Program-made: the position numbers and the translations under genes
The notes under the pieces: model-generated
Told to the model about the DNA's origin: nothing
Databases searched by the model: none
What the model saw: the letters and a program-made list of their open reading frames with translations, nothing else
Source of the DNA: a virus
Strand: one strand, 5' to 3'
IMG/VR virus record: IMGVR_UViG_3300018059_000546
Length of the DNA: 64,000 nucleotides
Shown here: positions 1 through 64,000 of the stretch, piece by piece
Numbering within the stretch: the stretch's first letter is position 1
How the letters are laid out: every line of letters starts with the position of its first letter

Positions 1-574
1 CGCTCATCCCAAGCATCTTAGAAACGCTATGGATGATGATGGGACCCTGAAGCTGGGGAGTTTCTCCCTCGTGGTAGTAGTGTGGATGGCAGTACGCCGC
101 ATCGTGAATGATCGGAATTCCGAGGTTACGGATCTTCTCCATCTCTTCGTCGTCCGGCACAGAACCGTCCGGGTTGTTTGGAGAGACAAGAAGATAAAAC
201 GTTTTCTCAATCGCGTTAGGTTTCAGATGGGAGACCGAGAAGTCGGGTTTGGCGGTCCAACCAACACCATGGTAGTCCAGGATCTCGATGATGGGACCCC
301 AATGTGGAAGACACAGCTCCGCTCGATCGTGCCCGAATTCTTTCATGGCGCGCACTACGACGTTGAGCCCCTGCATCGCTCCGCAGGTCATGACGCAACG
401 GTATCCCGGATGCGCGTCCTCGACCAATCCGATCAGGCTCGGCAATCCCTTCGAGTCGTCGTAGCTCATGTCACGGTCGAAAGTAACGCCCAGAGTGCTG
501 GGGCACTGAAGGTGTTCTACTGCCCGTCGCCTTACGGCGAGCGCGTCACCGATGGTGAGGTCGATGGGGAGCAA
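1..574 (-). CDS. PLP-dependent aminotransferase class I/II (runs off left edge; not in ORF track)
   Basis: Read by hand in the frame antisense to ORF 29..673. TTG start at 574 after AAGGAGG SD. Motifs IDLTIGD, VMTCGAMQGL, VSPNNPDG, IIHDAAY and HSVSKMLGMS (PLP lysine). Confidence 0.85.
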   Translation of the reverse strand, partial: MLPIDLTIGDALAVRRRAVEHLQCPSTLGVTFDRDMSYDDSKGLPSLIGLVEDAHPGYRCVMTCGAMQGLNVVVRAMKEFGHDRAELCLPHWGPIIEILDYHGVGWTAKPDFSVSHLKPNAIEKTFYLLVSPNNPDGSVPDDEEMEKIRNLGIPIIHDAAYCHPHYYHEGETPQLQGPIIIHSVSKMLGMS

Positions 575-587
575 CTGGGAACCTCCT

Positions 588-833
588 TCACCGGGAACTC
601 CCGGCGATCAGCTTCCAGCTCTCAAAAGGCACAGCTTCAAGCACTCCCACCGCCGCTTTCATCGCTTGGATGAAGCTCTCGACGTCTTCTGGAGAGTTGA
701 TGTCTCCCGACGCGACGCGGTCCGATACCATCTGCTGGAGCTCGGCCCGGACGTGTTCACGCAGCACGTAGCTACGGGAGGTCTTAATGACTTCGTCGAA
801 CACCGTTCGTTTCAGCTCGCTGAACTCTTTCAT
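588..833 (-). CDS. hypothetical protein
   Basis: 81-aa ORF on the coding strand, with TACTTA motif 7 nt upstream. Confidence 0.65.
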   Translation of the reverse strand: MKEFSELKRTVFDEVIKTSRSYVLREHVRAELQQMVSDRVASGDINSPEDVESFIQAMKAAVGVLEAVPFESWKLIAGSSR

Positions 834-864
834 ACGAGCTTAAGTACAACATTCAGAGCAGATG

Positions 865-1194
865 TTAAATGGTGTCGTCGCTGGTTAGCGGATACCAATG
901 AGTATCACTCGCGTAGGAATCTCCCTTGAACGAAAACGCATACTCTGTTCCACCAAATTCTGTGGTCAAAGTTGTTGCTCCGTTGACATTTTTCTTTTGG
1001 AATTGAAATACTTCGAGAAGATCTTGCGGAGACACAATTGGTCTTCCAAGAGCTGTTTCTACTTCGTTTCTGAACATTGGCGCATTTTCTGACCAATCGA
1101 TGTAGTCTAAGAGATACTGCAAAATTTCGTTTTTCGGAACGACAGCCTCTAAAATGAGATTTCTTACGAGAACTCTAACTTCTGATATTTTCAT
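865..1194 (-). CDS. hypothetical protein with N-terminal VRxLVRNLILE motif
   Basis: ATGA-coupled to upstream gene; 109 aa. Confidence 0.65.
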   Translation of the reverse strand: MKISEVRVLVRNLILEAVVPKNEILQYLLDYIDWSENAPMFRNEVETALGRPIVSPQDLLEVFQFQKKNVNGATTLTTEFGGTEYAFSFKGDSYASDTHWYPLTSDDTI

Positions 1195-2336
1195 TGTCCG
1201 ACTTTCGAAAGCAGTCCTTGAAGTGTACGAATGTACGCATTGTTGTTACTGACACCCTCGGATTGGGCCTGTTTGATGCCACCTTCGAGGGACTTCTTGT
1301 AAAAAGCTGAGAGAGCCTGCTTCGTGTTGGCGACGACCGTGGCCTCCGCTTGCTGTTTTTCCTGCGGCTGCATCTGACCGAGGTTGGGAGCCTGCACACG
1401 TCCCTGCGCTAACCGCACGATATCATCCACCGATCCCACCGACTGCGCAGCGGCGATGTCCTTGGACAGCTGACCCGTCACACTCGAGAGGATCTTCTGT
1501 CCGTCCGCGCGCATGGCCTGCGCCGTGGGAGACGCAACGATCTCTTTCTTCAGTTCGGGATTGGAGAGGATCTTACGCATCTTTTGCATGATGGCTTGCT
1601 GGGGATCCGCACCTGGTGCAGGAGCAGCAACCTCGGCCTCCAGAATGGGCTCAGAACCCCTCGTTTGGGATTCCCAAGGCATCATGCCCCGATTCGTGTG
1701 AGCCTGCTTACGAAGCCTGTGAGGAACTGCACGATGATACCGAGAAACGCCCTTGAGCTCCATCTCGAGCTCACGAAGGTAGCGGATCGCTTCGAGAAGG
1801 TGCGAACCCGCCCCAACCGCTCCGTCAGTGAAAACTTCGAGCATGTTGGCAACCACGGCGGGGGAACTTTCAATAGTCTTTGCAGTGACCCATGCTGTCG
1901 GGTCATACAGGAAAGCGAGGAAGCGAGCGTCCTTGTTCTTGAACGCTTCGTCATTCGCCTGGTACACTTTCTCATACTTTTTCTTGACTTCCGCGAGAGA
2001 CTTATCCATCTGCTTGAAGATAGCCGAGTAGTTCGTTTCGTACAGCGGAATCAGCGACGAAAGGATGGTTTCTATTGCGACCTGGATAGCAGCCTTCGCA
2101 CGGGTGGCCAGCTCGGTGCCGACACCCTTGGTGGTCTTGAGAACGTCGAGGAACGGATCGATGAAGACGTTCTTCAATGATCCGCCATAGTTCATGAATC
2201 CGTATCCAGCGCCCATCATCATGCCGCCAGCGCCTCCGAGACCGCTGCCTCCACCGGCCATGCCAGAATCTCCAGCTTCCATTTCCACGAGGATATGCCG
2301 AATGGCGGCTCGCAGGCGAGCTCTATCGTCCATCAT
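1191..2336 (-). CDS. hypothetical, probable virion internal protein
   Basis: Start revised to 2336 (ATGA overlap with 2333..2608). N-terminal LRAAIRHILVE followed by a Gly-rich segment. Confidence 0.65.
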   Translation of the reverse strand: MMDDRARLRAAIRHILVEMEAGDSGMAGGGSGLGGAGGMMMGAGYGFMNYGGSLKNVFIDPFLDVLKTTKGVGTELATRAKAAIQVAIETILSSLIPLYETNYSAIFKQMDKSLAEVKKKYEKVYQANDEAFKNKDARFLAFLYDPTAWVTAKTIESSPAVVANMLEVFTDGAVGAGSHLLEAIRYLRELEMELKGVSRYHRAVPHRLRKQAHTNRGMMPWESQTRGSEPILEAEVAAPAPGADPQQAIMQKMRKILSNPELKKEIVASPTAQAMRADGQKILSSVTGQLSKDIAAAQSVGSVDDIVRLAQGRVQAPNLGQMQPQEKQQAEATVVANTKQALSAFYKKSLEGGIKQAQSEGVSNNNAYIRTLQGLLSKVGQ

Positions 2337-2608
2337 AGAGAGTTCCGTTCTTTCCGTTCCCAAAGTTGGATCAACTGAAGTTCGGTACCGGTGTGGGACT
2401 TCCAATACTCAGCGAGCATGCATTCGAAATCGTTCATACGTTGCTCATATGTCTGTCTGTTGCGCGTAGAGAAGTTCGTACGGAGCTGCCAAGGCAAGCT
2501 CTTCATGATTTCCTTCTTCAGGAGAACCCAATCGTTCGTTCTGTCCGCGTAGGTCATGACGAAGTCGACAGTTTCCTTTAATCGAGGGTCGTAGTCTTCG
2601 ATGTGCAT
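2333..2608 (-). CDS. hypothetical protein
   Basis: 91-aa ORF with TACTTA motif upstream. Confidence 0.65.
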   Translation of the reverse strand: MHIEDYDPRLKETVDFVMTYADRTNDWVLLKKEIMKSLPWQLRTNFSTRNRQTYEQRMNDFECMLAEYWKSHTGTELQLIQLWERKERNSL

Positions 2609-2627
2609 ATCGCCACGAATAAGTAGG

Positions 2628-3011
2628 TCAGACCTCGAAGGCCTTGCGCAAACGTTCTACAGCTTCCTGAACTAACGAAATTTGCCTCTTCTCGATCAGG
2701 GGGAGACTTTCGATGGAATGGTAGCCCGTAGCAAGGATCTCACCTTGCTGCGGAACAGGATCTTGTTCAGGATCGAGCGGAAGGGCGAACCATACGGACA
2801 TTCTACCTTCTTCACCCATGAAACCTATGATCTCGACCTCGATAGAAGTTTCCTCGAGGGTCTCTCGAATGGCCGCAGCCTCTGGATCCTCACCCTCTTC
2901 GACCCCGCCTTTCGGGAATCCCCACTCCTCGCCATTCTCTGTGACGAGGAGGATCTGAATGCTATCCTCTCCAAACCTGATCACTGCGCAGCCGCAAACG
3001 TCCTTCGTCAT
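2628..3011 (-). CDS. NUDIX hydrolase
   Basis: Nudix box FPKGGVEEGEDPEAAAIRETLEETSI. Confidence 0.92.
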   Translation of the reverse strand: MTKDVCGCAVIRFGEDSIQILLVTENGEEWGFPKGGVEEGEDPEAAAIRETLEETSIEVEIIGFMGEEGRMSVWFALPLDPEQDPVPQQGEILATGYHSIESLPLIEKRQISLVQEAVERLRKAFEV

Positions 3012-3850
3012 CTAACGGCCTTCCTGTTAACACGCAAGAAATAACGTCCTTGCTTCGAATTAGCACATTCTATATCGTTCTTTCGATGGAATTCAAGAAC
3101 ATCGCGGCTAGGATCGAAAACGCAAATTCCGACGCAGGTTGAGAATTCTCTCTCGAGTGCTTCTTTTTTGAACTCTTCCCTGAAGATTTCTATCGAGCCG
3201 AAAATTCGTTCGATGCTAGAAGTGTGTTTGTCCAAGAGTTCGTCAGTGATCTTGTTTGCGAATTCCCGATCGATCGACGAGAGCTTGAATGCTGTTTCTG
3301 AAGAACTGTAGCTGGTAGCAGCAGATGTTCCCATTCGGGCCACTTGACGGGCACGATCTATTTTCTTCACGTGCCATTTCTCTCCCATAAGAGAAACGTC
3401 CTCTCTACCCCCGAAAGAACAGGAAGCATCTACCACCATAAACAACAAAACGACCTCACCCGCTCCAAGAGGGGGGCCGCGGTACGAACCCTCTATGCGG
3501 GCGATATCAAGAAGAGGTTTGGGAATGGAAACGAAGCTCAGGCTCTCAGGACGGCGATCGAGCAAAAAGCACGCATCAAAAAACTCCTTTTGATCCCAAT
3601 CAAGGATGCGATCAATGACGTCTGCTGCCAAGCGCACATCGAACATTGCGAGAGATGAAACTACAGCTCTAACAAGTTCCGACTTAGTGTGATCGATTTT
3701 GAAACCTATGTGCAGCCAATCGATCCACTGGTCGTTGCCGATAGGATCGTTAAGGTCGAAATTACAGCTGGTGGGAACCAGCGAAACAAGTTCGGCTTTT
3801 TGCGGAGCTGATAACCGAACCGTGCGTTGCCCGATCGTTTCGAATGACAA
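3008..3850 (-). CDS. hypothetical protein, possible degenerate PD-(D/E)xK fold
   Basis: 280 aa; GAGE...REDV...WHVKK pattern is only suggestive. Confidence 0.5.
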   Translation of the reverse strand: MSFETIGQRTVRLSAPQKAELVSLVPTSCNFDLNDPIGNDQWIDWLHIGFKIDHTKSELVRAVVSSLAMFDVRLAADVIDRILDWDQKEFFDACFLLDRRPESLSFVSIPKPLLDIARIEGSYRGPPLGAGEVVLLFMVVDASCSFGGREDVSLMGEKWHVKKIDRARQVARMGTSAATSYSSSETAFKLSSIDREFANKITDELLDKHTSSIERIFGSIEIFREEFKKEALEREFSTCVGICVFDPSRDVLEFHRKNDIECANSKQGRYFLRVNRKAVR

Positions 3851-3862
3851 GCTTTGAACCAG

Positions 3863-4063
3863 TCATCCCTTCACGACTTCTAAGGAGAGCATCTCGGTAG
3901 ATTGCATGAGATGTTCTTGGATGAATTCTTTGATCTCTTCATCCGTCACATCGGCATACGCATCGCGACCAAGCGCGATGGCAATCTTTCTTTCGAGCTC
4001 GTCCTGGACCTCTATCGTCCAGCGAGTCGCAGACAGGCCGGTTTCAATTTCGATAGTTCTCAT
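3863..4063 (-). CDS. hypothetical protein
   Basis: 66-aa acidic ORF in operon position. Confidence 0.6.
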   Translation of the reverse strand: MRTIEIETGLSATRWTIEVQDELERKIAIALGRDAYADVTDEEIKEFIQEHLMQSTEMLSLEVVKG

Positions 4064-4066
4064 TTG

Positions 4067-4786
4067 TCAACGTACCTTAGCAGTTATCGGGATAGGAGCA
4101 GCGTCCATACCCATTTGAGGGTTGGAAGGAGCGGGCTGTCTATGGATAATATTCGGCTTAATCGTCTTTATCACCTTTTTAGTGGGTGCAGGCGGAGGAG
4201 CCGGAGGTGCGGGTGGAGGCGCTTGCGGAACCGCCTCAGGTTCGGCGTTCGCCGGATTCGGAGGTGTGGGCCCGGGCGGTGGTTCTTCAGCAGGAGGAGG
4301 TTCGGCGCCTTCGGCGGGCGATGCTGCCGCTCCTGGTTCTGCAGGAACTCCAGGAGCGGCAGCAGGAGCTCCGACGTCCGAAGGAGACACTGGGCTGTAG
4401 CCGGTGAATTCTCCAGAAACGATCTGGGAAATTCCCTTCATGAACGCATACAGAGCAACCTTCTCATCGTCGGAAAGTTTTTCGAAGTACGTCATCATCT
4501 GTTGCTTGATGGCCTTGTCCTTAAAGGACCGCCCCGCGCGGATGGCATTGAATTTGTCGATCACCATTTCCATGGTGATTGAACCCTTTTGAATGTCTTC
4601 TGTCGCTTCCTGAGAAACGTCGGTCGTCATCGCGGTGGGATCGACCGCACCCATATCCTGGTTCGGGTCGACAGTCGTCGCGCCGGGCAGATTTGGATCT
4701 GCCTCGTGCAAGAACGAGATTTTTTGCTCCTGCATCCTCCGAAGATGATGCAGGTAGTTTGACACGTCCTGCTTCTTCGTATTCAA
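4067..4786 (-). CDS. Pro/Ala-rich hypothetical protein
   Basis: Likely TTG start at 4786; helical core (IDKFNAIRAGRSFKD) plus long proline-rich low-complexity tail. Confidence 0.65.
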   Translation of the reverse strand: MNTKKQDVSNYLHHLRRMQEQKISFLHEADPNLPGATTVDPNQDMGAVDPTAMTTDVSQEATEDIQKGSITMEMVIDKFNAIRAGRSFKDKAIKQQMMTYFEKLSDDEKVALYAFMKGISQIVSGEFTGYSPVSPSDVGAPAAAPGVPAEPGAAASPAEGAEPPPAEEPPPGPTPPNPANAEPEAVPQAPPPAPPAPPPAPTKKVIKTIKPNIIHRQPAPSNPQMGMDAAPIPITAKVR

Positions 4787-4787
4787 G

Positions 4788-5249
4788 TTATCTCTTCCAA
4801 ACGATTCGGTTGTGAGCCTTCTCACCGTAACGTTTCGCATGCAGCATGCCCGGAGAATCGGGCTGCTCGGCGATCGACTCTTTACGGCCTTCGCTGATGA
4901 GAATGCCCGTCATAAAACGATCCCAGCCTTCGGTCTGAACCGGATCCTTGACGGTGTCCGGAGCGTCTTCGCCGTCGTCGCGCTTGGTATCGGGAGCGTC
5001 ATCAGGACCCTCCTTGACAGCTCCACCCTTGAGTTCGGTGCGCTTCGCGGCTTCGGCCGAATCGTCGCCCTTGGGACCGCCATGGTTCCACATCTTCTCG
5101 TCGCAAGAAACGGGAAGTTCATCAAGCTCAGTAAGATGCTTAACGACATGACGCGCCTGCGTCTCAGTAAGTCCCGCGCGGTGAAGCCGGAGTACGGCTG
5201 ACCCGATCTCTGCCACAGCGAGATCTACCTGTTCGTGATTAATCTTCAT
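4788..5249 (-). CDS. hypothetical acidic protein
   Basis: ATG at 5249 with GGAG SD and TAGTTA motif. Confidence 0.6.
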   Translation of the reverse strand: MKINHEQVDLAVAEIGSAVLRLHRAGLTETQARHVVKHLTELDELPVSCDEKMWNHGGPKGDDSAEAAKRTELKGGAVKEGPDDAPDTKRDDGEDAPDTVKDPVQTEGWDRFMTGILISEGRKESIAEQPDSPGMLHAKRYGEKAHNRIVWKR

Positions 5250-5269
5250 AGTGAATGCTCCGTTGATAA

Positions 5270-5695
5270 CTATTCGCCCATTTCTAACTTGACGATATTG
5301 GGATGGCTTACGTCCAGAATGAGAGAACATGTTTTAGAGTCCTCTTCTGAGCAGGAAACGTGTTCTACGGTGGCAGCGTGCATGGTGATCGTGCAAACAT
5401 CGGTCTTCAGAACAAGACTCTGGAAATGACCAGTAAGAATGTCAGAAACCACTCGTTTGGGGACTTGCCCCAAGGAAATCGTGCACTTGGTGGCAAAATG
5501 AACCTGCGGTTTTGTGAGATCGATGGAGTACAACCGAACCCTCACCGACGAACTTTCTCCTGCAGATTCATTAATCACAGAGAACTCGTGCAGCAGATCT
5601 TCCAAGGCAATAGGGAGGTCATTTTCATCCCCATAGGACGTTCCCATAGAAAATCCTTCGCTGATCATCTCAACGGGCGGTTCGTTTACGATCAA
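5270..5695 (-). CDS. hypothetical protein
   Basis: ATGA-coupled 141-aa ORF. Confidence 0.6.
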   Translation of the reverse strand: MIVNEPPVEMISEGFSMGTSYGDENDLPIALEDLLHEFSVINESAGESSSVRVRLYSIDLTKPQVHFATKCTISLGQVPKRVVSDILTGHFQSLVLKTDVCTITMHAATVEHVSCSEEDSKTCSLILDVSHPNIVKLEMGE

Positions 5696-6057
5696 AGCTT
5701 CCTGCCGCTAACGCAGTACACGACATCTCTCCACAGCGAATCCATCATTTTCGCCCTTTGTTTATCTAGGTCGATCAAAAGACCACCCTGTGTACCGAGT
5801 TCGACTTTGACAAGAAGCCCGTCGATTGTGGTGCGAGAATGGCGTGCGCCGGACTGAGAATCTTGTTGGAAGCAGGTGTAGAGGAACGCGTTGCGTTCTT
5901 CCATGGTCGAGAACTCGTAGGTCTTTCGCAGGATCTTTTCATCCGTAAGTTCCCAATGACCTCTCGAACTTCTAACAGGCGGAGCAGTGACATTCACGGG
6001 CAGTTTTATACCCATGTAAGCGTTCATGATTTCCGTAAGAAGTTTCTTTTCGCTCAT
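5692..6057 (-). CDS. pterin-4a-carbinolamine dehydratase-like protein (degenerate active site)
   Basis: W...LRKTYEF...F...H...VKVELGT..G...LD..AKMMD matches the PCD layout; the HHP and THD motifs are altered. Confidence 0.6.
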   Translation of the reverse strand: MSEKKLLTEIMNAYMGIKLPVNVTAPPVRSSRGHWELTDEKILRKTYEFSTMEERNAFLYTCFQQDSQSGARHSRTTIDGLLVKVELGTQGGLLIDLDKQRAKMMDSLWRDVVYCVSGRKL

Positions 6058-6068
6058 GCGTTCTCCGC

Positions 6069-7415
6069 TTAGCGAGTGGTTCTCTTCATACGATGGAAGA
6101 TGCTGCTCTTATCTTTGTCCTTGGCAGCATCAGCGTGAGAAACCGCGTAGCCATCGACTTCCATCTCGTATTCGAGGCGCTGGTTCAAGAAATCTCTGAA
6201 CCCGTCTAAACCTTGAATCGCCTTACGAATCGCACCGGATTCATCATCCATCTCGCGGGAGGTCTGTTCACCATCGTCATCCTTTTCGAACATCGACGCC
6301 GAGCGGAGATCCATGACCTCTCCCATGCTAAGGAGGGGTTTGCCCTGTTCATCCTTCTCTGCACCCTGCGTGATGAGGAAGTTGATGTACTTGTCCGTCG
6401 CATCATCGTAGAACTCTTGGAACCCGTTCGGTCCGAGGTACTCTCCGATGTACTGCAGTTTGCGGGCGCCGATGGCCGCTGCGCCGTGCGCAGCTCCCTT
6501 GCTGATTCCGAGCGTGGTACCGATATCTTCCCACTTCATTTCTCCGCCGACTGCGTCGGTGGGTCTTTTGGGAGCGTCATCTATGGCAGCTGCTGCCTTA
6601 TCGACCTGGTCAACGATATCGTCCCTTCCTCGGAACTTATCCATTTCGCTGCCGCGGGCATCGGGTTCCCAAGCAGATCCTGCGATCTCCTTTTCGAGGT
6701 CTTCCCATGTCTGATACTCGGGATCCTCTCCGATGTCAGGGTACCCTTGGTTTTTGAGATACTCTTCGGGATAGGGATCGTCTGCCGGATCGGTCTCCGC
6801 AGAACCTGGATCATCGAGTGAGACGTCGTCACTATCCCAATCGTCGCCGACCGTAGGATCCTCGACATCCTTCTCAACTTCTCCGGGGAGGTTAGCAATT
6901 CCTTGACGGTACGGAGGGCGATAGCGGGATCCTCCGGGTCGGAACATGGCAAGAACCTTGTCTCCATCCGAAGAATCTTCGTCGGATTCCGAAACGATCG
7001 ACTTGATCAGTTTTCGAACTTCTGCACGGATCTTGCTCATCTGGTCAGCGGGAGGATTGTGGTTCGACATAGTATTAACATCCTGGGAGTTGGCATCGTC
7101 ATGGGGACAGGGCGAAGATTCCAATTCCGCGGGCACGAAATCTGAAACGAGTTCTCGAAGTTTAAGAAACAATGTCGGAAGGTGATCGTTTTCAACACCA
7201 TCTACGAGCTCTTTAACTGCCAACTCGAACTCGTGTTTATCGGTCGGAACCCTCATGACTCGAACGGGCTGGAGGCCCATTTTTGTCACTATCGGTTCTG
7301 CAAGTGGACTTGGGATGATCGGAAAATTACCGTCTCCATCCAGAGTTGGATACCCGCCGCCACCCAGAGCTTCCTGCACCATTTCACGGATCGAAGCTTC
7401 GCTCAGAAAAACCAT
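6069..7415 (-). CDS. acidic hypothetical, probable virion internal protein
   Basis: Start revised to ATG 7415 (GGAG SD, TATTTA motif); motifs IREMVQEAL and VRKLIKSIVSE. Confidence 0.65.
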   Translation of the reverse strand: MVFLSEASIREMVQEALGGGGYPTLDGDGNFPIIPSPLAEPIVTKMGLQPVRVMRVPTDKHEFELAVKELVDGVENDHLPTLFLKLRELVSDFVPAELESSPCPHDDANSQDVNTMSNHNPPADQMSKIRAEVRKLIKSIVSESDEDSSDGDKVLAMFRPGGSRYRPPYRQGIANLPGEVEKDVEDPTVGDDWDSDDVSLDDPGSAETDPADDPYPEEYLKNQGYPDIGEDPEYQTWEDLEKEIAGSAWEPDARGSEMDKFRGRDDIVDQVDKAAAAIDDAPKRPTDAVGGEMKWEDIGTTLGISKGAAHGAAAIGARKLQYIGEYLGPNGFQEFYDDATDKYINFLITQGAEKDEQGKPLLSMGEVMDLRSASMFEKDDDGEQTSREMDDESGAIRKAIQGLDGFRDFLNQRLEYEMEVDGYAVSHADAAKDKDKSSIFHRMKRTTR

Positions 7416-7467
7416 TAATACTCCGCCGGTGATAAATAGGATGTTTATCAGCGTTGTCCTCAGATGT

Positions 7468-7836
7468 TCAGGGAAGCCGTGGATCGGAAGGAAGTTGGAT
7501 CCCGATGATTCCCGTTTCCGCACCTTCTGGTGCGATGGGATTGGCAGCGATTTGCGCTTGGGTGATACCATTCGCTCCGTCTGACCACTTTCTTCCGAAG
7601 TACAAGCTCAAGATCGGAACGAGGTAGACGCTGCAGGCGCCCACGTCGAAGGATCGAATTTCTACCGGTCCGATCTTGCTAAAGAGCGAGAGGATGAATG
7701 CGATCGTTGTCACGGCGAAAGAAACGATCAGCAGGGTGACGCTGACCGATCGATGACCGGATGCGTCTCGGATCCATATGCTGCGGGATGTGATCTGCTT
7801 CTTGACGAGTTTTTGTGCTGAATTGGTAGCGCTCAT
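7468..7836 (-). CDS. small two-TM membrane protein, holin-like
   Basis: Two hydrophobic segments (SVTLLIVSFAVTTIAFILSLF; VYLVPILSLYFGRK). Confidence 0.5.
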   Translation of the reverse strand: MSATNSAQKLVKKQITSRSIWIRDASGHRSVSVTLLIVSFAVTTIAFILSLFSKIGPVEIRSFDVGACSVYLVPILSLYFGRKWSDGANGITQAQIAANPIAPEGAETGIIGIQLPSDPRLP

Positions 7837-8357
7837 TTTGTTTCCTCCACGACCTCGAACATTTTCTTAATGTGGCCTCTCCAGCTGAGATCGTAAACCC
7901 ATCCCCAGTATTGTACGATCTGTCCAGAGTCAGTCAGGAACCAATGCCGCTCCTTCGCAGCTTCGAAATCTTCGGTGACACCCAGATAGACGAAGATCGA
8001 CCCCGGCAGGTGCATCGTATGGTTTTTTTCGTCCTTGCCCCACATGAACAAAGAGTTCTTGAGCCGCATCGTGCCCATGCTAAACCACTCCGTCCCCGGC
8101 CGAATGCCCTCTGTGAGGTCAGTGTAGCTTGGGGTGCCGAATCTATCAATGCTGATTTCTCCGCACGGATTTATTCCTGCAGTTCCAAGCGGGTAGGGAT
8201 AGTACGTGGCTGAGTGAAGCATCGGAATGTTGACGTAGGGCAAAGAAGTCGTGGTCGTGTTGGTTGTCCATACGGTCGGAATCGTGATCGTATTCGTTGT
8301 GGTTACGGTAGTAGCGTCGGAGTACGACGGCCAACCAGGAGGTCCGTAGTGGCTCAT
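7833..8357 (-). CDS. hypothetical protein, Thr-rich N-terminus
   Basis: ATGA-coupled on both sides. Confidence 0.6.
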   Translation of the reverse strand: MSHYGPPGWPSYSDATTVTTTNTITIPTVWTTNTTTTSLPYVNIPMLHSATYYPYPLGTAGINPCGEISIDRFGTPSYTDLTEGIRPGTEWFSMGTMRLKNSLFMWGKDEKNHTMHLPGSIFVYLGVTEDFEAAKERHWFLTDSGQIVQYWGWVYDLSWRGHIKKMFEVVEETK

Positions 8358-8866
8358 TTGTTGCTATTTCCCACGAGAACCACAGTGGATAGAACGGCTA
8401 CGACGACAGCAGTGGTTCCCGCACCGACGAGAAACCATGTTAGAGGGCTAGGCTTATTTGATTCAGATTTCACGAGATCCTTTTCGAGTTGGAAAATTCG
8501 ATTGTCTCGGATCGTCAATCGTTCTCCTTCAGATTTTTTTCCCGCGTCCAATTCTACCTGCAATCCTCTAATCTGAGCCTGATCCCGAATCATCTGCAAC
8601 TCGGTGGCTCGTACAGCAGCGAGTTCTGCTTCCTTTTGGGCTAGAGCCTGCTTGGCCAGGAGTTCTGCCACCGCGCGCGGCGAAAGAAGGATGCCCGTGA
8701 ATGGTACGAGACTGTCCTTTTTGACAACCGTCAAAACATTGCCCGGATCTTTTTCTCCCAGGGGCTGTGAAATAGTTGGGACAGTTTGATCACCATCCGC
8801 ATACGCACGCGTGGGCGCGAAGAGACAGACGCAAAGAAGCACTGAAATGAAACGTTTGATGTTCAT
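8354..8866 (-). CDS. exported coiled-coil protein with C-terminal TM (spanin-like)
   Basis: Signal peptide ending AYA, coiled coil, C-terminal hydrophobic helix. Confidence 0.5.
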   Translation of the reverse strand: MNIKRFISVLLCVCLFAPTRAYADGDQTVPTISQPLGEKDPGNVLTVVKKDSLVPFTGILLSPRAVAELLAKQALAQKEAELAAVRATELQMIRDQAQIRGLQVELDAGKKSEGERLTIRDNRIFQLEKDLVKSESNKPSPLTWFLVGAGTTAVVVAVLSTVVLVGNSNK

Positions 8867-8871
8867 AAGTT

Positions 8872-9261
8872 TTAGTTGTCCAGTTTCGTGGAGCCCGTGA
8901 GGAGCGCGAGCTGCCTCGCAAGTTCCTCCGGGTCGCCGGCGGTATTCTTCATGATCTCGTCAGCCTTCGCCTGTTGCTCAGCTTCGAGAGCCCTTTTTGC
9001 AGCATCGAACTTCTTGTTAGCAGCATCGAGCTGCTTCTGCTCGTCCGCCACGATCTGCTTCTTAGCATCGGCGATCGATTGATCCTTTTTCTTGATGGAT
9101 TCAAGATCCTTCTTGTGATCGTCGTTGATGCCTTCGATCAGCTTGCCCAGGTCCACATCGCTCCGCTTGAAGAGCAAGTATCCGACGATCGTTCCTGCAA
9201 TAGCCAGTACGTAGAGACCATATTTTTTGACATACGTCCAGAATATTTTCAATGCAATCAT
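8872..9261 (-). CDS. N-terminal TM plus coiled-coil protein (i-spanin-like)
   Basis: YVLAIAGTIVGYLLF TM followed by an AKK/EQ-rich coiled coil. Confidence 0.5.
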   Translation of the reverse strand: MIALKIFWTYVKKYGLYVLAIAGTIVGYLLFKRSDVDLGKLIEGINDDHKKDLESIKKKDQSIADAKKQIVADEQKQLDAANKKFDAAKRALEAEQQAKADEIMKNTAGDPEELARQLALLTGSTKLDN

Positions 9262-9848
9262 TTTCGATTTCGTTTCTTTGCAGAATCAGACATCTTTTTT
9301 CGAGTCTCATCTGACACGATTTTTCCTCGTAGGGACTTCGACAAACTTTCTCTATGTTCTACAGAAAATCTCTTCCCTAGACAAGGAGGAGTTTGTTTCT
9401 TTCTCGCAGCTTTAATTTTAGCTATCGTTTGCGATGTATTTCTAATTCGATATTTTCGTTTCTTTTGTGCTCGAGATGTTTGTTGGGCTATAGACATGCG
9501 TTGTTTACTCTCTGTAGAATAACGTTTTGCACGAAGTTTTTGAATTGTCTTTTCAGATGCTTTTCGGCCACTACAACCGTCACCACCCAAAGTGAAATTA
9601 CACTCTACACCGTTTTTCCAATCAGTTGTAAATGTTCCAAAAAATTCAACGAGCTGGATCTCGTAGGCAAGCGCTTCAGATTCAGAACTTGTACTCCAGA
9701 TAGTTTCTCGTCGAAAACCATAGTTCTTGGCAATTCTGGTGTGCTTTCGATTTCGACGAAGCCCTGCAACTCTGCTACAGATGCCTTTCCCCACATAAAA
9801 GGGACGAGGAGCGGCTTCTAACGTCCAATCGACATAGACGAAGAACAC
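9258..9848 (-). mobile_element. GIY-YIG homing endonuclease with NUMOD3-like repeats
   Basis: FVY...FYVGKG...R...E...NFTLGGDG; repeated SxET(R/K)xK(M/L)S; AT-rich. Confidence 0.85.
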
Positions 9849-9851
9849 AAC

Positions 9852-10112
9852 TCAGTTCATGTCCTTTTTATCGATATCTTCCTCGATGGGGACGAAGAAC
9901 TCATCTTCTTCCGAGAAATTTCCTTGCTCGATCATGACCCGAGCGATCTCTTCTTGGCGAGCGAGGTAGGCTTTGATGTCCGCGATCTCAATTCGAAGCT
10001 CCTTCACATCCCGAGAAATTTCTCCGAGCAATCGAATGGTTTCTACGATGGAAGCTGCCTTGTTAACTGCAGCTTCGAAGGGCTTCAAAAATGCGCTTGT
10101 AAAGTGCTTCAA
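9852..10112 (-). CDS. hypothetical protein
   Basis: 86 aa, coiled coil, acidic tail ending KDMN. Confidence 0.6.
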   Translation of the reverse strand: MKHFTSAFLKPFEAAVNKAASIVETIRLLGEISRDVKELRIEIADIKAYLARQEEIARVMIEQGNFSEEDEFFVPIEEDIDKKDMN

Positions 10113-10131
10113 AATTTCTCCTGCTACCGAA

Positions 10132-10458
10132 TCACTGTCGCTTCTGTGGGTCGTGCTCGTCCAGCAAATCGTAAATTACATCCGAATCGGGAGTCGATAA
10201 ATTCTTCTCCTTCATCATGGTTGCTTTGAACGGTTTCCCACCCTGCTGCTCGATAGCATACTTGAGCTTTTCCTTGACGAGATCATCAACGATCTTTGTA
10301 GCACGATCATCTCCGTTGACTAAAAGGATCGCAAAGTGTTCAAAGAGCTCCTGAAGAGAGAGGTCTTTACGAAAGACGAAGACTCGAAGTTCTGCGACGA
10401 GATCTTTGTTCAATCTCGTTGACAACCGTTTGGTAGAAGCTAACCAGTCCTTCTTCAT
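10132..10458 (-). CDS. hypothetical protein (possible ribbon-helix-helix)
   Basis: RLSTRLNKDLVAELRV...LSLQELFE pattern. Confidence 0.55.
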   Translation of the reverse strand: MKKDWLASTKRLSTRLNKDLVAELRVFVFRKDLSLQELFEHFAILLVNGDDRATKIVDDLVKEKLKYAIEQQGGKPFKATMMKEKNLSTPDSDVIYDLLDEHDPQKRQ

Positions 10459-10460
10459 AC

Positions 10461-10919
10461 TTACGCCGGCGGAGCTCCGCCGATCGCGCCGCTCGGATCC
10501 GGGCCGCCGTCCTTGCTGAGAGGAACTGCGGAGGCGTCCACCGAGCTGGACTGGTAGGAAGGATCGGAACTGACTCCGAACGCGTCCTCAAGCATGCGCA
10601 ATACCTCTTTCGACACCTTTTCATCGTATGCCTTTGTGAGATAGTTTGCAACTCGACGAACAAGAGTACCCTTGAGATCCAGCTGGTCCTCGATGTGATC
10701 CGCCATGATTGCAAGGTCACTTACGAATTTCTCCATCTGGAGCTGTCCGTCCTTGCCCTTGGCGCTCTTGTCGAAGCTGGCGATAGAATGATCCATAGCA
10801 AGGTCGAGAGAATCACCGGACATCTGGTTGATGTCAGTGTCCTTTCGTTGCGGAACGGATTCCATTTCGAGCATGACGAACTCACGAATGAGTTTTTCAA
10901 CTTCCCTTTTGTTGCTCAT
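10461..10919 (-). CDS. hypothetical protein with N-terminal EKLIREFVMLE motif
   Basis: ATGA-coupled to the SOD gene. Confidence 0.65.
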   Translation of the reverse strand: MSNKREVEKLIREFVMLEMESVPQRKDTDINQMSGDSLDLAMDHSIASFDKSAKGKDGQLQMEKFVSDLAIMADHIEDQLDLKGTLVRRVANYLTKAYDEKVSKEVLRMLEDAFGVSSDPSYQSSSVDASAVPLSKDGGPDPSGAIGGAPPA

Positions 10920-11644
10920 TTCATCACCTTCACAAGAACGTCGATCTTCTTGAAGCGTTCCTCAATCAACTCCCAGTTTAATTCTCTCATGCAAGCTACC
11001 AAATAGCTTTTTCTATCGTTAAGATAGTCACGAGAAAACGCATGTTCCCACATGTCGACGACCAGGACGGGAATGAATCCAATCATCACGTCCGTCGAGT
11101 GATCTGTCACGAAAACATTGAGATATCTCTTATGGTAGAGGCTGTACCCGCAGACGACCCAACCGTTTCCTCGACCCGTCAGACCGACGTTCTGGAAATC
11201 CATCTGCCAACGATTGAAATCTCCCCAATCTGCCTGAAGTCGGATGTAGGAAAGCATGTCCTGAAAGAGTTCGGAATTCTGATCGAAGCAGTTCGAGAAG
11301 AACAGCTCGTGGAGATTCACGGCGTTAGAGAGCCGAATCTCCTCCTGCTTCAATCCCGAAAACTTTAGGCGACCGCCGGGGTTCGAAATGTCGACGGCGT
11401 CCAGTTGGGCGCTGACCGAATTCAGCTGTTCGATGTAAGACTTGTACAGCTCGTCATGGGCGTCCTTGCAGTCCTGGGACGTGAAATCCGTCGCCTGCCG
11501 GAAGGGTTTTGGCAGAGCCACATACGCCTCGGTGACAGGGCGACGGGGCTCTCCCATGATCTTCTGGTGGGCTTCGTCCAAGGCAACCTTGACGATGGAG
11601 TCGAGGTCTAATCCTGCCATGAGATCTTTGATATCTTTTTTCAT
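10916..11644 (-). CDS. Fe/Mn superoxide dismutase family protein
   Basis: Four ligands in AHDELY, LHELFF and DMWEHAF; GWVV motif; about 40-aa N-terminal extension. Confidence 0.88.
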   Translation of the reverse strand: MKKDIKDLMAGLDLDSIVKVALDEAHQKIMGEPRRPVTEAYVALPKPFRQATDFTSQDCKDAHDELYKSYIEQLNSVSAQLDAVDISNPGGRLKFSGLKQEEIRLSNAVNLHELFFSNCFDQNSELFQDMLSYIRLQADWGDFNRWQMDFQNVGLTGRGNGWVVCGYSLYHKRYLNVFVTDHSTDVMIGFIPVLVVDMWEHAFSRDYLNDRKSYLVACMRELNWELIEERFKKIDVLVKVMK

Positions 11645-11907
11645 TGGAGATTAAATTCCTTCTCGATCTGGTCCCACGGAATGTTGACATTCTGTCCCAG
11701 GGGGTCTTCGAGGACCGCGCCTCCGTTGCCGACCGATACGATCGTGAAGAGATTTCCCTCTTTATCCACGATCTTCAGACCGGCGGTGACCATGGGCTTA
11801 CCGTCACGGACGAAAGAAACCTCGGAAAGAGCGGACTCCTTGATCTTGGCCCACTCCTCCCTCATAATTTTGACTATGGCTCGATCGTTGAGAACCCTAT
11901 TGGACAT
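11641..11907 (-). CDS. hypothetical protein with IVKIMREE motif
   Basis: Start revised to ATG 11907, TAGTTA motif upstream. Confidence 0.6.
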   Translation of the reverse strand: MSNRVLNDRAIVKIMREEWAKIKESALSEVSFVRDGKPMVTAGLKIVDKEGNLFTIVSVGNGGAVLEDPLGQNVNIPWDQIEKEFNLQ

Positions 11908-11923
11908 ATGACACCGGATATAA

Positions 11924-12355
11924 CTATCGAGTTCCAGAAATGTCCGACAGCTTAGACACCTCAATTCCAGCGTTCTTGAGGATCTGGACTCCTTCTAGAT
12001 CTCGGTACTCTTCATCGTAGACAACTCTGGAGATTCCAGCATTCACAATCATCCTGGCGCACCCTGCGCAAGGAGAAGCTGTCACATACATGGTTTTCTT
12101 CATGATATGATGAAATGGACATTTAATCAGGCAGTTCGCTTCAGCATGAATGAAATTACTTTTACCAGGTTCAAGGCTGGCGGGTTCGTTACTTCCTCCG
12201 ACAACCCCTCCGTTGTATCCAAGAGCAAGCATCGAGGCATTGTCGTCTGTCACAACGATCGCGCAAACTTGGAGCCTGTCATCAGGAGATCGATTTTTCG
12301 CAATGATTCTAGCTGTTTCCATCCATGTTTCTTCCCAACAGATTCTTTCTCTCAT
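11924..12355 (-). CDS. dCMP deaminase
   Basis: LGYNG, HAEANC and SPCAGC zinc motifs. Confidence 0.92.
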   Translation of the reverse strand: MRERICWEETWMETARIIAKNRSPDDRLQVCAIVVTDDNASMLALGYNGGVVGGSNEPASLEPGKSNFIHAEANCLIKCPFHHIMKKTMYVTASPCAGCARMIVNAGISRVVYDEEYRDLEGVQILKNAGIEVSKLSDISGTR

Positions 12356-12588
12356 TCGATTATTTTTACCTTAGTTGGTCCGTTTACGAAGATATGTTCC
12401 CACCAGAATTCTTCATGACCTTTATCGTCTGAAATTCCGAAGGCCCACCTGCACTCAGCTTGATTTTCGATGAATTTTTCCAGAACCTTCTTTTTTGGCT
12501 TGGTGAAGAAAACCCATGGGCCGTAGAACGTACCGTCAAAATCTGTCGCAGTAACTACCCAAACGCATGATATTTTCGTTTTCATCAA
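12352..12588 (-). CDS. hypothetical protein
   Basis: Coupled on both sides. Confidence 0.6.
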   Translation of the reverse strand: MMKTKISCVWVVTATDFDGTFYGPWVFFTKPKKKVLEKFIENQAECRWAFGISDDKGHEEFWWEHIFVNGPTKVKIIE

Positions 12589-13169
12589 ACAACCTTAGAA
12601 AAGAGGGGATGACAGCTAGCACATCGAGCCTCATACGTTTCAACCCCACCCACGAGAATGAAGTCCGAAGCGGCATCGGGCTTTCGATAAGTGAAACTGG
12701 CCGGCGCCTTGCAACAATGACAAACCGCCGTACATCTCTCAATCCGCGTAGTCCATGGCATGATCTTGCTGATCTCAGGAAACGGTTCCATGTGAGATCC
12801 CATGTCCAAGGAAGAGGCAAGGATGCTGAATCCGTTTCTATAGAGCCAAATCAATACGTCTGCAGCACCTTCGATCATGAACACTTCATCCACCAGAACG
12901 GTCGTGAGTTTCGGATCGATGTCTTCGAGGGCAAGAAGATGCTTTCCAAGATCCTCTCCATGTTCAACTAATTCAGCAGGAAGGGACACCATTCCACTAT
13001 GAGTCGTGATCTCGTTCTTAGAAAACCTATCGTCGATCCGGGGTTTGTAAGCTAGGATTCGGCGGCCCCTGTAAATGTGGTTCTGTGCTTCCAGAATGGC
13101 TCTGGAACTCTTTCCAGAGTACATGCAACCGGTAAACAATACGAATTCTGGATTCACACTCAGTGTCAT
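12585..13169 (-). CDS. tdk: thymidine kinase
   Basis: GCMYSGKS P-loop, KPRIDDR, VDEV, CxxC, GGVETYEARCASCH. Confidence 0.95.
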   Translation of the reverse strand: MTLSVNPEFVLFTGCMYSGKSSRAILEAQNHIYRGRRILAYKPRIDDRFSKNEITTHSGMVSLPAELVEHGEDLGKHLLALEDIDPKLTTVLVDEVFMIEGAADVLIWLYRNGFSILASSLDMGSHMEPFPEISKIMPWTTRIERCTAVCHCCKAPASFTYRKPDAASDFILVGGVETYEARCASCHPLFSKVV

Positions 13170-13507
13170 CAGTTCATGTCCTTGTCATCGTCATCGCTCA
13201 TAACAACGGGAGCTGAGAGCAGCTTTCCCTGAGAGTACAGATCGTCGTGTTCACTTGCAGCTTCACTCATCAATTCAGGATCTTCGAAGAACCTGAGCCA
13301 CGCTTGAAGCATCTGCCAACTATCTTCCTTAGAAACACCCACGAAAATGGACAGTTGAGAATGGTAGAAACTCTCTATGTACGATAGCCTTGTTTCCATA
13401 TCGTAGCAAAGTCTCTGCTCCCTCACGAGGAAACAATTCTGCTCCCGTTGGAGGGTGTAACCTTTGGTTGTCATATAAAGTTCCTTCCGTCGTATTTGAT
13501 CGTCCAA
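13169..13507 (-). CDS. hypothetical protein
   Basis: Acidic tail ending KDMN; true start may be later. Confidence 0.55.
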   Translation of the reverse strand: MDDQIRRKELYMTTKGYTLQREQNCFLVREQRLCYDMETRLSYIESFYHSQLSIFVGVSKEDSWQMLQAWLRFFEDPELMSEAASEHDDLYSQGKLLSAPVVMSDDDDKDMN

Positions 13508-13671
13508 TCGCCTTTGTAGTCTTGCACGATGTTAAAATTGTAGAGATGCTTGCCTCCAATAAGGTCTTCTAAGATCATCGAAATTTGTTCATCAGAAGCA
13601 GAGGTCAATGCACGCATGATTTCTGCAACGGCATCGTTTCTCGTAATTTCCATCGTCGAACGAGCACCCAT
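13471..13671 (-). CDS. hypothetical protein
   Basis: TAATG-coupled 66-aa ORF. Confidence 0.55.
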   Translation of the reverse strand: MGARSTMEITRNDAVAEIMRALTSASDEQISMILEDLIGGKHLYNFNIVQDYKGDWTIKYDGRNFI

Positions 13672-14177
13672 TATAGACTATCTACTTTCTTGCAATCAGA
13701 AAGATGGACTCTGAGTTTGCTCTTGTTGCTTTGGGGAACCTGACAAGCGGCATCGAACTCCACTCTAGAGATGTAGTAAACTTCGAACTCGTCCATTGAC
13801 GCATTGAACTTTACTCCGGCGAGTGCCGTGTATGCAGAGGACTTGTGGGTCGTTTCGGTGACCCAGATCTGATCGTATTCGGGAACCCACTTCGCATCGA
13901 TGAGTTCTCCCCCTTTTCCGACAAGATCGAAACCATCCTTCTGCTTACGGTCGCTTCCGAATTGCTCGCGCTTTTCATTCGCCGAGGCGTACCACTTCAA
14001 ACGACCTTCGACCTCACCGTAACGATAGATGAACGCGGCACATTCAGCATGAGCACCCTTGTTCTGTTCGACGAGGAAGTACTTCCTCTCCATCCACTCT
14101 TTGGGATACAGTCCCTTACGAACCCATTCCACGACGGATTTCTCCACGAACTCTGATGTCATCGACGAATATTTCAT
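13671..14177 (-). CDS. putative PD-(D/E)xK nuclease-fold protein
   Basis: GAHAE...DGFDL...IDAK pattern. Confidence 0.5.
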   Translation of the reverse strand: MKYSSMTSEFVEKSVVEWVRKGLYPKEWMERKYFLVEQNKGAHAECAAFIYRYGEVEGRLKWYASANEKREQFGSDRKQKDGFDLVGKGGELIDAKWVPEYDQIWVTETTHKSSAYTALAGVKFNASMDEFEVYYISRVEFDAACQVPQSNKSKLRVHLSDCKKVDSL

Positions 14178-14178
14178 T

Positions 14179-15210
14179 CTAGTCTTTCAAAATGTGAGGT
14201 GTTCCCTCGATTGTACCATGAGACGTCTGTCTCATCCAACGAACTCGCAACATCTCTTCCAGGGTCTTGGCTCCAGCGTAACTCATTCCGCTTTTCAATC
14301 CTGCCGTGAGATCTTCAACCTTACCCTTCACAGATCCGGTCGAGAGGACGACAGCGTCGATTCCTTCTGCAAGAGCGGATGAACCGATTCTTTGACGAGT
14401 CGAGGCGGACGACATACCTCGATACTGCTTGACATAAATCGGCTGAATAGACGTCGAACTTACTACGCTGTCTTCTTCGCCGGGAGTTTCGGACGATCCG
14501 GCCAAGAGCCTGCCGACCATCACACCTGTGGCTCCAGCTACCATGGCTTTCACGATGTCACCCGAAGTTCGAATGCCGCCGTCGGCGACCACTTCAAGTT
14601 GGCTTGATCGAGCGGCCTTAGAACATTCAAGGATGGATGTGAACATCGGAACTCCAAATCCGGTCACCAATCGAGTCGTGCAGATGCTTCCACCACCGAC
14701 TCCCACCTTCACAGCATCGGCTCCCCAGCGCTTAGCAGCATGAACGGCACCTTCGGTGGCGATATTTCCCACCATGATCTTCACCGTGTCACCGAACTCT
14801 TTTCTCAAGCGTTCGACGACGTCCTTGACAAGCACGCTGTGGCCGTGAGCGATGTCGATGACGAATCGTCGGGCTCCTTCTGAATAGAGTGCCTCAGCTC
14901 GGGACCACCAATCGTTCGCACCGATAGACACGAGACACTCAGCACCAGTGATTCGAACGGCCCGATATTCCTCGCAGTTCTTCTCAACATTCATGAACCG
15001 ATGGAGAACTCCCAAACCGCCAGATTCCCACATAGCGATCGCCATCTTCGATTCCGTGATGGTGTCCATGTTAGCAGAAAGAATGGGCGTTTCGAGATCT
15101 AGTCCCATGATCGAACAGCGAGGACTCGGATCCTTACGAGATCTGATCTCAGAATATTCCGGGCAAAGTGTTATGTCATCATACGCTAGAGCAAAGTCTT
15201 GTATACTCAC
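14179..15210 (-). CDS. IMP dehydrogenase / GMP reductase family (no CBS domain)
   Basis: YDDI, SANMDT, IDIAHGHS, GVGGGSICTTR, ADGGI, YRGMSS. Confidence 0.93.
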   Translation of the reverse strand: MSIQDFALAYDDITLCPEYSEIRSRKDPSPRCSIMGLDLETPILSANMDTITESKMAIAMWESGGLGVLHRFMNVEKNCEEYRAVRITGAECLVSIGANDWWSRAEALYSEGARRFVIDIAHGHSVLVKDVVERLRKEFGDTVKIMVGNIATEGAVHAAKRWGADAVKVGVGGGSICTTRLVTGFGVPMFTSILECSKAARSSQLEVVADGGIRTSGDIVKAMVAGATGVMVGRLLAGSSETPGEEDSVVSSTSIQPIYVKQYRGMSSASTRQRIGSSALAEGIDAVVLSTGSVKGKVEDLTAGLKSGMSYAGAKTLEEMLRVRWMRQTSHGTIEGTPHILKD

Positions 15211-15269
15211 TGTACTTCCTTGTCAGTTCGATTTGAAGATCTGTACGAAGGTGAGAAAATTGTCAGAGT

Positions 15270-15623
15270 TCATGTTCTTCCGTAATCGTCCTGGTGGCGC
15301 ACAACATCATCGAGCTCTGGAGTCGAGACTTCGAAGACTGTGCAAGTTTCGAGCGCTTCCATTCGGTGGATCTGTCCGGGCAGCACGCGGACGCTATCTC
15401 CTGCGACTAGCTCCATGACGTGAAGTCCTGTGTCCTTCTCATCGAGAAAAAAACGCATCCGCCCTTCTTGGAGGTAGATAGTTTCATCCTTGACGTTGTG
15501 GTGTTGCAGGCTGAGCTTGTGTCCCGCGTTGATGTACAAAATCTTTCCGACGTACTTGTCGGTGGAAGCCCAGAGGATCTCGTACCCCCACGGTTTAGAA
15601 ACTGTTCCTTGAACTAACTTCAT
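15270..15623 (-). CDS. cupin (mannose-6-phosphate isomerase type II-like)
   Basis: KPWGYE, LSLQHHNVKDE, IHRM, EVSTPELDDVVR. Confidence 0.88.
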   Translation of the reverse strand: MKLVQGTVSKPWGYEILWASTDKYVGKILYINAGHKLSLQHHNVKDETIYLQEGRMRFFLDEKDTGLHVMELVAGDSVRVLPGQIHRMEALETCTVFEVSTPELDDVVRHQDDYGRT

Positions 15624-15951
15624 CTTCCCATTCCTTCCCCAGGTAACGAATTTCGACGGGTCGACCTTCCTTCTTGGCTCGTTCGACTCCACCCTCCATT
15701 CCTCGGCTCATCCCGAGATCGGCATAGACGACTGTCATTTCCGCGACAGGACCCCAGGCCAGCGCAGCTTCGATTCCGAGAGTTCGTTGTTCCGGAATCG
15801 TATCGTCTAAAACTCCCGGTTGCGTGTACAAGAGATGGGAGATCATAGGAGCTTCTCCTCGATTGAGGCAATCTTTCGCAGCACATCGGGCGTACGCGAT
15901 GTTCTTCTTGGTGTCTCCTGCGAAGGGAGACTCTAGGATGACTCTCTTCAT
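15595..15951 (-). CDS. conserved phage protein, nucleoside-deoxyribosyltransferase-like fold
   Basis: VILESPFAG, RGEAP..SHLLY, VYADLGMSRGM motifs. Confidence 0.6.
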   Translation of the reverse strand: MKRVILESPFAGDTKKNIAYARCAAKDCLNRGEAPMISHLLYTQPGVLDDTIPEQRTLGIEAALAWGPVAEMTVVYADLGMSRGMEGGVERAKKEGRPVEIRYLGKEWEDEVSSRNSF

Positions 15952-15973
15952 TGAGATAGTTTCTTCGTCTTTT

Positions 15974-16789
15974 TCATTCTGTCTCCGTTAGCCATTTGGT
16001 GAATTTGAACTCCTGCGGAACTGGTATGTAGTTCTTGTCGCGACCATATCGTTCGGGCCTTCGTAGAAAATCTACTTCTTCGTGGCCAGAAATCCGAGGG
16101 CACTCGATAGGTTCGAACTTGTCGCCATCCAGGATTTTCTGAAGAAGTTCAAAATGACGTTCGTACACGTGGAACGAATCTGCGATGTGAAAGTAATTTC
16201 CGTACTGCAAATTTGGATACGCCGCCTTCATCGTGTTGAACATCATCTCATGGATGAAGCTGAAAGCCGGCGCGTCGTTCCCCATTCCGAAAACAGCATC
16301 CTGCGAGCGCATGTGAACGCTCATATTGAGAACGTCGTTTCGAATTCTGAAATTGATAGAGTACGTGCAGGGCACGTCATTAGTATCCGAAAGGAGATGT
16401 TCTCTCGATAGAATCGAAATGCTAGCGCGGCGAGTGTCTTTGTCGCTTATCAAGGACTCGACGCACTTGTCGAACTGGCTAATTTCACCGAATACGTACT
16501 GACCGTAGTTCGAGTTGATAGATCCGTCCTTGTTGACGACATCTCTCCAAATCTTCGCATGCTCGCAGATGGACGTATCGAATCGATCACCCTTCAAATA
16601 CCAAAGGAACTCCCTTTTGCAATATGGAAGACTTAGTTTCCTCGAAGAGAAATTTTGAAATCTAACATAGGGAGGAAGTTCGTAGTTGAAATTTTCGACT
16701 TCAATCACCAATTGATTTCGGGGCGCAACTTTCTGTCCGTGTTTTGACAAGCGATCGAATATCGATCGAAAAACAATCTCATCATTCAT
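15974..16789 (-). CDS. thymidylate-synthase-family dCMP hydroxymethylase (T4 gp42-like)
   Basis: NSNYG, DTRRA, DVPCT catalytic Cys, MRSQDAVFGMGND (Asp at the specificity position, as in gp42 RSNDVVFGFRND), SFHVYERH. Confidence 0.82.
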   Translation of the reverse strand: MNDEIVFRSIFDRLSKHGQKVAPRNQLVIEVENFNYELPPYVRFQNFSSRKLSLPYCKREFLWYLKGDRFDTSICEHAKIWRDVVNKDGSINSNYGQYVFGEISQFDKCVESLISDKDTRRASISILSREHLLSDTNDVPCTYSINFRIRNDVLNMSVHMRSQDAVFGMGNDAPAFSFIHEMMFNTMKAAYPNLQYGNYFHIADSFHVYERHFELLQKILDGDKFEPIECPRISGHEEVDFLRRPERYGRDKNYIPVPQEFKFTKWLTETE

Positions 16790-17730
16790 GCGCAAAACCT
16801 TTCTAGAAAAACTGACTTGTCAGGTTGGTGGTTGAATTCGACATCTGTTATTCGAACTAACTTCAAAATCTTCTTCGCAAACCAATCGTTCTGACTTTGA
16901 TCAGTCTTCCATTTTTGGAGGATCTTTTTATCACGCAAAGAAGAACTTTGTTCGATTTCTAGAATTGGTCTATCAAGTCCATGCCAATAAACTCCGTCAA
17001 ATTGGACGTAGCAATTAGTGGGTTTGATATAGAAATCAATAGGCCAACGACCGTTTACAACGACAGAGCGTTGTATATCAACTACTTCAAAATGTTTCAA
17101 CAAGAATTCGTAAAACTTTTCTTCGTCCTTCGAAGAATGAATTGGTTGAGTTTCTAAAAGAGTTTGGAATCTTCTGGCGTTTACTTCGGGAGTGTGGCCC
17201 ATCTTAATGGTTGTTGGGAGCTGTAAGATACAATCTACTCCGTAATCTCTTTGAACAGTTTCTTTACGTTTTTGTGCTGCGACAACCGAAGACGTTGCTT
17301 TAATGGCTCTTTCAAGAACAGAAGCAATTTCAAATGGCGTGCGTACACCGTGATTTTTCAAAAAAGTTGTTTGAGATTTTTCAACAATTTCAGGAAGTTT
17401 AAACGGGTGGTCGACTCCGTATAGTTCTATCCATGTCGCTTTGCGATTTTCCTTTGCATTTTCAGAAATGCAACTTTCTCTAACGTGAGGAATTAGAGTG
17501 GGTTCTTCAACCCCATATTCTCTCAACAAAGTTGACTTCATCTTTTCTCGAAGCGGTTGTCCTTTGCGGTAACCGATCTTTTTGCACTCTTTTGAACAAA
17601 AATGTATAGCGTCTATACCCCCACTAGCATAGTGAGGTCGTTCAAAGTTTGTTTTGCAGATTTCGCACTTTAGGACGACGACGATTCGTTTTCGAGCAGA
17701 ATTAGTTTGTCGATATTCAACTACGCTCAT
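16786..17730 (-). mobile_element. homing endonuclease, Vsr/DUF559-like C-terminal domain with YGV repeats
   Basis: CxxC/FCSxxC, YGV repeats, WPIDFYI..VQFDGVYWHGLDRP; AT-rich. Confidence 0.8.
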
Positions 17731-18662
17731 TCTTTATCACCGAACATCCACTGCCGGGTCTTCTCTACACCCTCCCAGAAGGGGACCAAGACCTTGTATC
17801 CGAGCACGTCCTGGGCTCTTGAGATGTCTGCTCTTGTTCTAAAAACGTCGCCCTTGCGAGCAGGAGCATTTACAACTTGACAATTGGAATAGCGTTCACG
17901 AAACCATGCAAGAATTTCGTTGTTCGTTACGATCGTCCCAGTTCCTGCATTAAACGCTTCTCCTACAAATTTTCCTTCGTAGATAGCGCATCGATACATG
18001 ATGTCGACGACATTGTCGACGTATGTTACGTCGCGAGATTGTTCCCCCGTTCCGTCTGAACGAAGTTGACGCCCATCTTTTACAGCACCGAACCATGCAG
18101 CAACAGCCGTAGCGTAAGGACTATCTCCACGACTATTCGGACCGAACACATTGAATGGTCGAACCGAAACCGTGTCCATCCCGTACAATTCTGAAAACAG
18201 CTTACAATATTGTTCTGTAACGCTCTTTTGTAGCGCATACGGCGACGACGGAGCATGAATCGTATGTTCGGGCGTCGGAAGTCTGGTAGCGTTTCCGTAC
18301 ACCGACGAGGAGGACGTATTGACAAAACGGCGGATATTTCCTCTGGCGGCTTCCATCAATTTCAGAGTTTTGCTGACGTTCGTATCGTTTGTTTCGAACG
18401 GATGTTCGACGGAATACCCAACCCGAGGTTTCGCTGCAAGGTGAAAAATGACGTCGAATTTCTTAGCTCGAACCATATCGCAGACGAAATCGGAGGCGAA
18501 ATCCTGGATGTAGTAGTTCTCGAATCCTTCAGGGAGGAACCCGATTTCTCCCGCAGACATGTCGTCTACGCCAGTTACGTCCCATCCCTCATCAAGCATT
18601 CTCTTCGTGAGGTTACTCCCGATGAATCCTGCACAGCCCGTGATCAAACAGCGTCTAAGCAT
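17727..18662 (-). CDS. NAD-dependent nucleotide-sugar epimerase/dehydratase (extended SDR)
   Basis: TGCAGFIG, HLAA, SSSSVYG, YALQK, RPFNVFGP. Confidence 0.93.
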   Translation of the reverse strand: MLRRCLITGCAGFIGSNLTKRMLDEGWDVTGVDDMSAGEIGFLPEGFENYYIQDFASDFVCDMVRAKKFDVIFHLAAKPRVGYSVEHPFETNDTNVSKTLKLMEAARGNIRRFVNTSSSSVYGNATRLPTPEHTIHAPSSPYALQKSVTEQYCKLFSELYGMDTVSVRPFNVFGPNSRGDSPYATAVAAWFGAVKDGRQLRSDGTGEQSRDVTYVDNVVDIMYRCAIYEGKFVGEAFNAGTGTIVTNNEILAWFRERYSNCQVVNAPARKGDVFRTRADISRAQDVLGYKVLVPFWEGVEKTRQWMFGDKE

Positions 18663-18958
18663 TTTTCCTCTTTAGTTGTTTTAATCGATTTTTTCAAAGA
18701 TTGAAATTCCAATCGTCCTTCTGTGCAACTGCCGTATATTCGATAGCAAATGCATATCACTCCAGAAGAAGTCAAAGCAATAATTCGATACGTGTCAAGA
18801 GAAGACCAGTTGTAACCTTTCTCGACCGGAAAAACTTCGACGATCGTAATCTGTTCGTCCAAAAACGAAAAATTAGGACCGTCGTAATCTTCTAAAGACT
18901 TCACGATCACCGGAGTATAGCTCTCGGTGCATCCTAATTTCCTCAATGTGGTGATCAT
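18644..18958 (-). CDS. hypothetical protein
   Basis: ATGA-coupled. Confidence 0.55.
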   Translation of the reverse strand: MITTLRKLGCTESYTPVIVKSLEDYDGPNFSFLDEQITIVEVFPVEKGYNWSSLDTYRIIALTSSGVICICYRIYGSCTEGRLEFQSLKKSIKTTKEEKCLDAV

Positions 18959-19191
18959 TTCTCTTCTCCCAAATCCAAGACCTTGAATGTCCCGTAATAG
19001 CTCGTTTGCACCTGTTTCTTGCCGTAGCGAGTCATCATTCCCTTGCGCACAGCAAAGTCCTCAGGTTTGAGGAAGACCTTCGATACTTGTAATGGAACGT
19101 ACGCGTAACCTGCGTTTGGCATGCGTGTAGCTTTGCGTTTTCTAAACCTTCGGAAGAACGCAAGAACTGCTCTGCAATACTTTCGAAACAT
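18955..19191 (-). CDS. small protein resembling the C-terminal segment of gp23-type major capsid protein
   Basis: GYAYVPLQVS..F..PEDFAVRKGMMTRYGKK.V...YYG. Confidence 0.7.
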   Translation of the reverse strand: MFRKYCRAVLAFFRRFRKRKATRMPNAGYAYVPLQVSKVFLKPEDFAVRKGMMTRYGKKQVQTSYYGTFKVLDLGEEK

Positions 19192-19206
19192 CTTCTACAA
19201 TATACC

Positions 19207-19428
19207 TCAGTGGTCGCTCAAACAGTCGCAACAAAAACATTCTCCGCCCCACATCCCCAGGTCGTCACCGTCAGGATGACTATCAATATCAGGTCCCGGA
19301 ATGTGATTTAGAATTGCGTACAACATCGTATCTAAAAACTCTCCGTTCCACTTACGATCCCAAGCGTAGGAAATTCTAGCTTCTACACTGGGAGCATCCT
19401 TTGGCCAACATATGGTGGTCAATTCCAC
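19207..19428 (-). CDS. hypothetical protein, Cys-rich C-terminus
   Basis: 73-aa ORF ending ECFCCDCLSDH. Confidence 0.55.
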   Translation of the reverse strand: MELTTICWPKDAPSVEARISYAWDRKWNGEFLDTMLYAILNHIPGPDIDSHPDGDDLGMWGGECFCCDCLSDH

Positions 19429-20105
19429 AACCCCCGACGGATCTTCATGAGACGAGTGAGCATTTCGTCTTCCTTAGCTTCGAAATCGTCCCACCTGGTG
19501 AGAGTCGCCTTGGTAGCTTCGGGTGAAGTGTAATCGTCCGAGTTCGACATGCGAATGAAATCGCTCTTACGATCGACGTTCCACCACTTGTAGATAGCGA
19601 TAGCTTCTCTGTACAGTGCGCAATTGTCTTCTAAGGTTCCTCGTCCGGGATCATCCGCATGTGTCGCAACCAATTGAGATTCTAACCACTCCAAATGTTG
19701 GGGAGCGTTCGTTTCCGTGATGAATCTATTGAGAGAATTCATGCAAGCGTACAAAATCTCTGATAGCGGGTCGATGTACCCACCGGAGTAATCATCGCAT
19801 CCCTCGACCCAAGACACCTGACGAAGGTCCAACATGTGGGTGCGGCGAATGAGAGTGTCTCTCACATACCATCGCAACTCCCGCAGGGGCATCGTAACAT
19901 GCACGACGAACCAGTGAACGAACGTTTCCATAATGAAGTACCGCACGGGGTACTTCGCCTTCATCTCCTTGTGGTAGTCTTCCCACGTCCACCCCAAGAC
20001 GTCGGGTTGGAATCGACGGATCGGAAGTGCATTACTCTCTGACCAACCCAGGTCGACCACGCTAGGAAGCGAGATAGCCTTCTTCAGTCTCTTCAATACG
20101 TTCAT
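19419..20105 (-). CDS. hypothetical phage protein
   Basis: 228 aa ending EMLTRLMKIRRGLW. Confidence 0.65.
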   Translation of the reverse strand: MNVLKRLKKAISLPSVVDLGWSESNALPIRRFQPDVLGWTWEDYHKEMKAKYPVRYFIMETFVHWFVVHVTMPLRELRWYVRDTLIRRTHMLDLRQVSWVEGCDDYSGGYIDPLSEILYACMNSLNRFITETNAPQHLEWLESQLVATHADDPGRGTLEDNCALYREAIAIYKWWNVDRKSDFIRMSNSDDYTSPEATKATLTRWDDFEAKEDEMLTRLMKIRRGLWN

Positions 20106-20108
20106 TGT

Positions 20109-20717
20109 TTATCCAAACTTGACATCCACGTTCACCTTCACGTTGAATTCAGGGATGCGGACAGATGTCGCTACCTTGTGTTTGAGAGCTTCGTCGGGCG
20201 CGAGGAACCAATCTGCGTGGCCCCGTGCATGGATGGCATCGAGAAAGTACGTGTCCGAATGTCCGCAGTTCCTAGCGATCATCTTGAACACCAACTGGTT
20301 CAACCTTTCGCTTTCCTCCGCGCTCGCCTTGATTTCTTCGATCTTTCCATGATTGAAACTTGATACGTCGTGAAACATGAGTGTTGCCGCCGGTCCCATG
20401 AACCGCAATCCGTCAGACCCCATGGCGAAAAGCATCGCTCCGCAAGACATGGCCTTTCCAACGACGATGGTTGCGACAGGCTTCTTGCAGTGCTTTACCA
20501 CATCGATCATCGCCAGAAGAGCGTATGCTTCGCCACCGTAAGAATCGATGATGATGGGTACGACTGCTTGATTCCTCTGCTCAGTTTCCATCATCAAAGT
20601 CGTGAACGCTTTCACGGACTCCTCATCGAACTTGTTCACGTACACGAAGGATGGAACGTCGATGAGCTCTTCGAGCTTACGAACTTTGATGTTGGGATCG
20701 ATATCGTACTTTCTCAT
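20109..20717 (-). CDS. clpP: ClpP-like serine protease
   Basis: IDSYGG, AMSCG (catalytic Ser), MFHD; start revised to 20717 (TAATG). Confidence 0.88.
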   Translation of the reverse strand: MRKYDIDPNIKVRKLEELIDVPSFVYVNKFDEESVKAFTTLMMETEQRNQAVVPIIIDSYGGEAYALLAMIDVVKHCKKPVATIVVGKAMSCGAMLFAMGSDGLRFMGPAATLMFHDVSSFNHGKIEEIKASAEESERLNQLVFKMIARNCGHSDTYFLDAIHARGHADWFLAPDEALKHKVATSVRIPEFNVKVNVDVKFG

Positions 20718-21043
20718 TAGAAGCTCACCGAGTTTCCACAACCACATGATCCTGAAGATTTCGGATTGTTAAATTTGAATCCGCCGCCGACCAGATCTTC
20801 TAGATAGTCGATCTCCGAACCATCCAGATATTGGAGGCTCATTTGATCTACTACGATACGAACACCATCGTGATCGAATACCTCATCGATATCGCTGATC
20901 TTGTCCTCATCATCAAAAAAGAATTCTGTAGTAAATCCAGCGCATCCCCCACCACTAAGTTTTGCTCGAACAATACATGCGCACGCATCGGCAGTTGCAA
21001 TTTCAATCAGTTTTTGGTGAGCTTTTTGTGTTAAAGATAACAT
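20717..21043 (-). CDS. A-type Fe-S carrier protein (HesB/IscA/ErpA)
   Basis: GGGCAGF, IDY, FNNP, SCGCGNS. Confidence 0.93.
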   Translation of the reverse strand: MLSLTQKAHQKLIEIATADACACIVRAKLSGGGCAGFTTEFFFDDEDKISDIDEVFDHDGVRIVVDQMSLQYLDGSEIDYLEDLVGGGFKFNNPKSSGSCGCGNSVSF

Positions 21044-21941
21044 CTTTCCATTCTTCTCTTTTAGACATCAAATCTGTAACTCTTACAAGTTTTAGACCGT
21101 TTGTTCGAAACCATTCATCTTTTTCTCGATCATGAAGCCACTTTTTACAAATAGCAATATCAACTTTTCGTGTCGAGTTACGAATTGTTTCAATTGGTCT
21201 GTCTAGACCGTGCCAAAAAATTCCATCGAACTCTACGAATGTATCGCAATCTTCAATATAGAAATCAACGTCCCAACCACGTACGAATACATGATGAATT
21301 ACTTTTGAAAACAATTCTCGTAACTTGCTGTAGAAAATTTTTTCTGACTTCGACGAACGAATTGTACCATTCTTTTTGAATGTTTCAAAACGTTTTTTAT
21401 TTGCATCTGTCGTATGGGCTAACGCGATCACGCGCGGTAGTTGCAGTGGAGTCCTAACACCAAACTTTTCGATATGCGTCGCTTCTATTTGAGCTCGTAT
21501 CGTTGGAGATGAAAACGGATTAGAAACCCCATAACGTGCTAAATTAGTTTCTTGCGCCCTGTTTTGAAACTCAGGAACAAGCCCAGGGTTTGAATATCCG
21601 TATCTTTTCAAGAAGATGTTCTCTAAATTTCCTTTGAATTCAGGACACTGAGTGTGATATTCGACGCCGCGCTTTTTAAGATGCGTCAAACGTATTTTTG
21701 CTTTGACTTCTTCGCACGAAAAAGGATTTTCTGCACCAAATTTTTCGAGATTTGTTTTTCTAATTGTAGTTTGCACTTCAACGCTTTGAAAGGGGTTGAC
21801 AACTCCGTATCTTTCTAAGAAATGTTTTTCTTTCTTCTTTTTAAGAACACCACCATTACGTTGTGCTTCATTAACACAATTAGTTGAACAAAAATGAAAC
21901 TCTCTTTTCCGATATTTTTCTGATGTATCTTTGTCAAACAA
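21003..21941 (-). mobile_element. homing endonuclease, Vsr/DUF559-like with YGV repeats
   Basis: FCSTNC, YGV/FG repeats, WDVDFYI..VEFDGIFWHGLDRP; start uncertain. Confidence 0.8.
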
Positions 21942-22022
21942 CGCTTGACATTGGCTACAGATATAAGTTTCGATAGAACGTATGTTACACTATACTATGT
22001 CACCCAGCTCATCATCCACCTA

Positions 22023-22544
22023 TCATCGAAAAATCCTCAGATTGTTTCTCATGCCAGTGGACGAAGAAATCGTTGCGCGACCATCGCCCAGGCATGCTGC
22101 AGTGTACAAGGAAGTGAATGGGGCGAGCAAGTGAAATTTATCTTCGTATACCTTTTGATCGGCCATACTCATTTTCGCGCAGGAGATCGTCATTTCATCC
22201 TCGTTGAGGTCGAGCACGTCCAAGTAAATGTACTTGATTCCGACCAGAGAAGATCTGTACAGCATGCTTTCTTCGACGATCGATCCCGGGGCGGGTGCTG
22301 CTGTTCTAATGTTGATGAACCCGTGATCGTCGGGAACTACGGTGTCTTCGATGTCTCCATCCCACGATGGAGAGATCGTACAAGCGAGATCGTACCATAT
22401 GCAATCTTCGCTGGACTCCACTTTCGTTATCTTTGAGATCTTAAAGGCTGTCCGTGGAATGGCGTGTGTACCTCTCTCTGGAGAGAGACGTACCCCTCTC
22501 ATCCGTAAATCGTCGACAGTAAAGAGTTCTTTATACAAGGTCAC
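22023..22544 (-). CDS. hypothetical protein
   Basis: GTGA-coupled to the helicase. Confidence 0.55.
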   Translation of the reverse strand: MTLYKELFTVDDLRMRGVRLSPERGTHAIPRTAFKISKITKVESSEDCIWYDLACTISPSWDGDIEDTVVPDDHGFINIRTAAPAPGSIVEESMLYRSSLVGIKYIYLDVLDLNEDEMTISCAKMSMADQKVYEDKFHLLAPFTSLYTAACLGDGRATISSSTGMRNNLRIFR

Positions 22545-25273
22545 GACTTTAGGGACTTTCGAAAGGATTCAGGAAACATGTCCTTGTTCTTTTCGTAGAA
22601 GTAAGCGAACGATTCGTCGAGGACGTAAGTTGTTGCCCTATCCTCCATGTTACGAATGGACCTTCCGACACCCTGGACCATGGTCCGTGTGGTTTCTAGC
22701 GCGTACCACTTAGAGTCCAGTTGCATGCGTTTCGCGATTACAGCGTCACCCATGTTGGGAAATGGAACTTTGACGAAAATCTGAAAACGAGATAGATCGT
22801 CGACCAAGTCGACTCCTTCTGTCATGGACGGGGACAGCATCACAGATGCATCCTTGCGGGTAGCATGCTCTCTGATCATCTCATCTCTGTCACCGTCGTC
22901 TCTGTACAGAAGACGTGGGTCCTTCACCTGTTCCTTGATGAATCGAGCCACCTTGTGCGAAGTCGCGTGGATGATGCCCTTTTCCCCCTTGTGAAGCTCG
23001 AGCAATCCCTTGACAATTTCGACCATCTTCGGTAAGGTAGAATCAATCTCCGCTCTGTTCATCTTTCCAACGGGAAGGAAATGTACCGGCCTGTTCTCGA
23101 TTGGGAACGGACAGTCGATGTTCATGTATGCCACTTCTTCAGGCTTGAGTCCGATCCACTTGCAAAATGTATCTTTGTCTAGAATGCTAGCAGAGAGCAT
23201 GAGAACGTATTTACCTCGTTCGAAGAGCGTTTCGTGGGAGACGCTATCCACACGAATTGGTTTGAAAGACATCACCTTGCCCGATCGACCGTCCTCCATG
23301 CAGTAGATCCAGTCCTCAGGTTTGTAGCGTTCGACAAATCGGTTGACCCGGCACAAGTGTTTGTCGATTCTGGAGTATCGTTCAGCGTTGTCTCCGAGCT
23401 TGCCCTTCGCAATTTCTCTCTGAAGCTTTAACTTGCCGTTCGCAAGAGCTTTTCTGTAAGGATCTGAGATCCATTCGAACGCTTCTTCTTGGGATGATTC
23501 GAAAGGAATTCGGATTCTGGTCTTTCCAAGCACCGACCGATTGATCTGGTCGGAAATATCGACCGATGCGAACTTAGTCAGCACCCCTTCGGTCGTATGG
23601 CAATTCGAGACCAAGATAGAATTTGCAAAATAGTTGTGATTGTCTTCAACCTCAAGATTATACTTGAAGTGTTCTTTCTTGTCGTCCCAATTACGAACTG
23701 TTTCTACGAAAGAAATTTTTTCTACGACAACATCATGATTTGTTGCAAATTTCTGAAGTTGGAGTCGGCAATATTCTTCATCTGCCTCGAGTTGTTTGTT
23801 CGTGACATAGAGGCATTCGTATCCAATCGCTTCGTATTGTTCTACGACATCTCTAATCTCTTCTTCGGTATGCCAAAAGTATACGTCACCAACTTCAATG
23901 ACCTTATTCGTTCCTTCAACAACAAAATCAGGGTTCTTGTGTTTTCCGTTCTTGAACGTTACCCATTTGCTTCCTAGCCCTGTAAACATAACTTTTGGCA
24001 AATCTAGATCGATAACGAACTGTTCAAGTGAATTTGGTTTGTTTCTTTTCTCGTGGCGAGGAGCTGAGGTCCAGTTTTCGATGATTTTTCGTTTTTCTTC
24101 AGGAGATTTGGCATCCCAATTAGCTTTGATCGAAGCTTTCATTTTTTCGACGCACTTTTCGTCATTCATCGGATTGTTGATCAACATCCTTTGCGAACGT
24201 TTTTCACTAGCTTCTTCAGAAGTGCTGAAGCACTCTTTCGAACAAAATCTTTGATCTATGCTGCTTAGAGTAATACGAATTCTACAAGAACAAGTTGGAC
24301 ATGCTCGATATTCTATCGTTCGACCAAGATGGTAATTCAGAGCTTTTTCTGATGCGAAAGAATGTCTGCAGCAAAGGCACGAAACGTTTAGTTCTGGAAA
24401 TGATTTCTCTACCCGACGTTGCATGTAACTACGCGTCGCATTTTCTTTCTCTAAAACGTCATACTTCAAAACGTCGTCTTTAAGAAGATCATCAGCTCTA
24501 ATGTACCCTCTAGTTTTAGTCCAAATCTTATGATTAGCAGTCACCGTAATAGAGCTCTCTAAACATGCATGAGAAACTTTTATCTTTATCCATTTCGTAG
24601 TCTTGTTGTAGGACGTGCGGATTTTTCGAATTATTCGTTTTCGCTCGTACTTGTCGTCAGTCGAGTTGTAAGACATCACGTGCGTGATGTTCGGATTTTG
24701 CCAGATTTCGTGAACGCATACTTCTTGGTCACCGTCGACCCAAATTTTTGTTTCTGGTCGAAGACACTCGTCTAAGATGAGAAGGTTACGAGGTTCGAGT
24801 TTTCCTGCGTACGTCGTTTCGTTCATGAAGTAGGCGTAGTTCGTAACTCCCAAGGGAGATTCGAGGAACGCTTTTTTGTCCGCAGAATAGGGACATGTTG
24901 CAGCACATTCAGGAGCTCTCATGCAGGCCCGTGCAACCCTACGGGTGACAGCGCAGGTCATCCCAGTATCACACATGTAATTATCAGCGGACTTAAGAGA
25001 ACGTAGACCAATCTTGGCAAAGTCCTTCAAGTACTGAGCTTGCAAGATCTTTTGTGTGGTAAGAACGTAGGCTCCTCCGCCCTGGAGACTGTCGAGAAAT
25101 CTCGACACGGTCACAGCGATAGCACTCTTGCCAATCCCGACGCCCAACTCCCCTAAAACAAACTTTTTCTTTTCATTGATGAATTGATTCAAGGTGAAAT
25201 TAATTGCGATAGCTTGTTCGGGGCGAACTTTTTCAAATGGAAAAAAATCAATCCAATCAGATTCAGTTATCAT
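22541..25273 (-). CDS. DinG/Rad3-like SF2 helicase with intein
   Basis: ELGVGIGKS, DE-[intein]-CH, LSAS, EGVDL, QGVGRSIR. Confidence 0.9.
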   Translation of the reverse strand: MITESDWIDFFPFEKVRPEQAIAINFTLNQFINEKKKFVLGELGVGIGKSAIAVTVSRFLDSLQGGGAYVLTTQKILQAQYLKDFAKIGLRSLKSADNYMCDTGMTCAVTRRVARACMRAPECAATCPYSADKKAFLESPLGVTNYAYFMNETTYAGKLEPRNLLILDECLRPETKIWVDGDQEVCVHEIWQNPNITHVMSYNSTDDKYERKRIIRKIRTSYNKTTKWIKIKVSHACLESSITVTANHKIWTKTRGYIRADDLLKDDVLKYDVLEKENATRSYMQRRVEKSFPELNVSCLCCRHSFASEKALNYHLGRTIEYRACPTCSCRIRITLSSIDQRFCSKECFSTSEEASEKRSQRMLINNPMNDEKCVEKMKASIKANWDAKSPEEKRKIIENWTSAPRHEKRNKPNSLEQFVIDLDLPKVMFTGLGSKWVTFKNGKHKNPDFVVEGTNKVIEVGDVYFWHTEEEIRDVVEQYEAIGYECLYVTNKQLEADEEYCRLQLQKFATNHDVVVEKISFVETVRNWDDKKEHFKYNLEVEDNHNYFANSILVSNCHTTEGVLTKFASVDISDQINRSVLGKTRIRIPFESSQEEAFEWISDPYRKALANGKLKLQREIAKGKLGDNAERYSRIDKHLCRVNRFVERYKPEDWIYCMEDGRSGKVMSFKPIRVDSVSHETLFERGKYVLMLSASILDKDTFCKWIGLKPEEVAYMNIDCPFPIENRPVHFLPVGKMNRAEIDSTLPKMVEIVKGLLELHKGEKGIIHATSHKVARFIKEQVKDPRLLYRDDGDRDEMIREHATRKDASVMLSPSMTEGVDLVDDLSRFQIFVKVPFPNMGDAVIAKRMQLDSKWYALETTRTMVQGVGRSIRNMEDRATTYVLDESFAYFYEKNKDMFPESFRKSLKS
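23603..24766 (-). mobile_element. 388-aa intein with Zn-finger/Vsr-like endonuclease
   Basis: Begins CLRPET; block B TANH; ends YNLEVEDNHNYFANSILVSN|C. Confidence 0.92.
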
Positions 25274-26183
25274 TTTTGAAGTATTCAAATGTTCTTTCAT
25301 CCCAAACGATATCTTTATCCAAACGCGCTTCATCGAACGAAATTTTTGGAAAATCTAGTTCTGTCGCTACACGAAAATTCTTTTCGTTCATATCACAAAA
25401 CACCTTGCCTGCTTTAAATTTCTCAACATTTACAGGAAACTCTAAAGCATAACTCTGTTTGATTTCGTACACACAGTTTTCATCGAGCACCAAAAAATCC
25501 GGCCTGTACGTTCGTTTTTGTCCTTCGCTACCAATGTACGGAATTAAGACCTCGTACGGATGAAAATCTTTACCAATTTCTCTTCCCAGACTTTCTTGGT
25601 ATTTCATGAACGAGTACTCGAGAAGACTTCGAAAGAAAAAAGTTTTGTACCAACCCTTGACGCTTCGTCCACCACGGGCGTAAACTTTCCCGTAAGCGGG
25701 ATTTTTGTCTCCAGATGCAGCAATGGATTTTTTCTGGCGAATTCTTTCAGCTTTTTCGTGTCCGTAAAGTTCGATATTCGTTTTCCCGATGTTTGTTCGA
25801 TTCATATCAGAAAATGTTTTTCTGGCAGCTAGTTTCTGCTTACTCATGTCTGCAGACAGTATCGCTTCAGACATCGTCTTTCGATACTCTGCGTCTTTAG
25901 CGTCCGCGTATTCTCCGCCACCTTTTTCAAGCCAATAATCATAAGTTGATCTGCGTGGATCAAATCCCGTGTGCAATACTCCCACGTGATGTCCCCATTT
26001 CGAAAAACACGACTTAGAACAAAAGCGGGGCTGTTTCTCTCTAAGAAATTCGAAATGTTGTTTACAAAATTCACAATCGAATACGAACAATCTCTTTCTT
26101 GAAGAGAACCTACAAGACTTAGAACAAAATTTGCTGTTCCCATGTTTGGGTGCATAGACTTTAGAACAATATGCGCATGTCAT
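25263..26183 (-). mobile_element. homing endonuclease, TnsA-like PD-(D/E)xK domain
   Basis: Two CxxC..FCSKSC modules; FRSLLE, TYRPDF..YEIK; AT-rich. Confidence 0.8.
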
Positions 26184-26228
26184 GTAAATACATATCTATC
26201 CAGCTTAGAACTGGATTCGATCCTTCTG

Positions 26229-26495
26229 TCATTTGACCTCCTCGAAGAGGTATTCCATCTTTTGGTGGAAGGCTTTCGTGTTTACGACGTAACAAGTGAC
26301 TATCTCGATTCCGTTCTTACCCTGCAAAATGATCCCCATCGTCGAAGAAAAAACCCAAAATGGTTTTGTCAAAACTATAAAGTTCTCGTTCGGCCCAATG
26401 TCTCTTCTTTGCCAAGTGGATGTTTTCTCAACAACTCTATCAATCGACCACAGACCAATTGCTTTGACTATCGATCCACGTCTCATAACGGGCAA
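26229..26495 (-). CDS. hypothetical protein
   Basis: 88-aa ORF. Confidence 0.5.
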   Translation of the reverse strand: MPVMRRGSIVKAIGLWSIDRVVEKTSTWQRRDIGPNENFIVLTKPFWVFSSTMGIILQGKNGIEIVTCYVVNTKAFHQKMEYLFEEVK

Positions 26496-26547
26496 AAGGG
26501 GTCCGTCGAATTTCGACGGACCCCTGCAGAGATTTCCCTCTAGCAGA

Positions 26548-28770
26548 TTACCACTTGACAGACTTGACGAGCACCTGGTAGTTCAGAGTAGCACCAGCAG
26601 ATCGAGTCAGATAGAACCCGAACCCATTCTTCCCTTGCGAAAGAACTGACATGGGAACTCCTCCGGTAGGTCGGATCGTGACAAATCCGGTCGTGGCATT
26701 CGTGTTCAGAACTTCTACACCCCACATGCTAGAGATAACATGTCCTCTGAGATCAATCACCATTTCCTGCCACGACAGGTCGACGTTAGCATGAGCATTA
26801 GTCAAAATGACGCTGGCAACGAACGAAGTCTGGTTACTGAACGTTGTTCTAGTCTGAACCGTCATGGCGTACGTTCCTGCAGGAACGTCCATTCCTGTTG
26901 CAACGACCTTCTTCACGGAGATACCTTGGTCTCCTGGAGCTTTCGCGGTCGTATGCGTGGGCACAATGTTCGGAACGGCTGTCGGAGAAGGAACCGGCGT
27001 GGGGGTTGGAACGGGAACCGTTGGAGCTCCCGAAACCCAACCAGCATTCAAGAATGGCAGCAGGAAATTTCGAAGATCGTATGCAGTTCCCGTAGTTCCA
27101 GAGTCGGCATCGTAGTGAGTCCCGGACTTCTCGATGAGAGTGACAGGAAACCCATTGCTGCGGAGAGCTGTCATGTTCGTCCTCGTCGCAGCGATTGGAT
27201 ACGTTGCATCCGACAAGTGCGCCAAATGAGCAATGTTGACCTTCCAACCTGCAGTTTGAGATGCTGTGAAAGCAGAACTATTCGGTGTAGTATTCTCAAA
27301 AATTCCACCCGCGAACAAGTTCGCATTCGTGAACAACAAAGGATACCCGATGTCACCACCTGAAGAGTAACCTCCGAGATAGACCTGTTTCGGGTCGATG
27401 TTGAAATGTGTCTTCATGTCTGCGATTGCAGCCAGAATCTTCGGGCCGTCTGTGGCCATATTCGACCAGCAAGCACCCTCACGACCGCCGACTGCGACGC
27501 TGATCCAGTTCTGACCCGTTACGTAGGATACCATCGACACATCGTACTGGCTCTGCCCACCGCAACCATGGAGCCAAACGAACATCTTCGTCGGAGTTGC
27601 ATGAGAACTATCGTACGACGTTGGAACGTAAACCCAGTAGTTGCTCTGGGGAGTGGTGAGAGTGAAGACCGTGTTTTTGGTAAAGGGTACGGGATTCGTC
27701 GGAACAGATCCTCCCGGAGGGAGAGATGTCGGGACCGGAACCCCCGTGAAATCTCCCGGATTTTGCAACGGAGCCATGAATGGTTTTAACCACGAAATCT
27801 TCACGTTGTCCGTCACGTAGTTGTTCGTTGGGCAAATGGTGAAGGTGTTACCTCCCCACCAGGCCGGAGGTCCGTAACCCCACCAAGCCCATCCCATCAT
27901 AACGTCAGAATTTGCTGCGATGTAGCTACACGCAGAGGCGACTGCTGCGGCGGAGGTCGAGGTCGCAGAAGAAGCTGCGAATTCGCTGAGGTGCACCTTG
28001 AAACCCCTCGTGCGAGCCCAATCAACGACTGGTTGGAGTCGTTGTGCCATGATGTTGGTAGAAACGACGTCATTCGCGCCGCCACCACCAGCAGCGTCGA
28101 AGTAACAATGAACTGACACGACGAGATTTTTCAAAGGATCGTTCAGAGACGACCATGCTGTTGCGTTCGAAACTTTCGTAGTCGCTGTATCGTACCACGA
28201 ATCGTTCCACGACTGGGGCGCTGAGAAACCATTACCATCGACGAAGATCATGGCCGTCGAACCTGTAGACCTGATCCCGGTGATCGCCGTCTGCGCAGCA
28301 GAGAACCACTGGGTGGTGCTCATGTTGTTCGGTTCGTTGGAAAGTCCCAACGCAACGCGGGGATTAGACTTGTAGATAGCTGCGACCTTCGTCCAAAAAT
28401 CTGCGAACGCACTATTCGGGACAGCAGCGCTGCCGACAAGGTCTCCCTTGTACTTAGCAAAATTTCCAAAGGACGCGCCGTGGGGTTCAATGAGAACATA
28501 CAGGCCCTTACTGGTAGCGTAATCAACTCGAGCTTTCAGCGTGGCCCCATATCCTGTCGTAAGAACCGGGCCGTTCAACGTGGGTTGTAAGAGCTCCCAC
28601 GAAAAGACAAGACGGATGAAGTTGAAACCTTTTGTGGCAAGGTAGTCGATGTCTTGGTTGGACACGAACATGTAGTTCTGTCCTTCGACGGGATTCGGGG
28701 TCGAACCCCAATCCCACTCTGCGCCCGCACAGTTAGCTCCGGTCAGGACTGGAAATGCTCTAGTTGCCAT
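26548..28770 (-). CDS. modular GH5 endoglucanase + alpha/beta-hydrolase esterase + CBM-like domain
   Basis: GH5: GANCAGAE, RLVFSWE, NEP, HCYFD, LSEF, WAWW. Esterase: WLHGCGG, GGYSSGG. Pro/Thr linkers and a beta-rich C-terminus. Confidence 0.88.
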   Translation of the reverse strand: MATRAFPVLTGANCAGAEWDWGSTPNPVEGQNYMFVSNQDIDYLATKGFNFIRLVFSWELLQPTLNGPVLTTGYGATLKARVDYATSKGLYVLIEPHGASFGNFAKYKGDLVGSAAVPNSAFADFWTKVAAIYKSNPRVALGLSNEPNNMSTTQWFSAAQTAITGIRSTGSTAMIFVDGNGFSAPQSWNDSWYDTATTKVSNATAWSSLNDPLKNLVVSVHCYFDAAGGGGANDVVSTNIMAQRLQPVVDWARTRGFKVHLSEFAASSATSTSAAAVASACSYIAANSDVMMGWAWWGYGPPAWWGGNTFTICPTNNYVTDNVKISWLKPFMAPLQNPGDFTGVPVPTSLPPGGSVPTNPVPFTKNTVFTLTTPQSNYWVYVPTSYDSSHATPTKMFVWLHGCGGQSQYDVSMVSYVTGQNWISVAVGGREGACWSNMATDGPKILAAIADMKTHFNIDPKQVYLGGYSSGGDIGYPLLFTNANLFAGGIFENTTPNSSAFTASQTAGWKVNIAHLAHLSDATYPIAATRTNMTALRSNGFPVTLIEKSGTHYDADSGTTGTAYDLRNFLLPFLNAGWVSGAPTVPVPTPTPVPSPTAVPNIVPTHTTAKAPGDQGISVKKVVATGMDVPAGTYAMTVQTRTTFSNQTSFVASVILTNAHANVDLSWQEMVIDLRGHVISSMWGVEVLNTNATTGFVTIRPTGGVPMSVLSQGKNGFGFYLTRSAGATLNYQVLVKSVKW

Positions 28771-29305
28771 ATGTGTTTTCTGCTGCCTCTAACGTGAAAA
28801 GGATCTCTGTAACCATCTTGTCCGGATTCCATTCATCAAATTCGAATGTTAGAACCCGACACTTCGACCACTTAGCAAATTCGTCGTACTTTCGAGAAAT
28901 ACTTTCTAGCATATCTGCACCCAGTCTTGGATCATCATCTGTGACACCTGCATACGACTTTCTCTTCAAAACGATTACGATCGCAGGAATTTCCGCGAAC
29001 AGAGCGTCTGACGCTCGAATACCTTTTTCGTCGGTTTCTCTTCCAAGAGCTTGGGAATACACCCATTCAGACGGATATTGACGGTCAATTACGACCGACT
29101 GCTTAGTCTGTTTGAAGATTTCAACCACATAAGGATCAGAGATGCGTAGCATCAAAGATGTCATATTGCTACCGGTCAAAGCTTCCTTGTCTCGAGAGTA
29201 CTTGAAATAGGGAATATTGAGCTTTTCAGCCAACAGCTTACCAACCGTGGACTTGCCAGATCGATCTGCCCCTTCCATGATTAAAACGAGTTGCTTATTT
29301 CCCAT
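28760..29305 (-). CDS. deoxynucleoside monophosphate kinase (candidate hm-dCMP kinase)
   Basis: EGADRSGKST P-loop, IDRQYPSEWVYS. Confidence 0.8.
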   Translation of the reverse strand: MGNKQLVLIMEGADRSGKSTVGKLLAEKLNIPYFKYSRDKEALTGSNMTSLMLRISDPYVVEIFKQTKQSVVIDRQYPSEWVYSQALGRETDEKGIRASDALFAEIPAIVIVLKRKSYAGVTDDDPRLGADMLESISRKYDEFAKWSKCRVLTFEFDEWNPDKMVTEILFTLEAAENTYGN

Positions 29306-29316
29306 TCAACCTACCA

Positions 29317-29345
29317 ATTCTACTAAAAATGACGAGAAAAAGCAA
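29317..29345 (-). promoter_or_regulatory. sigma70-like promoter
   Basis: TTGCTT-17 nt-TAGAAT, 11 nt before the kinase ATG. Confidence 0.6.
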
Positions 29346-29355
29346 TGGTAAACCA

Positions 29356-29619
29356 TCATTTGATGAACTTGAGCAACCGAGAGTTGAACCATGCCTGCCC
29401 TTCGATCTCTTTCTCATGAATCATCATTTTTTCGACACCGCCGGACGAATTTAGGACTACGAGATCGTACAGATTCCCGTCCTGCATGTGAGATTCGTAC
29501 ACAGCACAAATTTCTAACAGAAGCAGCAACTTTCTCTCAGGGGAAGGATTCGTCGGAACGGTGGCTCGTACCTCTATCACCACTCCCGGTTTGAGAGTTT
29601 CATTCAATCTTCCCTGCAT
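29356..29619 (-). CDS. hypothetical protein
   Basis: Start uncertain (29607 or 29619). Confidence 0.5.
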   Translation of the reverse strand: MQGRLNETLKPGVVIEVRATVPTNPSPERKLLLLLEICAVYESHMQDGNLYDLVVLNSSGGVEKMMIHEKEIEGQAWFNSRLLKFIK

Positions 29620-30682
29620 CAATGCTTCCTTGGGTGATACGCCCGTCGGCAACACCGCTAATCGTATCAACTTTTCTAGCAGGACTAAAATCCCCCAACT
29701 TTCTAAGTTCTTGCAGCTGCCTTCCCACAAGGTCACGACGTGCCTCTTGGCTCATCCCCTTCAGATACGTTACTTTACCAATGACATCGTTCGGAGAATC
29801 GATCAGCCAGTCACCCAGGCCCACCGGCGCAAGGTGCTTGTGTTCGACCGGAGTGAGACACGGAATTCCTGTGAGAATCGATTCGTAGATACGAGAAGTG
29901 ACGAACCCGTGTTCGTAGTACTCCTTCTTTGCAAGGTTCGTCGTGCAAATGGAATTTGCCATCATGCGCATGCCGTCCCTGTACGAGAGGCGGGGGCCGA
30001 AATCAACGCACTTGAACTTTCTGAGGATCTCTTCGGGAGATTCTCTTTCACTGGATCTCTCGAGCCAGTTGCCGTGAACTAACGTTTGAATGCCGCGGTC
30101 TCTGAGCTCAACCGCGCAAGCGCCGTAGTACTTCAAGAACTGATCTGTTCTCTCGTAATTGTTACCCAAGTAGCAGTAAGCGATCGGACTGACCGGGGTG
30201 TCGTAGTACGGAACGAAGTCCGTGACCCAATTGAGGCGTATTCTTTTACGGAGGATATGGCTGTGGGAGACCGTCGGTTCACCGATGATCATCCTATTCC
30301 ATCGGAACTCGTCTTCTGGTCTAATCTTCATATCCGTATCAAAGACGATGATGGGTGTCCCGCGTTTATGGTACTCGTTCATCAGCTGGGTCTGACGACT
30401 CCAGTCCGTATCGACGGGATTGGGACCGCTGTTCCGAGCCATCGGCCATCTCCATTCGAAATACGCCACGTCTACTTCGGGTACCTCAACCGATTCGTAA
30501 GTCACTCCCGGATACGGGACAGCTTCTCGACGATCTTGAACAAGGACGAGAGAATGACCTCTCTTCTTGAATTCTTCGACGAGGAGATGTCGTTCTCCGA
30601 CAGCCGAGAAAAGGGTGGTAGCGGTTCCAGCAGCAGCCTCGGGCTTTAGAAGCTCCCCCCAAAATGCGAACGCGATTTTCAT
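29600..30682 (-). CDS. GT-B glycosyltransferase resembling T4 DNA beta-glucosyltransferase
   Basis: MKIAF start; C-terminal ICTTNLAKKEYYEHGFVTSRIYESIL parallels BGT IIGDKNYNDNFITLRVWETMA. Confidence 0.75.
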   Translation of the reverse strand: MKIAFAFWGELLKPEAAAGTATTLFSAVGERHLLVEEFKKRGHSLVLVQDRREAVPYPGVTYESVEVPEVDVAYFEWRWPMARNSGPNPVDTDWSRQTQLMNEYHKRGTPIIVFDTDMKIRPEDEFRWNRMIIGEPTVSHSHILRKRIRLNWVTDFVPYYDTPVSPIAYCYLGNNYERTDQFLKYYGACAVELRDRGIQTLVHGNWLERSSERESPEEILRKFKCVDFGPRLSYRDGMRMMANSICTTNLAKKEYYEHGFVTSRIYESILTGIPCLTPVEHKHLAPVGLGDWLIDSPNDVIGKVTYLKGMSQEARRDLVGRQLQELRKLGDFSPARKVDTISGVADGRITQGSIDAGKIE

Positions 30683-30900
30683 TTCTTTTCCTCGTACACA
30701 ATTTCCATATCGGTCGTTACAACGCATCTTTCGATGTCGTCCAGCTCTCCTCCCCAACCTGAGAAGAGAAATTCTGGGTGTTCACCCGTTAGTTCGAAGT
30801 AGGCTCGTTTGATTGCTTGACGCATCGGTTGATCAGAACCAGGTGGGAGCTTAGAACTATCCACTTCTCCAATCTTACACGTCCAGATGTTTTTCTTCAT
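30679..30900 (-). CDS. hypothetical protein
   Basis: Coupled; WTCKIG..FLFSGWG. Confidence 0.6.
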   Translation of the reverse strand: MKKNIWTCKIGEVDSSKLPPGSDQPMRQAIKRAYFELTGEHPEFLFSGWGGELDDIERCVVTTDMEIVYEEKK

Positions 30901-31238
30901 TTTGATTCTTCTGCGATCTCGTATCCGACGCTTTTGAGAGCCTCAGCGTGGCTCAGTCCACCCCTGTAACCCCCGAGTTCTTGAAATTCAGCAATCTCTC
31001 CCGATGGGTCGCAAGGAAAAATGAGAGTTTCGGGTTCGATATCTAATCGCATGCCAGAATACGATTTCGGAACTTTGAGAGCGGCCGTGAGAGAATTCGA
31101 GAGGGCGTTTATCTCTTCCATATTGGCAGCTGAAACGCAGACAAATTCGTGACCATCCAAAGGAGGAGACACGAGAAAGACCCTTCCGTCAGCTTTGGGA
31201 GTTTTCCTGATGATTCCGGTGAAGATGGCTTTGTTCAT
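30897..31238 (-). CDS. hypothetical protein
   Basis: Start revised to 31238 (ATGA). Confidence 0.6.
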   Translation of the reverse strand: MNKAIFTGIIRKTPKADGRVFLVSPPLDGHEFVCVSAANMEEINALSNSLTAALKVPKSYSGMRLDIEPETLIFPCDPSGEIAEFQELGGYRGGLSHAEALKSVGYEIAEESK

Positions 31239-31372
31239 TTCGATCTCCCGCACATTTTGCAAGTCTTCTTGTGGCATTCGTACATTGCCTTAGTTCTTGT
31301 AGCGTAGAAATACGCACCAATGATTGCTAACCACACCAACCCACCGAAGTAGGGTTTCAACAATTCGATCAT
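31235..31372 (-). CDS. 45-aa membrane protein (not in ORF track)
   Basis: MIELLKPYFGGLVWLAIIGAYFY...CHKKTCKMCG; ATGA overlaps at both ends. Confidence 0.6.
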   Translation of the reverse strand: MIELLKPYFGGLVWLAIIGAYFYATRTKAMYECHKKTCKMCGRSK

Positions 31373-31560
31373 TTCTTAGAACCTTTTCCAATGAGCCTGA
31401 GGGCTTCTGTCGCAATAGAGTCGTCGAACTTCGTGTCGAATTCGATCGTGTCCTGAAATTGCATTTCGATGCCATCGTAGACAGCTATGTGTACGGTCAC
31501 TTCGTACCAGTTCGAATGTTTCACAGATCGGACGGCATGTCCTTTCATGGGAATGATCAT
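31369..31560 (-). CDS. hypothetical protein
   Basis: ATGA-coupled to dnaE. Confidence 0.55.
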   Translation of the reverse strand: MIIPMKGHAVRSVKHSNWYEVTVHIAVYDGIEMQFQDTIEFDTKFDDSIATEALRLIGKGSKK

Positions 31561-34500
31561 GCTACTTCGCTTCTTGTTAGGGTCGTAAGTTCCATCAGAT
31601 CCTTCTTGAGCGTGAAACCGAAGTCCGTCTTCTCGACGACCGCGATGTACGCAGTGTTGTTCTTAGGGATGTCATTCTCGTTGGTGAGGTTCCAACAGAA
31701 CATCCTATTGATCATCCCGTTCTCTCCCACGATGTCAAGTCGAACGTAGGGTTTCGAAGTTGCCTTGGTGTAGCACATCGACCCCTTCATGACGATGAAC
31801 CAAGCCGCTTTGCGCTTGCCATCCGTGGGAACATCATCGATAGAGTGAATGCCTTTATCGAGGAGTAAGCTCCGCATGTCAGGAGATACCAGAGAAAGAG
31901 GAGACACACTTCCGCTGAGTTCTCGATGGAACTCGGCTTTTTCCTGCGGAGCCCAATCCGGAATTTCTCTTGTCTGCATGATGAACTTCTCAAGACGATC
32001 CTTCGGTTCGAGAGAACGATCAGGGGCAGACAAGTCGGGTCCCGTCCCGGGGGCGTATATCTTCGGTTTTTTCAGCTTCTTAGCCTTCAACCCTTCCATG
32101 TTCTCCACGAGAACATGGTGCATGTGACGGTAGTGGACAAATGGTTTACCCTTTCCGACGAGATCTATCGAATCGAACGCCTCAACCTTGATGAGTCCGT
32201 CAAGAACTCTCTTGTTGAACTTCGAATGCTTCCACTCACCGGTCTCTGTCCACAGGAGATCGTTCACATCCTTGTAGGGACGCAACCTTTCAATCTCTTC
32301 GACAGCGGCTTCACCGACGCCTTTCAAGGATGTGAACGACGGATAGAAAGTGTCTCCGCTCTTAGAGAGAGTCCAATCGTTTCCCGATTCGTTGATATCA
32401 ACCTTGCCGATCTTGTAACTGAGCTTACGAACGTCTGTAGAAGCTCTCGCCTTCGATTCGTCATCGTTGGACATCGATTGCAGGTATGTGCAGAGCCATT
32501 CAGGTTCGTAGTACGTCATGAGCCACGCGCACTGGTAGGAAAGCACAGAGTACGTCAAGCTGTGGGAATAGTTGAATGCGTACTTTGCGAACGCTGCGAT
32601 ATCGTCGAACAACTTCTGTGCGATTTTCTCTTCGAGACCGTTCGCAATCGCTCCTGTGACGAACTGTTTTCCAAGTTCGATAGCTTCTAGGGCCTTCGAG
32701 TCGATCTTGTCGACAGACCTCTTCAGAAGAGCCTTGCGAAGTTTGTCGCAATCTCCATGTGACATTCCTGCGAGTTGGTTCGCAAGCTGGATGATCTGCT
32801 CCTGATAGACGATAAATCCGAACGTGGTCTCCAACAAACTGTCGATGACAGGGTGGTCGTACTTCTTGATTTCTTTCTCTCGACGAGCCTTGATGATGAG
32901 CTTGTCGACTTTCGCTGCGAGCGGTCCGGGACGGTAGATCGCAGTGGCCATCGAAAGATCCTGCACGTTTCGAGGAGCGAAATCGTGGATGTACTTCTGG
33001 GTCTGAGGATTTGTGTACTGAAAGATGCCGGCGAATCTTCTAGTTTCGAACACGTGGTCGTAGACCTTCGGGTCGGACATCTCTCCGAGAGCCGCAGGGT
33101 GCAAGTTCTTCTCGTACCATGACTTGATATCTTCCCATGTGGGATTCGGATTGTTATGATGCCTCCGCAGGATCATCCTGATAGTATCTTCAAGCATCCG
33201 CAAAGTCTCAATACCGAGAATGTCGCTCTTCACGAATCCAAGCGGTTCGAGGCAGTGCATGTTCATGCCCTCGGGCCAAGGAGATCTCACCTCTCCCTTG
33301 ATGAAGATCAGGGGCATCTTTTCATCGAGGTCCTCGCAAATGACGACGCCCGAGGCGTGCTTTCCGATCGCTCGATTCTGCTTGTACAAAATCTTGATTG
33401 GTGCAGCTACTTGCGGATACTTGCCCATGAAGTCCCTGAATTTCTCGGAGAACTCCATGCAATCGTCGAACTTCAAGGAAAACAAGCTCTTGTTTTCTCC
33501 GTCGTTCGCTTTTGGCATCACCTCTTCGAGAAGATCTTTTGTGACATCGTTGACCTCTTCAAAGTCAATTCCATGAAGTTTTGAAAGATCCTTCACCAGA
33601 GACTTCAACTGAAGCGTGAGGAAGTTAGAAATCGGAACGACGTTTCTGGTTCCTGCTTTGTCTCTCAGGAGATCGAGAAGCTTGTTTCTATCAGAAACGT
33701 CGTTATCGATATCGGGCGTGTCGTTACGAGCGGGACTGATGAATCGTTCGAACATCAATCCGTACTTCAGGGGATCGATCTGCGTGATTCCCAAAACGTA
33801 ATTGACCAACGAACCGGCTCCAGAACCTCGGCCTGCACCGACGAGCATGTTATCGTAGGCGATATCCATGATGATCTTGGTGAGGAGAAAGTACTGCGAG
33901 AAATTCTTGTCCTTGATGATCGTCAGCTCGTACTTGAGCCGCTGCATGTACTCCTTTTTGCCCCAGAGATTTTTCTGTTGCATTCCGGTCTTGCAGTTCT
34001 CGTACAACGCTTCGAATGGCATTTGCCCAGGTGGGACGACGAACGATGGAAGTTTAATTCCCGTGTCCATCTTGATCGGATTGATCATATCATGGGCGAT
34101 GTCGTGCGTACGTTCGATCGCAGCGCGGACAGTTTCATCATCGTAGAACGGCATACCATTACAGTACTCGTTGTACGAATCCCACATCTGCCCAGCATTC
34201 TTCGGGTACAGCTCGCACTTCAACGCTTCCTTGGACTTGGGAAGCATATCAGGATTGATCTCTTCGTATCGAAGGCGACCCAACTTCTTGTAGATCTCTC
34301 TTTCGAGCCACAGTTCAGGTCGGCAGTAGTGAGAATCAGCTGCGGCAGTGAGTTTGATTCCCGTCTTGTTAGACATCTCAATGAGAGCCCGATTGACAAG
34401 ATGTTGCGGAGCGAGTTTATTGAACTGCAGCTCGGCGAATACGTTTTCTTCACCGACAGCGTCAACGATGGGATCGAATGCTCTTGCGAGTTCTTCCTGA

Positions 34501-35174
34501 ACCTCTCTCATCTTGGACGGATCGTCCAACAGCTCATGTTTGAGCTCGTCGAAAGGAACACCCTGGAACTTATCTAAGGTAGCGTACGCTCCGAAACCAC
34601 CGATGCACGCCGAGGTCACGATGATATCTTCGCCGTGCTCTTTCAACATCTTAGCATCGATTCGAGGAAACCTGTACATGCCCTCGATGTTAGCTCTTGA
34701 AACTAGCTTGAAGAGATTTTGGCGACCCTTGTCACTCTTAGCGAGGAGCACCATGTGGTGGCGTCTATTGACAGGATCTCTCCACTTGGAAACGTTCTTC
34801 GTTTCGTCTTCGTTCTCTGTCGTAGAGGCGTCGCTCTCATCGGATTCTTTAGCAAGTTTCTTCGACTCTTTCTTCGCGTCCTTCTTAGCTTCTTCCTTCT
34901 CGAACTTCTGCTTGCGCCAGTCTTCGAGACTCGGATGGTAGTACGCCTCGCATCCTGCGATTTGTTTGAACTCCCTTCCCTTCTTTTTCAGATCTTCAGA
35001 CTTGAGATAAGCCTGCGCAAAGGAGTTACAATTCCCATGTTCTGTGAAAGCCATCGCATCCATCCCGTTTTCAAGACAGAAGTCGATGTGCTCCTCAACG
35101 GGCCCGAGCCCATCGCTGATCGAGGCATGTGTGTGGCTGTGGAGATTAACGAACCTCTTCGGACTATCGCTCAA
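31557..35174 (-). CDS. dnaE: DNA polymerase III alpha subunit (family C)
   Basis: PHP LHSHT..S..DG, GRGSGAGSLV, FERF, PDIDND, KSDILG, VYQEQ, YAFN.SH. Confidence 0.96.
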   Translation of the reverse strand: MSDSPKRFVNLHSHTHASISDGLGPVEEHIDFCLENGMDAMAFTEHGNCNSFAQAYLKSEDLKKKGREFKQIAGCEAYYHPSLEDWRKQKFEKEEAKKDAKKESKKLAKESDESDASTTENEDETKNVSKWRDPVNRRHHMVLLAKSDKGRQNLFKLVSRANIEGMYRFPRIDAKMLKEHGEDIIVTSACIGGFGAYATLDKFQGVPFDELKHELLDDPSKMREVQEELARAFDPIVDAVGEENVFAELQFNKLAPQHLVNRALIEMSNKTGIKLTAAADSHYCRPELWLEREIYKKLGRLRYEEINPDMLPKSKEALKCELYPKNAGQMWDSYNEYCNGMPFYDDETVRAAIERTHDIAHDMINPIKMDTGIKLPSFVVPPGQMPFEALYENCKTGMQQKNLWGKKEYMQRLKYELTIIKDKNFSQYFLLTKIIMDIAYDNMLVGAGRGSGAGSLVNYVLGITQIDPLKYGLMFERFISPARNDTPDIDNDVSDRNKLLDLLRDKAGTRNVVPISNFLTLQLKSLVKDLSKLHGIDFEEVNDVTKDLLEEVMPKANDGENKSLFSLKFDDCMEFSEKFRDFMGKYPQVAAPIKILYKQNRAIGKHASGVVICEDLDEKMPLIFIKGEVRSPWPEGMNMHCLEPLGFVKSDILGIETLRMLEDTIRMILRRHHNNPNPTWEDIKSWYEKNLHPAALGEMSDPKVYDHVFETRRFAGIFQYTNPQTQKYIHDFAPRNVQDLSMATAIYRPGPLAAKVDKLIIKARREKEIKKYDHPVIDSLLETTFGFIVYQEQIIQLANQLAGMSHGDCDKLRKALLKRSVDKIDSKALEAIELGKQFVTGAIANGLEEKIAQKLFDDIAAFAKYAFNYSHSLTYSVLSYQCAWLMTYYEPEWLCTYLQSMSNDDESKARASTDVRKLSYKIGKVDINESGNDWTLSKSGDTFYPSFTSLKGVGEAAVEEIERLRPYKDVNDLLWTETGEWKHSKFNKRVLDGLIKVEAFDSIDLVGKGKPFVHYRHMHHVLVENMEGLKAKKLKKPKIYAPGTGPDLSAPDRSLEPKDRLEKFIMQTREIPDWAPQEKAEFHRELSGSVSPLSLVSPDMRSLLLDKGIHSIDDVPTDGKRKAAWFIVMKGSMCYTKATSKPYVRLDIVGENGMINRMFCWNLTNENDIPKNNTAYIAVVEKTDFGFTLKKDLMELTTLTRSEVA

Positions 35175-35425
35175 TTATTCTCTCCCAAAATTTCCCATCG
35201 TGTAGATTCACTGTGGCTGTCGTGAACATGGTACACCCTGCCCGACATGAACATGAAGTGATCTTCACCATCGCCCCCAAGGTACAGTGCCTCGAGCCCG
35301 CCTGCATGGATCAGATCAGTTGACCCGAATGTCTCTTGACGAGCAACCCACATATGACCTATCCTACAGCGTACTAGGTCTCCAGTACCTAGCTCATCCA
35401 AGTAGTAGACTTTTTTCGCCGCCAC
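35171..35425 (-). CDS. hypothetical protein
   Basis: Coupled to dnaE. Confidence 0.55.
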   Translation of the reverse strand: MAAKKVYYLDELGTGDLVRCRIGHMWVARQETFGSTDLIHAGGLEALYLGGDGEDHFMFMSGRVYHVHDSHSESTRWEILGENN

Positions 35426-35470
35426 ACTCTAAAGGTATGCTAAAAACGTCAAAACAACCGTCTTAAAGAA

Positions 35471-36463
35471 TCAGAAATTCTGATCGAGCTCGATCGAAAA
35501 ATAGTCGATCGTACGCCTGATTCCTTCTTCGAAGGAAATCTCCGGATTCCAGCCTAGAACTTCTTGAGCAACTTTGATCGTAGGATTCCTACGCTTAGGA
35601 TCGTCCTGTGGAAGCGGGAGATAGGTCACCTTCGAAGTGGAACACATCGTTCGAACGATGAACTCGGCAGCTTCTCCAATTGTTCTTTCTTGCGGGTTTC
35701 CAAGGTTGATCGGAAAAGAATGCGGTTCGTCCTTGTGGAGGTAAGAGATGATTCCTCGAACGAGGTCGTCCACGTAGCAAAAACTCCTAGTTTGGGTTCC
35801 GTCTCCGTAGATCGTGATATCTTGTCCACAGAGAGCTTGGACCACGAAATTAGAAACTACTCGACCATCGTCGACCTGCATTCGCGGTCCGAAAGTATTG
35901 AATATCCGAACGACTCGTACATCGTGCCCCCTTTGAAGATGTTCGTAGCAGATAGTTTCTGCGACGCGCTTCCCTTCGTCGTAATTCGCTCGCGGACCCC
36001 ACGTATTGACGTGACCCTTGTACGATTCCTCCTGCGGATGAACCTCAGGATCTCCGTAGATTTCGCTCGTAGAAGCGTGAAGAACTCTGGAACCCAGGGC
36101 TGCGAACTTCATCGCAGTTTTCGTGCCCACGTAGCATGTATCCAGAGTTCCCATCGGGTCTTTTTGGTAGGCGACTGGTGAAGCGGGACAGGCGAGATTG
36201 AAATATGCGAAGGGTGCTTCACCTCGAGTGAAAGCTAGAACCTTTTCAACCAGAGTGGGTGAACACACATTCTCTTGGATCGTCCACAGAATTTGTCCCT
36301 TCGCAGATGCGAGAATAGATGCTTCGTCAAGATTCTTCCATCGACCTGTGCAGAGATTATCCACGCAGACGACATCGAAACCTTGTTCTATGAGAGAAAG
36401 AGTCAAGTGACTGCCGATGAATCCGGCTGCGCCGGCGATGACCGCGATTTTTCTAGAACTCAA
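35471..36463 (-). CDS. UDP-glucuronate decarboxylase (UDP-xylose synthase family)
   Basis: GAAGFIGSHL, NLACPASP..YQ.DP, STSEIYGDP, GPRANYDEGKR, RIFNTFGPRM..DDGRVVSNF, DDPKRR. Confidence 0.93.
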   Translation of the reverse strand: MSSRKIAVIAGAAGFIGSHLTLSLIEQGFDVVCVDNLCTGRWKNLDEASILASAKGQILWTIQENVCSPTLVEKVLAFTRGEAPFAYFNLACPASPVAYQKDPMGTLDTCYVGTKTAMKFAALGSRVLHASTSEIYGDPEVHPQEESYKGHVNTWGPRANYDEGKRVAETICYEHLQRGHDVRVVRIFNTFGPRMQVDDGRVVSNFVVQALCGQDITIYGDGTQTRSFCYVDDLVRGIISYLHKDEPHSFPINLGNPQERTIGEAAEFIVRTMCSTSKVTYLPLPQDDPKRRNPTIKVAQEVLGWNPEISFEEGIRRTIDYFSIELDQNF

Positions 36464-36957
36464 GATACCTCTTCGAGAAACCATCTAGATCTCGATTCGC
36501 CGATGGATTTCATCTGTTCTCGAAAGATCTGTCCTCGAATCATGAGGAACACGTGCGAATCAGACGTACTCGGAACCGATTTGCGACCAACGCAAGTGAC
36601 AATTTCGCCCGCGACCAGCGTCTGCCGTTGAATTTCTATCGCTCCAGCAAATGGAGGGCAATCTTTGACCTTGTAGGAGTTACCCAAACGAAACTTTTGC
36701 TTCACATCTACATCCTCTCGAAGAAAATGAATAAGATTGTCTCTCTCACCATTCTTGAGCCTGACCATGGAGTTGCCGAAGCTCCCGTTCATGATGTTGA
36801 GGTAAGCTTCCAGGAAATCCTCGTCTGTGAAGTTGCCCTTCAGGATCGTCGCTATTTCCCTGGCTTCGGAACAGTACTCGTCGAAGGGAGCTCCCATGTG
36901 GATCAAACCCATGGGGTCGACCAACGCGATCGCTCGTTCAATCTTATCAGGTGTCAC
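36460..36957 (-). CDS. hypothetical protein
   Basis: DPMGLI..GAP.DEY..EA motif; coupled. Confidence 0.6.
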   Translation of the reverse strand: MTPDKIERAIALVDPMGLIHMGAPFDEYCSEAREIATILKGNFTDEDFLEAYLNIMNGSFGNSMVRLKNGERDNLIHFLREDVDVKQKFRLGNSYKVKDCPPFAGAIEIQRQTLVAGEIVTCVGRKSVPSTSDSHVFLMIRGQIFREQMKSIGESRSRWFLEEVS

Positions 36958-36986
36958 AGACAGAATGTACTATGGTTCGAGCGGAA

Positions 36987-37634
36987 TTATCCGCCCATAC
37001 GTTGTTTCAACAGGTAGATTGAAGCTTCGTGGTTGTCAGCCAGACCCTGGAGGAAATTGTCCACCCCCAAAGAAAGGGTGCCGTTCGTTTCCATGCGCTT
37101 GTACAGAAGTTCGAGTATTCCGAGGAAGTGCATTTCTGCCTCGTAGGACCTCTGAGTTAGGTCGTTGGAGGTCGGCATTTCGGAGAGGTTGGAACACATG
37201 GCTTCTACAACGAGTGCTTCATGCGTCACCTGTTGCACGGGATGGATCATCATCATACTCGACGTGCCGATAGCTTTCTCTGCAACCTTATCGACTTCTT
37301 CATTCGTACTATTGTACAGACGTTCGAACAAAAGATGGTCACCGTAGAATGTATCTGCCGTCGCGGTCCAATGGCCAACCTGGTGAACGAAAGCCAGGGC
37401 TCTCACGCATGACAGAAGGATGGGAAGCTCGCAAGCCTCCGTACCATCGTAATCGACGATCATCTGCTCAAGAAGAGCTTCGTGATTTACGGACTCTGTG
37501 ACAATCTTGAAACTGAGTGTCTCAACGATCTTCTTAGAAGTATTTCGTGTACCATTTCGGGTCGGCATAATATTGCGCTTTCGTTTCCGGATCGGCTTCG
37601 CCGAACTCGTCCTGTTCCTTCTCGGCATGACCAA
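36987..37634 (-). CDS. ferritin/Dps-like protein
   Basis: HQVGHW...FYGDHLLFERLY...DKVAEK; start probably downstream of 37634. Confidence 0.8.
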   Translation of the reverse strand: MVMPRRNRTSSAKPIRKRKRNIMPTRNGTRNTSKKIVETLSFKIVTESVNHEALLEQMIVDYDGTEACELPILLSCVRALAFVHQVGHWTATADTFYGDHLLFERLYNSTNEEVDKVAEKAIGTSSMMMIHPVQQVTHEALVVEAMCSNLSEMPTSNDLTQRSYEAEMHFLGILELLYKRMETNGTLSLGVDNFLQGLADNHEASIYLLKQRMGG

Positions 37635-37923
37635 GTTCAGATTCTAGGTCTTCTTGGTCGATTTCGATTCCCGTCAACTTTCGTTGACGATTTGAGATGT
37701 CTGCGGTCAGCCTACGAATATCCGGATGTTCTTCTCTGGACCTAGCATCCTTGTAGGCTCGGCGGGTCATGTTTGTGAACTGATCACTGTCGAATTCGGC
37801 CTCAATGTCGTCGGGATCTGTCGATGGACGGGTGAAATTGACCATGCCCTCACCATCGTCCGTAGCGATCGGACCCAGTTCTAAAAGAGCCTGGACATAC
37901 TCTTTGATCAGGTCTCTGATCAC
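37534..37923 (-). CDS. acidic hypothetical protein with IRDLIKEY motif
   Basis: GTGA-coupled. Confidence 0.6.
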   Translation of the reverse strand: MIRDLIKEYVQALLELGPIATDDGEGMVNFTRPSTDPDDIEAEFDSDQFTNMTRRAYKDARSREEHPDIRRLTADISNRQRKLTGIEIDQEDLESELGHAEKEQDEFGEADPETKAQYYADPKWYTKYF

Positions 37924-38120
37924 TTCATCAACCCCATGGTCTTCAAAAAGTGGGAGATTTTCGAACGAGCATCGTCAGAAACCATCGTTCCTGGCTCATC
38001 CAGCATCAGAGAATCATCCGTTCCCTGCATCCAACGGTCATCCTTTTCTCGTTCGGATCTCTTCTTGGTTTCATCCAGGAGCTCTCTAAACAAGGAACGG
38101 AAGTTTTGACGGGTGCCCAC
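37920..38120 (-). CDS. hypothetical protein with FRSLFRELLDE motif
   Basis: TACTTA motif 4 nt upstream. Confidence 0.6.
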   Translation of the reverse strand: MGTRQNFRSLFRELLDETKKRSEREKDDRWMQGTDDSLMLDEPGTMVSDDARSKISHFLKTMGLMK

Positions 38121-38134
38121 AATCTAAGTATGGA

Positions 38135-39079
38135 TCAAATGAGACCGAGTAGCGTATCGATGTAAGGATCAGAAGACTTCGCAGACGATTCCGTGTAACC
38201 GTAGGGTAAATCGTATTCCTTCGCCCTGGTGGTGCTGTACGACACTCTCATTTCTGAGAGTTCTGTCTCTTTCTTTTGGAGGCAGCCCAATTGCTCGCTG
38301 GTGAACACCTCGCATGCTATCACACCACCTCGAGGGGGCCCCACATGGATAAAACGCGACAAGTATGTCTCGGCCCTACAGACAGCCCTGAATGAAGGGT
38401 TGTATTCCTTGTCGAACTCTTGTAGGGTGCTCTTCGTCTGGAGCACCAGAGACTTCCCGTGCTCGATCCCCTTGTCTGCGACAGTGTTTAGGTCCGAATA
38501 AAGTCGCTCGCGGATGGCGACGTCGATGGTGTAGTAGCCCTTTTTGAGGTATTTGGACACCCGAGACATGAAAAACGGACTATCTCCGTTAAGAAGGCTC
38601 AATTTCTTTTGTTCGCAAAGGGCTGGTACAGCCTTGTGATACCAAAAGCCCTTTCCGTCGAAAGCTACGGCGCAATTCGTGAAATCGAACTTCGAAATGA
38701 TCTCGACGGGAGTTCCCGTTCGGAACATGATGACCTGCAACTGCGGGCCACCGTCGGTGATATCGAGATCGATCGCATTCCTTCCGAAGGAGGGCCGGAA
38801 AGAAATGTTCCGATCCACGGCGGCAGTTGACAGGTAGACGTCGAGAGATTCTTGATTCGGGAACCACAGATCGACGTCCTTCCACAATCCGTAGCGAATC
38901 GAATTTCGATTTTTTCCTGTGGTCCTAGCTTCGAGTAGAGAAATGGCTGCGCCACCAGCGATGACAGCTCCCAAAGAAATAGCGAGGCGGATCATGTTGG
39001 CAGTAGTCTCATGCCTCGAAAAAGTATCAAGCATGGACAATAGAACTGTTTCATCGGGAAGAAATTCGTAATCGCTCAC
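38135..39079 (-). CDS. nucleotidyltransferase-superfamily protein (CCA/poly(A) polymerase-like head)
   Basis: IAGGA, KDVDLWF, FDFTNCAVAFD, RVSKYLKKGY. Confidence 0.75.
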   Translation of the reverse strand: MSDYEFLPDETVLLSMLDTFSRHETTANMIRLAISLGAVIAGGAAISLLEARTTGKNRNSIRYGLWKDVDLWFPNQESLDVYLSTAAVDRNISFRPSFGRNAIDLDITDGGPQLQVIMFRTGTPVEIISKFDFTNCAVAFDGKGFWYHKAVPALCEQKKLSLLNGDSPFFMSRVSKYLKKGYYTIDVAIRERLYSDLNTVADKGIEHGKSLVLQTKSTLQEFDKEYNPSFRAVCRAETYLSRFIHVGPPRGGVIACEVFTSEQLGCLQKKETELSEMRVSYSTTRAKEYDLPYGYTESSAKSSDPYIDTLLGLI

Positions 39080-39882
39080 TCTGTGACTCCGATCATATTG
39101 CTGTCTGGAGAACCGTAGTCAGAATTTCCGACGACAACTCTCAGGTTAGGGCGAATCGCTATGTCTGAAAAGGAATGTGTGTGGCCACACAGAACCGTGA
39201 AATTGATTGCGGGATGTTTTTCTGAAAGAAGAGACAAAGCTTCTCCCATCATCCTTGATGAGTACCACGGCAACGCGTGCTCATGTGTGCGTTGTCCCCT
39301 GTAGAAGCAAGATTCTGCGAAGGGAGGAAAATGGGTGAGCATGATGATTTTAGTTCGTCCATCATCGATCGCTTTGTTGCATGCATTTTCGATGTGGGTC
39401 ACAGCGCCTGCTGCGAGCTTTCGCGCGGTCGACACGACATTGTGAAGATTGCCACTGAACTCTTCGGTTCTAAACCAATCATTCATTACGAACCGAGACT
39501 TCTTAGGATCTCCGTTCAGCGCGTCGTACCATCCGTCATGGCCGACCAACGCAATGCTCTCTCCGAATGGGACGTACTCCACTCCGCCCAACCAAACGAT
39601 CCCATCCTTTGCAAGATCGCCTTTCAAAATTTCTTTACGAATTTCTACAATAGAACCATCCCAAAAATCGTGGTTTCCACAAACGAACCACAATGGCATT
39701 TCAAGATGTTCTCGAAGAGTTCGTAAACTTGCAAAAAGGATCGGTGCTAACGCAATGTCACCCGTTATAAGGACACCTTCGCAATCAATATTGTTTTGCT
39801 TGACTTTTTGACACCATTCAATGATTTGAGACTGGCCTAAACAATCAAGATGAATGTCTGTCATCCAAACAAATTTCGCCAT
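39076..39882 (-). CDS. calcineurin-like metallophosphoesterase
   Basis: TDIH, TGDI, GNHD, THFPP, GHTH. Confidence 0.92.
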   Translation of the reverse strand: MAKFVWMTDIHLDCLGQSQIIEWCQKVKQNNIDCEGVLITGDIALAPILFASLRTLREHLEMPLWFVCGNHDFWDGSIVEIRKEILKGDLAKDGIVWLGGVEYVPFGESIALVGHDGWYDALNGDPKKSRFVMNDWFRTEEFSGNLHNVVSTARKLAAGAVTHIENACNKAIDDGRTKIIMLTHFPPFAESCFYRGQRTHEHALPWYSSRMMGEALSLLSEKHPAINFTVLCGHTHSFSDIAIRPNLRVVVGNSDYGSPDSNMIGVTE

Positions 39883-40673
39883 GTTCCATCCTTGAAAACA
39901 AATTCTGTAATTCTGATCAACTTTAACCCTTTTTGCGTGAACCATTCTTCTTGATAACGATCAAAAATCCATTTCTGATGGATTCCAATGTCTCGGCTTG
40001 TTTTGCCCTGTTTGATTTCATCTAGAGGACGATCTAAACCGTGCCAATATGCGCCGTCATATTGAACGAATGTGTCAATTTCGGGAATGTAAAAATCGAT
40101 CGGCCAATTTGAATTGACTACCACGTGCCGATGAACATCGTCAAATATTTCAACTAATTCATCGAACATAGCATCTTCATGGGAAGATTTTTTGTATCCT
40201 CCAAAAAGTTTTCTTGTTTCATGGCCTTTCTTCCAAATTGCAGGACATTGCAACGGTTCACTAACACCAAATCTTGCTTGGCAAGTGGTTCGTCTTTTTC
40301 CCTTGACTATTTCAGATTGAAATGTATGTTCTACGCCATAATTTCGCAGAGTTGTTTCTTTCTTTTTAAGTTGCGACTGCGGCGATTTGTCGACGATTTT
40401 TTGTCGAATTTTTTGATCTTTCAACGGATGAATTACACCGTAATTTTGAAGAAATGTTTGTTCTTTCTTCAAATGAAGAAGACCACTAATTTGTGAACGT
40501 GTAACGCACGTAGTTGAACAAAAATGATGTTGTTCATTCACTTTCTTCTTCATGAACCTCCGGTGAAACAACAATCTACATTCATCGCATTGTAACTCTA
40601 ATACACGATGAAATTTTGGACCTTTCGATTCGGGTGGTCGATTATTCGAGATCGAAATCGTAGAAATATACAC
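39861..40673 (-). mobile_element. homing endonuclease, Vsr/DUF559-like with YGV repeats
   Basis: CDEC..FCSTTC, YGV repeats, WPIDFYI..VQYDGAYWHGLDRP. Confidence 0.8.
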
Positions 40674-40702
40674 AAAGATAAGTAATCATGAGTACCAAAA
40701 AA

Positions 40703-41278
40703 TTAGTCTTCATTGACCCTTTTGCTTAAAAGTGAGTGTAGCACGTTCCAATCAGAGGTTCTGACGACTCCTTTGGGAAGAATAGCTACCCGATTGTACG
40801 GGTGATCCCATAATACCGCAATTCCGTCCGGGTTGGCGGCGGCCCAAACAAGCACGTTTGCAGGTTTGTCGTCCACGAACATGTCACCTTGAACCTGCTG
40901 TTTTTCATGAGCGAAGATCACCTTCTTGCGTGAGATACCGAAATGATCTTCGATCCAATGAGCCCGTTCGTACATCCACGGACGAGCATCGACAGGTGCT
41001 GTAACAATGAGAACTTCGCAAGTTTCTCGGAACTTTTTCACGGCTACTAGAGCTTCAGGATAGGGTTTCATGCTCGCGCAATAATCTACCTGGCTGGCAA
41101 GTTCTCCAAATTTGACCCACATTTCAGGATGACCCAAAGATTCGAACACCTCCCAATGAGGGATCTCTTCTGGGGTGTATCGTTTACCTGTCTCTCTTTC
41201 GATGAGTCCCAACGCTTCAGTCGTAAAGTCGGCGAGAACACCGTCGCAATCGAGCAGAACTACAGGTATTTTCTTCAT
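40703..41278 (-). CDS. 5'(3')-deoxyribonucleotidase (HAD)
   Basis: DCDGVLADF, IVTAP, VDDKP, PYN. Confidence 0.9.
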   Translation of the reverse strand: MKKIPVVLLDCDGVLADFTTEALGLIERETGKRYTPEEIPHWEVFESLGHPEMWVKFGELASQVDYCASMKPYPEALVAVKKFRETCEVLIVTAPVDARPWMYERAHWIEDHFGISRKKVIFAHEKQQVQGDMFVDDKPANVLVWAAANPDGIAVLWDHPYNRVAILPKGVVRTSDWNVLHSLLSKRVNED

Positions 41279-41361
41279 TAGAATTGATCTTCTTCCGTAG
41301 AACCTACAAGCTGCAATTTCGTCGAATACGCCAACTTCAAAATCTGGGTTTTATCGAACAA
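41278..41361 (-). CDS. 27-aa small ORF (not in ORF track)
   Basis: GGAGG SD, TTG start, TAATG coupling to the nucleotidase. Confidence 0.45.
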   Translation of the reverse strand: MFDKTQILKLAYSTKLQLVGSTEEDQF

Positions 41362-41391
41362 TGTCAAAGCCTCCAAGTTATAGAAATCCTT

Positions 41392-41425
41392 ATTATATGG
41401 TACTATAAAGTGATCAAATTTGCAA
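41392..41425 (-). promoter_or_regulatory. sigma70-like promoter
   Basis: TTGCAA-17 nt-TACCAT with overlapping TATAAT, in an AT-rich intergenic gap. Confidence 0.55.
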
Positions 41426-41478
41426 AAAAATGGAACGTAGTGAAAACACTCGTTCCTCGATTTGCAAGAGATAAAGAT

Positions 41479-41757
41479 TTAGATGATTCGAAAATTATGC
41501 TGGTGGGGCCAACTCAGAACGACAACAATTCCATCGCTAGCAATTGCCAGCGCGCTCTTCCATCCCCCACCCCACTCTCCGATTTCTGATCTAGAAAGAG
41601 TTTGGATGACAACGAAAGTCTCTCCCGGTATCACGAACTCCCATTCATCCGACCCAGAAGCAGCCGAGTAAAAGTGGGCGGAAGTTTCTTCGGTAGCATG
41701 AAGCACATCTCCATCATGCAAGATGCTGGATCCTGATTTGGGAAGTTTTCGCTTCAT
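41479..41757 (-). CDS. hypothetical protein
   Basis: ATG at 41757. Confidence 0.55.
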   Translation of the reverse strand: MKRKLPKSGSSILHDGDVLHATEETSAHFYSAASGSDEWEFVIPGETFVVIQTLSRSEIGEWGGGWKSALAIASDGIVVVLSWPHQHNFRII

Positions 41758-41773
41758 GTTGTGAAGAGTGATG

Positions 41774-42253
41774 TTAGTAACCCGTATTGATCCTTCGCAC
41801 GTTCTCAAGGCCCTTCTTCATGTACGCTGCGAAGAGTTCTTCCTTAGAGATTCCGGATGCGATTACGATCTCAAGATAGAAGTGTAGAGCATCTGAAAGT
41901 TCTTCGATGTACTCTTCCCTATCGACAGATCCCACGTCGGCGGCCCGATGATCCTTCTGTTTAAGGTGTTGACGGGCTTCGTGGAGCTCGTCCGCACATT
42001 CGTAACTGATTTGTTTGAGAAACTTCTGTCCTGCTTTGGAAGTGAGATCGACCGGAAATTCCGGAAATCCTCTTTTCTCTCGAAGCAAGTTCATGAATGA
42101 TTTCTGTTGTTCCCAAATCGCATCGAAGCGATCGATTTTCTCGTTAGCATCCATGAAGTCCTTGCAATCGCATTGCCCGCAGGCAAAAAAAGCACCGGGC
42201 ATCACAACGTGATCGCTCTCGGTGTGCTTACACTTACACACCGGATCGCTCAT
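41774..42253 (-). CDS. all-alpha dNTP pyrophosphatase (dimeric dUTPase / T4 gp56 dCTPase-like)
   Basis: DELHEA...EELSDALHF...YMKK...N..RI..GY. Confidence 0.82.
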   Translation of the reverse strand: MSDPVCKCKHTESDHVVMPGAFFACGQCDCKDFMDANEKIDRFDAIWEQQKSFMNLLREKRGFPEFPVDLTSKAGQKFLKQISYECADELHEARQHLKQKDHRAADVGSVDREEYIEELSDALHFYLEIVIASGISKEELFAAYMKKGLENVRRINTGY

Positions 42254-42498
42254 TCTGCGTCGCCACCCGTCGAGTTCATACGCTCCGCCATTTCAGCGTT
42301 GATCTTCTCGAATCCTGCCTGAACCTGCTGCAAGTAGGCATCGGTCAGTTGAAGCTTTCCCTCTCCGTCGACGTCGACCCGAATCATTCTCATGTGATCC
42401 GTGATGTCGGTTCCAGACATCATACCCTCTTGGAGGATCTGGACGACGCGGGCAATGACGTTATCACTCAACTGGTACGAATCTTTTTCCTGGCTCAT
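42250..42498 (-). CDS. hypothetical protein
   Basis: Coupled; GTDITDHMRMI. Confidence 0.65.
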   Translation of the reverse strand: MSQEKDSYQLSDNVIARVVQILQEGMMSGTDITDHMRMIRVDVDGEGKLQLTDAYLQQVQAGFEKINAEMAERMNSTGGDAE

Positions 42499-42656
42499 TT
42501 GTTTTCTTTCTTGTTTGGGTAGATCTTCGGAAATTTGTCCCGAATAGTCTCAAGGTACTTCACTACGTCTTCGGGAGGAGTGTCGCCGACATCGACCTCG
42601 TACACAACGTGGTCGGGTGTCGAAAGACCGGGACGAAAATGAGGATTGTCTGTCAA
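42495..42656 (-). CDS. 53-aa protein resembling a gp20 portal segment (not in ORF track)
   Basis: TTGA and ATGA overlaps at its two ends; VYEVDVGDTPPEDVVKYLETIRDKF. Confidence 0.6.
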   Translation of the reverse strand: MTDNPHFRPGLSTPDHVVYEVDVGDTPPEDVVKYLETIRDKFPKIYPNKKENK

Positions 42657-42907
42657 CGGTCTCGCCCTTCGCAGGTAGAGATAGCCGGTGCAAGCAAGAC
42701 TTCCCTGGACTCCACGAGTTTGTCGAGCTTACCTTCGAAGTCCTTAGAGTTGACGAACTCAACCCCCATTTTGGTCTCGTCTCCAACGCGCAGTGCGTAG
42801 GACATTCGAACACCCGCCGTGGTGCGCTTGAACTCAAGCGAGATTGTCTTGACGTTGGGATCACGGCCCATCTGCTGGAGAATCATGTCTAAGTTGTTCA
42901 TTTTCAT
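42653..42907 (-). CDS. hypothetical protein
   Basis: Coupled. Confidence 0.6.
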   Translation of the reverse strand: MKMNNLDMILQQMGRDPNVKTISLEFKRTTAGVRMSYALRVGDETKMGVEFVNSKDFEGKLDKLVESREVLLAPAISTCEGRDR

Positions 42908-43173
42908 TTTCCTTGGAGGACCTGTCGAATCGATTGGACGAGCTCTTTCGGAAGAGCTGACATTTTCACGTAGCTCTCTACGTTCAAGTTGACCTCTGGG
43001 ATATTAGCACCTTCGTGCACGGTTAGACTCTGGGTTGGAACGAGAAAGAACGCATAGTCAGGAGCATTCTCATCGCAAGTCTTGATGATGGGAGTAGATA
43101 GAGACGTGATTGTGTCCGCATCTCGATCGTCGTACAAATGACTTGTACGTTGGTTGTAGTCTCTTGTCGTCAT
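42904..43173 (-). CDS. hypothetical protein
   Basis: Coupled. Confidence 0.6.
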   Translation of the reverse strand: MTTRDYNQRTSHLYDDRDADTITSLSTPIIKTCDENAPDYAFFLVPTQSLTVHEGANIPEVNLNVESYVKMSALPKELVQSIRQVLQGK

Positions 43174-43758
43174 TTAGAACCTAAACTCTCGGAGGATTTC
43201 TCTGAAGGTATCATCCGGATTGTCTGCGACGTAGATGTCGGTGACTTCCGTATATTGATTCCTCCAGGTCCGTGAATTGTAAAACGCAGCCACTGTTTTT
43301 TGCAAGGAATCGTCCTTCTCATAGATGTCACGAGGAACCTCTCTGAGCGTTGGATTTCCTGATAACAGGAATACCTGGTCCGGCTTCACAAGCATCTTGG
43401 ACATGATTCTGATGACAGAGGAAGGTACACCTGTAGCAAGACCGTACGCTTGCATCGACAGGTCCCATCGGTCCATGATGATGACATCCATTTCACGCTT
43501 GAGTTTAGCAAGGCGGCCGTACTGGAAATGCATCTTGTTGATGAACTGCATCACCTGAAAGAGCATAGGGTGCTCCAGAGCCCAACCGCTTTCTAGAGTC
43601 CGATAGATGTCAGCGTAGAAAACAGATTCCATGTCGGGACTCTTGATGTAACACGCCCGAAATCCCGAGTCTTCAAGATATTTGAGAAGTCGTTTGGCGT
43701 GGGTTGTTTTTCCCGCAGAATCGCATCCTTCGAGACTAACAAGGCAACAAATTTTCAT
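43174..43758 (-). CDS. tmk: thymidylate kinase
   Basis: EGCDSAGKTT, IMDRW..S..AYG, KPD, DIYE. Confidence 0.88.
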   Translation of the reverse strand: MKICCLVSLEGCDSAGKTTHAKRLLKYLEDSGFRACYIKSPDMESVFYADIYRTLESGWALEHPMLFQVMQFINKMHFQYGRLAKLKREMDVIIMDRWDLSMQAYGLATGVPSSVIRIMSKMLVKPDQVFLLSGNPTLREVPRDIYEKDDSLQKTVAAFYNSRTWRNQYTEVTDIYVADNPDDTFREILREFRF

Positions 43759-43931
43759 TTTTGAATTCCAAGATCTATTCCTCGAACGATCGCTTCTTCG
43801 ATGAGAAATCTGGACATTGTGTCGTTTGCTGACGAACTCTCGCAGGTCAGATGAAACTCGTACTCGTCAACTAGTTGTTTATCGTCTAATTTTTTGACAA
43901 ATTCCAAAAGAAGTTTTTCAACTGTGTTCAT
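43755..43931 (-). CDS. 58-aa hypothetical protein (not in ORF track)
   Basis: MNTVEKLLLEF...GIQK; ATGA overlaps at both ends. Confidence 0.55.
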   Translation of the reverse strand: MNTVEKLLLEFVKKLDDKQLVDEYEFHLTCESSSANDTMSRFLIEEAIVRGIDLGIQK

Positions 43932-44581
43932 TCAAATGGCTCTCTGATTCTACCATCTATAGTAAGCCCGAAGGCCTCCAAAGACATGGAGAAGTTCTGT
44001 AACTCCGACACTTGCTGAAGCATCTTACGAGCCAAATTTCTGACTTCTAACTGAGCATGTTTCGAATATCGCAGGCGAAGAAAATGAACGAAGCTCCGAA
44101 AGTTGAACATGACGTCCGCCGTCAGTTGGTTTCCGTACGGAATGTAGAGACGAGCAGATTCTTTGGCTCTCTTTCTGTTCATCCCTTTGGCGACGAGACG
44201 TTCGATCGCATCGTGGTACTTCTTGAGACAACCCTCCATGTGCTCAATGTACAGGAGTTGCTCGGCTCCGTCCCAATCCACGGGAACGTAGAATTTGTCG
44301 TCCTTGAGTTCTTTGTACCGAGCAGATTCCGCGTTCACAGACACACCCACCCGGTGCTTGATCAAGTGAATATGGGTTGCAACGTCCGTTGTGACGAGAA
44401 AATGGATGCTCGATTTTTCGAACGGCGTTTCATGGGCATTCGAAGCGAGCATCGTAAGAAGACCCTTGATGCGACATCTTTTATCGTCAGTCAGATCTCT
44501 TGACGTGCTGGTCCATGCTGACAAGGCATGGGTTTCGTCTCCACCGTAGGTACCAATCAACTCGACGAGGTTGTCATTCAT
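43928..44581 (-). CDS. thyX: flavin-dependent thymidylate synthase
   Basis: HETPFE, KHRVGVSVNAESARY, ESAR, NFRSF.HFLRLR..HAQLEVR. Confidence 0.93.
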   Translation of the reverse strand: MNDNLVELIGTYGGDETHALSAWTSTSRDLTDDKRCRIKGLLTMLASNAHETPFEKSSIHFLVTTDVATHIHLIKHRVGVSVNAESARYKELKDDKFYVPVDWDGAEQLLYIEHMEGCLKKYHDAIERLVAKGMNRKRAKESARLYIPYGNQLTADVMFNFRSFVHFLRLRYSKHAQLEVRNLARKMLQQVSELQNFSMSLEAFGLTIDGRIREPFE

Positions 44582-44787
44582 TTGTCTTCTGTTCCGGTTT
44601 CGGCTGGTAGCTCCATTCTCTTCAGAGCTGCTTCTGCGCTGTTTGGTTTCAGATTAATTCTCACGTCTACGGTGTACTCTTGAGAGATGAATCCCTGTTC
44701 GTATAGAGGCGGGAGAATCGTTTCGCTCATGATCTTGTGGACGAAATGACGAAGAGCTTTTAGGGTTTCTCTTTCGATTTTTGTCAT
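44578..44787 (-). CDS. hypothetical protein
   Basis: Coupled. Confidence 0.55.
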   Translation of the reverse strand: MTKIERETLKALRHFVHKIMSETILPPLYEQGFISQEYTVDVRINLKPNSAEAALKRMELPAETGTEDK

Positions 44788-47318
44788 CCGCACTTGCTCC
44801 AAGTGCAGCTCGTGCCGTCGGGATTAGTTCCACCAAGGCATTGCATGCACCCTTGTTGGTATATCAAGGTCAGCCCGCCGCACCCTGGGCATGTCTTTTG
44901 ATTCGTCGACTTCGTTCCATCTACGATGTACTGCTTCAGAACGCGGGCGATGACTCTTGAGAATGATTGCATGTCATCGCTCTCCTGCTTTTGAAGTTGC
45001 TCGACGACGTAGGAAACAGGAATCCCATGACGGAGCGACAGAGAAATCATGCGTGTGAAGGATCCAAAGGTCGGATTATCGAATGTCGATACGACGTCCT
45101 TGATGAGAATTTCATCGTCGTCTCCGATAGGAATAGCGATGTTGTATGTAGAAATACCGTTCACTTTCCCATTCTTGATTAGTCTTCCGTGCTTGCGCTT
45201 CTTTGGAATTTCGATGTACTTCGAGAGGCCGCCAAAAACTTCGAATGGGCGGCCCTCGAACAATCCAACGATGATCGTCCAATCTTCTCCGTGAACCTTC
45301 GCACGATGGATCTCGCACGACAGTTCCTTCGGGCGTTTGGGAGCATGAGATTCGACGATCTGCTCCGGTTGCCCAGTAGCCGATTTCTTTTCTTCGATAG
45401 CAGCAAGAACACCCTTACGAGAATTCTCTCGGAATGCCGTGAGACCCTTGCATCCCGATCTCCACGCTCTCAAATACACATCAGAAAGAGTGTCTACAGG
45501 AACAGTTTCGGGAAGATTGCAAGTCTTCGAAATGCTGTGTTCGACCCACTTTTGAGCTGCGGCTTGCAAGTCGACGCTCGCGACCCAGTCTATCTCGTTA
45601 GCGGTCGCTCCCAAGTAGGGAGATTCTTCGACCTTCGTTTTTCCAGTCTTGTCCATCCAGATCTGGAAGGCACCATGGTAAATGTTGTACTTTTTCCAAT
45701 TGATCCCCGCCGAATCTGTTTCGTCGGCAATCGTACCAGAATCTATTTCGGACTGCGAAACTTTTCTGCGGCGGGAGTACACGAGCTTGTAAGCTGGTTC
45801 AATTCCCGAAGTCGTTCTAGTCAAAATCGACAAGCTACCAGCAGGGGCGGTCGTTGTGAGAGCGATGTTTCGACGCCCGAACTTCTCGAAGTCGGCATTA
45901 GTTTCATCCGATGAGGCATCAATAAGTCGCTGCATAAAAACGTGTCCGTGATGCGCACCCGGAATCCAAACTGGGAATGCGCCACGTTCTTTGGCGAGAT
46001 TCACACTGGAAGCATGACATGCAACCGCCAACGCCTTGTAGATCTGCTCTACAAATTCGATCGACTCCGGACCCGAGTACATCATCCCCAATGCAGCGAC
46101 AGCATCTCCCAGGGCCGTGATTCCCGTTCCCGTCCTACGACCGTTCACGCACTTTTCCCGAATCTTCACCCAGAGTTTGTATTCAGTTTCTTTTTCTTCG
46201 GCCGATTCTGGATCGGACTTGACCTTTTGAATGATCCTGTCAATTGCTTCGAGCTCGAGGTCGATGATATCATCCATGAGCCTCTGTGCTTTTTGTGTGT
46301 GCTCAGAAAAGAGCTTAAAGTCGAAACTAGCTGAGAGCCCGAAGGGATCAGAAACGTACGACAGCAGATTGAGGACGAGCAATCGGCAACTGTCGTACGC
46401 GCACAACGGAAGCTCTCCGCAAGGATTTGTGCATATCGTCTTGAATCCCTGATCAGCATAGATGTCTGCAGGACCGTCGTTAGTGATCCTATCCCAAAAA
46501 AGAATTCCAGGTTCTCCACCCTCTCCGGCAACTCCCCAAACGGAGTCTATCATTTTCTTCCAGAGTTCTTTCGCCCTAACGACCTTGGTAACTTTAGCGT
46601 CTGCGATCGAGGCCTCTACGGGCCAACGTAGGGTGAAGTCTGTATCATCTGTAACGGCCTTCATGAATTCGTCGGTCACACGAACAGAAACATTCGCGCC
46701 CTGAACCTTGCTGCCGTCTAACTTGATCGTAATGAATCTTTCGATATCAGGATGAGCGCAATGAATAGTCAACATCAACGCGCCGCGGCGGCCACCTTGG
46801 GCGACCTCTTCGGTTGTATTGCTGAATCTCTCCATGAAAATTCCAACACCGTCAGAAGTACCAGCAGCGTTAGCAACTTCGACTCCTCTCGGACGAATGT
46901 TCGAGATGTCCGCACCGACGCCTCCTCGACGTTTTTGAATCTGAGCGATCTCTTGGTCTGCTCTTAAAATAGAAGCGTACGAGTCGGCCGGACTTTCTAC
47001 AACGAAGCAATTGGAGAGACTCTGGAATTTGTACGGATTGCCGATAGCCGACATCGGGCTACCTTGTGGAACAACGTACTTGAAATCCTTGAGAAGAGAA
47101 TAGATTTCCTCTACGGTCATTCCTCCCGGGTACTTGGACTCGATTCGTGCGAATTCTTTTGCGAGACGATGATGCATCGAATCGGGAGACTTCTCAAGAA
47201 GTTCTCCCTTCGAATTACGAAGCGCATATTTCCCTATCCAAACGTCCGTAGCAATTTCGTCACCATCAAAGTATTCAAGCGTAGATTTACGGACTTGCTC
47301 AAGAGAAAACACGGCCAT
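44784..47318 (-). CDS. nrdJ: class II (B12-dependent) ribonucleotide reductase
   Basis: LSNCFV, QGGRRGA, TNPCGELPL, APAGS, SGIEP, C-terminal CPGC..GCxxC..WSKCG; no small subunit nearby. Confidence 0.92.
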   Translation of the reverse strand: MAVFSLEQVRKSTLEYFDGDEIATDVWIGKYALRNSKGELLEKSPDSMHHRLAKEFARIESKYPGGMTVEEIYSLLKDFKYVVPQGSPMSAIGNPYKFQSLSNCFVVESPADSYASILRADQEIAQIQKRRGGVGADISNIRPRGVEVANAAGTSDGVGIFMERFSNTTEEVAQGGRRGALMLTIHCAHPDIERFITIKLDGSKVQGANVSVRVTDEFMKAVTDDTDFTLRWPVEASIADAKVTKVVRAKELWKKMIDSVWGVAGEGGEPGILFWDRITNDGPADIYADQGFKTICTNPCGELPLCAYDSCRLLVLNLLSYVSDPFGLSASFDFKLFSEHTQKAQRLMDDIIDLELEAIDRIIQKVKSDPESAEEKETEYKLWVKIREKCVNGRRTGTGITALGDAVAALGMMYSGPESIEFVEQIYKALAVACHASSVNLAKERGAFPVWIPGAHHGHVFMQRLIDASSDETNADFEKFGRRNIALTTTAPAGSLSILTRTTSGIEPAYKLVYSRRRKVSQSEIDSGTIADETDSAGINWKKYNIYHGAFQIWMDKTGKTKVEESPYLGATANEIDWVASVDLQAAAQKWVEHSISKTCNLPETVPVDTLSDVYLRAWRSGCKGLTAFRENSRKGVLAAIEEKKSATGQPEQIVESHAPKRPKELSCEIHRAKVHGEDWTIIVGLFEGRPFEVFGGLSKYIEIPKKRKHGRLIKNGKVNGISTYNIAIPIGDDDEILIKDVVSTFDNPTFGSFTRMISLSLRHGIPVSYVVEQLQKQESDDMQSFSRVIARVLKQYIVDGTKSTNQKTCPGCGGLTLIYQQGCMQCLGGTNPDGTSCTWSKCG

Positions 47319-47363
47319 CTCGACTCCCATTACAGATCGAATATGCAAACTAGGCGTAAGTTA

Positions 47364-48731
47364 TCACGATGCTTGGAATTTCTTCCACTTTTCCAACAAC
47401 GCCTTGTGCATGTCATCCTTATCCTCGGCGCCTGCCGCCTCCGGAGTAGAACTATCACCCACTATTTCAAACGTGCTGCGCGCAGTATTGATCTTGGTAT
47501 TGTACACAAGACCGTCCCGCCCGAATCGATTTTTTGCCATAAAGAGTCGTCCCCATCCAGAAGCCTTTTCCATTGCTCTGCGAGAGATCGTTAGCACCAC
47601 GTCAGCGATAAATACCTTCCCGAAAGCTTCGGACATCTGAGTAACGTCAACAACTTCAGCTTCGGCTCCTTCACGATTGACCTGGCTTGCCGTTGCGATC
47701 GGAAGATTCAATTCTCCTGCAAGTCCCCGTAGCTCCCGATAGATCAAAGTAAGCTCGTGGCGGAGAGAATCGTACTGCCGAGTCGAGCGCATGATATCGG
47801 CATAGTCTACAAGTATCAGATCCGGACGGAAACCTTTCAAAGCAAGTTTCTCGACGTGAGCTTTTAATGTGTGAACTGTCGCGGTGTTCGTAGGGTAGTA
47901 CTTGATAAAGAGACGCCCCATGGGCATTCCCTTGTACATTTCTATAACGACGTTCTTATTCTCAATGAGATCGTTAGAATCGATAGCACAGAGATTAGAA
48001 TCGTAACGAAGGCCCGTTTGTTCTGCTGTCAACTCGAAAGTGTAGTGAAGAACGTTTTTCCCCGCTTTTAGAGCGTTCGCCCCCAACATCGTAAGGAAGT
48101 GGCTCTTTCCCACTCCAGAAGCAGCGGCGACCACGCAGAGTTCACCAGCCGCCAACCCGCCGTTCAAAATCCCTTTCTTGTCAAGTTGGGGTAGACCGGT
48201 CGGAACGCAATTGCGTTTCAGATCGACGAAGCGTTGTTCGAGGTCATTGAAAAAATCGTGTCCCAGGGAAGCTTCTGATCCCGCAAGGACAGCATTTTTG
48301 ACGACATCCACGATGGACTCGTACTTTTCCTTCTGGATGAGGTCAATCGCTTCCTCTAACGCACCCTTGAGAGCCTGCCGCTTGCAGAAATCGAGGGTCT
48401 TATCCTTTACGTACGGAAGATCCTCGAGGTAATCCTCTGCCTTGATGCGACGGACGAAATCGATAACCTGCGTTTTGAGAGCGATGTCAGCCGTAGCTTT
48501 CAGTTCGTCCTTGACGATAGTGATCAGAATTTCTAACGAAGGAAACGTTCGATACTTCTTAGCGTAGGAGAAGTAACGGTCGCTGAGATACTGAAGATAC
48601 TTGAGCGAGAAATACTCAGGCTTCATAACCTCGAGCGTCTGTTCTGCCCATTGTTTGTCTGTCAGCAATGCAACGACGATTTTTTCCTGAAACCCTGTGC
48701 CGTACTGATCGAAAGACGCTTCAACCGCCAT
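47364..48731 (-). CDS. DnaB/gp41-like replicative helicase
   Basis: AASGVGKS, YTFEL, VDYADIM, ASQVNR, KNRFG. Confidence 0.93.
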   Translation of the reverse strand: MAVEASFDQYGTGFQEKIVVALLTDKQWAEQTLEVMKPEYFSLKYLQYLSDRYFSYAKKYRTFPSLEILITIVKDELKATADIALKTQVIDFVRRIKAEDYLEDLPYVKDKTLDFCKRQALKGALEEAIDLIQKEKYESIVDVVKNAVLAGSEASLGHDFFNDLEQRFVDLKRNCVPTGLPQLDKKGILNGGLAAGELCVVAAASGVGKSHFLTMLGANALKAGKNVLHYTFELTAEQTGLRYDSNLCAIDSNDLIENKNVVIEMYKGMPMGRLFIKYYPTNTATVHTLKAHVEKLALKGFRPDLILVDYADIMRSTRQYDSLRHELTLIYRELRGLAGELNLPIATASQVNREGAEAEVVDVTQMSEAFGKVFIADVVLTISRRAMEKASGWGRLFMAKNRFGRDGLVYNTKINTARSTFEIVGDSSTPEAAGAEDKDDMHKALLEKWKKFQAS

Positions 48732-48739
48732 CGAATTCC

Positions 48740-49735
48740 TTACCCTTCATTAGAACTACCGCTCGGATCCTCGTCGATATTCCATCGAGCCGCGAGGTAC
48801 GAGATTGTCGCAAACACATCATCGATGTGCAGATCTTTGATTCCATCATCGATGACCGTCTGAAGAAACTTCAATTTGTCAGAGTATGGTGTGAAATTAT
48901 CCACGGAATGATGGATCTTTGTAACTTGGTCCGCCGTCAAAATGCTCGAATCGAGGTACACCAACTTCCAATTCCTACGAATGAGGTCCTCGTGCTCTAC
49001 GATCTTTGCGTAGAACGGAGTTTCTTCCCTCCGGCTTTGACAGTAGGATATCACCTCGTCTAGACGAATTTCGGTATCTAGAGCAAACAATGGAATTCTC
49101 TTGGCTAGCGTTTTGTATCCAACGCCAGGGACTCCGTCGATGTTGTCGGATCCATCGCCGCAGATAGCTTTCGCCAGAGCAAAATTCTTAGCAGAAACAT
49201 GGAATTCCTTCTTGACATCTTCTCTAAGAACAAAATTCTTTCGAGCAGCATTGTAGATGATCGTCCCATCGACGTCCATCAGTTGGTAGAAGTCTCGATC
49301 CGTTGAAAGAACCGTCTTGTCGTCATCTTTGAATTTGTGTCGACAAAGGTACGAAATGACATCGTCAGCTTCGCAGTCTGTAACGTACACTTGACAAATA
49401 GGCATGCACGTTAGAAGTTTGATGAGGGTTTTTGTTTGATGAAGACGATTTTCGTCCGTGTCTGGAATGTCGTCTTCGTAGAATCGATTGAGCTTTTCGG
49501 GCTTACGATTCATCTTGTATTCGGAGAAGATGCTTCTCCGTCGGGCAGAACCTCCACTTTCCCACACGACCACGACTGCATCGGGTCTAAAGTCGTTGAT
49601 CAAATTTTTCAAGCCTCGGATGAACCCTACGACCCCTCCGATTTGATATCCATGTGCAGACATTGAAGGATTTGCTTGATAGTGACGAACGAATAAATTC
49701 ATTCCGTCGCAAATTATGACTCGTTTTTTAGACAT
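48740..49735 (-). CDS. 5'-3' exonuclease / flap endonuclease (T4 RNase H-like)
   Basis: DGMN, YK.NR, EADD, STDRDF, GDGSDNIDGVPGVG.KT. Confidence 0.93.
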   Translation of the reverse strand: MSKKRVIICDGMNLFVRHYQANPSMSAHGYQIGGVVGFIRGLKNLINDFRPDAVVVVWESGGSARRRSIFSEYKMNRKPEKLNRFYEDDIPDTDENRLHQTKTLIKLLTCMPICQVYVTDCEADDVISYLCRHKFKDDDKTVLSTDRDFYQLMDVDGTIIYNAARKNFVLREDVKKEFHVSAKNFALAKAICGDGSDNIDGVPGVGYKTLAKRIPLFALDTEIRLDEVISYCQSRREETPFYAKIVEHEDLIRRNWKLVYLDSSILTADQVTKIHHSVDNFTPYSDKLKFLQTVIDDGIKDLHIDDVFATISYLAARWNIDEDPSGSSNEG

Positions 49736-49762
49736 CGAACTCCTGATTTTGGAACGAGTTTT

Positions 49763-50500
49763 CTATGATTTGGGAAAATCATTGATTGCCCGCCCTTCAA
49801 AATTCTTTTGCCAGAGAATTTTGACTGTGTACCCTTTCTCAAGAGCAATTGAGTGTCTTTCTAAATCACGTTGCCAAATTTGGTACGCAAACTTCTTTCG
49901 ATATTCGTCCCAAAAATGCCATTGATATATGTCGGGGTTGCAATGCCAGTAATCTCCGTTGATCTCTACGATCAAATTTTGTGACGGGATGAAAACATCA
50001 AAGATGATTCTTCTTTTCTTGCTATCTTTCTCGTAAAAAACTCTATATGAATGAACGGCATCGGGAAATCGTTCAAGTAAAAAATGAAAAATGTACTGTT
50101 CTGTTTGGCTTCTTTTGGGACCAACAACCAATTGGCCATTTCGAATTTTTCTTCGTCTTTCAAGTTCTTCATCTCTACCGATGAAATCGTACCCTTGTTG
50201 TTGAAGTCTTCGACGACTAGCTCGACTCATATTTGCTCGGGCTTCACCAGAAGGAGATTTTCCTTTACCACGAGAGTGACCCAAATTTGCTTTTAGAGCT
50301 CCAGCTTGAAATCGAACCTGCCCACTTCTATGGGCAATTTCTGCATAGAGATTTTTCCCTAGTAGAGAAATTAGAGTTCGTTTTATGATTGCCGGTCCAA
50401 AATCATGATCAGAACACAGTTCTGGAATCACAACACCTGATTGAAAGCGTTCTAACAGGTTCAATGCAAGATCGTTCGGAATAATCTTTTTAGCGATCAT
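49763..50500 (-). mobile_element. homing endonuclease, Vsr/DUF559-like
   Basis: SQTE..FDVFI..VEINGDYWHCNP..RD..KGY.V..LW; AT-rich. Confidence 0.8.
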
Positions 50501-50741
50501 TTCCCAAACCTAGTCGAATTTTAGTTTCGATCCAGTCTCCGTCGAGATCGTTCTGAAACGGAGATGCGTCGAATGGGTTTCCATCTTTCGAACGAACTCG
50601 GACATGTTTTTTATTCAGAGGAGAGGTAACGGCAACCTCAAAAACAAAATCGGGGTGCTCTGCACCATAGTCGTTTACAATCACATCAAATTCTTGATCT
50701 GACAAATCCCGTCGTAGTACATACTCTTTTTGAATTTTCAT
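50490..50741 (-). CDS. hypothetical protein
   Basis: Coupled. Confidence 0.55.
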   Translation of the reverse strand: MKIQKEYVLRRDLSDQEFDVIVNDYGAEHPDFVFEVAVTSPLNKKHVRVRSKDGNPFDASPFQNDLDGDWIETKIRLGLGNDR

Positions 50742-51181
50742 TTTCCCGTCGATCCGAATCCTGAATCACCCCGGTCAGTCTGTTTCAGTTCTCCAATGCA
50801 AATTTCCGGTTGCGCGGTCATGTAAAAGACCATCTGTGCGATACGATCGCCGGCTTTGATGAAATAATCGAGATCCGATCTTGTATTACGAAGCATGACA
50901 ACGAGTTCTCCACGATACCCTGGATCAACGATCCCACCCACAGGATGAATGCCCTTCGCTGCGAGGCCAGAACGACCCTCGATCTTCGGAAAAATGGCCA
51001 TTGCTGACGTAGTGCTCGCTTCGCTGAGAGGGTCGAATCCTCCGTAAGCAATTCCCGTACGAACTTTTGTGACTGTACCTTCGGCAAGGTTGCAATCTTC
51101 TAATGCGTAAAGGTCGTATCCTACGTCAGTCTCGTGGGCCTTGGTGGGAAGCTTTGCTTTCTCACTTAGTAACTTGAACAT
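50738..51181 (-). CDS. dut: trimeric dUTPase
   Basis: GYDL, GRSG, GIVDPGYRGE, GDRIAQ, RGDSGFGSTG. Confidence 0.95.
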   Translation of the reverse strand: MFKLLSEKAKLPTKAHETDVGYDLYALEDCNLAEGTVTKVRTGIAYGGFDPLSEASTTSAMAIFPKIEGRSGLAAKGIHPVGGIVDPGYRGELVVMLRNTRSDLDYFIKAGDRIAQMVFYMTAQPEICIGELKQTDRGDSGFGSTGK

Positions 51182-52127
51182 CGCTCGCATTTTGACTCTC
51201 CAACGCTGCTTTCTTGATGTCTCGTTCCGCTTGTGCTGGAGACTTCACCAACGCAATTTCAAGAAGAAGTTCAAGTTTTTCCTTGTACTTTTCGTCTGTC
51301 CAGAGTTCGTTGAACTTCTCTTTGTAGAACTTCTTTTCATGAGAGAACTTCTCGTCTTCGTGATCCTTCAATGACGTTGCAGTCGTGAAGCTCTTCCATG
51401 CTCCCTTGCCCGAGATTGCCACGAACTCACCGTTAATTTCCTGTGGACCATGAGCGTCGCAATATTCTCTCAGAACGTCGAACATCTCCTCATGGTCTTT
51501 GAGACCAACTCCGAAAATGATTTGAAAACTTGCACGTCTAAAAGGTGCGGCAACTTTGTTTTTGATGAGTTTTGCTTCGACGTTGATGCCGATGAGCTCC
51601 CCGTTCTTTTCAATCTTGCTGCCGCCGATCAGTTGGATCCGAGTCGAAGCATGGAAGGGAATCGCCATACCTCCGGAGGTCGTCGTTGGGTCGCCGTAGA
51701 TTGTATTGTGAGAAAGTATACCATTTGAAAAATAATTGTGATTTTTTTCTACTTCGATATCTAGCACATCCATCATCTCATCGACGAGATGAATGCTCGC
51801 AGCGGTCCATTCTTTTCCGTCGAAGACTTCGAAATTCTTTACATCTAAAAGTGCAGTTGCTTCTACCCAATGCGGTTTTGAACTTTCTATTTTTACATAG
51901 AACGAATGCAACGGAGACACTTTTACTTCAGATTGGGTCGCATTCAAAACGTACTGTTTCGTTGCAGGTTTACGAACTATCTTCAATACGTTCGCGTAAC
52001 AAATTTGTTTTGTTTCAAAATCGAACGATTTTATTTTGAATTTCAGATGTGAAACATCTTTCGGATCGTCATACAACATTTTCGTATAATCGACGTCACA
52101 AAGTTTAAAAAATTCACTAATCTTCAT
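51162..52127 (-). CDS. recA: split-intein C-fragment (141 aa) fused to RecA C-terminal half
   Basis: Block B SPLH; ends DIEVEKNHNYFSNGILSHN|TIYGDPTTTSGG..FHASTRI..KNKVAAPFR. Confidence 0.93.
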   Translation of the reverse strand: MKISEFFKLCDVDYTKMLYDDPKDVSHLKFKIKSFDFETKQICYANVLKIVRKPATKQYVLNATQSEVKVSPLHSFYVKIESSKPHWVEATALLDVKNFEVFDGKEWTAASIHLVDEMMDVLDIEVEKNHNYFSNGILSHNTIYGDPTTTSGGMAIPFHASTRIQLIGGSKIEKNGELIGINVEAKLIKNKVAAPFRRASFQIIFGVGLKDHEEMFDVLREYCDAHGPQEINGEFVAISGKGAWKSFTTATSLKDHEDEKFSHEKKFYKEKFNELWTDEKYKEKLELLLEIALVKSPAQAERDIKKAALESQNASDVQVTK

Positions 52128-53023
52128 TCAATATTTTCCTTTAGTGCAACACGAATTTTAGCAACTAATGCATCTAATTTTTCGTCTGTCAGCCCGCATT
52201 CCCATACAACGTAACGTCGAAATCCTGTTTTTTTAGCTAATTCTCTTTTGGCAAAATCTCGACGCATCATTTTTTTCTGTGTATCATTTATGGGTCCACT
52301 TTTATAAACGTCGGGATTGCAGTGCCAATAATCTCCGTGAACTTCTATCAAAATATTTGTCCCAACAATGTGAACGTCAAAATAGAAAGGTTTCAAAAAA
52401 AACTCTACTTCAAAATCGATATTTTCTCTTCGAAGCCTATCATGCAAAAAACGTTCAGGCTTTGTAGGCGTGCAGAACTTGTATGCATCTGGATTTCGTG
52501 TATTGACAGGAAGCCCTAGTTTGGTTATTAGCGATGCTATAGCTTTTTTCCCATGTCCGACTACACGAGAAATTTCCACAAAGTAAACATGTTGTTTTGC
52601 TAGTTCGATTATCTTACGAATATCATCTGGTTCGAATAAAGAATTGCAATACGGTATCTGCGGTATTTTGCATTTTTCGACGAACAGTTGATTATAGTGG
52701 CGTGATGAAAGTCCAACTTCTTTTCTAATCACGATTGGATTTACACAGCGTAGTTCCCAAAGTTCATCCAATCGATTTAGCTGTTTAGCTGTCAATGCTT
52801 TTCTTTTTGCTGTTTTAGCCTTTGATATTGCCTCGCGTCGTGAAAGTGGAAATACTTTTCCCGTATTGGATTTCGCAATCTTGGCGCATCTGCTAGGTGA
52901 ATGTTTTTTTCCTCGGCGAGATGCACCGTAACATTGTTTACTACAAAATTGTGCCGGCATCGTAACGACCAATACTCCGCAATTTTTACAAGCTATTTGT
53001 AGACGTGTTCGAAGACGACCCAT
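52124..53023 (-). mobile_element. free-standing Vsr/DUF559-like endonuclease between the split recA halves
   Basis: CKNC..FCSKQC, NUMOD3-like repeats, TKPE..FDV..IEVHGDYWHCNP; AT-rich. Confidence 0.85.
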
Positions 53024-53025
53024 TC

Positions 53026-53724
53026 TCAATCTCTGATTATATCTATTTCTGTATCAGGATGTACACACCCGATTTTGTATCGAATCTGGTTCAGGAGGAT
53101 GAAGAGCACGTTGCTACTTCCGATGAGTTGCGTGATTCGACGCATGCCCTTGCTGATCGCACGGGCAGCCTGACCGATTCCGTCCTTGTCGACTTCTGCC
53201 ATGATCTCCGCCTTCGGTGGAGTCGCGGCGACAGAGTCCCAGATGATCGTGACCGGAACGTCCTTATTCGCTTCCTTGACACGGGCGATCGTGCTTTCTA
53301 CGACCTTGAACACGTCTTCGATGCAAGAAGGTTCAGCATAGACGAAGTTCTTACCAACGTCGATACCCAGATCCGAGAGAGTTTCAGGATTGACAGCGTT
53401 TTCCGTGTCGCAGTAAATGACAACTCCGCCCATTCTCTGGGTAGAAATAGCTGCTTGAGTCGCCATGTGCGACTTACCGATCGAAGGAGGTCCAAAGATC
53501 TCAACGATCCTACCTTCGGCGTATCCCCCATTTCGACGATTGCTGATGGCGTAGTCGAGAAGTCGAGAACCCGAAGAGATCCACCTCTTCACGTGGGTGG
53601 GAGAGATATCTGTACCAAGATTCCAAGCGATTCTCGACTGGTGCTCTCTATTCAGAGCGTCGATCAGGTCCTGCGAAAAATCATCATTCGCGTTGTTTTT
53701 TGGTGCATCGCTCTTCTTAGCCAT
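53026..53724 (-). CDS. recA: RecA N-terminal half fused to a 13-aa split-intein N-fragment
   Basis: GPPSIGKS, DTENA, WDSVAA, NQIRYKIG|CVHPDTEIDIIRD-stop. Confidence 0.93.
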   Translation of the reverse strand: MAKKSDAPKNNANDDFSQDLIDALNREHQSRIAWNLGTDISPTHVKRWISSGSRLLDYAISNRRNGGYAEGRIVEIFGPPSIGKSHMATQAAISTQRMGGVVIYCDTENAVNPETLSDLGIDVGKNFVYAEPSCIEDVFKVVESTIARVKEANKDVPVTIIWDSVAATPPKAEIMAEVDKDGIGQAARAISKGMRRITQLIGSSNVLFILLNQIRYKIGCVHPDTEIDIIRD

Positions 53725-53774
53725 TTTTCCTCTTTCGGTCCCCGGATCTTAACCCAGATTCGTCTAGTTGTCCT

Positions 53775-54542
53775 TTAAAATTGGGTCAAAATCTCGTATC
53801 CTGTTGCAGTAACAAGTATGGTATGTTCCCATTGAGCTGACAAAGATCCGTCGACAGTTCTAACTGTCCATTCGTCCGAATCGATTTGTATTTCAGAACT
53901 GCCCACGCATACCATGGGTTCTATTGTAAAAGTCATACCCGGCTGCAATCTCATTCCGGTCCCACGAGTTCCGTGATGGAATACTTGCGGCGGTGTATGG
54001 AATTTTCTTCCGATACCGTGCCCTACGAACTCTCGAACGACGCTGAAACCTTCGCGTTCGACGAACTCTTGGATCGTGGCACCGATATCTCCCAACCTTG
54101 CACCGGGTTTGACCTGCTCAATGCCCATTTGGAGGGCGCGCTCGGCCACCTCGGTGACACGCTGTGCGTCTTTCCCAACCTTGCCGATTAGGAATGTGGC
54201 AGACGTATCTCCGTGAAACTGGTCGTAAATAGATGTCACGTCAACATTGACAAGATCTCCAGATTTCAGCTTGACTTTTCCGGGAATTCCGTGGCACACG
54301 ACGTGATTAATCGACGTGCAACAACTCTTGGGAAATGGCGGAAGAGTTCCGCCCGCTCCCCTGTATCCCAAAGGAGCAGGAATCGCACTTCGACTTAGAG
54401 TGAAGTCGTGAACGAGTGTGTTGATATCGTCCGTCGTCATACCTTCACAGATCGTGCGGCGAACGAGCGAAAGGGTCTCGGCCGCTAAACGACCGGAGAC
54501 CCTCATCGCATCGATTTCTTTCTGAGACTTGATTTCTATCAC
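53775..54542 (-). CDS. map: methionine aminopeptidase type I
   Basis: CTSIN.VVCHGIP, NVDV, HGDTS, GHGIG..FH, TIEPM, AQWEHT. Confidence 0.96.
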   Translation of the reverse strand: MIEIKSQKEIDAMRVSGRLAAETLSLVRRTICEGMTTDDINTLVHDFTLSRSAIPAPLGYRGAGGTLPPFPKSCCTSINHVVCHGIPGKVKLKSGDLVNVDVTSIYDQFHGDTSATFLIGKVGKDAQRVTEVAERALQMGIEQVKPGARLGDIGATIQEFVEREGFSVVREFVGHGIGRKFHTPPQVFHHGTRGTGMRLQPGMTFTIEPMVCVGSSEIQIDSDEWTVRTVDGSLSAQWEHTILVTATGYEILTQF

Positions 54543-54791
54543 TCAAAGACTCTTCATGAAGTCGCCATTCAAAACGCACGACACTGTAAAAAGTTTTTGC
54601 CCAGCACCAAAGAAGACCAAAATGTTTCCGAATTTTGAATCATCCCAGCCCGGCGGGCCTCCGAGATCTGAAAAGAAATTCCCAGGATTTTCGATCTCGC
54701 CTGCTAGGACTGCTACGGCTCCCCGTGGGAGTTCTTTCATGTGGCCACAAGTGGCTAAAAACCACCACGATTGTTGCAACAGGAAAATCAA
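54543..54791 (-). CDS. hypothetical protein
   Basis: TTGA-coupled. Confidence 0.45.
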   Translation of the reverse strand: MIFLLQQSWWFLATCGHMKELPRGAVAVLAGEIENPGNFFSDLGGPPGWDDSKFGNILVFFGAGQKLFTVSCVLNGDFMKSL

Positions 54792-55126
54792 GACAACGCC
54801 AACTTCAAATGAAGCAAGAACTCTCTTGATGCTGAATCTGTTGCGAAAGCCGTAAGACTATCATCTAGATCGGGTTCTCGAAACATCGAAACTCTCATTC
54901 CTTTTCTCGTGAGCCTATCGATCATCTTGAGAAGAGCCACTTCGTTATCGACCTTCAAGAAGGCGATGTGGTTAGAGGCTTCGAACCAATCCTGTTCCAC
55001 CTTGGGGAATTCAGAGATGAACTGCCTCATGGCGTGCATGCCCTGGACCGCTTGGGGACCTGGAGCGAGATCGCTTCGAACGACAACGAAGAACTTGTCT
55101 CCGTGCTTTACTGTTGGCTGATCCAT
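54788..55126 (-). CDS. peptidyl-tRNA hydrolase, Pth2-like
   Basis: VVVRSDL.PG.QAVQ.MHA, FREPDL..SLTA, L.HLKLA. Confidence 0.8.
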   Translation of the reverse strand: MDQPTVKHGDKFFVVVRSDLAPGPQAVQGMHAMRQFISEFPKVEQDWFEASNHIAFLKVDNEVALLKMIDRLTRKGMRVSMFREPDLDDSLTAFATDSASREFLLHLKLALS

Positions 55127-55467
55127 TCGATCAGCACCTCCTCGCTGTGGTACTTCTCCTGCCAAGGACTGACATAGTGCTTTACAAGCCTGGTCAGTTC
55201 TGCAGCAGAAACCTTCTTTTGTACCGACGTCGATTTCTCGATCGTCTTGTAATTCATCCCTTTGAGGTAAGCCCTTACGAGGTTGAGGTAGCGCACCTCA
55301 GACTTCATCTCGAGCAGTTGCATCGCAACTTTCTCTCGCAGGGTTTCTACCTTGCGCAGGCTCTTCCGTTTCCTAATCTCCTCAGAGAGAGATCTCACAT
55401 GAGCCCTAAACGAGATCTTGCGAGCAACGGAAACCGTGTAATACATCTTATTCTTATCGTTCATCAT
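55108..55467 (-). CDS. basic hypothetical protein upstream of Pth2
   Basis: GGAGG SD; RYLNLVRAYLKGMNYKTIE motif. Confidence 0.65.
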   Translation of the reverse strand: MMNDKNKMYYTVSVARKISFRAHVRSLSEEIRKRKSLRKVETLREKVAMQLLEMKSEVRYLNLVRAYLKGMNYKTIEKSTSVQKKVSAAELTRLVKHYVSPWQEKYHSEEVLIEWISQQ

Positions 55468-55572
55468 AGCATCCTCCATCAATCGTTTAGCATCTTCAAA
55501 ATTGTTTTAGAATCTGAAGATGACGGAGGACCTCTGCAGTGCTACCAGAAATTCAACATATCTTTGCTCCTC
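55465..55572 (-). promoter_or_regulatory. putative translational attenuator: minigene MLNFW* with anti-SD helix
   Basis: GAGGAG SD, ATG 55559, TAG 55542-55544; GUCCUCCGUCA can pair with UGAUGGAGGAU, which covers the downstream SD. Confidence 0.6.
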
Positions 55573-55894
55573 GACCCGAAATCGAGACTCCGGTTGCTGA
55601 ACAGTACGACGTCGGCTCCCGGTCCCAAAACCCCCAACGAGTCGTCCCATCAATACGGTCGAGCATTTCTTTACGAAGCTTGTCTCGAGCAGCACGATCG
55701 GTGTCAGTGGGAGTAGCAGTCAGGATCTCCTTCTTTGGTTCTCCTGGCGGCTCGGGCGGAACGATTCCTGTGACGTTGACAAAAACGAGGTTAAGATGTT
55801 GTTTGAGCATCTTCACCTGAGATTCGTTCAGTTCTTTTGGATCTCCCATTTCGAGAAACCCCTGCAACCAGTAGCAAAAATCCTGTGAGTTCAT
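55553..55894 (-). CDS. hypothetical protein (FCYWLQG family, paralog 1)
   Basis: MNSQDFCYWLQGFLE. Confidence 0.7.
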   Translation of the reverse strand: MNSQDFCYWLQGFLEMGDPKELNESQVKMLKQHLNLVFVNVTGIVPPEPPGEPKKEILTATPTDTDRAARDKLRKEMLDRIDGTTRWGFWDREPTSYCSATGVSISGRGAKIC

Positions 55895-56115
55895 TTCGTT
55901 CTTTCGTTGGAAAGTGAGCACGTGAGGATGCCCAGACCTTTTGCGAACGGTGAACTAGATCTGAACCCGATCGCACCCTCAGTAGGTTTAGAATCTTTCT
56001 TGAGAGCGACTTCGAGCTTGCTCTGAATGATTCCTGCTTCGCGAGCAGAAATTCCATCGCTCCCCGCGATATCAAAATAGCCCTGAAGCCAGTAGCAGAA
56101 TTCGTTCGGAGTCAT
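55891..56115 (-). CDS. hypothetical protein (FCYWLQG family, paralog 2)
   Basis: MTPNEFCYWLQGYFD. Confidence 0.7.
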   Translation of the reverse strand: MTPNEFCYWLQGYFDIAGSDGISAREAGIIQSKLEVALKKDSKPTEGAIGFRSSSPFAKGLGILTCSLSNERTK

Positions 56116-56351
56116 AATTCCCTTGAGAGATTGTACTGCAATTCTCTGATCTTATCCATCTGAATCTGTCCTTCAGGGCAGTACTTTCCTTCGGTGTCTT
56201 TTTCTATAATCTCGATGATGCTTTTAACGAAACTAATGTGGAACTTCTTCCTTTGGGCTTCGTCGAACTTTCGACCCAAGAACTTCTCAGCTTCGGGAAA
56301 TTGGTCCTTCAATGCATGTTCGAATGGATTTGAAACGCATACCCAGCACAT
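56112..56351 (-). CDS. hypothetical protein
   Basis: AGGAG SD; coupled. Confidence 0.6.
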   Translation of the reverse strand: MCWVCVSNPFEHALKDQFPEAEKFLGRKFDEAQRKKFHISFVKSIIEIIEKDTEGKYCPEGQIQMDKIRELQYNLSREL

Positions 56352-56360
56352 GTTATACTC

Positions 56361-56576
56361 CTACCACGGATGCTCGTCTTCGGTAGATTCATCGATGACA
56401 TCGTCGCTCTTGAATCGAGTGTACGACAATCCCTCGTTTTTGACGAGCTTGATAACGATGATTCCTCCAAGAGCGAAGGGGCCTTCGTAAATATCCCATC
56501 CGTCAGTAAGAAGTTTCTCAATTTCGGGTTCCTTCGAAAGGAACTGACCCATCTCGGCCATGATTAATTTTTGCAC
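56361..56576 (-). CDS. hypothetical protein
   Basis: LLTDGWDIYEGPF motif. Confidence 0.6.
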   Translation of the reverse strand: MQKLIMAEMGQFLSKEPEIEKLLTDGWDIYEGPFALGGIIVIKLVKNEGLSYTRFKSDDVIDESTEDEHPW

Positions 56577-56770
56577 TACTTGGCACCATTCATTGCTTCT
56601 GTTTGAGATGCACGAGAGTACTTCCTGAGAAAGACGACAAACAAATCTTCATAAATTTGCTTGTCTACAATGTCCCAATTTCCGTCTTTAAGAGTTTCAT
56701 TCAAGTCAGAAAGCTTCGCTCTCGTCTCAATAACTTCGCAAAACCAAACTTTAGAGTCTACTTTTTCCAT
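56576..56770 (-). CDS. hypothetical protein
   Basis: LKDGNWDIV motif, loosely similar to its neighbour. Confidence 0.5.
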   Translation of the reverse strand: MEKVDSKVWFCEVIETRAKLSDLNETLKDGNWDIVDKQIYEDLFVVFLRKYSRASQTEAMNGAK

Positions 56771-56867
56771 CTTTGTTCTTCTTTCTGAGTACAGTAGCGC
56801 CCTCGGCGGATCCTGCCACCACATTGTCCATTTTAGAGATGGATGCTTTGCTTTTAAGCTACGAGGG

Positions 56868-56898
56868 CAAAAACTAGAGAGCCCCTTTCGGGGCTCCC
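56868..56898 (-). terminator. intrinsic terminator
   Basis: GGGAGCCCC-GAAA-GGGGCTCTC hairpin followed by TAGTTTTT on the minus strand. Confidence 0.8.
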
Positions 56899-56905
56899 TT
56901 ACGTT

Positions 56906-57082
56906 CTAGTGGCAGCACGTTGCGATAGTTTGAAGGAAAAAACCCAAACCAATCAGCAGATAAATCATCGTGTGCGCGTTCTTACAATCGCATCCGCAAT
57001 CAGAAGTCGACTCCTTTTCAGAATTAAGCTCTCCTTGATTTTCAGGATGTTCTCTCGAAGGATGTTCACCGCAAGTAATCAT
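56906..57082 (-). CDS. 58-aa Cys-rich membrane protein (not in ORF track)
   Basis: ATGA overlap with SSB stop; DCGCDC, TM MIYLLIGLGFFLQTIA, ends TCCH. Confidence 0.55.
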   Translation of the reverse strand: MITCGEHPSREHPENQGELNSEKESTSDCGCDCKNAHTMIYLLIGLGFFLQTIATCCH

Positions 57083-57975
57083 TCGCTGCTTCCTCCCATG
57101 TCGAGTTCCTGAAGCATCTTGTCGACTTGATCTTCGATGTCTTCAGCTTTCTTGCTACCGGGCTTGCTGCCGGCCTTCTTAGACTCTTTCATCGCCGCGG
57201 CGATCGCTTCCACCTGGTTTTCAGGTGTCGAAACCGTCGCAGGAACGGAAACGGTCACGGGTACACCACCCTTGATGACAGCATCAGGTCCGCCATTCGT
57301 CAGCCACTCTTCGAAAATCGCCTTGATGTCCTCGAATGATTGCGGACGGTAGAATTCGTCAACGTTGGGGAGATTGTCCAGCCACTTCTTCACTTCTTCG
57401 GGATCTTCCGAAGCGGGAGAGGCAGTGAACGAGGGCATGACCTTCGTATCAAAAACGGTCTTACCATTGAACTTCTTCGGAGACGGAGAGAGGGTGATGT
57501 TAAGGTCACGACCCTTCTCGAGATCCATGAAGTTGCCGACCTGCTTGTTGAGGAACAGACCGAAGACGTCTCTCACGACCATGACGTTCATGGCCCAGAG
57601 CTGGACCTCACCGGGGTTGGCTCGATCAACAATGGCTGCGCAGGTTTGCAGCTTGGGACGGAGCTTATCCGCCAGAGCCTTGCTGGCGACCTTTCCCTCA
57701 CGTGCTTCATCGTACAGCTTACGAATGAAATCGTCGATGGGATCGGGCTTGCCAAAAGAACGAGGAGATACGATCGGACGCTTAGCGATTCCGAAGTAAA
57801 TCTGTCGTTCGACGAAGGGCATGCCTTCCTTCGTATCCGAATCCTTCCAGGGGAGGATTCGAATCGTATGTTCACCCTCGGTCGGCTTCCACAGCTTGAC
57901 ATTCGAAAATGCTTGCTTCTTACCGTTCAGTGCGTCGACCCTCTTGCGGATCGCGTCTAAATCGAACTGTGCCAT
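57079..57975 (-). CDS. single-stranded DNA-binding protein (gp32-like)
   Basis: LWKP..G.HTIRILP, SP.SFG.PDPI, D..KGRDL, acidic tail. Confidence 0.85.
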   Translation of the reverse strand: MAQFDLDAIRKRVDALNGKKQAFSNVKLWKPTEGEHTIRILPWKDSDTKEGMPFVERQIYFGIAKRPIVSPRSFGKPDPIDDFIRKLYDEAREGKVASKALADKLRPKLQTCAAIVDRANPGEVQLWAMNVMVVRDVFGLFLNKQVGNFMDLEKGRDLNITLSPSPKKFNGKTVFDTKVMPSFTASPASEDPEEVKKWLDNLPNVDEFYRPQSFEDIKAIFEEWLTNGGPDAVIKGGVPVTVSVPATVSTPENQVEAIAAAMKESKKAGSKPGSKKAEDIEDQVDKMLQELDMGGSSE

Positions 57976-58060
57976 GTCGTATTTCTCTTTTTCTTTCGTG
58001 TTTCTAGAGGTAAACTACCCTCATTACAATGTAATTCGTAGTAGCTTCGTTTACAGTTTT

Positions 58061-58249
58061 TCAGATCTTACGTTTCTTCTTTGCCTTCGGCTTGGGCCAC
58101 TTTCCCTTGAGCTTAAGGGTCGGTGATTCAGGGTCGATGGACATGCCGAGCGGGAGCGTGTAACCTGGGCAAGCCCCGGCACCCGTGAATTCGTTGACAA
58201 TTTCCTCGACAAGTTCCCGAAGAAGTTGGTCAAATTCGTCACCCGACAT
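58061..58249 (-). CDS. small protein with LLRELVEEIVNE motif
   Basis: TACTTA motif 6 nt upstream; GYTLPLG. Confidence 0.6.
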   Translation of the reverse strand: MSGDEFDQLLRELVEEIVNEFTGAGACPGYTLPLGMSIDPESPTLKLKGKWPKPKAKKKRKI

Positions 58250-58275
58250 GCCCTATAAGTATGTCGAATCGGCCT

Positions 58276-58566
58276 CTACTGCCCAAAAATGACTAGAATA
58301 TCGTCTTCTCGGATGATAAGATATTCCTCACCATCGAACTTAATTTCTGTGCCGCTGTACTTCCCAAAGAGGATTCGATCACCGACATTCACAGTCAGGG
58401 GTACTGTGGTGCCGTCCTGAAGGAACCTTCCAGGGCCGACAGCAAGAACCTCTCCCTCAATCGGCTTTTCCTTAGCATTTCCAGGGATGATGATTCCTCC
58501 GGGAGTCATCTCAGCTTCTGGTTGACGCCTGACCACGACTCGATCGTGCAAGGGACGCGCCTTCAT
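58276..58566 (-). CDS. groES: co-chaperonin GroES
   Basis: [32 protein letters not shown]. Confidence 0.97.
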
Positions 58567-58871
58567 GCGACCACCAGTCCGATCGGATTCGCTGATTCTT
58601 GGTTCATCACGTGGAGGTCGGCATTTTCCCCTTCTTTCGCGAATCGAAAGCGACGACCGATCTCCTTTGTGAATTCGGATGGAATGTCCAGATTCGCTTC
58701 ATCCAGCTGCCCATTGATCGTGTAAGTTCGAAGCTGCTCTTCGAAGGTATCTTCCGAGATCTGCTCCACAATCACAATCTTGTAATCGAATGGATAGGTT
58801 CCCGCAGGATCAAATGGGCTCTGCTGCGTTTCGATCTCTTCGGGCGAGGGCCAGTTCGTATTTGTATTCAT
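58563..58871 (-). CDS. hypothetical protein
   Basis: Coupled. Confidence 0.6.
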
Positions 58872-59134
58872 TGCTGGTTTCCGTTTCTCTCTTTCAAAAG
58901 TTTCTCCACATCAGATACAGCGCAAGTGCTCTCGTGACCGTATTCGATCCATTTTTTACAAGAACGGCAGCTCAGACCTGCGAAGGTTCCTTCTTTCGAA
59001 GATCCCATTCCTAAGCTGTACTGCGCATGATAGTACTTTCTTATCTCTCCGAGGGCAAGCATAGCATTTTCTGCTAGAGTTTCCTGCTCTTTCGCAAACG
59101 TAGCTTCGTCAAATAGTTCGTTAGATCTCTTCAC
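58868..59134 (-). CDS. hypothetical protein with CxxC..H..C motif
   Basis: Coupled. Confidence 0.6.
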   Translation of the reverse strand: MKRSNELFDEATFAKEQETLAENAMLALGEIRKYYHAQYSLGMGSSKEGTFAGLSCRSCKKWIEYGHESTCAVSDVEKLLKERNGNQQ

Positions 59135-59958
59135 TTGCTTTCTCTGTTATTCTTTCTTCGAGTTTCCCAACCTTTTCGAGATTTCGCTTGCCGTTGTTCT
59201 ACCGTTTGGCTATCAGCAATCTTTTGAGCACGAATTTTGACCTGCTCAGGATTGTTTTTACACCATTCCGACAACTTCATAGAAATCTTTTTTCCAAACT
59301 CTTCATTGAAGAGTGGGTCAGTTGCGAGCTTATAACACATAGCTGCGTTACCTAATCGAGCATTCGCCGCTTGCGTTTCAAGATATTTCTTTTTAAATTC
59401 TTCATCATTATCCAAGTGATTTCTAAGCGTAATTTGAGCTTTGTTGGCGTGCTCTTTACACTTGTGTAAGTTTTCTTCAAGCCATGAAATTCGAGCGATG
59501 CTCAATTTTTGTCTTGTCTCATTAGAAACATCATTCTCTAGATAAAATGCTAAAAGTTGTTGTTTCTTTGCCTGACGAGCAGTTTGCGATAATTTTCGAA
59601 GTCCTTTGACACTCCCACCGTTGCCACCCTTGTTGAAATTCATTCCGCCGTGCTCGCACCACGTACGATAGACGACAATAGATTCAATTTCAACAGCATC
59701 CATCTCTTCTTTTGAAGAACACCTTCTGATAAGACGAATTTGAAGATTTTCGACTCCTCCGTGAGTTTTCATAAAAGTATGAAATCGAAGAAAGTTTTTT
59801 CCCGGTGGACGATTTTCTGTGAGAAGACATATTGCTCGGCGATGTTCACGAGCACGAACTTCAAATCCATGAAGAGCTTGGCCAACGTAAATGTCTCGAT
59901 CATTGCAAGTTGGGCAGAGGCAACTACAGCAATAGACATCAAACAGATTTATTTTCAT
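59131..59958 (-). mobile_element. GIY-YIG homing endonuclease
   Basis: DVY...IYVGQ...R..EH...E...GMNFNKGG; AT-rich. Confidence 0.8.
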
Positions 59959-60544
59959 CTCGTTTTTCTTCTTCGCAAGAAATCCTATCTGCTTGATGTA
60001 CAAATATAGCAAGCAATGGTTCTTTCATTGCATATGGTTTGTTTTCATCCAATACCGGACCATCGTTCAATAGAATTGCTGCAAATTCGTTGTACGAAAT
60101 TCTAATGTCAAAATGTTGGCACAAAAAGACTCCTGCATGAGAAGTTGTTAGAAATGGCATCTTCTTATTGATTTCGTACACATTTCCCTTATTACGATGC
60201 CAATCGCTAGATTGCGGAAGATATCGTTCTGCGGACGGCATACCGAGCTTTCCAATGTCATGGAACAATGACGCAAATATAAGTTCTTCTTTAGAAAAAT
60301 CAATAGAATCTTTAAACGTTTGCATAAGTTTCATTCCATTTTTAAGAACTCTTAGCGAATGTTCAACAAGTCCGCCAGGTGTCGCTCTGTGAAACTCTGT
60401 TCTACTCGATGCAGGACACATGGCCAATCTCTCTCCGAAATGTTCGAAGAACTGCTTGAGCCCTTCCTGCCGATGCGCTCCGGTTTTACCGGCCAGAGCT
60501 TCGAATTTGTTGTAGTTCTCAACGATCTGTTCAGGTGTCAACAT
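59939..60544 (-). CDS. HD-domain hydrolase (YhaM-like)
   Basis: PAS..FH..PGGLVEHSL, FHDIGK, HQAD. Confidence 0.88.
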   Translation of the reverse strand: MLTPEQIVENYNKFEALAGKTGAHRQEGLKQFFEHFGERLAMCPASSRTEFHRATPGGLVEHSLRVLKNGMKLMQTFKDSIDFSKEELIFASLFHDIGKLGMPSAERYLPQSSDWHRNKGNVYEINKKMPFLTTSHAGVFLCQHFDIRISYNEFAAILLNDGPVLDENKPYAMKEPLLAIFVHQADRISCEEEKRDENKSV

Positions 60545-60550
60545 ACCCTA

Positions 60551-61780
60551 CTAAGGTTCAATAATCGAGGGTGGTTTTGCAAAGTCTCCGATCGTCAAGG
60601 GAAACACACAGTCCAGCTGAGAACAGTAGAATCCCTTGGAAACGAGGGCAGAAAGCTTGGAGAATTCTTCATCGGAAATTTCCCCCACGAGAGCATCGTG
60701 AACAAGGAACATGGGTTTGAATTCTATCCCGAGGAATTCGATGTCCATGACCAACTTATCGAACCCAATGTGTGCCACGTCGACCCCTGAAGACTGGATG
60801 TAGTTGTTCAGAAGGGCTGGCTTATTGATCTCGATCGTCTTACCGAAAAAGTTCTTAGTGCTGTCTCCGTACGTTTCTCTCTCAATCCTAGAAAGAAGCT
60901 CCTTGATTTTGAAGTGCTTCTTGACAGTGGAGAGAATGACACGACAATCATCCGCCGGCATTTCGATGTGAGCCGACAAGGTGTCCACGGACATACCGTA
61001 AAGGATGCCGAGGACCGCGACCTTTGTCTTGTCCCGAGAGAGCTTTCCAGAGAAGCACGCTTCAGTGAGTTCTGTATAGAGATCTCCCTTGGAAGCGGGC
61101 AACTTTGCCAACGCGGCGAGTAACCTTGGCTCTAACGAAGAGAAGTCGATCTGGATGATCCTAGATTTCTTCGGTGCGATGAATAAGTTTCTGTGTTCCT
61201 TGGGAAGGGTTAGAACCATCGGTCCTGTGTTCACGGTCAGACGTCCGGTACGGGTCCCAAAGAAATTGTAGATCGGTGGTCTCACGAACCCATCTTCATG
61301 GGGAAGCAACGAATCTAGATGTGCGAGCAAAGAATCGTTCGCAGAATCGAAAGCTTTGCGAAGCAACCTCTCATCGACCTTGAACGGTTTAAATTTCGAG
61401 ACAAGACGACGGAAATTTCGATATCCAGTCTCGTAGTAGACATCGTTCACGTCCATCAGAGAAACGGCAGTGAGGAAGTTTTTGAGCGTCTCTTTGTAGA
61501 CGGTCGACGGCATGCACAAACTCCACGGAATGGACTTCACATGGGACGGAAGAATGCGAGAGTACACCTTTTGATTCACCACTCCTGGATTGTACTCTAC
61601 TGCCAACCCATTCACTCTCAGAAGGGTTTTCAAGCACTTGTCAACTAACCCTTCGCTTCTATCAAAGATCCATTCTGGTGACACCAGATCGTCCGACCAC
61701 GAAATCTTTCCAGAATCGTAGGCTACATGCTTGAGCGCGCCTACCACATCCCTGTGGACTAGAAATTTCTTAGTCTGCAT
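60551..61780 (-). CDS. family A DNA polymerase, polymerase domain only
   Basis: TRTGRL, IDFSSLEPR (motif A), RDKTK...LYG (motif B), NNYIQS, VHDAL (motif C). Confidence 0.88.
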   Translation of the reverse strand: MQTKKFLVHRDVVGALKHVAYDSGKISWSDDLVSPEWIFDRSEGLVDKCLKTLLRVNGLAVEYNPGVVNQKVYSRILPSHVKSIPWSLCMPSTVYKETLKNFLTAVSLMDVNDVYYETGYRNFRRLVSKFKPFKVDERLLRKAFDSANDSLLAHLDSLLPHEDGFVRPPIYNFFGTRTGRLTVNTGPMVLTLPKEHRNLFIAPKKSRIIQIDFSSLEPRLLAALAKLPASKGDLYTELTEACFSGKLSRDKTKVAVLGILYGMSVDTLSAHIEMPADDCRVILSTVKKHFKIKELLSRIERETYGDSTKNFFGKTIEINKPALLNNYIQSSGVDVAHIGFDKLVMDIEFLGIEFKPMFLVHDALVGEISDEEFSKLSALVSKGFYCSQLDCVFPLTIGDFAKPPSIIEP

Positions 61781-61816
61781 ACCCTGTCAAAGTACTACGC
61801 TATTTGCGCAAGAACT

Positions 61817-64000
61817 TCACTTGGGTTTGATTTTTGCAGCATCTTTCTTGAGGATTGCTGAAAGTTGATCGACTTTAGAGATGATAGATTCGAGAACTCC
61901 GTATGAATCCAGCGGGACGAACTTCAAGTGAGACGTGAACGACCCTTGCTTGATCTTGTGCTCGAGGTTAGTAAGGAGATAGATGTTGTCCGCGGTCGTG
62001 CCGGTGGAGAAGTCTATGAAGAATTGCTGGTTGATGTTCAATAAAGGGCATCCGAATGTCTCCATGTCCAACTGACATGGAATGACCCTAAGAGGGATGC
62101 CACCGACGGCAGAGCCGTTGGGTTCTGTATTGTTCTGCCTTCCAGCCGTGCGAAGCATTTGAACCGTGCTGAGGAGCTGGTTCTGTTGGGTCGCGAGGTT
62201 TGCTGAAATTATCGCTGAGTTGTTAGATCCGTACGTCAGGCTTGGTAGGGCAGACGACACCACGCGCTTGATCTCTTCCGCAGAAGTAGCTCGAACTCTG
62301 ACCTCTCCCGTTTTCGTGTCGTCATCGCTACCGGTCAATCCAACATCGTTCGATTTGATGAGGTTGATGACATCTCGAACCTGCTGGTTCGCGTAGAACT
62401 TGTCCGCTCGTTCAACGATTTGCTGCAACCCAGTTTGGGTCGTGAGCATCTGCATGAACTGGTCGTAGGGTGAAGCCTGCTTGTCGAAGACGTGAATACG
62501 CAGGATGTCGTGCAATGCCTTGTCGTGGGTAGTCTCCCCGTTCTTGAGAACTCGTCCTCCACGCGTTTCGACGTACGCTTCGATGGCAGGAAACTTGAAC
62601 GATCCTCCCTGTCCTTTCATGATCTCGGCGAAGTCGTCTTCGATCTTCGCCCCGCTGTAGACTGCCTTTCCTTCGGAGTCCTTCTTGTACTTGTTTCTAA
62701 GTCCGTAGGCAAGAGCTCTGGGATCGTTGATGATGGCAGATTGCAGGAGCAAAACGAACTCGTTGACGGTCATGTCGACATTTCGTTTGCTGTGAATGTG
62801 ATCGTTGAACACTTCATCGAGTTGAGCGATTTCGACCGGGAAAGATCCGATGGCGACGTCGCGGGCTTTACCAGCTTGGGAATTGAACTGGTAGAAGATC
62901 AGTTGGATTTCGTCGAAATTCGGTGATGCCAGCAACGGCTCGACAGCGAATACGAGCATCACCTTAGCAAGCGATACGAACTTCTTCGGACGTCGTGGGT
63001 CTCCCGGCTTGAAGTCAGCTTGCAGGCCGTTCTTCGCTATTTCGTCGGCGTAGGTCGTAGCATCCAAGAAAGGATCGGGACCCTCTCTGAGCTTGTCCAT
63101 CTTGCCCTTGATGAAGCTCTTGATGGTGCTGTTCTGCTTCTCTAAGAATCCCTCTTTCTCATTGAAGATCTTGTCGAGAGCTTCGGCGAGCTGCTTATGA
63201 GCTTCGCTGTTAGGGTTCTTCGAGAGCTGTGCTATTAGGTTGGGGATCTCTCCCTTCTTGAACCCGGTCATGAGCTGTCCATTAGACACCGAATCTAGAA
63301 TCTGGTAGGAACGAATTTCCTTGTTGACGAACTCTGGTTTCTTGAGTCCAGCCTTCTCACGGAGCCGATTGACGTCTTCCATCAATTTTTCGAGCTCGCG
63401 CTGGTTGTCAGCGTATCCATCTCCCTCAGAGATCTTTACGATCCTCATCTCTTGTGCGCCCTTCATGGCGAGAGAGAGAGTGATGTGAACCTGCTGCGCG
63501 TTATCGAACGAGAATGAAACATTCACGATGCCATATTTTTCGTTCTTCACGATCATCTGATTAAGAAGATCGCCGTAGGCGTTGTCTGAATTAATGCCAT
63601 CAGGATGTTTCCACCCATACGAAATGCTAAGAGTCGTGTTCGTGTAAACTTCTGGTCGAACAAAATCGCTGATCTCTGCGAGACGAGATCGATCATGAAG
63701 AATGAGGTTCAGCTTCGCAGTCTTGTAACTGAACATTCCGGTGGATTTCGTAGCATGCACTTCGAAAGATTCGATAGACATGAACGGACGGAAGGCATCG
63801 AGGATCGGGGCGTGCCGACGAGCCGATCCGCCTTCGATGGACGCGGGATTGAAGAGAGTTTGGGTTGCAGTTGCCAGTTCCATCCCTGCTGTGAAGACCG
63901 TTTTCTTCTGACCGCCAGGACCCGATTCGGTGTCTTGCGCGGCGTTGAACATCGCGAGGTCAGCTTTGCCTGCCCTGCTAAGTTCTAAGCCCCCGTTGAG
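61817..64000 (-). CDS. large hypothetical, probably tail/baseplate protein (N-terminus beyond window)
   Basis: Frame is open to the right edge; C-terminal GCPLL..QQFFIDF.TGTTADNIY...H.I..G.F.S pattern. Confidence 0.6.
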   Translation of the reverse strand, partial: LNGGLELSRAGKADLAMFNAAQDTESGPGGQKKTVFTAGMELATATQTLFNPASIEGGSARRHAPILDAFRPFMSIESFEVHATKSTGMFSYKTAKLNLILHDRSRLAEISDFVRPEVYTNTTLSISYGWKHPDGINSDNAYGDLLNQMIVKNEKYGIVNVSFSFDNAQQVHITLSLAMKGAQEMRIVKISEGDGYADNQRELEKLMEDVNRLREKAGLKKPEFVNKEIRSYQILDSVSNGQLMTGFKKGEIPNLIAQLSKNPNSEAHKQLAEALDKIFNEKEGFLEKQNSTIKSFIKGKMDKLREGPDPFLDATTYADEIAKNGLQADFKPGDPRRPKKFVSLAKVMLVFAVEPLLASPNFDEIQLIFYQFNSQAGKARDVAIGSFPVEIAQLDEVFNDHIHSKRNVDMTVNEFVLLLQSAIINDPRALAYGLRNKYKKDSEGKAVYSGAKIEDDFAEIMKGQGGSFKFPAIEAYVETRGGRVLKNGETTHDKALHDILRIHVFDKQASPYDQFMQMLTTQTGLQQIVERADKFYANQQVRDVINLIKSNDVGLTGSDDDTKTGEVRVRATSAEEIKRVVSSALPSLTYGSNNSAIISANLATQQNQLLSTVQMLRTAGRQNNTEPNGSAVGGIPLRVIPCQLDMETFGCPLLNINQQFFIDFSTGTTADNIYLLTNLEHKIKQGSFTSHLKFVPLDSYGVLESIISKVDQLSAILKKDAAKIKPK

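Follow-up and report, generated by a model that had tools for sequence, protein, structure and literature searches.

A predicted T4-like pathway for glycosylated hydroxymethylcytosine in an uncultivated DnaE-type jumbo phage

The T4 pathway to glucosylated 5-hydroxymethylcytosine (hmC) consists of the gp56 dCTPase, the gp42 dCMP hydroxymethylase, the gp1 kinase, and the alpha- and beta-glucosyltransferases (the latter is BGT). Pentoses have also been found on phage cytosines, as arabinosyl-5-hydroxycytosine in RB69, DLP3, and HY126 and as a pentosylated cytosine in Shewanella phage Thanatos (PMC13326640, PMC12838424), and a hexosyl-5-hydroxycytosine (hexosyl-5hoC) cluster has been described in Rhizobium phage RL38J1 and Pootjesviridae (PMC13326640). 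Among thymidylate synthase (TS) homologs, three residues distinguish 5hm-dCMP synthases of the T4 type from dTMP synthases, dCMP methylases, and the recently described 5-hydroxy-dCMP synthases, and Asn169 is present in every 5hoC synthase tested (PMC13326640).

The DNA analyzed here, referred to as the window, is a 64,000-nt stretch of IMG/VR record IMGVR_UViG_3300018059_000546, which comes from an uncultivated, ~350-kb, DnaE-type jumbo phage. The listed cassette and nucleotide genes are all on the minus strand (Table 1), and every gene listed in an earlier note on this sequence was found on that strand at or near the position given there. The phage appears to carry genes, resembling those of T4, for exchanging cytosine for hmC and attaching a sugar to it; to the full reading, in which phage enzymes tailor the donor and the sugar is most likely a pentose, we assign a probability of roughly 0.55. 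The hmC part of this reading is well supported, and glycosylated hmC in the phage DNA is quite probable; a UDP-xylose synthase in the cassette suggests a five-carbon sugar on hmC, which is plausible but unproven.

Table 1. Features of the window relevant to cytosine modification
Feature	Coordinates	Strand	Matches and remarks
dCMP deaminase (dUMP supply, lowers dCMP pool)	11924..12355	-	PF00383, 1.3e-17
TK	12585..13169	-	
Small cupin, retained next to the epimerase in many relatives	15270..15692	-	Cupin_2 and MannoseP_isomer, weak matches; phrog_7851, 2.5e-22
DUF7768/nucleoside 2-deoxyribosyltransferase-like gene	15595..15951		
TS-superfamily enzyme, predicted dCMP hydroxymethylase (5hm-dCMP synthase)	15974..16795	-	PF00303, 1.2e-21
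Homing endonuclease (DUF7487) between epimerase and TS homolog	16786..17730	-	DUF7487, 5.8e-11; phrog_3339 (homing endonuclease), 6.8e-18
GalE-family NDP-sugar 4-epimerase (SDR2)	17727..18662	-	Epimerase PF01370, 5.8e-47
Tmk/dNK-like P-loop kinase, predicted hm-dCMP kinase	28760..29305	-	phrog_761, 2.9e-13
GT-B glycosyltransferase (GT), predicted hmC-DNA glycosyltransferase (BGT-like)	29600..30682	-	ATG start, 360 aa
DnaE-type DNA polymerase, syntenic anchor of the cassette	31557..35174	-	PHP, DNA_pol3_alpha, finger, and HHH_6 domains
UDP-glucuronate decarboxylase (UDP-xylose synthase, UXS)	35471..36484	-	Human UXS1 (2b69)
All-alpha NTP pyrophosphatase, candidate dCTPase (T4 gp56-like)	41774..42253	-	phrog_12184, 3e-14; dUTPase_2 C-terminus
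Thymidylate kinase (Tmk)	43174..43758	-	PF02223, 9.2e-14, 52 bits
ThyX (dTMP synthesis)	43928..44581	-	PF02511, 1.3e-33
Trimeric dUTPase	50738..51190	-	PF00692, 1.6e-24

The hydroxymethylase and the nucleotide supply

The TS homolog contains the RSQDAVFGMGND motif, and its top PDB match is T4 dCMP hydroxymethylase (1b49, 1.5e-21). Aligned with E. coli ThyA, T4 gp42, and RB69 gp48, it has Cys146, L143D, a retained D169, and N177D, and shares the L143D/D169/N177D combination (D/D/D signature) with T4 gp42. RB69 gp48, a proven 5hoC synthase, behaves as expected of a control and has N169 in the same alignment, in which the D169N mark of the 5-hydroxy-dCMP synthases is not present in the window enzyme. 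Its assignment as a T4-type 5hm-dCMP synthase, predicted from these signature residues, is well supported and agrees with the gp42-type dCMP specificity proposed in the earlier note.

Since the dTTP supply is covered by ThyX, Tmk, dUTPase, dCMP deaminase (syntenic in relatives), and TK, the ThyA-type homolog is free for another role; the earlier argument that ThyX, Tmk, and the trimeric dUTPase provide dTTP and release the second copies for another job thus holds. The extra dNMP kinase that had been placed near the GT is indeed a Tmk-like P-loop protein. Its Pfam scores are under the cut-offs, its family profile is closest to SPbeta YorR (2axp, 2e-7) and the dNK family, and its orthologs directly adjoin the GT gene in all relatives. 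It is not a homolog of T4 gp1, the family profile being Tmk/dNK-like. The all-alpha dNTP pyrophosphatase is likewise confirmed by its profile match and by BLASTP against T4 gp56 (E = 1e-8, 29% over 65 aa), and about 24 related loci have a homolog of it upstream of DnaE.

All steps of the proposed mechanism are deduced from homology. The gp56-like pyrophosphatase and dCMP deaminase would drain dCTP and dCMP, the ThyA-type enzyme would convert dCMP to 5-hydroxymethyl-dCMP, the Tmk-like kinase encoded beside the GT would phosphorylate this product, and hm-dCTP would be put into DNA by DnaE. After replication, the BGT-like GT-B enzyme would move a sugar from a UDP-sugar to the hydroxymethyl group. 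Phage enzymes would tailor the donor sugar, with UXS converting host UDP-glucuronate to UDP-xylose and the GalE-type epimerase potentially inverting C4 to give UDP-L-arabinose, so that the most likely product in the window lineage would be xylosyl- or L-arabinosyl-hmC.

The conserved cassette and the donor sugar

The genes for DnaE, GT, kinase, TS homolog, and epimerase lie within 10 kb of each other in 49 related metagenomic loci, and DnaE adjoins the GT in all relatives. Among the metagenomic relatives with enough flanking sequence, the GT is located ≤10 kb from a TS homolog with the D/D/D signature in 46 of 46, although three different TS subtypes, all D/D/D, occupy the TS slot. This recurrence of the same genes argues against a chance grouping. 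The pathway had been described as dispersed, which fits the window, where the genes are spread out, but not the relatives, where the cassette is compact and conserved; the scatter is apparent only, an originally compact cassette having been broken up by insertions that include homing endonucleases, an intein, and a GH5 gene. The epimerase and TS homolog, separated by a homing endonuclease in the window, are adjacent in loci L008 and L049. The GH5 glycanase gene adjoins the GT in the window lineage; most relatives do not have it.

By its sequence, UXS appears to be a genuine UDP-xylose synthase, as had been proposed: it matches human UXS1 with 2.3e-90 (306 bits), and the T-S-E, YDEGK, and QTR catalytic motifs are retained and align with those of the human enzyme. 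UXS is found in only about 7 lineages and, when present, always within the GT/TS cassette; orthologs with 44 to 49% identity are in the GT cassettes of L004, L008, L009, L039, L049, and L053. The UXS stop overlaps the GT start in L004 and L008, and L049 has a contiguous UXS-GLF-kinase-GT-epimerase-TS run (GLF is UDP-galactopyranose mutase), a tight operon. Three further GTs linked to UXS form a cluster with the window GT (support 100/98); no GT alignment column follows the presence of UXS.

The SDR epimerase of the earlier note is a GalE-type 4-epimerase. Its closest PDB entries are 6wjb, WbgU, and WbpP (~1e-42), which places it closest to the UDP-GlcNAc/GalNAc 4-epimerases; the S124/Y149/K153 catalytic triad is retained, and the gatekeeper Y299 is replaced by Thr, a small residue. 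It adjoins the TS homolog in nearly all relatives, including lineages without UXS. The epimerization of UDP-Xyl by this enzyme is an assumption. The cupin proposed earlier exists but is not the open reading frame at 15595-15951, which was rejected as DUF7768/deoxyribosyltransferase-like; the actual cupin gene starts just outside the range of 15595-44581 given for the pathway. Its AF2 model matches only generic cupins (Z ~14), and homologs with 28 to 37% identity are present in about 25 loci.

It is possible, if rather unlikely, that hmC is glycosylated with a hexose or N-acetylhexosamine (Gal, GalNAc, or Glc) obtained via the GalE-type epimerase, with UXS serving a second sugar attached by another transferase or virion or host-surface glycans. 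The epimerase occurs in almost every relative, whereas UXS is confined to its few lineages, and the retention of this HexNAc-like, Thr-gatekeeper enzyme where UXS is missing suggests that the default sugar of the family may be Gal or GalNAc. In about 20 relatives, UDP-galactopyranose mutase is encoded beside the GT, and its pairing with the epimerase implies a galacto-configured hexose. The invariance of GT residues to the presence of UXS points the same way, as does the failure to find a UDP-GlcA source: no UDP-glucose 6-dehydrogenase was detected in the window or beside UXS in relatives. However, UXS, where present, is invariably part of the GT/TS cassette and frequently shares translational coupling or an operon with the GT; no ortholog was found anywhere in five UXS-less related contigs of 205 to 281 kb; and L053 has UXS with no epimerase within 10 kb. 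We regard the prediction that the attached sugar is a pentose, xylose or L-arabinose, as about an even bet.

The glycosyltransferase and its acceptor

The GT has zero matches in Pfam, PHROG, and NCBIfam, and no Pfam DNA-glucosyltransferase model matches it. Its AF2 model (pLDDT 92.6) has the GT-B fold, and both Foldseek and VIA-align place T4 BGT at the top, so that the structure search bears out the BGT-like transferase of the earlier note by a small margin: VIA-align gave Z 22.4 (rmsd 3.8, 307 aa) for BGT and Z 20.8 for the next family, a lead over other GT-B families of only about 1.5 Z units. A comparison with T4 BGT by hhalign (84.6%, E = 6.8e-6) covered only the C-domain and paired the family-invariant R264/E267 with the BGT FITLRVWE motif. 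Together with the strict synteny with the hydroxymethylase, the modeled fold and the partial BGT profile match support the prediction that the GT acts on DNA.

It is improbable that the GT and sugar-nucleotide enzymes decorate protein, lipid, or polysaccharide, with the DNA containing bare hmC or the TS homolog only balancing pools. The GT-B fold is generic, with GT4-type enzymes 1.5 to 2 Z units from BGT; neither the window GT (pI 6.8) nor its family (median 6.1) is basic, versus 9.05 for BGT; GH5 adjoins the GT in the window lineage; and other phages carry UXS, for which no role in DNA is known there. Against this stand the 46/46 co-localization with a D/D/D-type TS homolog and the nucleotide kinase, which persists despite several rearrangements and three replacements of the TS subtype, the same polymerase-hydroxymethylase-GT neighborhood in T4, the Tmk-like kinase that likewise adjoins the DNA GTs of RB69 and RL38J1, and the lack of GH5 in most relatives. 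Production of another base by the TS homolog (5-hydroxy-dCMP, as in RB69 and Thanatos, 5-methyl-dCMP, or 5hm-dUMP), with the sugar attached by another linkage or absent, is very unlikely: the product call relies on three signature residues and a limited set of characterized enzymes (PMC13326640), and identity to T4 gp42 is only about 30%, but D169 is retained, as opposed to N169 in all tested 5hoC synthases including the aligned RB69 control, N177D speaks against a dUMP substrate, and L143D against a methyl product.

Comparison with known systems

The closest cultured TS homolog, with 59% identity and the same signature, is that of Ralstonia jumbo phage RsoM2USA (MG752970). This phage encodes a distant GT-B protein, RsoM2USA_2 (E = 4e-8 to the GT profile), about 5 kb away from the TS homolog; tblastn detected no ortholog of the window GT, and there is no UXS, the top SDR match being 23% identical.

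Like T4, the window phage has an L143D/D169/N177D TS enzyme, whose best solved relative is gp42, along with a gp56-like all-alpha pyrophosphatase, a compact GT-B protein for which BGT is the best solved match, and the polymerase-hydroxymethylase-GT neighborhood. In contrast to T4, its polymerase is of the DnaE type rather than family B, its kinase is Tmk/dNK-like and not gp1-like, its GT is only ~14% identical to BGT and matches no Pfam model, and it encodes UXS, a 4-epimerase, and a cupin for sugar-nucleotide tailoring, which T4 does not have.

RB69, DLP3, HY126, and Thanatos likewise encode a Tmk-like kinase and DNA glycosyltransferase(s) alongside a TS homolog, together with their own enzymes for pentose activation, in a cluster near the polymerase, and their final product, as predicted for the window phage, is a cytosine bearing a pentose at C5. 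However, their TS homologs have the D169N change and use flavin and O2 to form 5-hydroxy-dCMP, whereas the window enzyme keeps D169. Those phages obtain UDP-arabinofuranose from ribulose-5-P (isomerase, kinase/pyrophosphorylase, and phosphatase) or use a UDP-xylose pyrophosphorylase, as opposed to UXS decarboxylating UDP-GlcA, and they belong to the T4-like Straboviridae rather than to the DnaE-type jumbo phages. The RL38J1 module combines UDP-galactopyranose mutase, a Tmk-like kinase, GT-B transferases, and a TS homolog, and the same mutase adjoins the GT in about 20 relatives of the window phage; the RL38J1 TS homolog is a D169N 5hoC synthase, and the window lineage has UXS in place of the mutase.

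The suggestion that xylosyl-hmC would be a new base needs updating, as the literature already contains pentosylated phage cytosines, namely the arabinosyl-5hoC of RB69 and DLP3 and the pentose-bearing cytosine of Thanatos. Xylosyl- or arabinosyl-hmC in the window phage is plausible but unproven. A pentose, if confirmed, would be a sugar type not yet reported on hmC; the published pentosylated cytosines use a 5-hydroxy base and other routes of sugar activation.

Organization of the cassette

Comparison of the window with 49 related loci, onto each of which the window proteins were mapped, points to a clade-wide 5-hydroxymethylcytosine (hmC) cassette with a swappable sugar. In this phage the base would be xylosyl- or L-arabinosyl-5-hydroxymethylcytosine, made with the help of a UDP-xylose synthase (UXS) and a new family of glycosyltransferases (GTs) resembling the T4 beta-glucosyltransferase (BGT). 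The probability of this complete reading can be put at slightly below one-half (about 0.45). In all 49 loci, DnaE, the GT, a kinase, and a thymidylate synthase (TS) homolog, nearly always accompanied by a 4-epimerase, are encoded within 10 kb, usually in the order DnaE-GT-kinase-(TS)-epimerase-(cupin)-TK-dCMP deaminase. All window genes between 11 and 51 kb are on the minus strand.

The earlier note described the pathway genes as dispersed. Every gene that it named is present, but the scatter proved to be that of a split cassette, which is compact in the relatives: the GT-to-TS span is 5.2 kb in the related locus L008 versus 14.7 kb in the window. The additional length is due to a GH5 gene, a TnsA-like endonuclease, a helicase intein, and two DUF7487 homing endonucleases, as well as ClpP and several small ORFs, so that the dispersal can be attributed to the dense load of selfish elements. 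The GH5 gene is kept in an 81%-identical relative (L057) and missing from more distant ones. At its downstream end, the cassette of many relatives is bordered by two further conserved genes, one of the IMPDH/GMP-reductase family and one encoding only the C-terminal domain of an Fe/Mn superoxide dismutase.

Homologs of the GT come only from metagenomes, where the contigs that carry them reach 350 kb. A megablast search with a 21.5-kb query against 50,697 phage records gave no match, and neither did a tblastn search of the same records with the GT, which indicates that no cultured phage has an ortholog of this protein. The carriers of the cassette would form a clade of widespread, uncultivated DnaE-type jumbo phages.

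Features of the window and of related loci, with their coordinates
Feature	Source	Coordinates	Strand	Remarks
Superoxide dismutase C-terminal domain	window	10916-11644	-	
IMPDH/GMP-reductase family	window	14179-15210	-	
Cupin	window	15270-15692	-	structure search
DUF7768/nucleoside 2-deoxyribosyltransferase-like	window	15595-15951	-	phrog_355, 3e-20
TS homolog	window	15974-16795	-	PF00303, 77.5 bits (cut-off 24.3)
DUF7487 homing endonucleases (three)	window	16786-17730, 21003-21941, 39861-40673		
GalE-family 4-epimerase (second SDR)	window	17727-18662	-	triad S124/Y149/K153
Intein in DinG-like helicase	window	22541-25333		
TnsA-like endonuclease	window	25263-26183		
GH5 cellulase family	window	26548-28770	-	740 aa; inside cassette, between kinase and helicase
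Kinase	window	28760-29305	-	Tmk/dNK-like P-loop protein
GT	window	29600-30682	-	360 aa, GT-B model
UXS	window	35471-36484	-	human UXS1, 2.3e-90, 306 bits
All-alpha NTP pyrophosphatase	window	41774-42253	-	T4 gp56 similarity
Intein fragment in RecA	window	51162-52127		
ATP-grasp protein and GNAT-Thg1 fusion	L039	5908-7927		directly upstream of UXS
Six-gene run	L049	7388-12975		gap-free
GH5 gene	L057	12174-14360		
Nucleotide-sugar dehydrogenase	L059 (L009 contig)	12346-13662		
TS homolog	RsoM2USA (L001)	7607-8443		
Distant GT-B protein	RsoM2USA (L001)	1890-3020		

The predicted base-making enzyme and the glycosyltransferase

The TS homolog contains the sequence RSQDAVFGMGND, and its catalytic Cys146 is invariant across both TS alignments; together with the PF00303 match, this places the protein in the TS fold. 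It was aligned with E. coli ThyA, T4 gp42, and RB69 gp48 from annotated records, the last serving as a control. At the position of Asn177 (E. coli ThyA numbering), the window enzyme has GND, compared with RND in T4 and PFN in E. coli, and at that of Leu143 its N-D-V-P-C lies opposite S-D-F-M-C of T4, so that Asp occupies both positions. The adjoining motif reads RSQD...D in the window enzyme and RSND...D in T4 gp42, each with Asp at position 169, and RSQN...D in RB69 gp48, with Asn at this position. A 2026 study (PMC13326640) showed 5-hydroxy-dCMP, and not 5hm-dCMP, to be the product of the TS homologs of RB69, DLP3, Thanatos, and RL38J1; it takes D169N as diagnostic of such synthases, N177D as a mark of dCMP use, and an acidic side chain in place of L143 as one of a non-methyl (hydroxymethyl) product. 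Under this rule, L143D, D169, and N177D make the window protein a predicted 5hm-dCMP synthase. The same rule speaks against the methylase and dUMP-enzyme readings (L143D, N177D), and a 5-hydroxycytosine (5hoC) synthase was rejected on RSQD versus RSQN of RB69 gp48, with D169 in 46 of 46 relatives. The full L143D/D169/N177D signature is found in the TS homologs of all 46 loci with enough flanking sequence, and T4 gp42 is the best solved relative of the window enzyme. Both the dCMP-type Asp proposed initially and the predicted hmC base thus gain from the residue comparison.

The syntenic slot next to the GT is filled by three non-orthologous TS subtypes: gp42-like proteins of about 223 to 270 aa (loci L004, L009, and L053), a long form of about 335 aa (range, 325 to 358) with a C-terminal extension (L005-type loci), and the 273-aa form shared by the window and Ralstonia jumbo phage RsoM2USA. 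All three carry the same signature beside the same GT family, which argues for selection on function and not for inherited linkage alone.

The GT has no match in Pfam, PHROG, or NCBIfam. Its structure, predicted from a 37-sequence alignment (pLDDT 92.6), is a GT-B fold with two Rossmann domains. The structure search bore out the suggested resemblance to BGT by a small margin: T4 BGT comes first in Foldseek (1c3j, 3e-11) and in VIA-align (1qkj, Z 22.4, rmsd 3.8, 307 aligned residues), with PglA and BshA as the runner-up family at Z 20.8. An hhalign comparison of the GT profile with T4 BGT gave a probability of 84.6%, covering the C-terminal domain only, and aligned the family-invariant Arg264 and Glu267 with the BGT segment LRVWE. 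The invariant Asp115 and Asp117 follow a strand, like FTD100 of BGT with its catalytic base Asp100, a possible equivalence of the N-terminal domains that was judged by eye; Arg264 and Glu267 would be the counterparts of the UDP-binding Arg and Glu. The protein is a predicted hmC-DNA transferase; the support for DNA as its acceptor comes from the syntenic hydroxymethylase gene, present in 46 of 46 loci. Comparative genomics strongly supports glycosylated hmC in the DNA of these phages, making it quite probable.

The dTTP supply would not depend on the TS homolog, as previously proposed from ThyX, Tmk, and trimeric dUTPase; dCMP deaminase and TK complete the set in the window. The gene noted as an extra dNMP kinase is indeed located beside the GT, but a family-profile search of PDB listed YorR, the dNK family, and Tmk, with gp1 (1dek/1del) not among the matches; the protein may still work like T4 gp1. 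The pyrophosphatase, a predicted dCTPase, matches T4 gp56 in BLASTP with an E value of 1e-8 and 29% identity, confined to 65 residues at the C terminus. A cupin does exist, but the ORF first taken for it is the DUF7768 gene, which lies directly downstream of the hydroxymethylase gene and overlaps the actual cupin ORF; the structure search with the cupin returned tied generic cupins only (KdgF, CapF cupin, and PMI; Z of ∼14). The DUF7768 gene appears specific to the window lineage, as none of the 49 related loci has a homolog of it; dNMPs, whether modified or not, might be the substrates of its product.

The proposed sugar and its donor

The sugar genes that accompany the GT vary. The epimerase is found alone in about 12 loci, with the cupin in about 7, and with the cupin and a UDP-galactopyranose mutase in about 20; a UXS (44 to 49% identical) is encoded in L004, L008, L009, L039, L049, and L053, as well as in the close relative L057. 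Swaps of these genes, from the GalE-type epimerase alone to the addition of the cupin, the mutase, or UXS, would reprogram the sugar.

The assignment of the window protein as UDP-glucuronate decarboxylase holds well. Its score with human UXS1 compares with ≤110 bits for epimerases and only 72 bits on the ArnA/U4kpxs-type model, a reading rejected on these scores. The motifs GAAGFIG, ASTSEIYG (T-S-E), YDEGK, and QTRSF align with those of human UXS1 and presumably provide the GxxGxxG motif, T-x-E catalytic pair, YxxxK, and active-site Arg. The enzyme would decarboxylate UDP-glucuronate (UDP-GlcA) to the UDP-xylose donor. Wherever UXS is present among the related loci, it is within the cassette: in L004 and L008 its stop codon overlaps the start of the GT gene, it opens the run UXS-mutase homolog-kinase-GT-4-epimerase-TS homolog in L049, and it is directly upstream of DnaE in L053 and the window. 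No UXS ortholog was found anywhere on five large UXS-less contigs (205 to 281 kb, one of them 92% complete), and in the tree the window GT falls into one clade with the GTs of L004, L008, and L009, which are likewise linked to UXS (support, 100/98). This consistent association favors a donor that is either UDP-xylose or UDP-L-arabinose, its 4-epimer. L-Arabinose is the counterpart of galactose among the pentoses, and conversion of UDP-xylose to UDP-L-arabinose is an assumed, predicted activity of the epimerase. In L049, the mutase within the UXS run suggests a furanose pentose (L-arabinofuranose). In L039, UXS is preceded by an R2K-clade ATP-grasp protein and a GNAT-Thg1 (tRNA-His guanylyltransferase-like) fusion, which are unusual company for a DNA modification cassette.

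Several observations weaken the pentose reading. The epimerase claimed for the window is there, with the motifs SSSSVYG and YALQK and triad columns invariant with respect to E. coli GalE; it has no dehydratase Asp/Glu after the Ser/Thr of the triad, and a 4,6-dehydratase was rejected on these motifs. However, its gatekeeper Tyr299 is replaced by Thr, whose small size is typical of HexNAc-tolerant enzymes, its closest structures are UDP-GlcNAc/GalNAc 4-epimerases, and it looks like a HexNAc-type enzyme older in the family than UXS. The 7 UXS-linked GTs could not be told apart from the 29 others by any alignment column, the sole near-match being Val/Ala versus Ile at position 113. The GT, unlike BGT, is not basic. 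Finally, no UDP-glucose dehydrogenase (PF03721) was found among the window ORFs scanned, nor any PF03721 protein beside UXS in L039, L049, or L053, so UDP-GlcA would have to come from the host. The sole PF03721-type match, ∼23 kb from the GT on the UXS-positive L009 contig, has homologs named UDP-GlcNAc/GalNAc dehydrogenase in the source annotations and probably belongs to another glycan pathway. With a genuine UXS on one side and these observations on the other, a pentose on hmC is a reasonable, unproven reading with roughly even chances.

Significance and comparison with known systems

Sugar-coated cytosines are a major phage defense against restriction enzymes and CRISPR nucleases, which bacteria counter with modification-dependent nucleases and glycosylases. 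To our knowledge, all characterized examples come from T4-like phages or Pootjesviridae, and every recent pentose example is on 5hoC. If correct, the proposed scheme would add three novelties from DnaE-type jumbo phages: a base, a route to the sugar donor, and a family of DNA glycosyltransferases. DNA modified in this way would withstand many restriction enzymes and make nanopore base calling difficult, and the enzymes could be used for hmC labeling chemistry. The constant GT/TS core with varying sugar genes would represent a natural experiment in phage DNA-sugar diversification, and a conserved cassette in which the sugar modules are exchangeable is the most useful result of this analysis.

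The claim of a new base needs narrowing, since pentosylated phage cytosines have been published (PMC13326640, PMC12838424). In the literature found, there was no report of xylosyl- or L-arabinosyl-5-hydroxymethylcytosine or of UXS in phage DNA modification, and no description of this jumbo phage clade. The novelty is in the variant, not in a new principle.

The cultured phage RsoM2USA was rejected as a close overall relative, as only its TS homolog is similar (59% identity). That protein, annotated just as hypothetical or putative thymidylate synthase, has the hmC signature and is encoded ∼5 kb from the distant GT-B protein. The DNA of this phage, too, may be hmC-glycosylated.

The predicted pathway works like the glucosyl-hmC pathway of T4, in which the polymerase, gene 42, and beta-gt are side by side, but differs in that its polymerase is DnaE, its kinase resembles Tmk and dNKs and not gp1, its BGT-like GT has diverged strongly, and the phage encodes sugar-nucleotide enzymes itself. 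A Tmk-like kinase is likewise next to DNA GTs and a TS homolog in RB69 and adjoins a DNA GT in RL38J1, as in the window relatives. There are also parallels to the systems that make arabinosyl-5hoC (PMC13326640) and to Thanatos with its pentosylated cytosine (PMC12838424), where the base is hydroxy and not, as predicted here, hydroxymethyl. Those phages obtain the activated sugar as UDP-arabinose from ribulose-5-phosphate or through a UDP-xylose pyrophosphorylase, whereas in the window UXS would act on UDP-GlcA.

Follow-up and report, generated by a model that had tools for sequence, protein, structure and literature searches.

Host defenses sense conserved segments of phage major capsid proteins (MCPs), as in the exclusion system in which the Gol peptide of T4 gp23, an N-terminal block formed by residues 93 to 122, acts outside the capsid with Lit and EF-Tu, and as in the sensing of an HK97-fold MCP by CapRel. 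Derivatives of capsid proteins can also act on the assembly or the incoming capsids of relatives; mouse Fv1, sheep enJS56A1, and the Ccm protein of PICIs are examples, and all are large, folded proteins of demonstrated activity. The Gp23-type MCP family is well known (T4 gp23; PDB entries 5VF3, 6UZC, 7VS5, and 8T9R). In T4, the P loop of gp23 touches the P loops of neighboring capsomers at quasi-threefold axes, P-loop mutations (T457A, R460C, and G461S) alter head length, the substitution A455V in the P-domain sheet abolishes the requirement for the gp31 co-chaperonin, and residues 486 to 502 form a flexible linker between the A and P domains (PMC9546572).

The mini-gene described here resembles each of these systems in part. 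It is a 78-codon open reading frame (ORF), from ATG to TGA, at positions 18955 to 19191 on the minus strand of the window, by which we mean the whole 64,000-nucleotide stretch of DNA that was analyzed (IMG/VR record IMGVR_UViG_3300018059_000546), part of the approximately 300-kb genome of an uncultured huge phage. Residues 19 to 76 of its product correspond to about the last 60 residues of a Gp23-type MCP (residues 575 to 634 of the phage's own MCP and approximately 445 to 521 of T4 gp23) and share its end point. The mini-protein amounts to about 9% of such an MCP and lacks the N-arm, E-loop, spine helix, A-domain core, and insertion domain, and it is therefore unable to build a shell; it differs further in a basic helix of non-MCP origin at its front, in the absence of the MCP residues APY and TPT, and in the location of its gene, in a metabolic block 83 kb away from the head genes. 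Like Gol, it represents a short conserved MCP segment, but Gol is an N-terminal block within the MCP, whereas the mini-gene is a separate gene for a C-terminal block, and because it matches the MCP at the C-terminal end only, we rejected the idea that it is itself a Gol peptide. Compared with Fv1, enJS56A1, and Ccm, its MCP-derived tail is just 50 residues long, and any similar function would be proposed by analogy.

The sequence-only reading of this DNA had placed a 78-residue ORF here among nonstructural genes, and both the ORF, with the sequence quoted for it, and its setting were found as described. NCBI also annotates the mini-gene, on the 298,824-bp contig CACUWI010000001.1 of assembly GCA_902725445.1, whose base 68,930 is base 1 of the window in unchanged orientation. 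The features of the locus, in window coordinates, are as follows.

18955..19191, minus strand: mini-gene of 78 codons, ATG at 19191-19189 and TGA at 18957-18955, with ortholog P0002 and under purifying selection
19141..19188, minus strand: basic amphipathic N-terminal helix FRKYCRAVLAFFRRFR, residues 2-17, without detectable relation to the MCP
18964..19113, minus strand: copy of the MCP C-terminal module, residues 27-76, comprising P-domain strand, P loop, return strand, and last strand
19048..19083, minus strand: equivalent of the P loop, SKVFLKPEDFAV, residues 37-48, where the tail diverges most in alignments
19120..19122, minus strand: internal ATG (M24), start of a 55-residue form (P0001) from another gene caller and an unlikely start
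19192..19209, minus strand: 15-nt spacer and TGA of the upstream ORF, TGAGGTATATTGTAGAAG before the ATG, with GAGG 13 nt upstream and containing TATATT
18955..18958, minus strand: ATGA overlap between the mini-gene stop and the start of the next gene, translational coupling
18644..18958, minus strand: downstream 104-residue ORF without a family match
17727..18662, minus strand: SDR nucleotide-sugar epimerase, the syntenic anchor, 80% identical in amino acids to the epimerase of the ortholog locus
19207..19428, minus strand: upstream 73-residue ORF without a family match
16786-17730 and 21003-21941: DUF7487 endonuclease-like genes that flank the mini-gene block
20109-20747: ClpP-like protease, in the same co-directional block as the mini-gene

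The co-directional block around the mini-gene is long and also includes genes for a HesB/IscA-like protein, thymidylate synthase, dCMP deaminase, thymidine kinase, and others. When we looked near the ClpP-like protease for a decayed second head module, the neighbors of the mini-gene gave no Pfam or PHROG match. Neither the GenBank phage collection nor IMG/VR contains a close relative of the window as a whole.

The resemblance to the C-terminal 50 or so residues of an MCP, which the sequence-only reading had noted, is borne out by profile searches. The Pfam Gp23 family (PF07068) matches only the tail part of the mini-protein (residues 31 to 66 on profile positions 322 to 354 of 376; E, 0.0041; 17 bits), a score under the family cut-off of 24.4 bits that the ortholog and other mini-tails exceed. 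A profile built from 28 full-length MCPs matches the ORF with an E value of 1.2e-18 at profile positions 422 to 475 of 478, and the same profile run across the window returned no further MCP piece at E < 1. Alignment of the ORF and its ortholog to the MCP alignment with hhalign gave a probability of 99.7% and an E value of 2.7e-27, with residues 19 to 76 placed on residues 575 to 634 of the phage's own MCP. A search against gp23 and an alignment to the phage's own MCP were among the checks that had been proposed for this locus, and the gp23 match is significant. By BLASTP, residues 27 to 76 align with residues 491 to 541 of 542 and 485 to 534 of 536 in two MCPs (43 to 44% identity), which is the extreme end of both proteins; the match extends as far as the MCP stop.

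Broader searches gave the same family. Among 50,697 phage records, tblastn found 15 matches, and all of the annotated ones are MCPs of the T4-like or jumbo myovirus type. Against 1.84 billion representatives, HMMER found 80 matches at E <= 1e-3, made up of full-length MCPs matched at their C termini, MCP fragments, and a set of short proteins. A word-based protein search with the mini-protein recovered only the mini-protein itself, and a PDB sequence search returned only chance matches. Residues 19 to 76 of the mini-protein are therefore homologous to the extreme C terminus of Gp23-type MCPs. Its 78 residues do not contain the complete HK97-type fold of N-arm, E-loop, P domain, and A domain; it is a protein derived from an MCP fragment, not an MCP.

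Several of the database matches were set aside. The match to the repeat protein P0003 appears spurious and repeat driven, judging by its sequence, and P0005 and P0043 (each over 3,200 residues, with 13 and 3 matched stretches) were excluded on the same grounds as presumed repeat proteins. In several short matches, P0007, P0008, P0011, and P0033 among them, the tail is identical to that of a real MCP, and these are probably MCP fragments or miscalls rather than mini-genes.

One match, P0002, is an ortholog: 87 residues long, it is 52% identical to the mini-protein and covers its whole length, including the non-MCP N terminus. Three short groundwater or metagenome contigs (L004 to L006) carry it, each with the mini-gene followed by a small overlapping ORF and the SDR epimerase, and there too the mini-gene and the small ORF overlap by 4 nt. 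That small ORF has 52 residues and takes the position of the 104-residue ORF of the window, to which it was judged unrelated by eye. Between the mini-gene and this ortholog, the only cluster of its kind among the 1.84 billion representatives and the one on which the selection result rests, pN is 0.32 and pS is 0.83, which is saturated (pN/pS, 0.39), with differences at 41 of 50 synonymous and 58 of 181 nonsynonymous sites (Fisher p, 4e-10). The three codon positions differ at rates of 0.35, 0.31, and 0.62, and the two indels, of 9 and 3 nt, are both in frame. Saturated synonymous divergence beside a lower pN, together with in-frame indels, indicates that the gene is real and selected, and we hold with high confidence that it is an MCP-derived gene under selection. 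The neutral decay expected of a pseudogene remnant, against which the sequence-only reading had wished its proposal to be checked, is not seen, and gene order is kept. Its claim of an MCP fragment encoded as a gene apart from the head genes stands on the same selection result and on the gp23 match.

Constraint is distributed unevenly along the gene and its surroundings. The mini-gene evolves faster than the neighboring epimerase (pN, 0.32 versus 0.146; p, 3e-7). Its best-conserved part is the first 23 codons (pN, 0.22, compared with 0.36 for the tail, a difference that is not significant at p 0.08), where the pattern MxRKYCRAxLAFxRRF is retained, changes are mostly synonymous, and the two copies agree at 15 of the first 20 residues. 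Met24, in contrast to these upstream codons, is not kept in the ortholog. Conservation of the upstream 23 codons as protein and loss of M24 indicate that translation starts at M1, not at M24. We also rejected an RNA element in place of a gene, since the locus has no Rfam match and substitutions fall mainly at third positions.

The phage's own MCP is an intact protein of 636 residues (PF07068) encoded at positions 3631 to 5541 of contig L013, equivalent to 170,765 to 172,675 of the record, approximately 83 kb from the mini-gene and outside the window, within the 43 kb or so that were followed past its end. It carries its own tail, ...GYVYAPYIPLIVTPTLFAPEDFTPRKGVMTRYGKKMVRSDFYGSVSVMDMNII-stop, and ends in ...FYGSVSVMDMNII-stop, so that a single-block small ORF and a full-length MCP are both present in the same genome. 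Residues 30 to 74 of the mini-protein are identical to this tail at 23 of 45 positions (51%), while identity to several other MCP lineages is 56 to 58%. A value to its own tail no higher than to other lineages indicates an old or fast-evolving copy and led us to reject a recent duplication. In these sequence comparisons, the mini-gene is not visibly tied to its own MCP, and no co-evolution with it is visible. Relative to MCPs, the tail has a 3-residue deletion of APY, which removes two invariant MCP residues, and TPT is replaced by SKV. The tail retains the equivalents of P592, L593, P602, F605, K609, G610, T613, R614, Y615, K617, Y625, and G626 of the own MCP.

A fragment that aligns as far as the MCP stop could in principle be one half of a split capsid protein and provide a C terminus that the main gene lacks. 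This reading is refuted: the phage's own MCP is itself complete and stops at the same C-terminal end, and the locus carries no intron, intein, or Rfam signal (Rfam search of 18000 to 20200). Interruption of an MCP gene by an intron, intein, or endonuclease insertion was dismissed for similar reasons, the own MCP being complete and the window being without another MCP piece.

Structure prediction shows what part of the MCP was copied. With AlphaFold2 (AF2) and the family alignment, the mini-protein modeled alone has a single confident element, a helix at residues 2 to 17 (pLDDT, ~80); the remainder is coil (pLDDT, 58 to 70), and the pTM is 0.24. No autonomous fold is thus predicted for the tail. 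In the AF2 model of the phage's own MCP (core pLDDT, 70 to 92), the homologous residues form a long hairpin (strands 585 to 600 and 607 to 619) that turns at the loop APEDFT, and then the terminal strand (625 to 631). When the own MCP is aligned to T4 gp23, P33 of the mini-protein corresponds to gp23 A455, S37 to F40 correspond to T457 to R460, and the P-loop equivalent as a whole (residues 37 to 48) maps onto gp23 457 to 470. On these models, the mini-protein is a basic helix joined to the P-loop hairpin and the last strand of an MCP. Within the shell, this hairpin belongs to the P-domain sheet, and capsomers touch one another at its tip.

The helix could not be traced to another source. A second match to the MCP was not returned by hhalign, so we discarded the idea of a degenerate MCP N-arm helix, and the helix was not found in other ORFs of the window and of contigs L010 to L013 (107 kb in all), a span within which it therefore does not behave as a basic tag common to other small proteins of the phage. 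A relation to the capsid-targeting-like peptide that the phage shares among its proteins, [E/D]-x-R-x-x-x-[R/K]-x-x-L, was also rejected, since the helix fell outside the top matches of a six-copy profile. To the CxCxxC leaders of the L014 array described below, the helix shows a resemblance by eye only (C-x-A-A-L ... K-G-R-K).

Expression signals point away from the head genes. The sequence-only reading had noted TATATT 7 nt before the ATG as a -10-like element; the hexamer is there, but a promoter role for it is not supported, as no sigma-70-like site occurs on the minus strand at the mini-gene. The T4 late promoter TATAAATA was found nowhere, not even before the phage's own MCP gene. In the sense-strand intergenic gaps of the 107 kb, the most enriched hexamer is TACTTA, with 12 sense copies that lie mostly 10 to 25 nt before start codons, including that of a sheath-like gene, and that precede several structural genes. 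TACTTA is absent between window positions 2,625 and 38,130 and so from the mini-gene. With neither TACTTA nor a promoter of its own nearby, the mini-gene is probably transcribed together with the metabolic block rather than with the head genes.

Stand-alone MCP blocks of this kind are not confined to the window and its ortholog. In the literature we searched, we found no description of such mini-genes, but several of the short database matches have non-MCP N termini joined to the same tail, with the onset of the tail falling within approximately 10 residues of a common point, and these are not MCP fragments at contig ends. P0004, of 78 residues, lies on a 1.2-kb contig with at least 6 overlapping mini-ORFs (the L014/L015 array). 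Each of these mini-ORFs joins a leader of about 22 residues, CxCxxC(x12)C with KRGxK, to a different MCP block: the tail, the spine helix, a second tail-like piece, RKLRxxWSxE, or the N-arm. P0006 belongs to the L008/L016 arrays, in which every gene has a leader of about 65 residues (...PGxW...GMxVA...VLWS) and then a block from the same set; P0009, P0037, P0066, and P0080 belong with them by their ...VLWS leaders, and in L016, an IMG/VR contig, the array comes after a major-vault-protein-like gene. These loci share with the mini-gene the same C-terminal MCP module and an organization of small, translationally coupled genes, but they have other leaders and several tandem genes with different MCP blocks (the N-arm or Gol block, a strand with a short P-domain helix, the spine helix, and the tail), whereas the window has the tail gene only. 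A tree of tails groups the leader-bearing mini-tails, the mini-gene included, on long branches and with weak support (66/71), joins P0002 with P0006 (99/85), and places the phage's own MCP elsewhere.

The mini-gene product thus has an MCP-tail origin, a gene independent of the MCP gene, a conserved sequence, and a start at M1; its function is a matter of more tentative readings. Our leading guess, offered from sequence and models, is that the mini-protein mimics the P-domain hairpin of the capsomer edge and acts on shell assembly. Most near-invariant tail residues are kept in a tail that is not predicted to fold alone, which would most readily describe a hairpin mimic that docks on the hairpin's partner. 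Docking could occur by strand addition or by P-loop contacts on whatever touches the MCP hairpin, and the most plausible partner would be MCP subunits or capsomer edges at quasi-threefold contacts, in the phage's own shells or in those of a co-infecting relative. Once docked, the mini-protein might tune, delay, or poison shell assembly, and the basic helix might add a second binding or anchoring function. Such an assembly role is supported by the recurrence of the same MCP module with other leaders and by the other MCP blocks in adjacent genes of the arrays. Against it stand a tail that evolves faster than the epimerase and is no nearer to its own MCP than to others, a gene that sits in a nucleotide-metabolism block without TACTTA rather than with the head genes, and an ortholog cluster that is the only one among the representatives searched. 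The loss of APY and TPT could likewise reflect relaxed constraint rather than a tuned interface.

Some of these same features would suit a role directed at the host. By analogy with the MCP segments sensed in the Gol/Lit/EF-Tu and CapRel systems, a mini-protein made before the MCP might occupy or blunt a host sensor of the MCP hairpin and so serve as the decoy or titrator suggested when the ORF was first read. Location in a nonstructural block, probably not late and without the motif of structural genes, would suit such a protein, as would fast evolution of the tail, long branches among leader-bearing mini-tails, and a patchy distribution. We consider it rather unlikely all the same, as we know of no sensor that targets the C-terminal hairpin, Gol is an N-terminal block, and the residues kept are largely those of the buried, invariant fold core and not of a surface epitope. 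Faster evolution, patchiness, and a setting of accessory genes and mobile elements lean toward a role in conflict, but they do not separate action on assembly from action on a host sensor. The weight could also lie on the other half of the protein, with the basic helix as the working part, binding nucleic acid, membrane, or protein, and the tail as a weakly constrained passenger or spacer. Conservation is highest in the helix, which is also the sole part predicted by AF2 to be ordered; nevertheless its pN does not differ significantly from that of the tail, and the tail has retained most MCP-invariant residues at saturated synonymous divergence, keeps its length to the native MCP end, and is kept behind two other, unrelated leaders, which makes this account unlikely. 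Less probable again is a nonfunctional relic of rearrangement by a mobile element (a homing endonuclease or TnpB) that is open by chance. DUF7487 endonuclease genes do lie on both sides of the block, and the ortholog directly follows a TnpB gene, whose 3' end in L004 stops 1 nt before the first ATG of the ortholog. The window copy, however, has no adjacent TnpB, and an IS200/IS605 TnpB cassette with a displaced gene piece was rejected because the window flanks contain no TnpB; moreover, two copies with 52% identity at saturated synonymous divergence have both stayed open, their indels are in frame, their changes are in excess at third positions, and both retain the ATGA coupling to the next gene. 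Published targeting of gp23 by GroEL involves the gp23 N terminus, and this, together with the purely positional nature of the argument, makes us regard as very improbable a link in which the hairpin carries dependence on GroEL or a phage co-chaperonin and the mini-protein engages the folding machinery, even though P33 is homologous to the gp31-bypass site A455 and the phage encodes a Cpn10 homologue (window positions 58276 to 58566).

If the mini-gene and the tandem arrays belong together, a wider reading suggests itself, although we regard it as doubtful: huge T4-like phages may carry a modular and so far undescribed system of leader-plus-capsid-block mini-proteins that act as capsid mimics in conflicts. 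Elements of the P domain (the N-arm with the Gol block, a short P-domain helix, the spine helix, and the P-loop hairpin) would have been excised and placed behind interchangeable leaders, namely, a basic helix, a CxCxxC zinc-knuckle-like motif, or a beta-rich segment of about 65 residues, and would be expressed singly or in tandem. Their products could be dominant-negative poisons of the shell assembly of rivals or blockers of host capsid sensors, and the mini-gene of the window would be a single-unit member.

No proteins of phages are more conserved or more heavily sensed than those of the capsid. Selected mini-genes that carry the most conserved MCP blocks would, if they form a family, constitute a new class of viral mimic, one that could explain interference with the assembly of other phages or concealment from capsid-sensing immunity. 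The mini-gene also points to short MCP segments as functionally "addressable," and because the homologous hairpin of T4 holds both P-loop head-length mutations and a chaperonin-bypass site, the idea of a mimic is directly testable in T4.

Mini-genes carrying single blocks of a Gp23-type major capsid protein (MCP) form arrays on other contigs, where they are built in two ways.

L014:89-1236 and L015 (JGI 3300068483 / 3300069044): tandem mini-ORF array
L008:860-2995 and L016:6176-8504 (L016 is IMG/VR UViG_3300033063_000067): second array type

In L014 and L015, at least six mini-ORFs lie in tandem and overlap one another, each joining a CxCxxC(x12)C / KRGxK leader to another conserved MCP block, and the block order is scrambled (tail, spine helix, tail-like, RKLRxxWS block, N-arm/Gol block). 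The consecutive genes of L008 and L016 likewise begin with a leader followed by a single MCP block each, but here the leader, MSLKTY...PGxW...VLWS, is a different one and about 65 aa long. The L016 array comes after a major-vault-protein-like gene of 887 aa (MVP shoulder, E 3e-29), and a full MCP is absent from this 15.8-kb contig. In L008, an ORF at 2788-3318 that by eye resembles a GIY-YIG/NUMOD3-type homing endonuclease is read in a different frame and overlaps the leader plus N-arm gene (L008:2339-2995) over the latter's 3' part; the L016 counterpart of that gene is without such an insert.

Three long proteins matched by the mini-protein in the HMMER search, P0003 (782 aa), P0005 (3,223 aa), and P0043 (3,307 aa), were treated as spurious hits rather than MCP relatives, their scores arising from many weak repeated stretches; the repeats themselves were read in P0003 alone, where they are of the FYPESVxKVLLQGEDQP type.

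Genes of mobile-element type lie near both the window's mini-gene and its ortholog.

Window 16786-17730, window 21003-21941, and L013:9229-10008: three DUF7487 endonuclease-like genes (PHROG 'homing endonuclease')

The first two flank the mini-gene's 3.3-kb block on either side; the third adjoins a gp13-like neck gene, with the phage's MCP gene about 3.7 kb away. At the ortholog locus, L004:3-278 (likewise L005 and L006) holds a TnpB 3' end (…CPKCGLVLGRDHNAARNVL…), whose stop in L004 falls 1 nt upstream of the mini-gene's first ATG, whereas the window copy has no TnpB at that position. Compared by eye at their C-terminal ends, this TnpB and the phage's own (L010:5043-6125) are apparently only distant kin.

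The window also holds genes for a protease, an Fe-S assembly protein, and a co-chaperonin.

20109-20747: ClpP-family protease gene (Pfam E 6e-23; PHROGs family name, head maturation protease)
20717-21043: HesB/IscA-like Fe-S assembly gene
58276-58566: phage-encoded Cpn10/GroES-like co-chaperonin

The first two overlap, with the head genes distant. The third is the counterpart of T4 gp31, which gp23 requires for folding in T4.

An amphipathic peptide, [E/D]-[hydrophobic]-R-x-x-x-[R/K]-x-x-L with a final E, is common to unrelated ORFs near their N-termini, in six copies that do not include the mini-gene's helix.

Merged record 78285-96721, window-style coordinates (L010-L013): six peptide copies
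Window 846, 2625, 38130, 40684, and 58261; L013 and L012 (record 153654-170750): TACTTA(A/T) sites

The T4-type TATAAATA was not found when looked for in the same phage's sequence. In the gaps between genes, TACTTA(A/T) shows a 10-fold enrichment on the sense strand (12 copies there versus 4 antisense), and start codons, that of a sheath-like gene among them, lie 10 to 25 nt downstream of most sense copies. TACTTA(A/T) is a candidate promoter element of the phage.

Follow-up and report, generated by a model that had tools for sequence, protein, structure and literature searches.

How could a phage obtain a working RecA from a gene that is interrupted, within the codons of a DNA-binding loop, by a stop codon and a complete second gene? 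The locus lies in an uncultured phage of ~350 kb, on the minus strand of the window (the whole 64-kb stretch of DNA analysed), and consists of three ORFs: RecA residues 1–219 followed by a 13-residue intein N-fragment (IntN) and TGA; a 299-aa endonuclease; and a 141-aa intein C-part (IntC) followed by Thr and RecA(220–399) (Table 1). These occupy three different frames, all open and full length. Only 2 nt separate the RecA-N stop from the endonuclease ATG, and the endonuclease TGA and the ATG of the IntC ORF share an ATGA at 52127. Together IntN, the endonuclease gene and IntC make up a cassette of 1363 nt within the codons of the RecA L2 DNA-binding loop, with a GC fraction of 0.33–0.41 for the insert vs. 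0.48–0.53 for the exteins. Pfam recognizes RecA in both outer ORFs and places an intein splicing domain at the IntC C-terminus. The locus thereby has the layout of a fractured gene, the two extein–intein halves lying together on the same strand and flanking a free-standing endonuclease ORF. A sequence-only reading of the locus had described a split intein whose N-fragment is 13 residues long, and a Vsr-like endonuclease gene in the break; its coordinates and sequences for the split recA all matched on re-reading, base for base, and the ORF anatomy and homology support it. We consider it very probable that the fractured recA is rejoined by this naturally split intein through protein trans-splicing, the endonuclease in the gap being a mobility gene.

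Table 1. Features of the split recA locus, in window coordinates
Feature	Position	Strand	Description
RecA-N ORF	53724..53026	−	232 aa, C-terminus ...NQIRYKIG followed by CVHPDTEIDIIRD, then TGA
RecA N-extein	53068..53724	−	219 codons; P-loop ATPase core to start of L2, ...NQIRYKIG
IntN	53026..53067	−	13 codons, CVHPDTEIDIIRD (53067..53029), and TGA (53028..53026); read directly
Sigma-70-like promoter match	53036..53065	−	TGTACA, 18 nt, TATAAT; consensus scan
Endonuclease gene, free-standing, putatively EDxHD / Vsr-like	52124..53023	−	299 aa; ATG at 53023
IntC-RecA-C ORF	52127..51162	−	321 aa: 141 intein residues, Thr, then TIYGDPTTTSGG...
IntC	51705..52127	−	141 residues; helix α1 first; block B S71-P-L-H74, block F D123, block G H140-N141
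RecA C-extein	51162..51704	−	Thr+1, IYGDPTTTSGG...; 180 codons and TGA

The exteins are those of a RecA under selection. The N-extein matched Pfam RecA at 3e-34 and PHROG 97 (UvsX-like recombinase) at 3.9e-48, and the C-extein matched Pfam RecA at 3.1e-15, aligning with residues 198–277 of E. coli RecA. When the insert is removed, the joined exteins (1200 nt) are exactly colinear with an intact 399-aa allele (L024), the sole changes at the junction being V to T and M to I. Over the N-extein the two alleles (the intact one being P0016/L024) are identical at 219/219 aa, with 52 synonymous and 0 non-synonymous codon differences (dN/dS 0), and dN/dS for the C-extein is 0.06; both exteins are under strong purifying selection. 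The silent differences cluster just downstream (3′) of the junction, with nine in 24 nt, a density that 3.5% of sliding windows reach, and this is a hint at most. No second recA was found within the 64-kb window. Among cultured phages the best RecA match was only 41% identical, so that there is no close isolate. In E. coli RecA numbering the insertion site is G200|V201. The mycobacterial RecA-b site, with which the insertion had been equated from the sequence alone, we take to lie about four residues downstream of it. That correspondence holds at the level of the loop, the M. leprae RecA intein also being located in L2 (PMC3239194), and probably not at the level of the residue.

IntN begins with Cys directly after the RecA ...KIG. 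Residues 1–11 have homologous counterparts in the opening 11 residues of three contiguous relatives (P0007, P0013 and L012), and the last two form a tail; the sequence follows the pattern C-V-x-x-D-T-x-I-x-I, which fits a block A pattern, C-[VIL]-x-x-[DE]-[ST]-x-[IV]-x-[ILV], shared with ~35 relatives. Compared with the same contiguous relatives, the break falls in a length-variable loop that precedes a conserved ..LF.. helix. For the other half, a profile search of the PDB recovered the Spl DnaX mini-intein (7cfv) at 1.6e-9, as well as Aes123 PolB1 and gp41-1. The AF2 model of IntC (mean pLDDT 87.2) starts with a helix at residues 3–9 and has a disordered C-terminal strand, beside which β1–β2 of IntN would be expected to lie; its top Foldseek matches in the PDB were all inteins (9hth at 2.3e-5); by profile and predicted fold, IntC is a HINT domain. 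It ends in ...NYFSNGILSHN (residues 131–141), with SPLH at 71–74. The residues needed for splicing (C1, S71/H74, D123, H140, N141 and T+1) are all present; S71, H74, D123, H140 and N141 are invariant in family alignment A3, as is T142 in alignment A1, and the catalytic residues of IntC are unchanged across relatives only 25–44% identical. Since the closest intein relative is ~43–44% identical, there is no close sister to reveal recent selection on IntN. Alignments to the contiguous relatives and to Spl DnaX place the break after intein residue 11–13, and on these alignments and the model the split is of the S1 type as defined in PMC13014065, i.e., after strand β2 and before helix α1. The model of the contiguous relative L012 has pLDDT below 50 over residues 1–12 and is uninformative on IntN docking, because only three alignment rows cover those residues.

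This intein belongs to a sizeable family. Dozens of relatives from public phage metagenomes are split at the same place (S1, after β2), with IntNs of 11–24 residues, and the family occupies two sites in the RecA L2 loop, seven residues apart. All site-A alleles have the native Val replaced by a Thr nucleophile at +1. The same architecture was found in L001, L004, L006–L008, L010 and L026, where spacers of 14–20 nt, or overlaps, mark the pieces as separate genes, and a free-standing endonuclease ORF also lies between the halves in L001, L004, L006–L008, L015 and L026. Across the family the endonucleases are intact, fused, decayed or missing, and there are contiguous relatives too: L025 has an in-frame fusion of endonuclease and IntC, L009 and L010 hold endonuclease remnants, and L009 and L013, without an endonuclease, are still split. 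It had been proposed that a 13-residue IntN is at or below the known natural minimum, from a range of 15–37 residues for natural atypical IntNs. The range is correct (PMC13014065, PMC10189870) and 13 residues is indeed below that published minimum, yet public data contain other IntNs that are as short (13 residues in L014, L015 and L026) and one that is shorter (11 residues in L013).

Three other explanations of the locus deserve weighing. One would make the fracture an artefact, with stop or frame errors breaking a contiguous intein that has a nested endonuclease domain, or would repair it in RNA, the 901-nt gap being removed as an intron. Both options had been raised by the sequence-only reading, and the in-frame fusion in L025 is in keeping with the former, which would nonetheless take two separate frame changes here. 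The stretch 52000–53150 (last N-extein codons, IntN, endonuclease gene and first ~42 IntC codons) is 100% identical in GCA_902725445.1 (NCBI, a 298,824-bp contig) and SRR7006411 (Logan), i.e., in three assemblies in total from different records, which makes an assembly error unlikely and counters the suspicion that the stop is one. Relatives have stop-bearing spacers between their genes, and those that lack the endonuclease (L009, L013) keep the stop and the new start. Removal at the RNA level, as a group I intron or otherwise, was rejected, as an Rfam search of 50500–54500 (E up to 1) had no group I or group II match and the endonuclease ORF occupies the whole gap, with no space for an intron core; nor did the 64-kb window contain any tRNA gene that might act as a suppressor of the TGA. 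We regard artefact or RNA-level repair as extremely unlikely.

The remaining two accept the fracture and dispute its outcome. That the gene is dead or dying, the endonuclease having broken a mini-intein while the phage makes do with host RecA or a different recombinase, would agree with the known decay of homing endonucleases and inteins, of which the remnants in L009 and L010 are examples. Against this stand the purifying selection on both exteins (no non-synonymous change at all against 52 synonymous ones in the N-extein), three ORFs that are open throughout with their splicing residues intact, and the retention of the split state in many diverged lineages even after endonuclease loss, which argues that the split state is functional; we therefore find a dead gene improbable. 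It is a highly improbable alternative that the intein halves serve solely as non-covalent assembly domains, holding the RecA fragments together without splicing. Such an arrangement has a reported precedent in which a mobile element split the NrdA of a phage and element-derived domains assemble the fragments (PMC3045599), and a very short IntN might bind but splice poorly. However, the residues kept at 25–44% identity are those for catalysis rather than binding (Cys1, S/T-x-x-H, the block F Asp, His-Asn and Thr+1), a Thr nucleophile has taken the place of Val at +1 in every site-A allele, and ~154 unspliced residues would otherwise sit in the L2 DNA-binding loop.

The endonuclease combines a Cys-rich N-terminal segment with a C-terminal catalytic domain, EV-HGDYWH-...-RD. 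It is colinear, at 38–39% identity, with the ORFs in the same position in L001, L004, L005, L006 and L007, and E227, D231, H234 and D256 are invariant among seven homologues. Its profile matched Vsr (1cw0) weakly, at E 0.036, in an alignment that spans the catalytic stretch, and it matched PHROG homing-endonuclease families at 6e-8 to 6e-4; there was no Pfam match, and no direct sequence match to the PDB chain of I-Bth0305I at E up to 1.

Under the favored trans-splicing reading, a mobile cassette would have fractured recA in its L2 codons, and the locus would be expressed as two polypeptides, RecA(1–219)-IntN (13 aa of intein) and IntC-RecA(220–399) (141 aa of intein). IntN would provide strands β1–β2 and the Cys1 nucleophile, docking onto IntC and completing the HINT fold. 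Class-1 trans-splicing could then proceed by an N–S shift at Cys1, transesterification to Thr+1, Asn141 cyclization and an O–N shift, yielding a 399-aa RecA with ...KIG-TIYGDPTTTSGG... and a restored L2 loop; the spliced protein would carry the junction peptide ...KIGTIYGDPTTTSGG.... The RecA of this phage would accordingly depend on trans-splicing. Such short N-fragments are compatible with splicing elsewhere: splicing is documented for natural S1-split inteins with IntNs of 15–16 aa and for an engineered one whose IntN has 11 aa (PMC10189870, PMC13014065). The putative EDxHD endonuclease, whose family prototype I-Bth0305I targets recA L2 codons (PMC3239194), probably cuts the intein-less recA of relatives that infect the same cell, within or beside its L2 codons, and repair would copy in the entire cassette plus flanking codons, which place Thr at +1. 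Empty alleles have Val-Met at the position where the cassette allele has its Thr.

We also lean, though by little, toward a broader proposal for the family as a whole: that it holds the shortest working natural IntNs (11–13 aa, this one included), splicing efficiently with a Cys1/Thr+1 pair; that it preserves every stage of the splitting of an intein by an endonuclease (empty allele, contiguous mini-intein, split intein with free endonuclease, endonuclease fused to IntC, decayed and lost); and that one clade hopped between the two sites seven codons apart, installing its own Thr+1 by co-conversion.

The arrangement itself, a fractured gene with an atypically split intein, is already known and introduces no new principle. 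Fractured genes of environmental phages were described in 2009 by Dassa, London, Stoddard, Schueler-Furman and Pietrokovski (PMC2677866), and the resemblance is close: a phage DNA-metabolism gene is divided into two same-strand ORFs, each with one split-intein half, and the halves are separated by a free-standing homing endonuclease gene of the Vsr-like or GIY-YIG type, the ORFs overlapping or abutting. Unlike the present case, RecA is not one of the eight host enzymes listed there, and Vsr-like ORFs in recA appear in that paper only inside group I introns; a keyword search of the paper yielded no mention of an S1-type break, which here falls after residue 11–13. Natural S1-split inteins are represented by VidaL, with a 16-aa IntN (PDB 6VGV), and PolB16 OarG, with a 15-aa IntN (PMC10189870, PMC13014065). 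Both share with the RecA intein a split right after strand β2, a very short IntN with a long IntC, and a phage or metagenomic source; VidaL also shares Cys1, whereas PolB16 uses Ser1/Ser+1 in place of the Cys1/Thr+1 pair found here. The RecA intein differs from both in its 13-aa IntN and in being known from sequence and predicted fold, and from PolB16 also in its host site, RecA L2. Close kinship with VidaL was rejected (family-profile E 0.78; VidaL 30th by fold). The intein called ‘VidaL UvsX-2’ may be a relative.

Two further systems bear on the site and on the split. I-Bth0305I (Taylor et al. 2011) has its target in the recA L2-loop coding region, at codons F224–P227 (PMC3239194), the same few recA codons that hold the cassette here. 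[quoted passage not shown] In the Ssp DnaB mini-intein (M86 variant), an engineered S1 split, as cited in PMC13014065, breaks the intein at the same structural position, and an IntN of 11 aa suffices for its trans-splicing. Being artificial, that split took directed evolution to perform well, whereas the one described here is natural, and relatives with IntNs of 11–24 aa persist in many lineages.

Very short natural IntNs are wanted in protein semisynthesis, where chemical synthesis can supply the peptide half, and the shortest natural one published has 15 residues (PMC10189870, PMC13014065). The 13-residue IntN and its relatives of 11–13 residues are ready-made candidates for that use, with a Cys1/Thr+1 pair and predicted splicing, and the natural variation over dozens of alleles could guide intein engineering. 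The public data also place near-identical recA alleles side by side, intein-free (98% protein identity, N-extein) vs. carrying an intein at either L2 site. With the family's endonucleases ranging from free to fused, decayed or altogether absent, the 2009 model of endonuclease entry and intein splitting becomes directly testable.

Possible control signals were sought at the start of the endonuclease gene. A regulatory hairpin there was rejected, its fold z-score of +0.84 being no better than that of shuffles. The promoter-like match predicted by the consensus scan falls within the IntN coding sequence, 12 nt upstream of the endonuclease ATG, and agrees with the consensus at 10/12 positions; five related loci had none at the same stringency. 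In this phage, as in the fractured genes described in PMC2677866, the insert seems to bring its own control elements.

The recA locus (51162-53724, minus strand) consists of three successive ORFs, each in its own frame (see table). In the first, which matches Pfam RecA (3e-34) and the PHROG UvsX-like recombinase family (3.9e-48), the N-extein ends ...NQIRYKIG, directly before the split-intein N-fragment (IntN) CVHPDTEIDIIRD. The third, with Pfam matches to RecA (3.1e-15) and to the intein splicing domain (residues 111-141), opens with the intein C-part (IntC, residues 1-141, ending ...NYFSNGILSHN) and continues as T-IYGDPTTTSGG... and the remaining RecA. Its Thr142 aligns to position 201 of E. 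coli RecA structures, and the break therefore lies at G200/V201, within the L2 DNA-binding loop. The insert is AT-rich (GC 0.33-0.41, vs. 0.48-0.53 for the exteins). Re-reading ORFs, coordinates and junctions from the window sequence bore out every locus detail of the sequence-only reading; its observation of a recA fractured by a split intein with an endonuclease in the break is confirmed, and its interpretation, an arrangement of a known kind with splicing predicted, is supported.

Features of the fractured recA locus and of other elements in the window
Feature	Coordinates	Strand	Description
RecA N-part ORF	53724..53026	(-)	232 aa; first 219 residues bacterial-type RecA, then CVHPDTEIDIIRD and TGA
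Sigma-70-like promoter match	53036-53065	(-)	TGTACA, 18 nt, TATAAT; 10/12; consensus match only
Endonuclease ORF	53023..52124	(-)	299 aa; starts 2 nt past RecA-N stop
IntC + RecA C-part ORF	52127..51162	(-)	321 aa; ATGA overlap with endonuclease ORF
Putative EDxHD paralogue	49763-50500	(-)	245 aa; free-standing; EINGDYWHCNPD
DinG/XPD-like helicase ORF	22541-25333	(-)	930 aa; Helicase_C_2 7e-20; contiguous intein of ~380 residues

A profile built from IntC and related sequences matched solved mini-inteins (Spl DnaX, 1.6e-9; Aes123 PolB1, 4.5e-9; gp41-1, 5.6e-9), and every significant Foldseek match in the PDB to an AlphaFold2 model of IntC alone (mean pLDDT 87.2) was an intein. The model begins with a helix at residues 3-9, and its final ~10 residues are of low confidence, as would be expected if the C-terminal strand ordinarily has the absent N-terminal strands as its partners. 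No catalytic residue is missing: Cys1, S71-x-x-H74 (block B), D123 (block F), H140-N141 and Thr+1 are all present, and the IntC positions among them are invariant in relatives with just 25-44% identity. These HINT profile and fold matches, with the full catalytic set, support the reading as a split intein with a 13-residue IntN, for which splicing is predicted. Compared with contiguous inteins in the same RecA loop (proteins P0007 and P0013, locus L012), the first 11 of the 13 residues in the window's IntN are homologous to intein residues 1-11 and the last two form a tail, and the break falls in a loop of variable length (0-14 residues from strand beta2 to the conserved '..LF..' helix). By this alignment the split position is S1 as PMC13014065 defines it.

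Natural S1-split inteins include VidaL (16 aa) and PolB16 OarG, whose 15-aa fragment has been termed 'the shortest characterized' and 'record-short'; the natural IntN range, as of March 2026, was stated as 15-37 aa (PMC10189870, PMC13014065). An engineered S1 split is functional with 11 aa (PMC13014065). Because of that natural range, the window IntN is under the published natural minimum by two residues, at a known split position. The sequence-only reading had placed it at or below the known natural minimum, which holds against the published 15 but not against public data, where equal and shorter relatives occur. The element would be a useful candidate for peptide ligation. Close kinship of this RecA L2 intein family to VidaL was rejected by profile and fold comparison. 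A 2009 study (PMC2677866) already described fractured genes that combine split inteins with a free-standing endonuclease; its hosts did not include RecA.

The window's arrangement recurs, at an identical site (KIG↓T.YGDP; ↓, insertion point), in IMG/VR, ENA, Logan and NCBI contigs, with IntNs of 13-24 residues (13 in locus L026; 14 in L006-L008 and L010; 15 in L009; 17 in L001 and L004). Seven residues further downstream is a second site (GDPT/GNPE↓TTTGG), where IntNs have 11-21 residues (11 in L013; 13 in L014 and L015; 15 in L025). Of the 119 best scorable RecA-N homologues, 21 were split in this manner. The +1 residue is Thr in all alleles at the window's site vs. Val in empty alleles, so the nucleophile moves together with the cassette. 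The endonuclease is a free, probably EDxHD (Vsr-like) gene in the window, L001, L004, L005-L008 and L026, a GIY-YIG gene in L015, an in-frame fusion to IntC in L025, a remnant in L009 and L010, and absent from L013. The family forms a good evolutionary series that would not surprise specialists.

Several loci have peculiarities of their own. In L006 (744-2604), an IS607-like pair, judged by eye from the N-termini (216-aa TnpA-like and 414-aa TnpB-like ORFs), has IntN on one side and the endonuclease gene on the other, the fractured recA being typical in other respects; there the gap between intein halves seems to offer additional mobile elements a safe insertion site. In L025 (1405-2967), where the RecA N-part has 88% identity to that of the window, the intein occupies the alternative L2 site (GDPT↓C), and a 520-aa ORF joins the putative EDxHD endonuclease to IntC. 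The GIY-YIG-like frame of L014 (2246-3577) aligns full length with the intact L015 ORF (44% identity) and contains in-frame stops when read with table 11; either the endonuclease is decaying or the phage has reassigned a stop codon. In the related phage RecA of L013 (1540-4415), the L2 region holds two inteins separated by ten residues: the first large and contiguous (NQIR↓C...THN↓CKIG), the second split, with IntN CITPDTLIDIE and ~20 nt from stop to next start.

The 299-aa ORF in the gap is colinear, at 38-39% identity, with the same-position ORF of five related loci; invariant residues include E227, D231, H234 and D256, within EV-HGDYWH...RD. PHROG homing-endonuclease families match it at 6e-8 to 6e-4, and the family profile gave only a weak alignment to the catalytic segment of Vsr from E. 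coli (E 0.036). EDxHD homing endonucleases were first found in fractured genes (PMC2677866), and their prototype, I-Bth0305I, cuts recA at codons F224-P227 (PMC3239194), exactly the L2 coding region interrupted here. From these similarities the ORF likely belongs to the EDxHD family. The window's paralogue of this ORF is also AT-rich (GC 0.37-0.42), flanked by a dUTPase/83-aa ORF and a 5'-3' exonuclease gene; in L005 and L025 the exonuclease gene directly follows that for dUTPase, so the paralogue appears to have been inserted separately, as an intergenic homing endonuclease.

As to an assembly error, merging the three ORFs would require two separate frame corrections; positions 52000-53150 (IntN, endonuclease gene and start of IntC) are base-for-base identical in NCBI assembly GCA_902725445.1 (298,824-bp contig) and in the Logan assembly of SRR7006411 (67,688-bp contig), and the exact IntC protein is present on seven contigs. 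As to joining at the RNA level, group I or II intron models gave no match at the locus, where the endonuclease ORF wholly occupies the gap. No tRNA able to read the TGA was found within the window. Comparison with intact, intein-less alleles found by search with RecA-N argues against a dead gene; these alleles are P0016 (399 aa, with 98% identity where aligned), P0018 and P0019 (contig of 348,904 bp). The joined exteins (1200 nt) are exactly colinear with the P0016 gene (locus L024), with two residue differences at the junction (Val-Met in the empty allele, Thr-Ile in the window); the N-extein shows 52 synonymous and 0 non-synonymous codon differences (dS 0.47), and the C-extein a dN/dS of 0.06. 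Just downstream of the insertion point (51681-51704 vs. L024:2658-2681), 9 of the first 24 nt differ silently or nearly so, against only 2 of 43 upstream. This cluster may represent self-immunity to an endonuclease reading the YGDPTT codons, but is suggestive only, since a count as high occurs in 3.5% of sliding windows.

We propose that RecA-N-IntN and IntC-RecA-C are translated separately, the latter coupled to the endonuclease stop via ATGA; an AAGGA Shine-Dalgarno-like motif lies 10 nt upstream of the IntC ATG. No clear Shine-Dalgarno was found for the endonuclease gene, which may be expressed by reinitiation past the RecA-N stop or from the promoter-like site within the IntN codons. The -10 box of that site is spelled by Ile-Asp-Ile-Ile codons, and 12 nt separate the end of the match from the ATG of the endonuclease gene; no such site was found at the same stringency in five related loci. 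IntN would then complete the HINT fold for class-1 trans-splicing to a 399-aa RecA, while the endonuclease would spread the cassette into empty alleles.

The helicase ORF holds a second intein of this phage (Pfam Intein_splicing at 200-577), starting ...LILDE↓CLRPETKIWVDG, directly past the helicase DE motif. The ...YFSNGILSHN intein clade also occurs in other phage proteins (L016:3584-3991, L019 and L021): in L016 and L017 an ORF starts at the same S1-like position and continues into a non-RecA extein, and in L019 a contiguous copy follows a P-loop (GAGK↓C).
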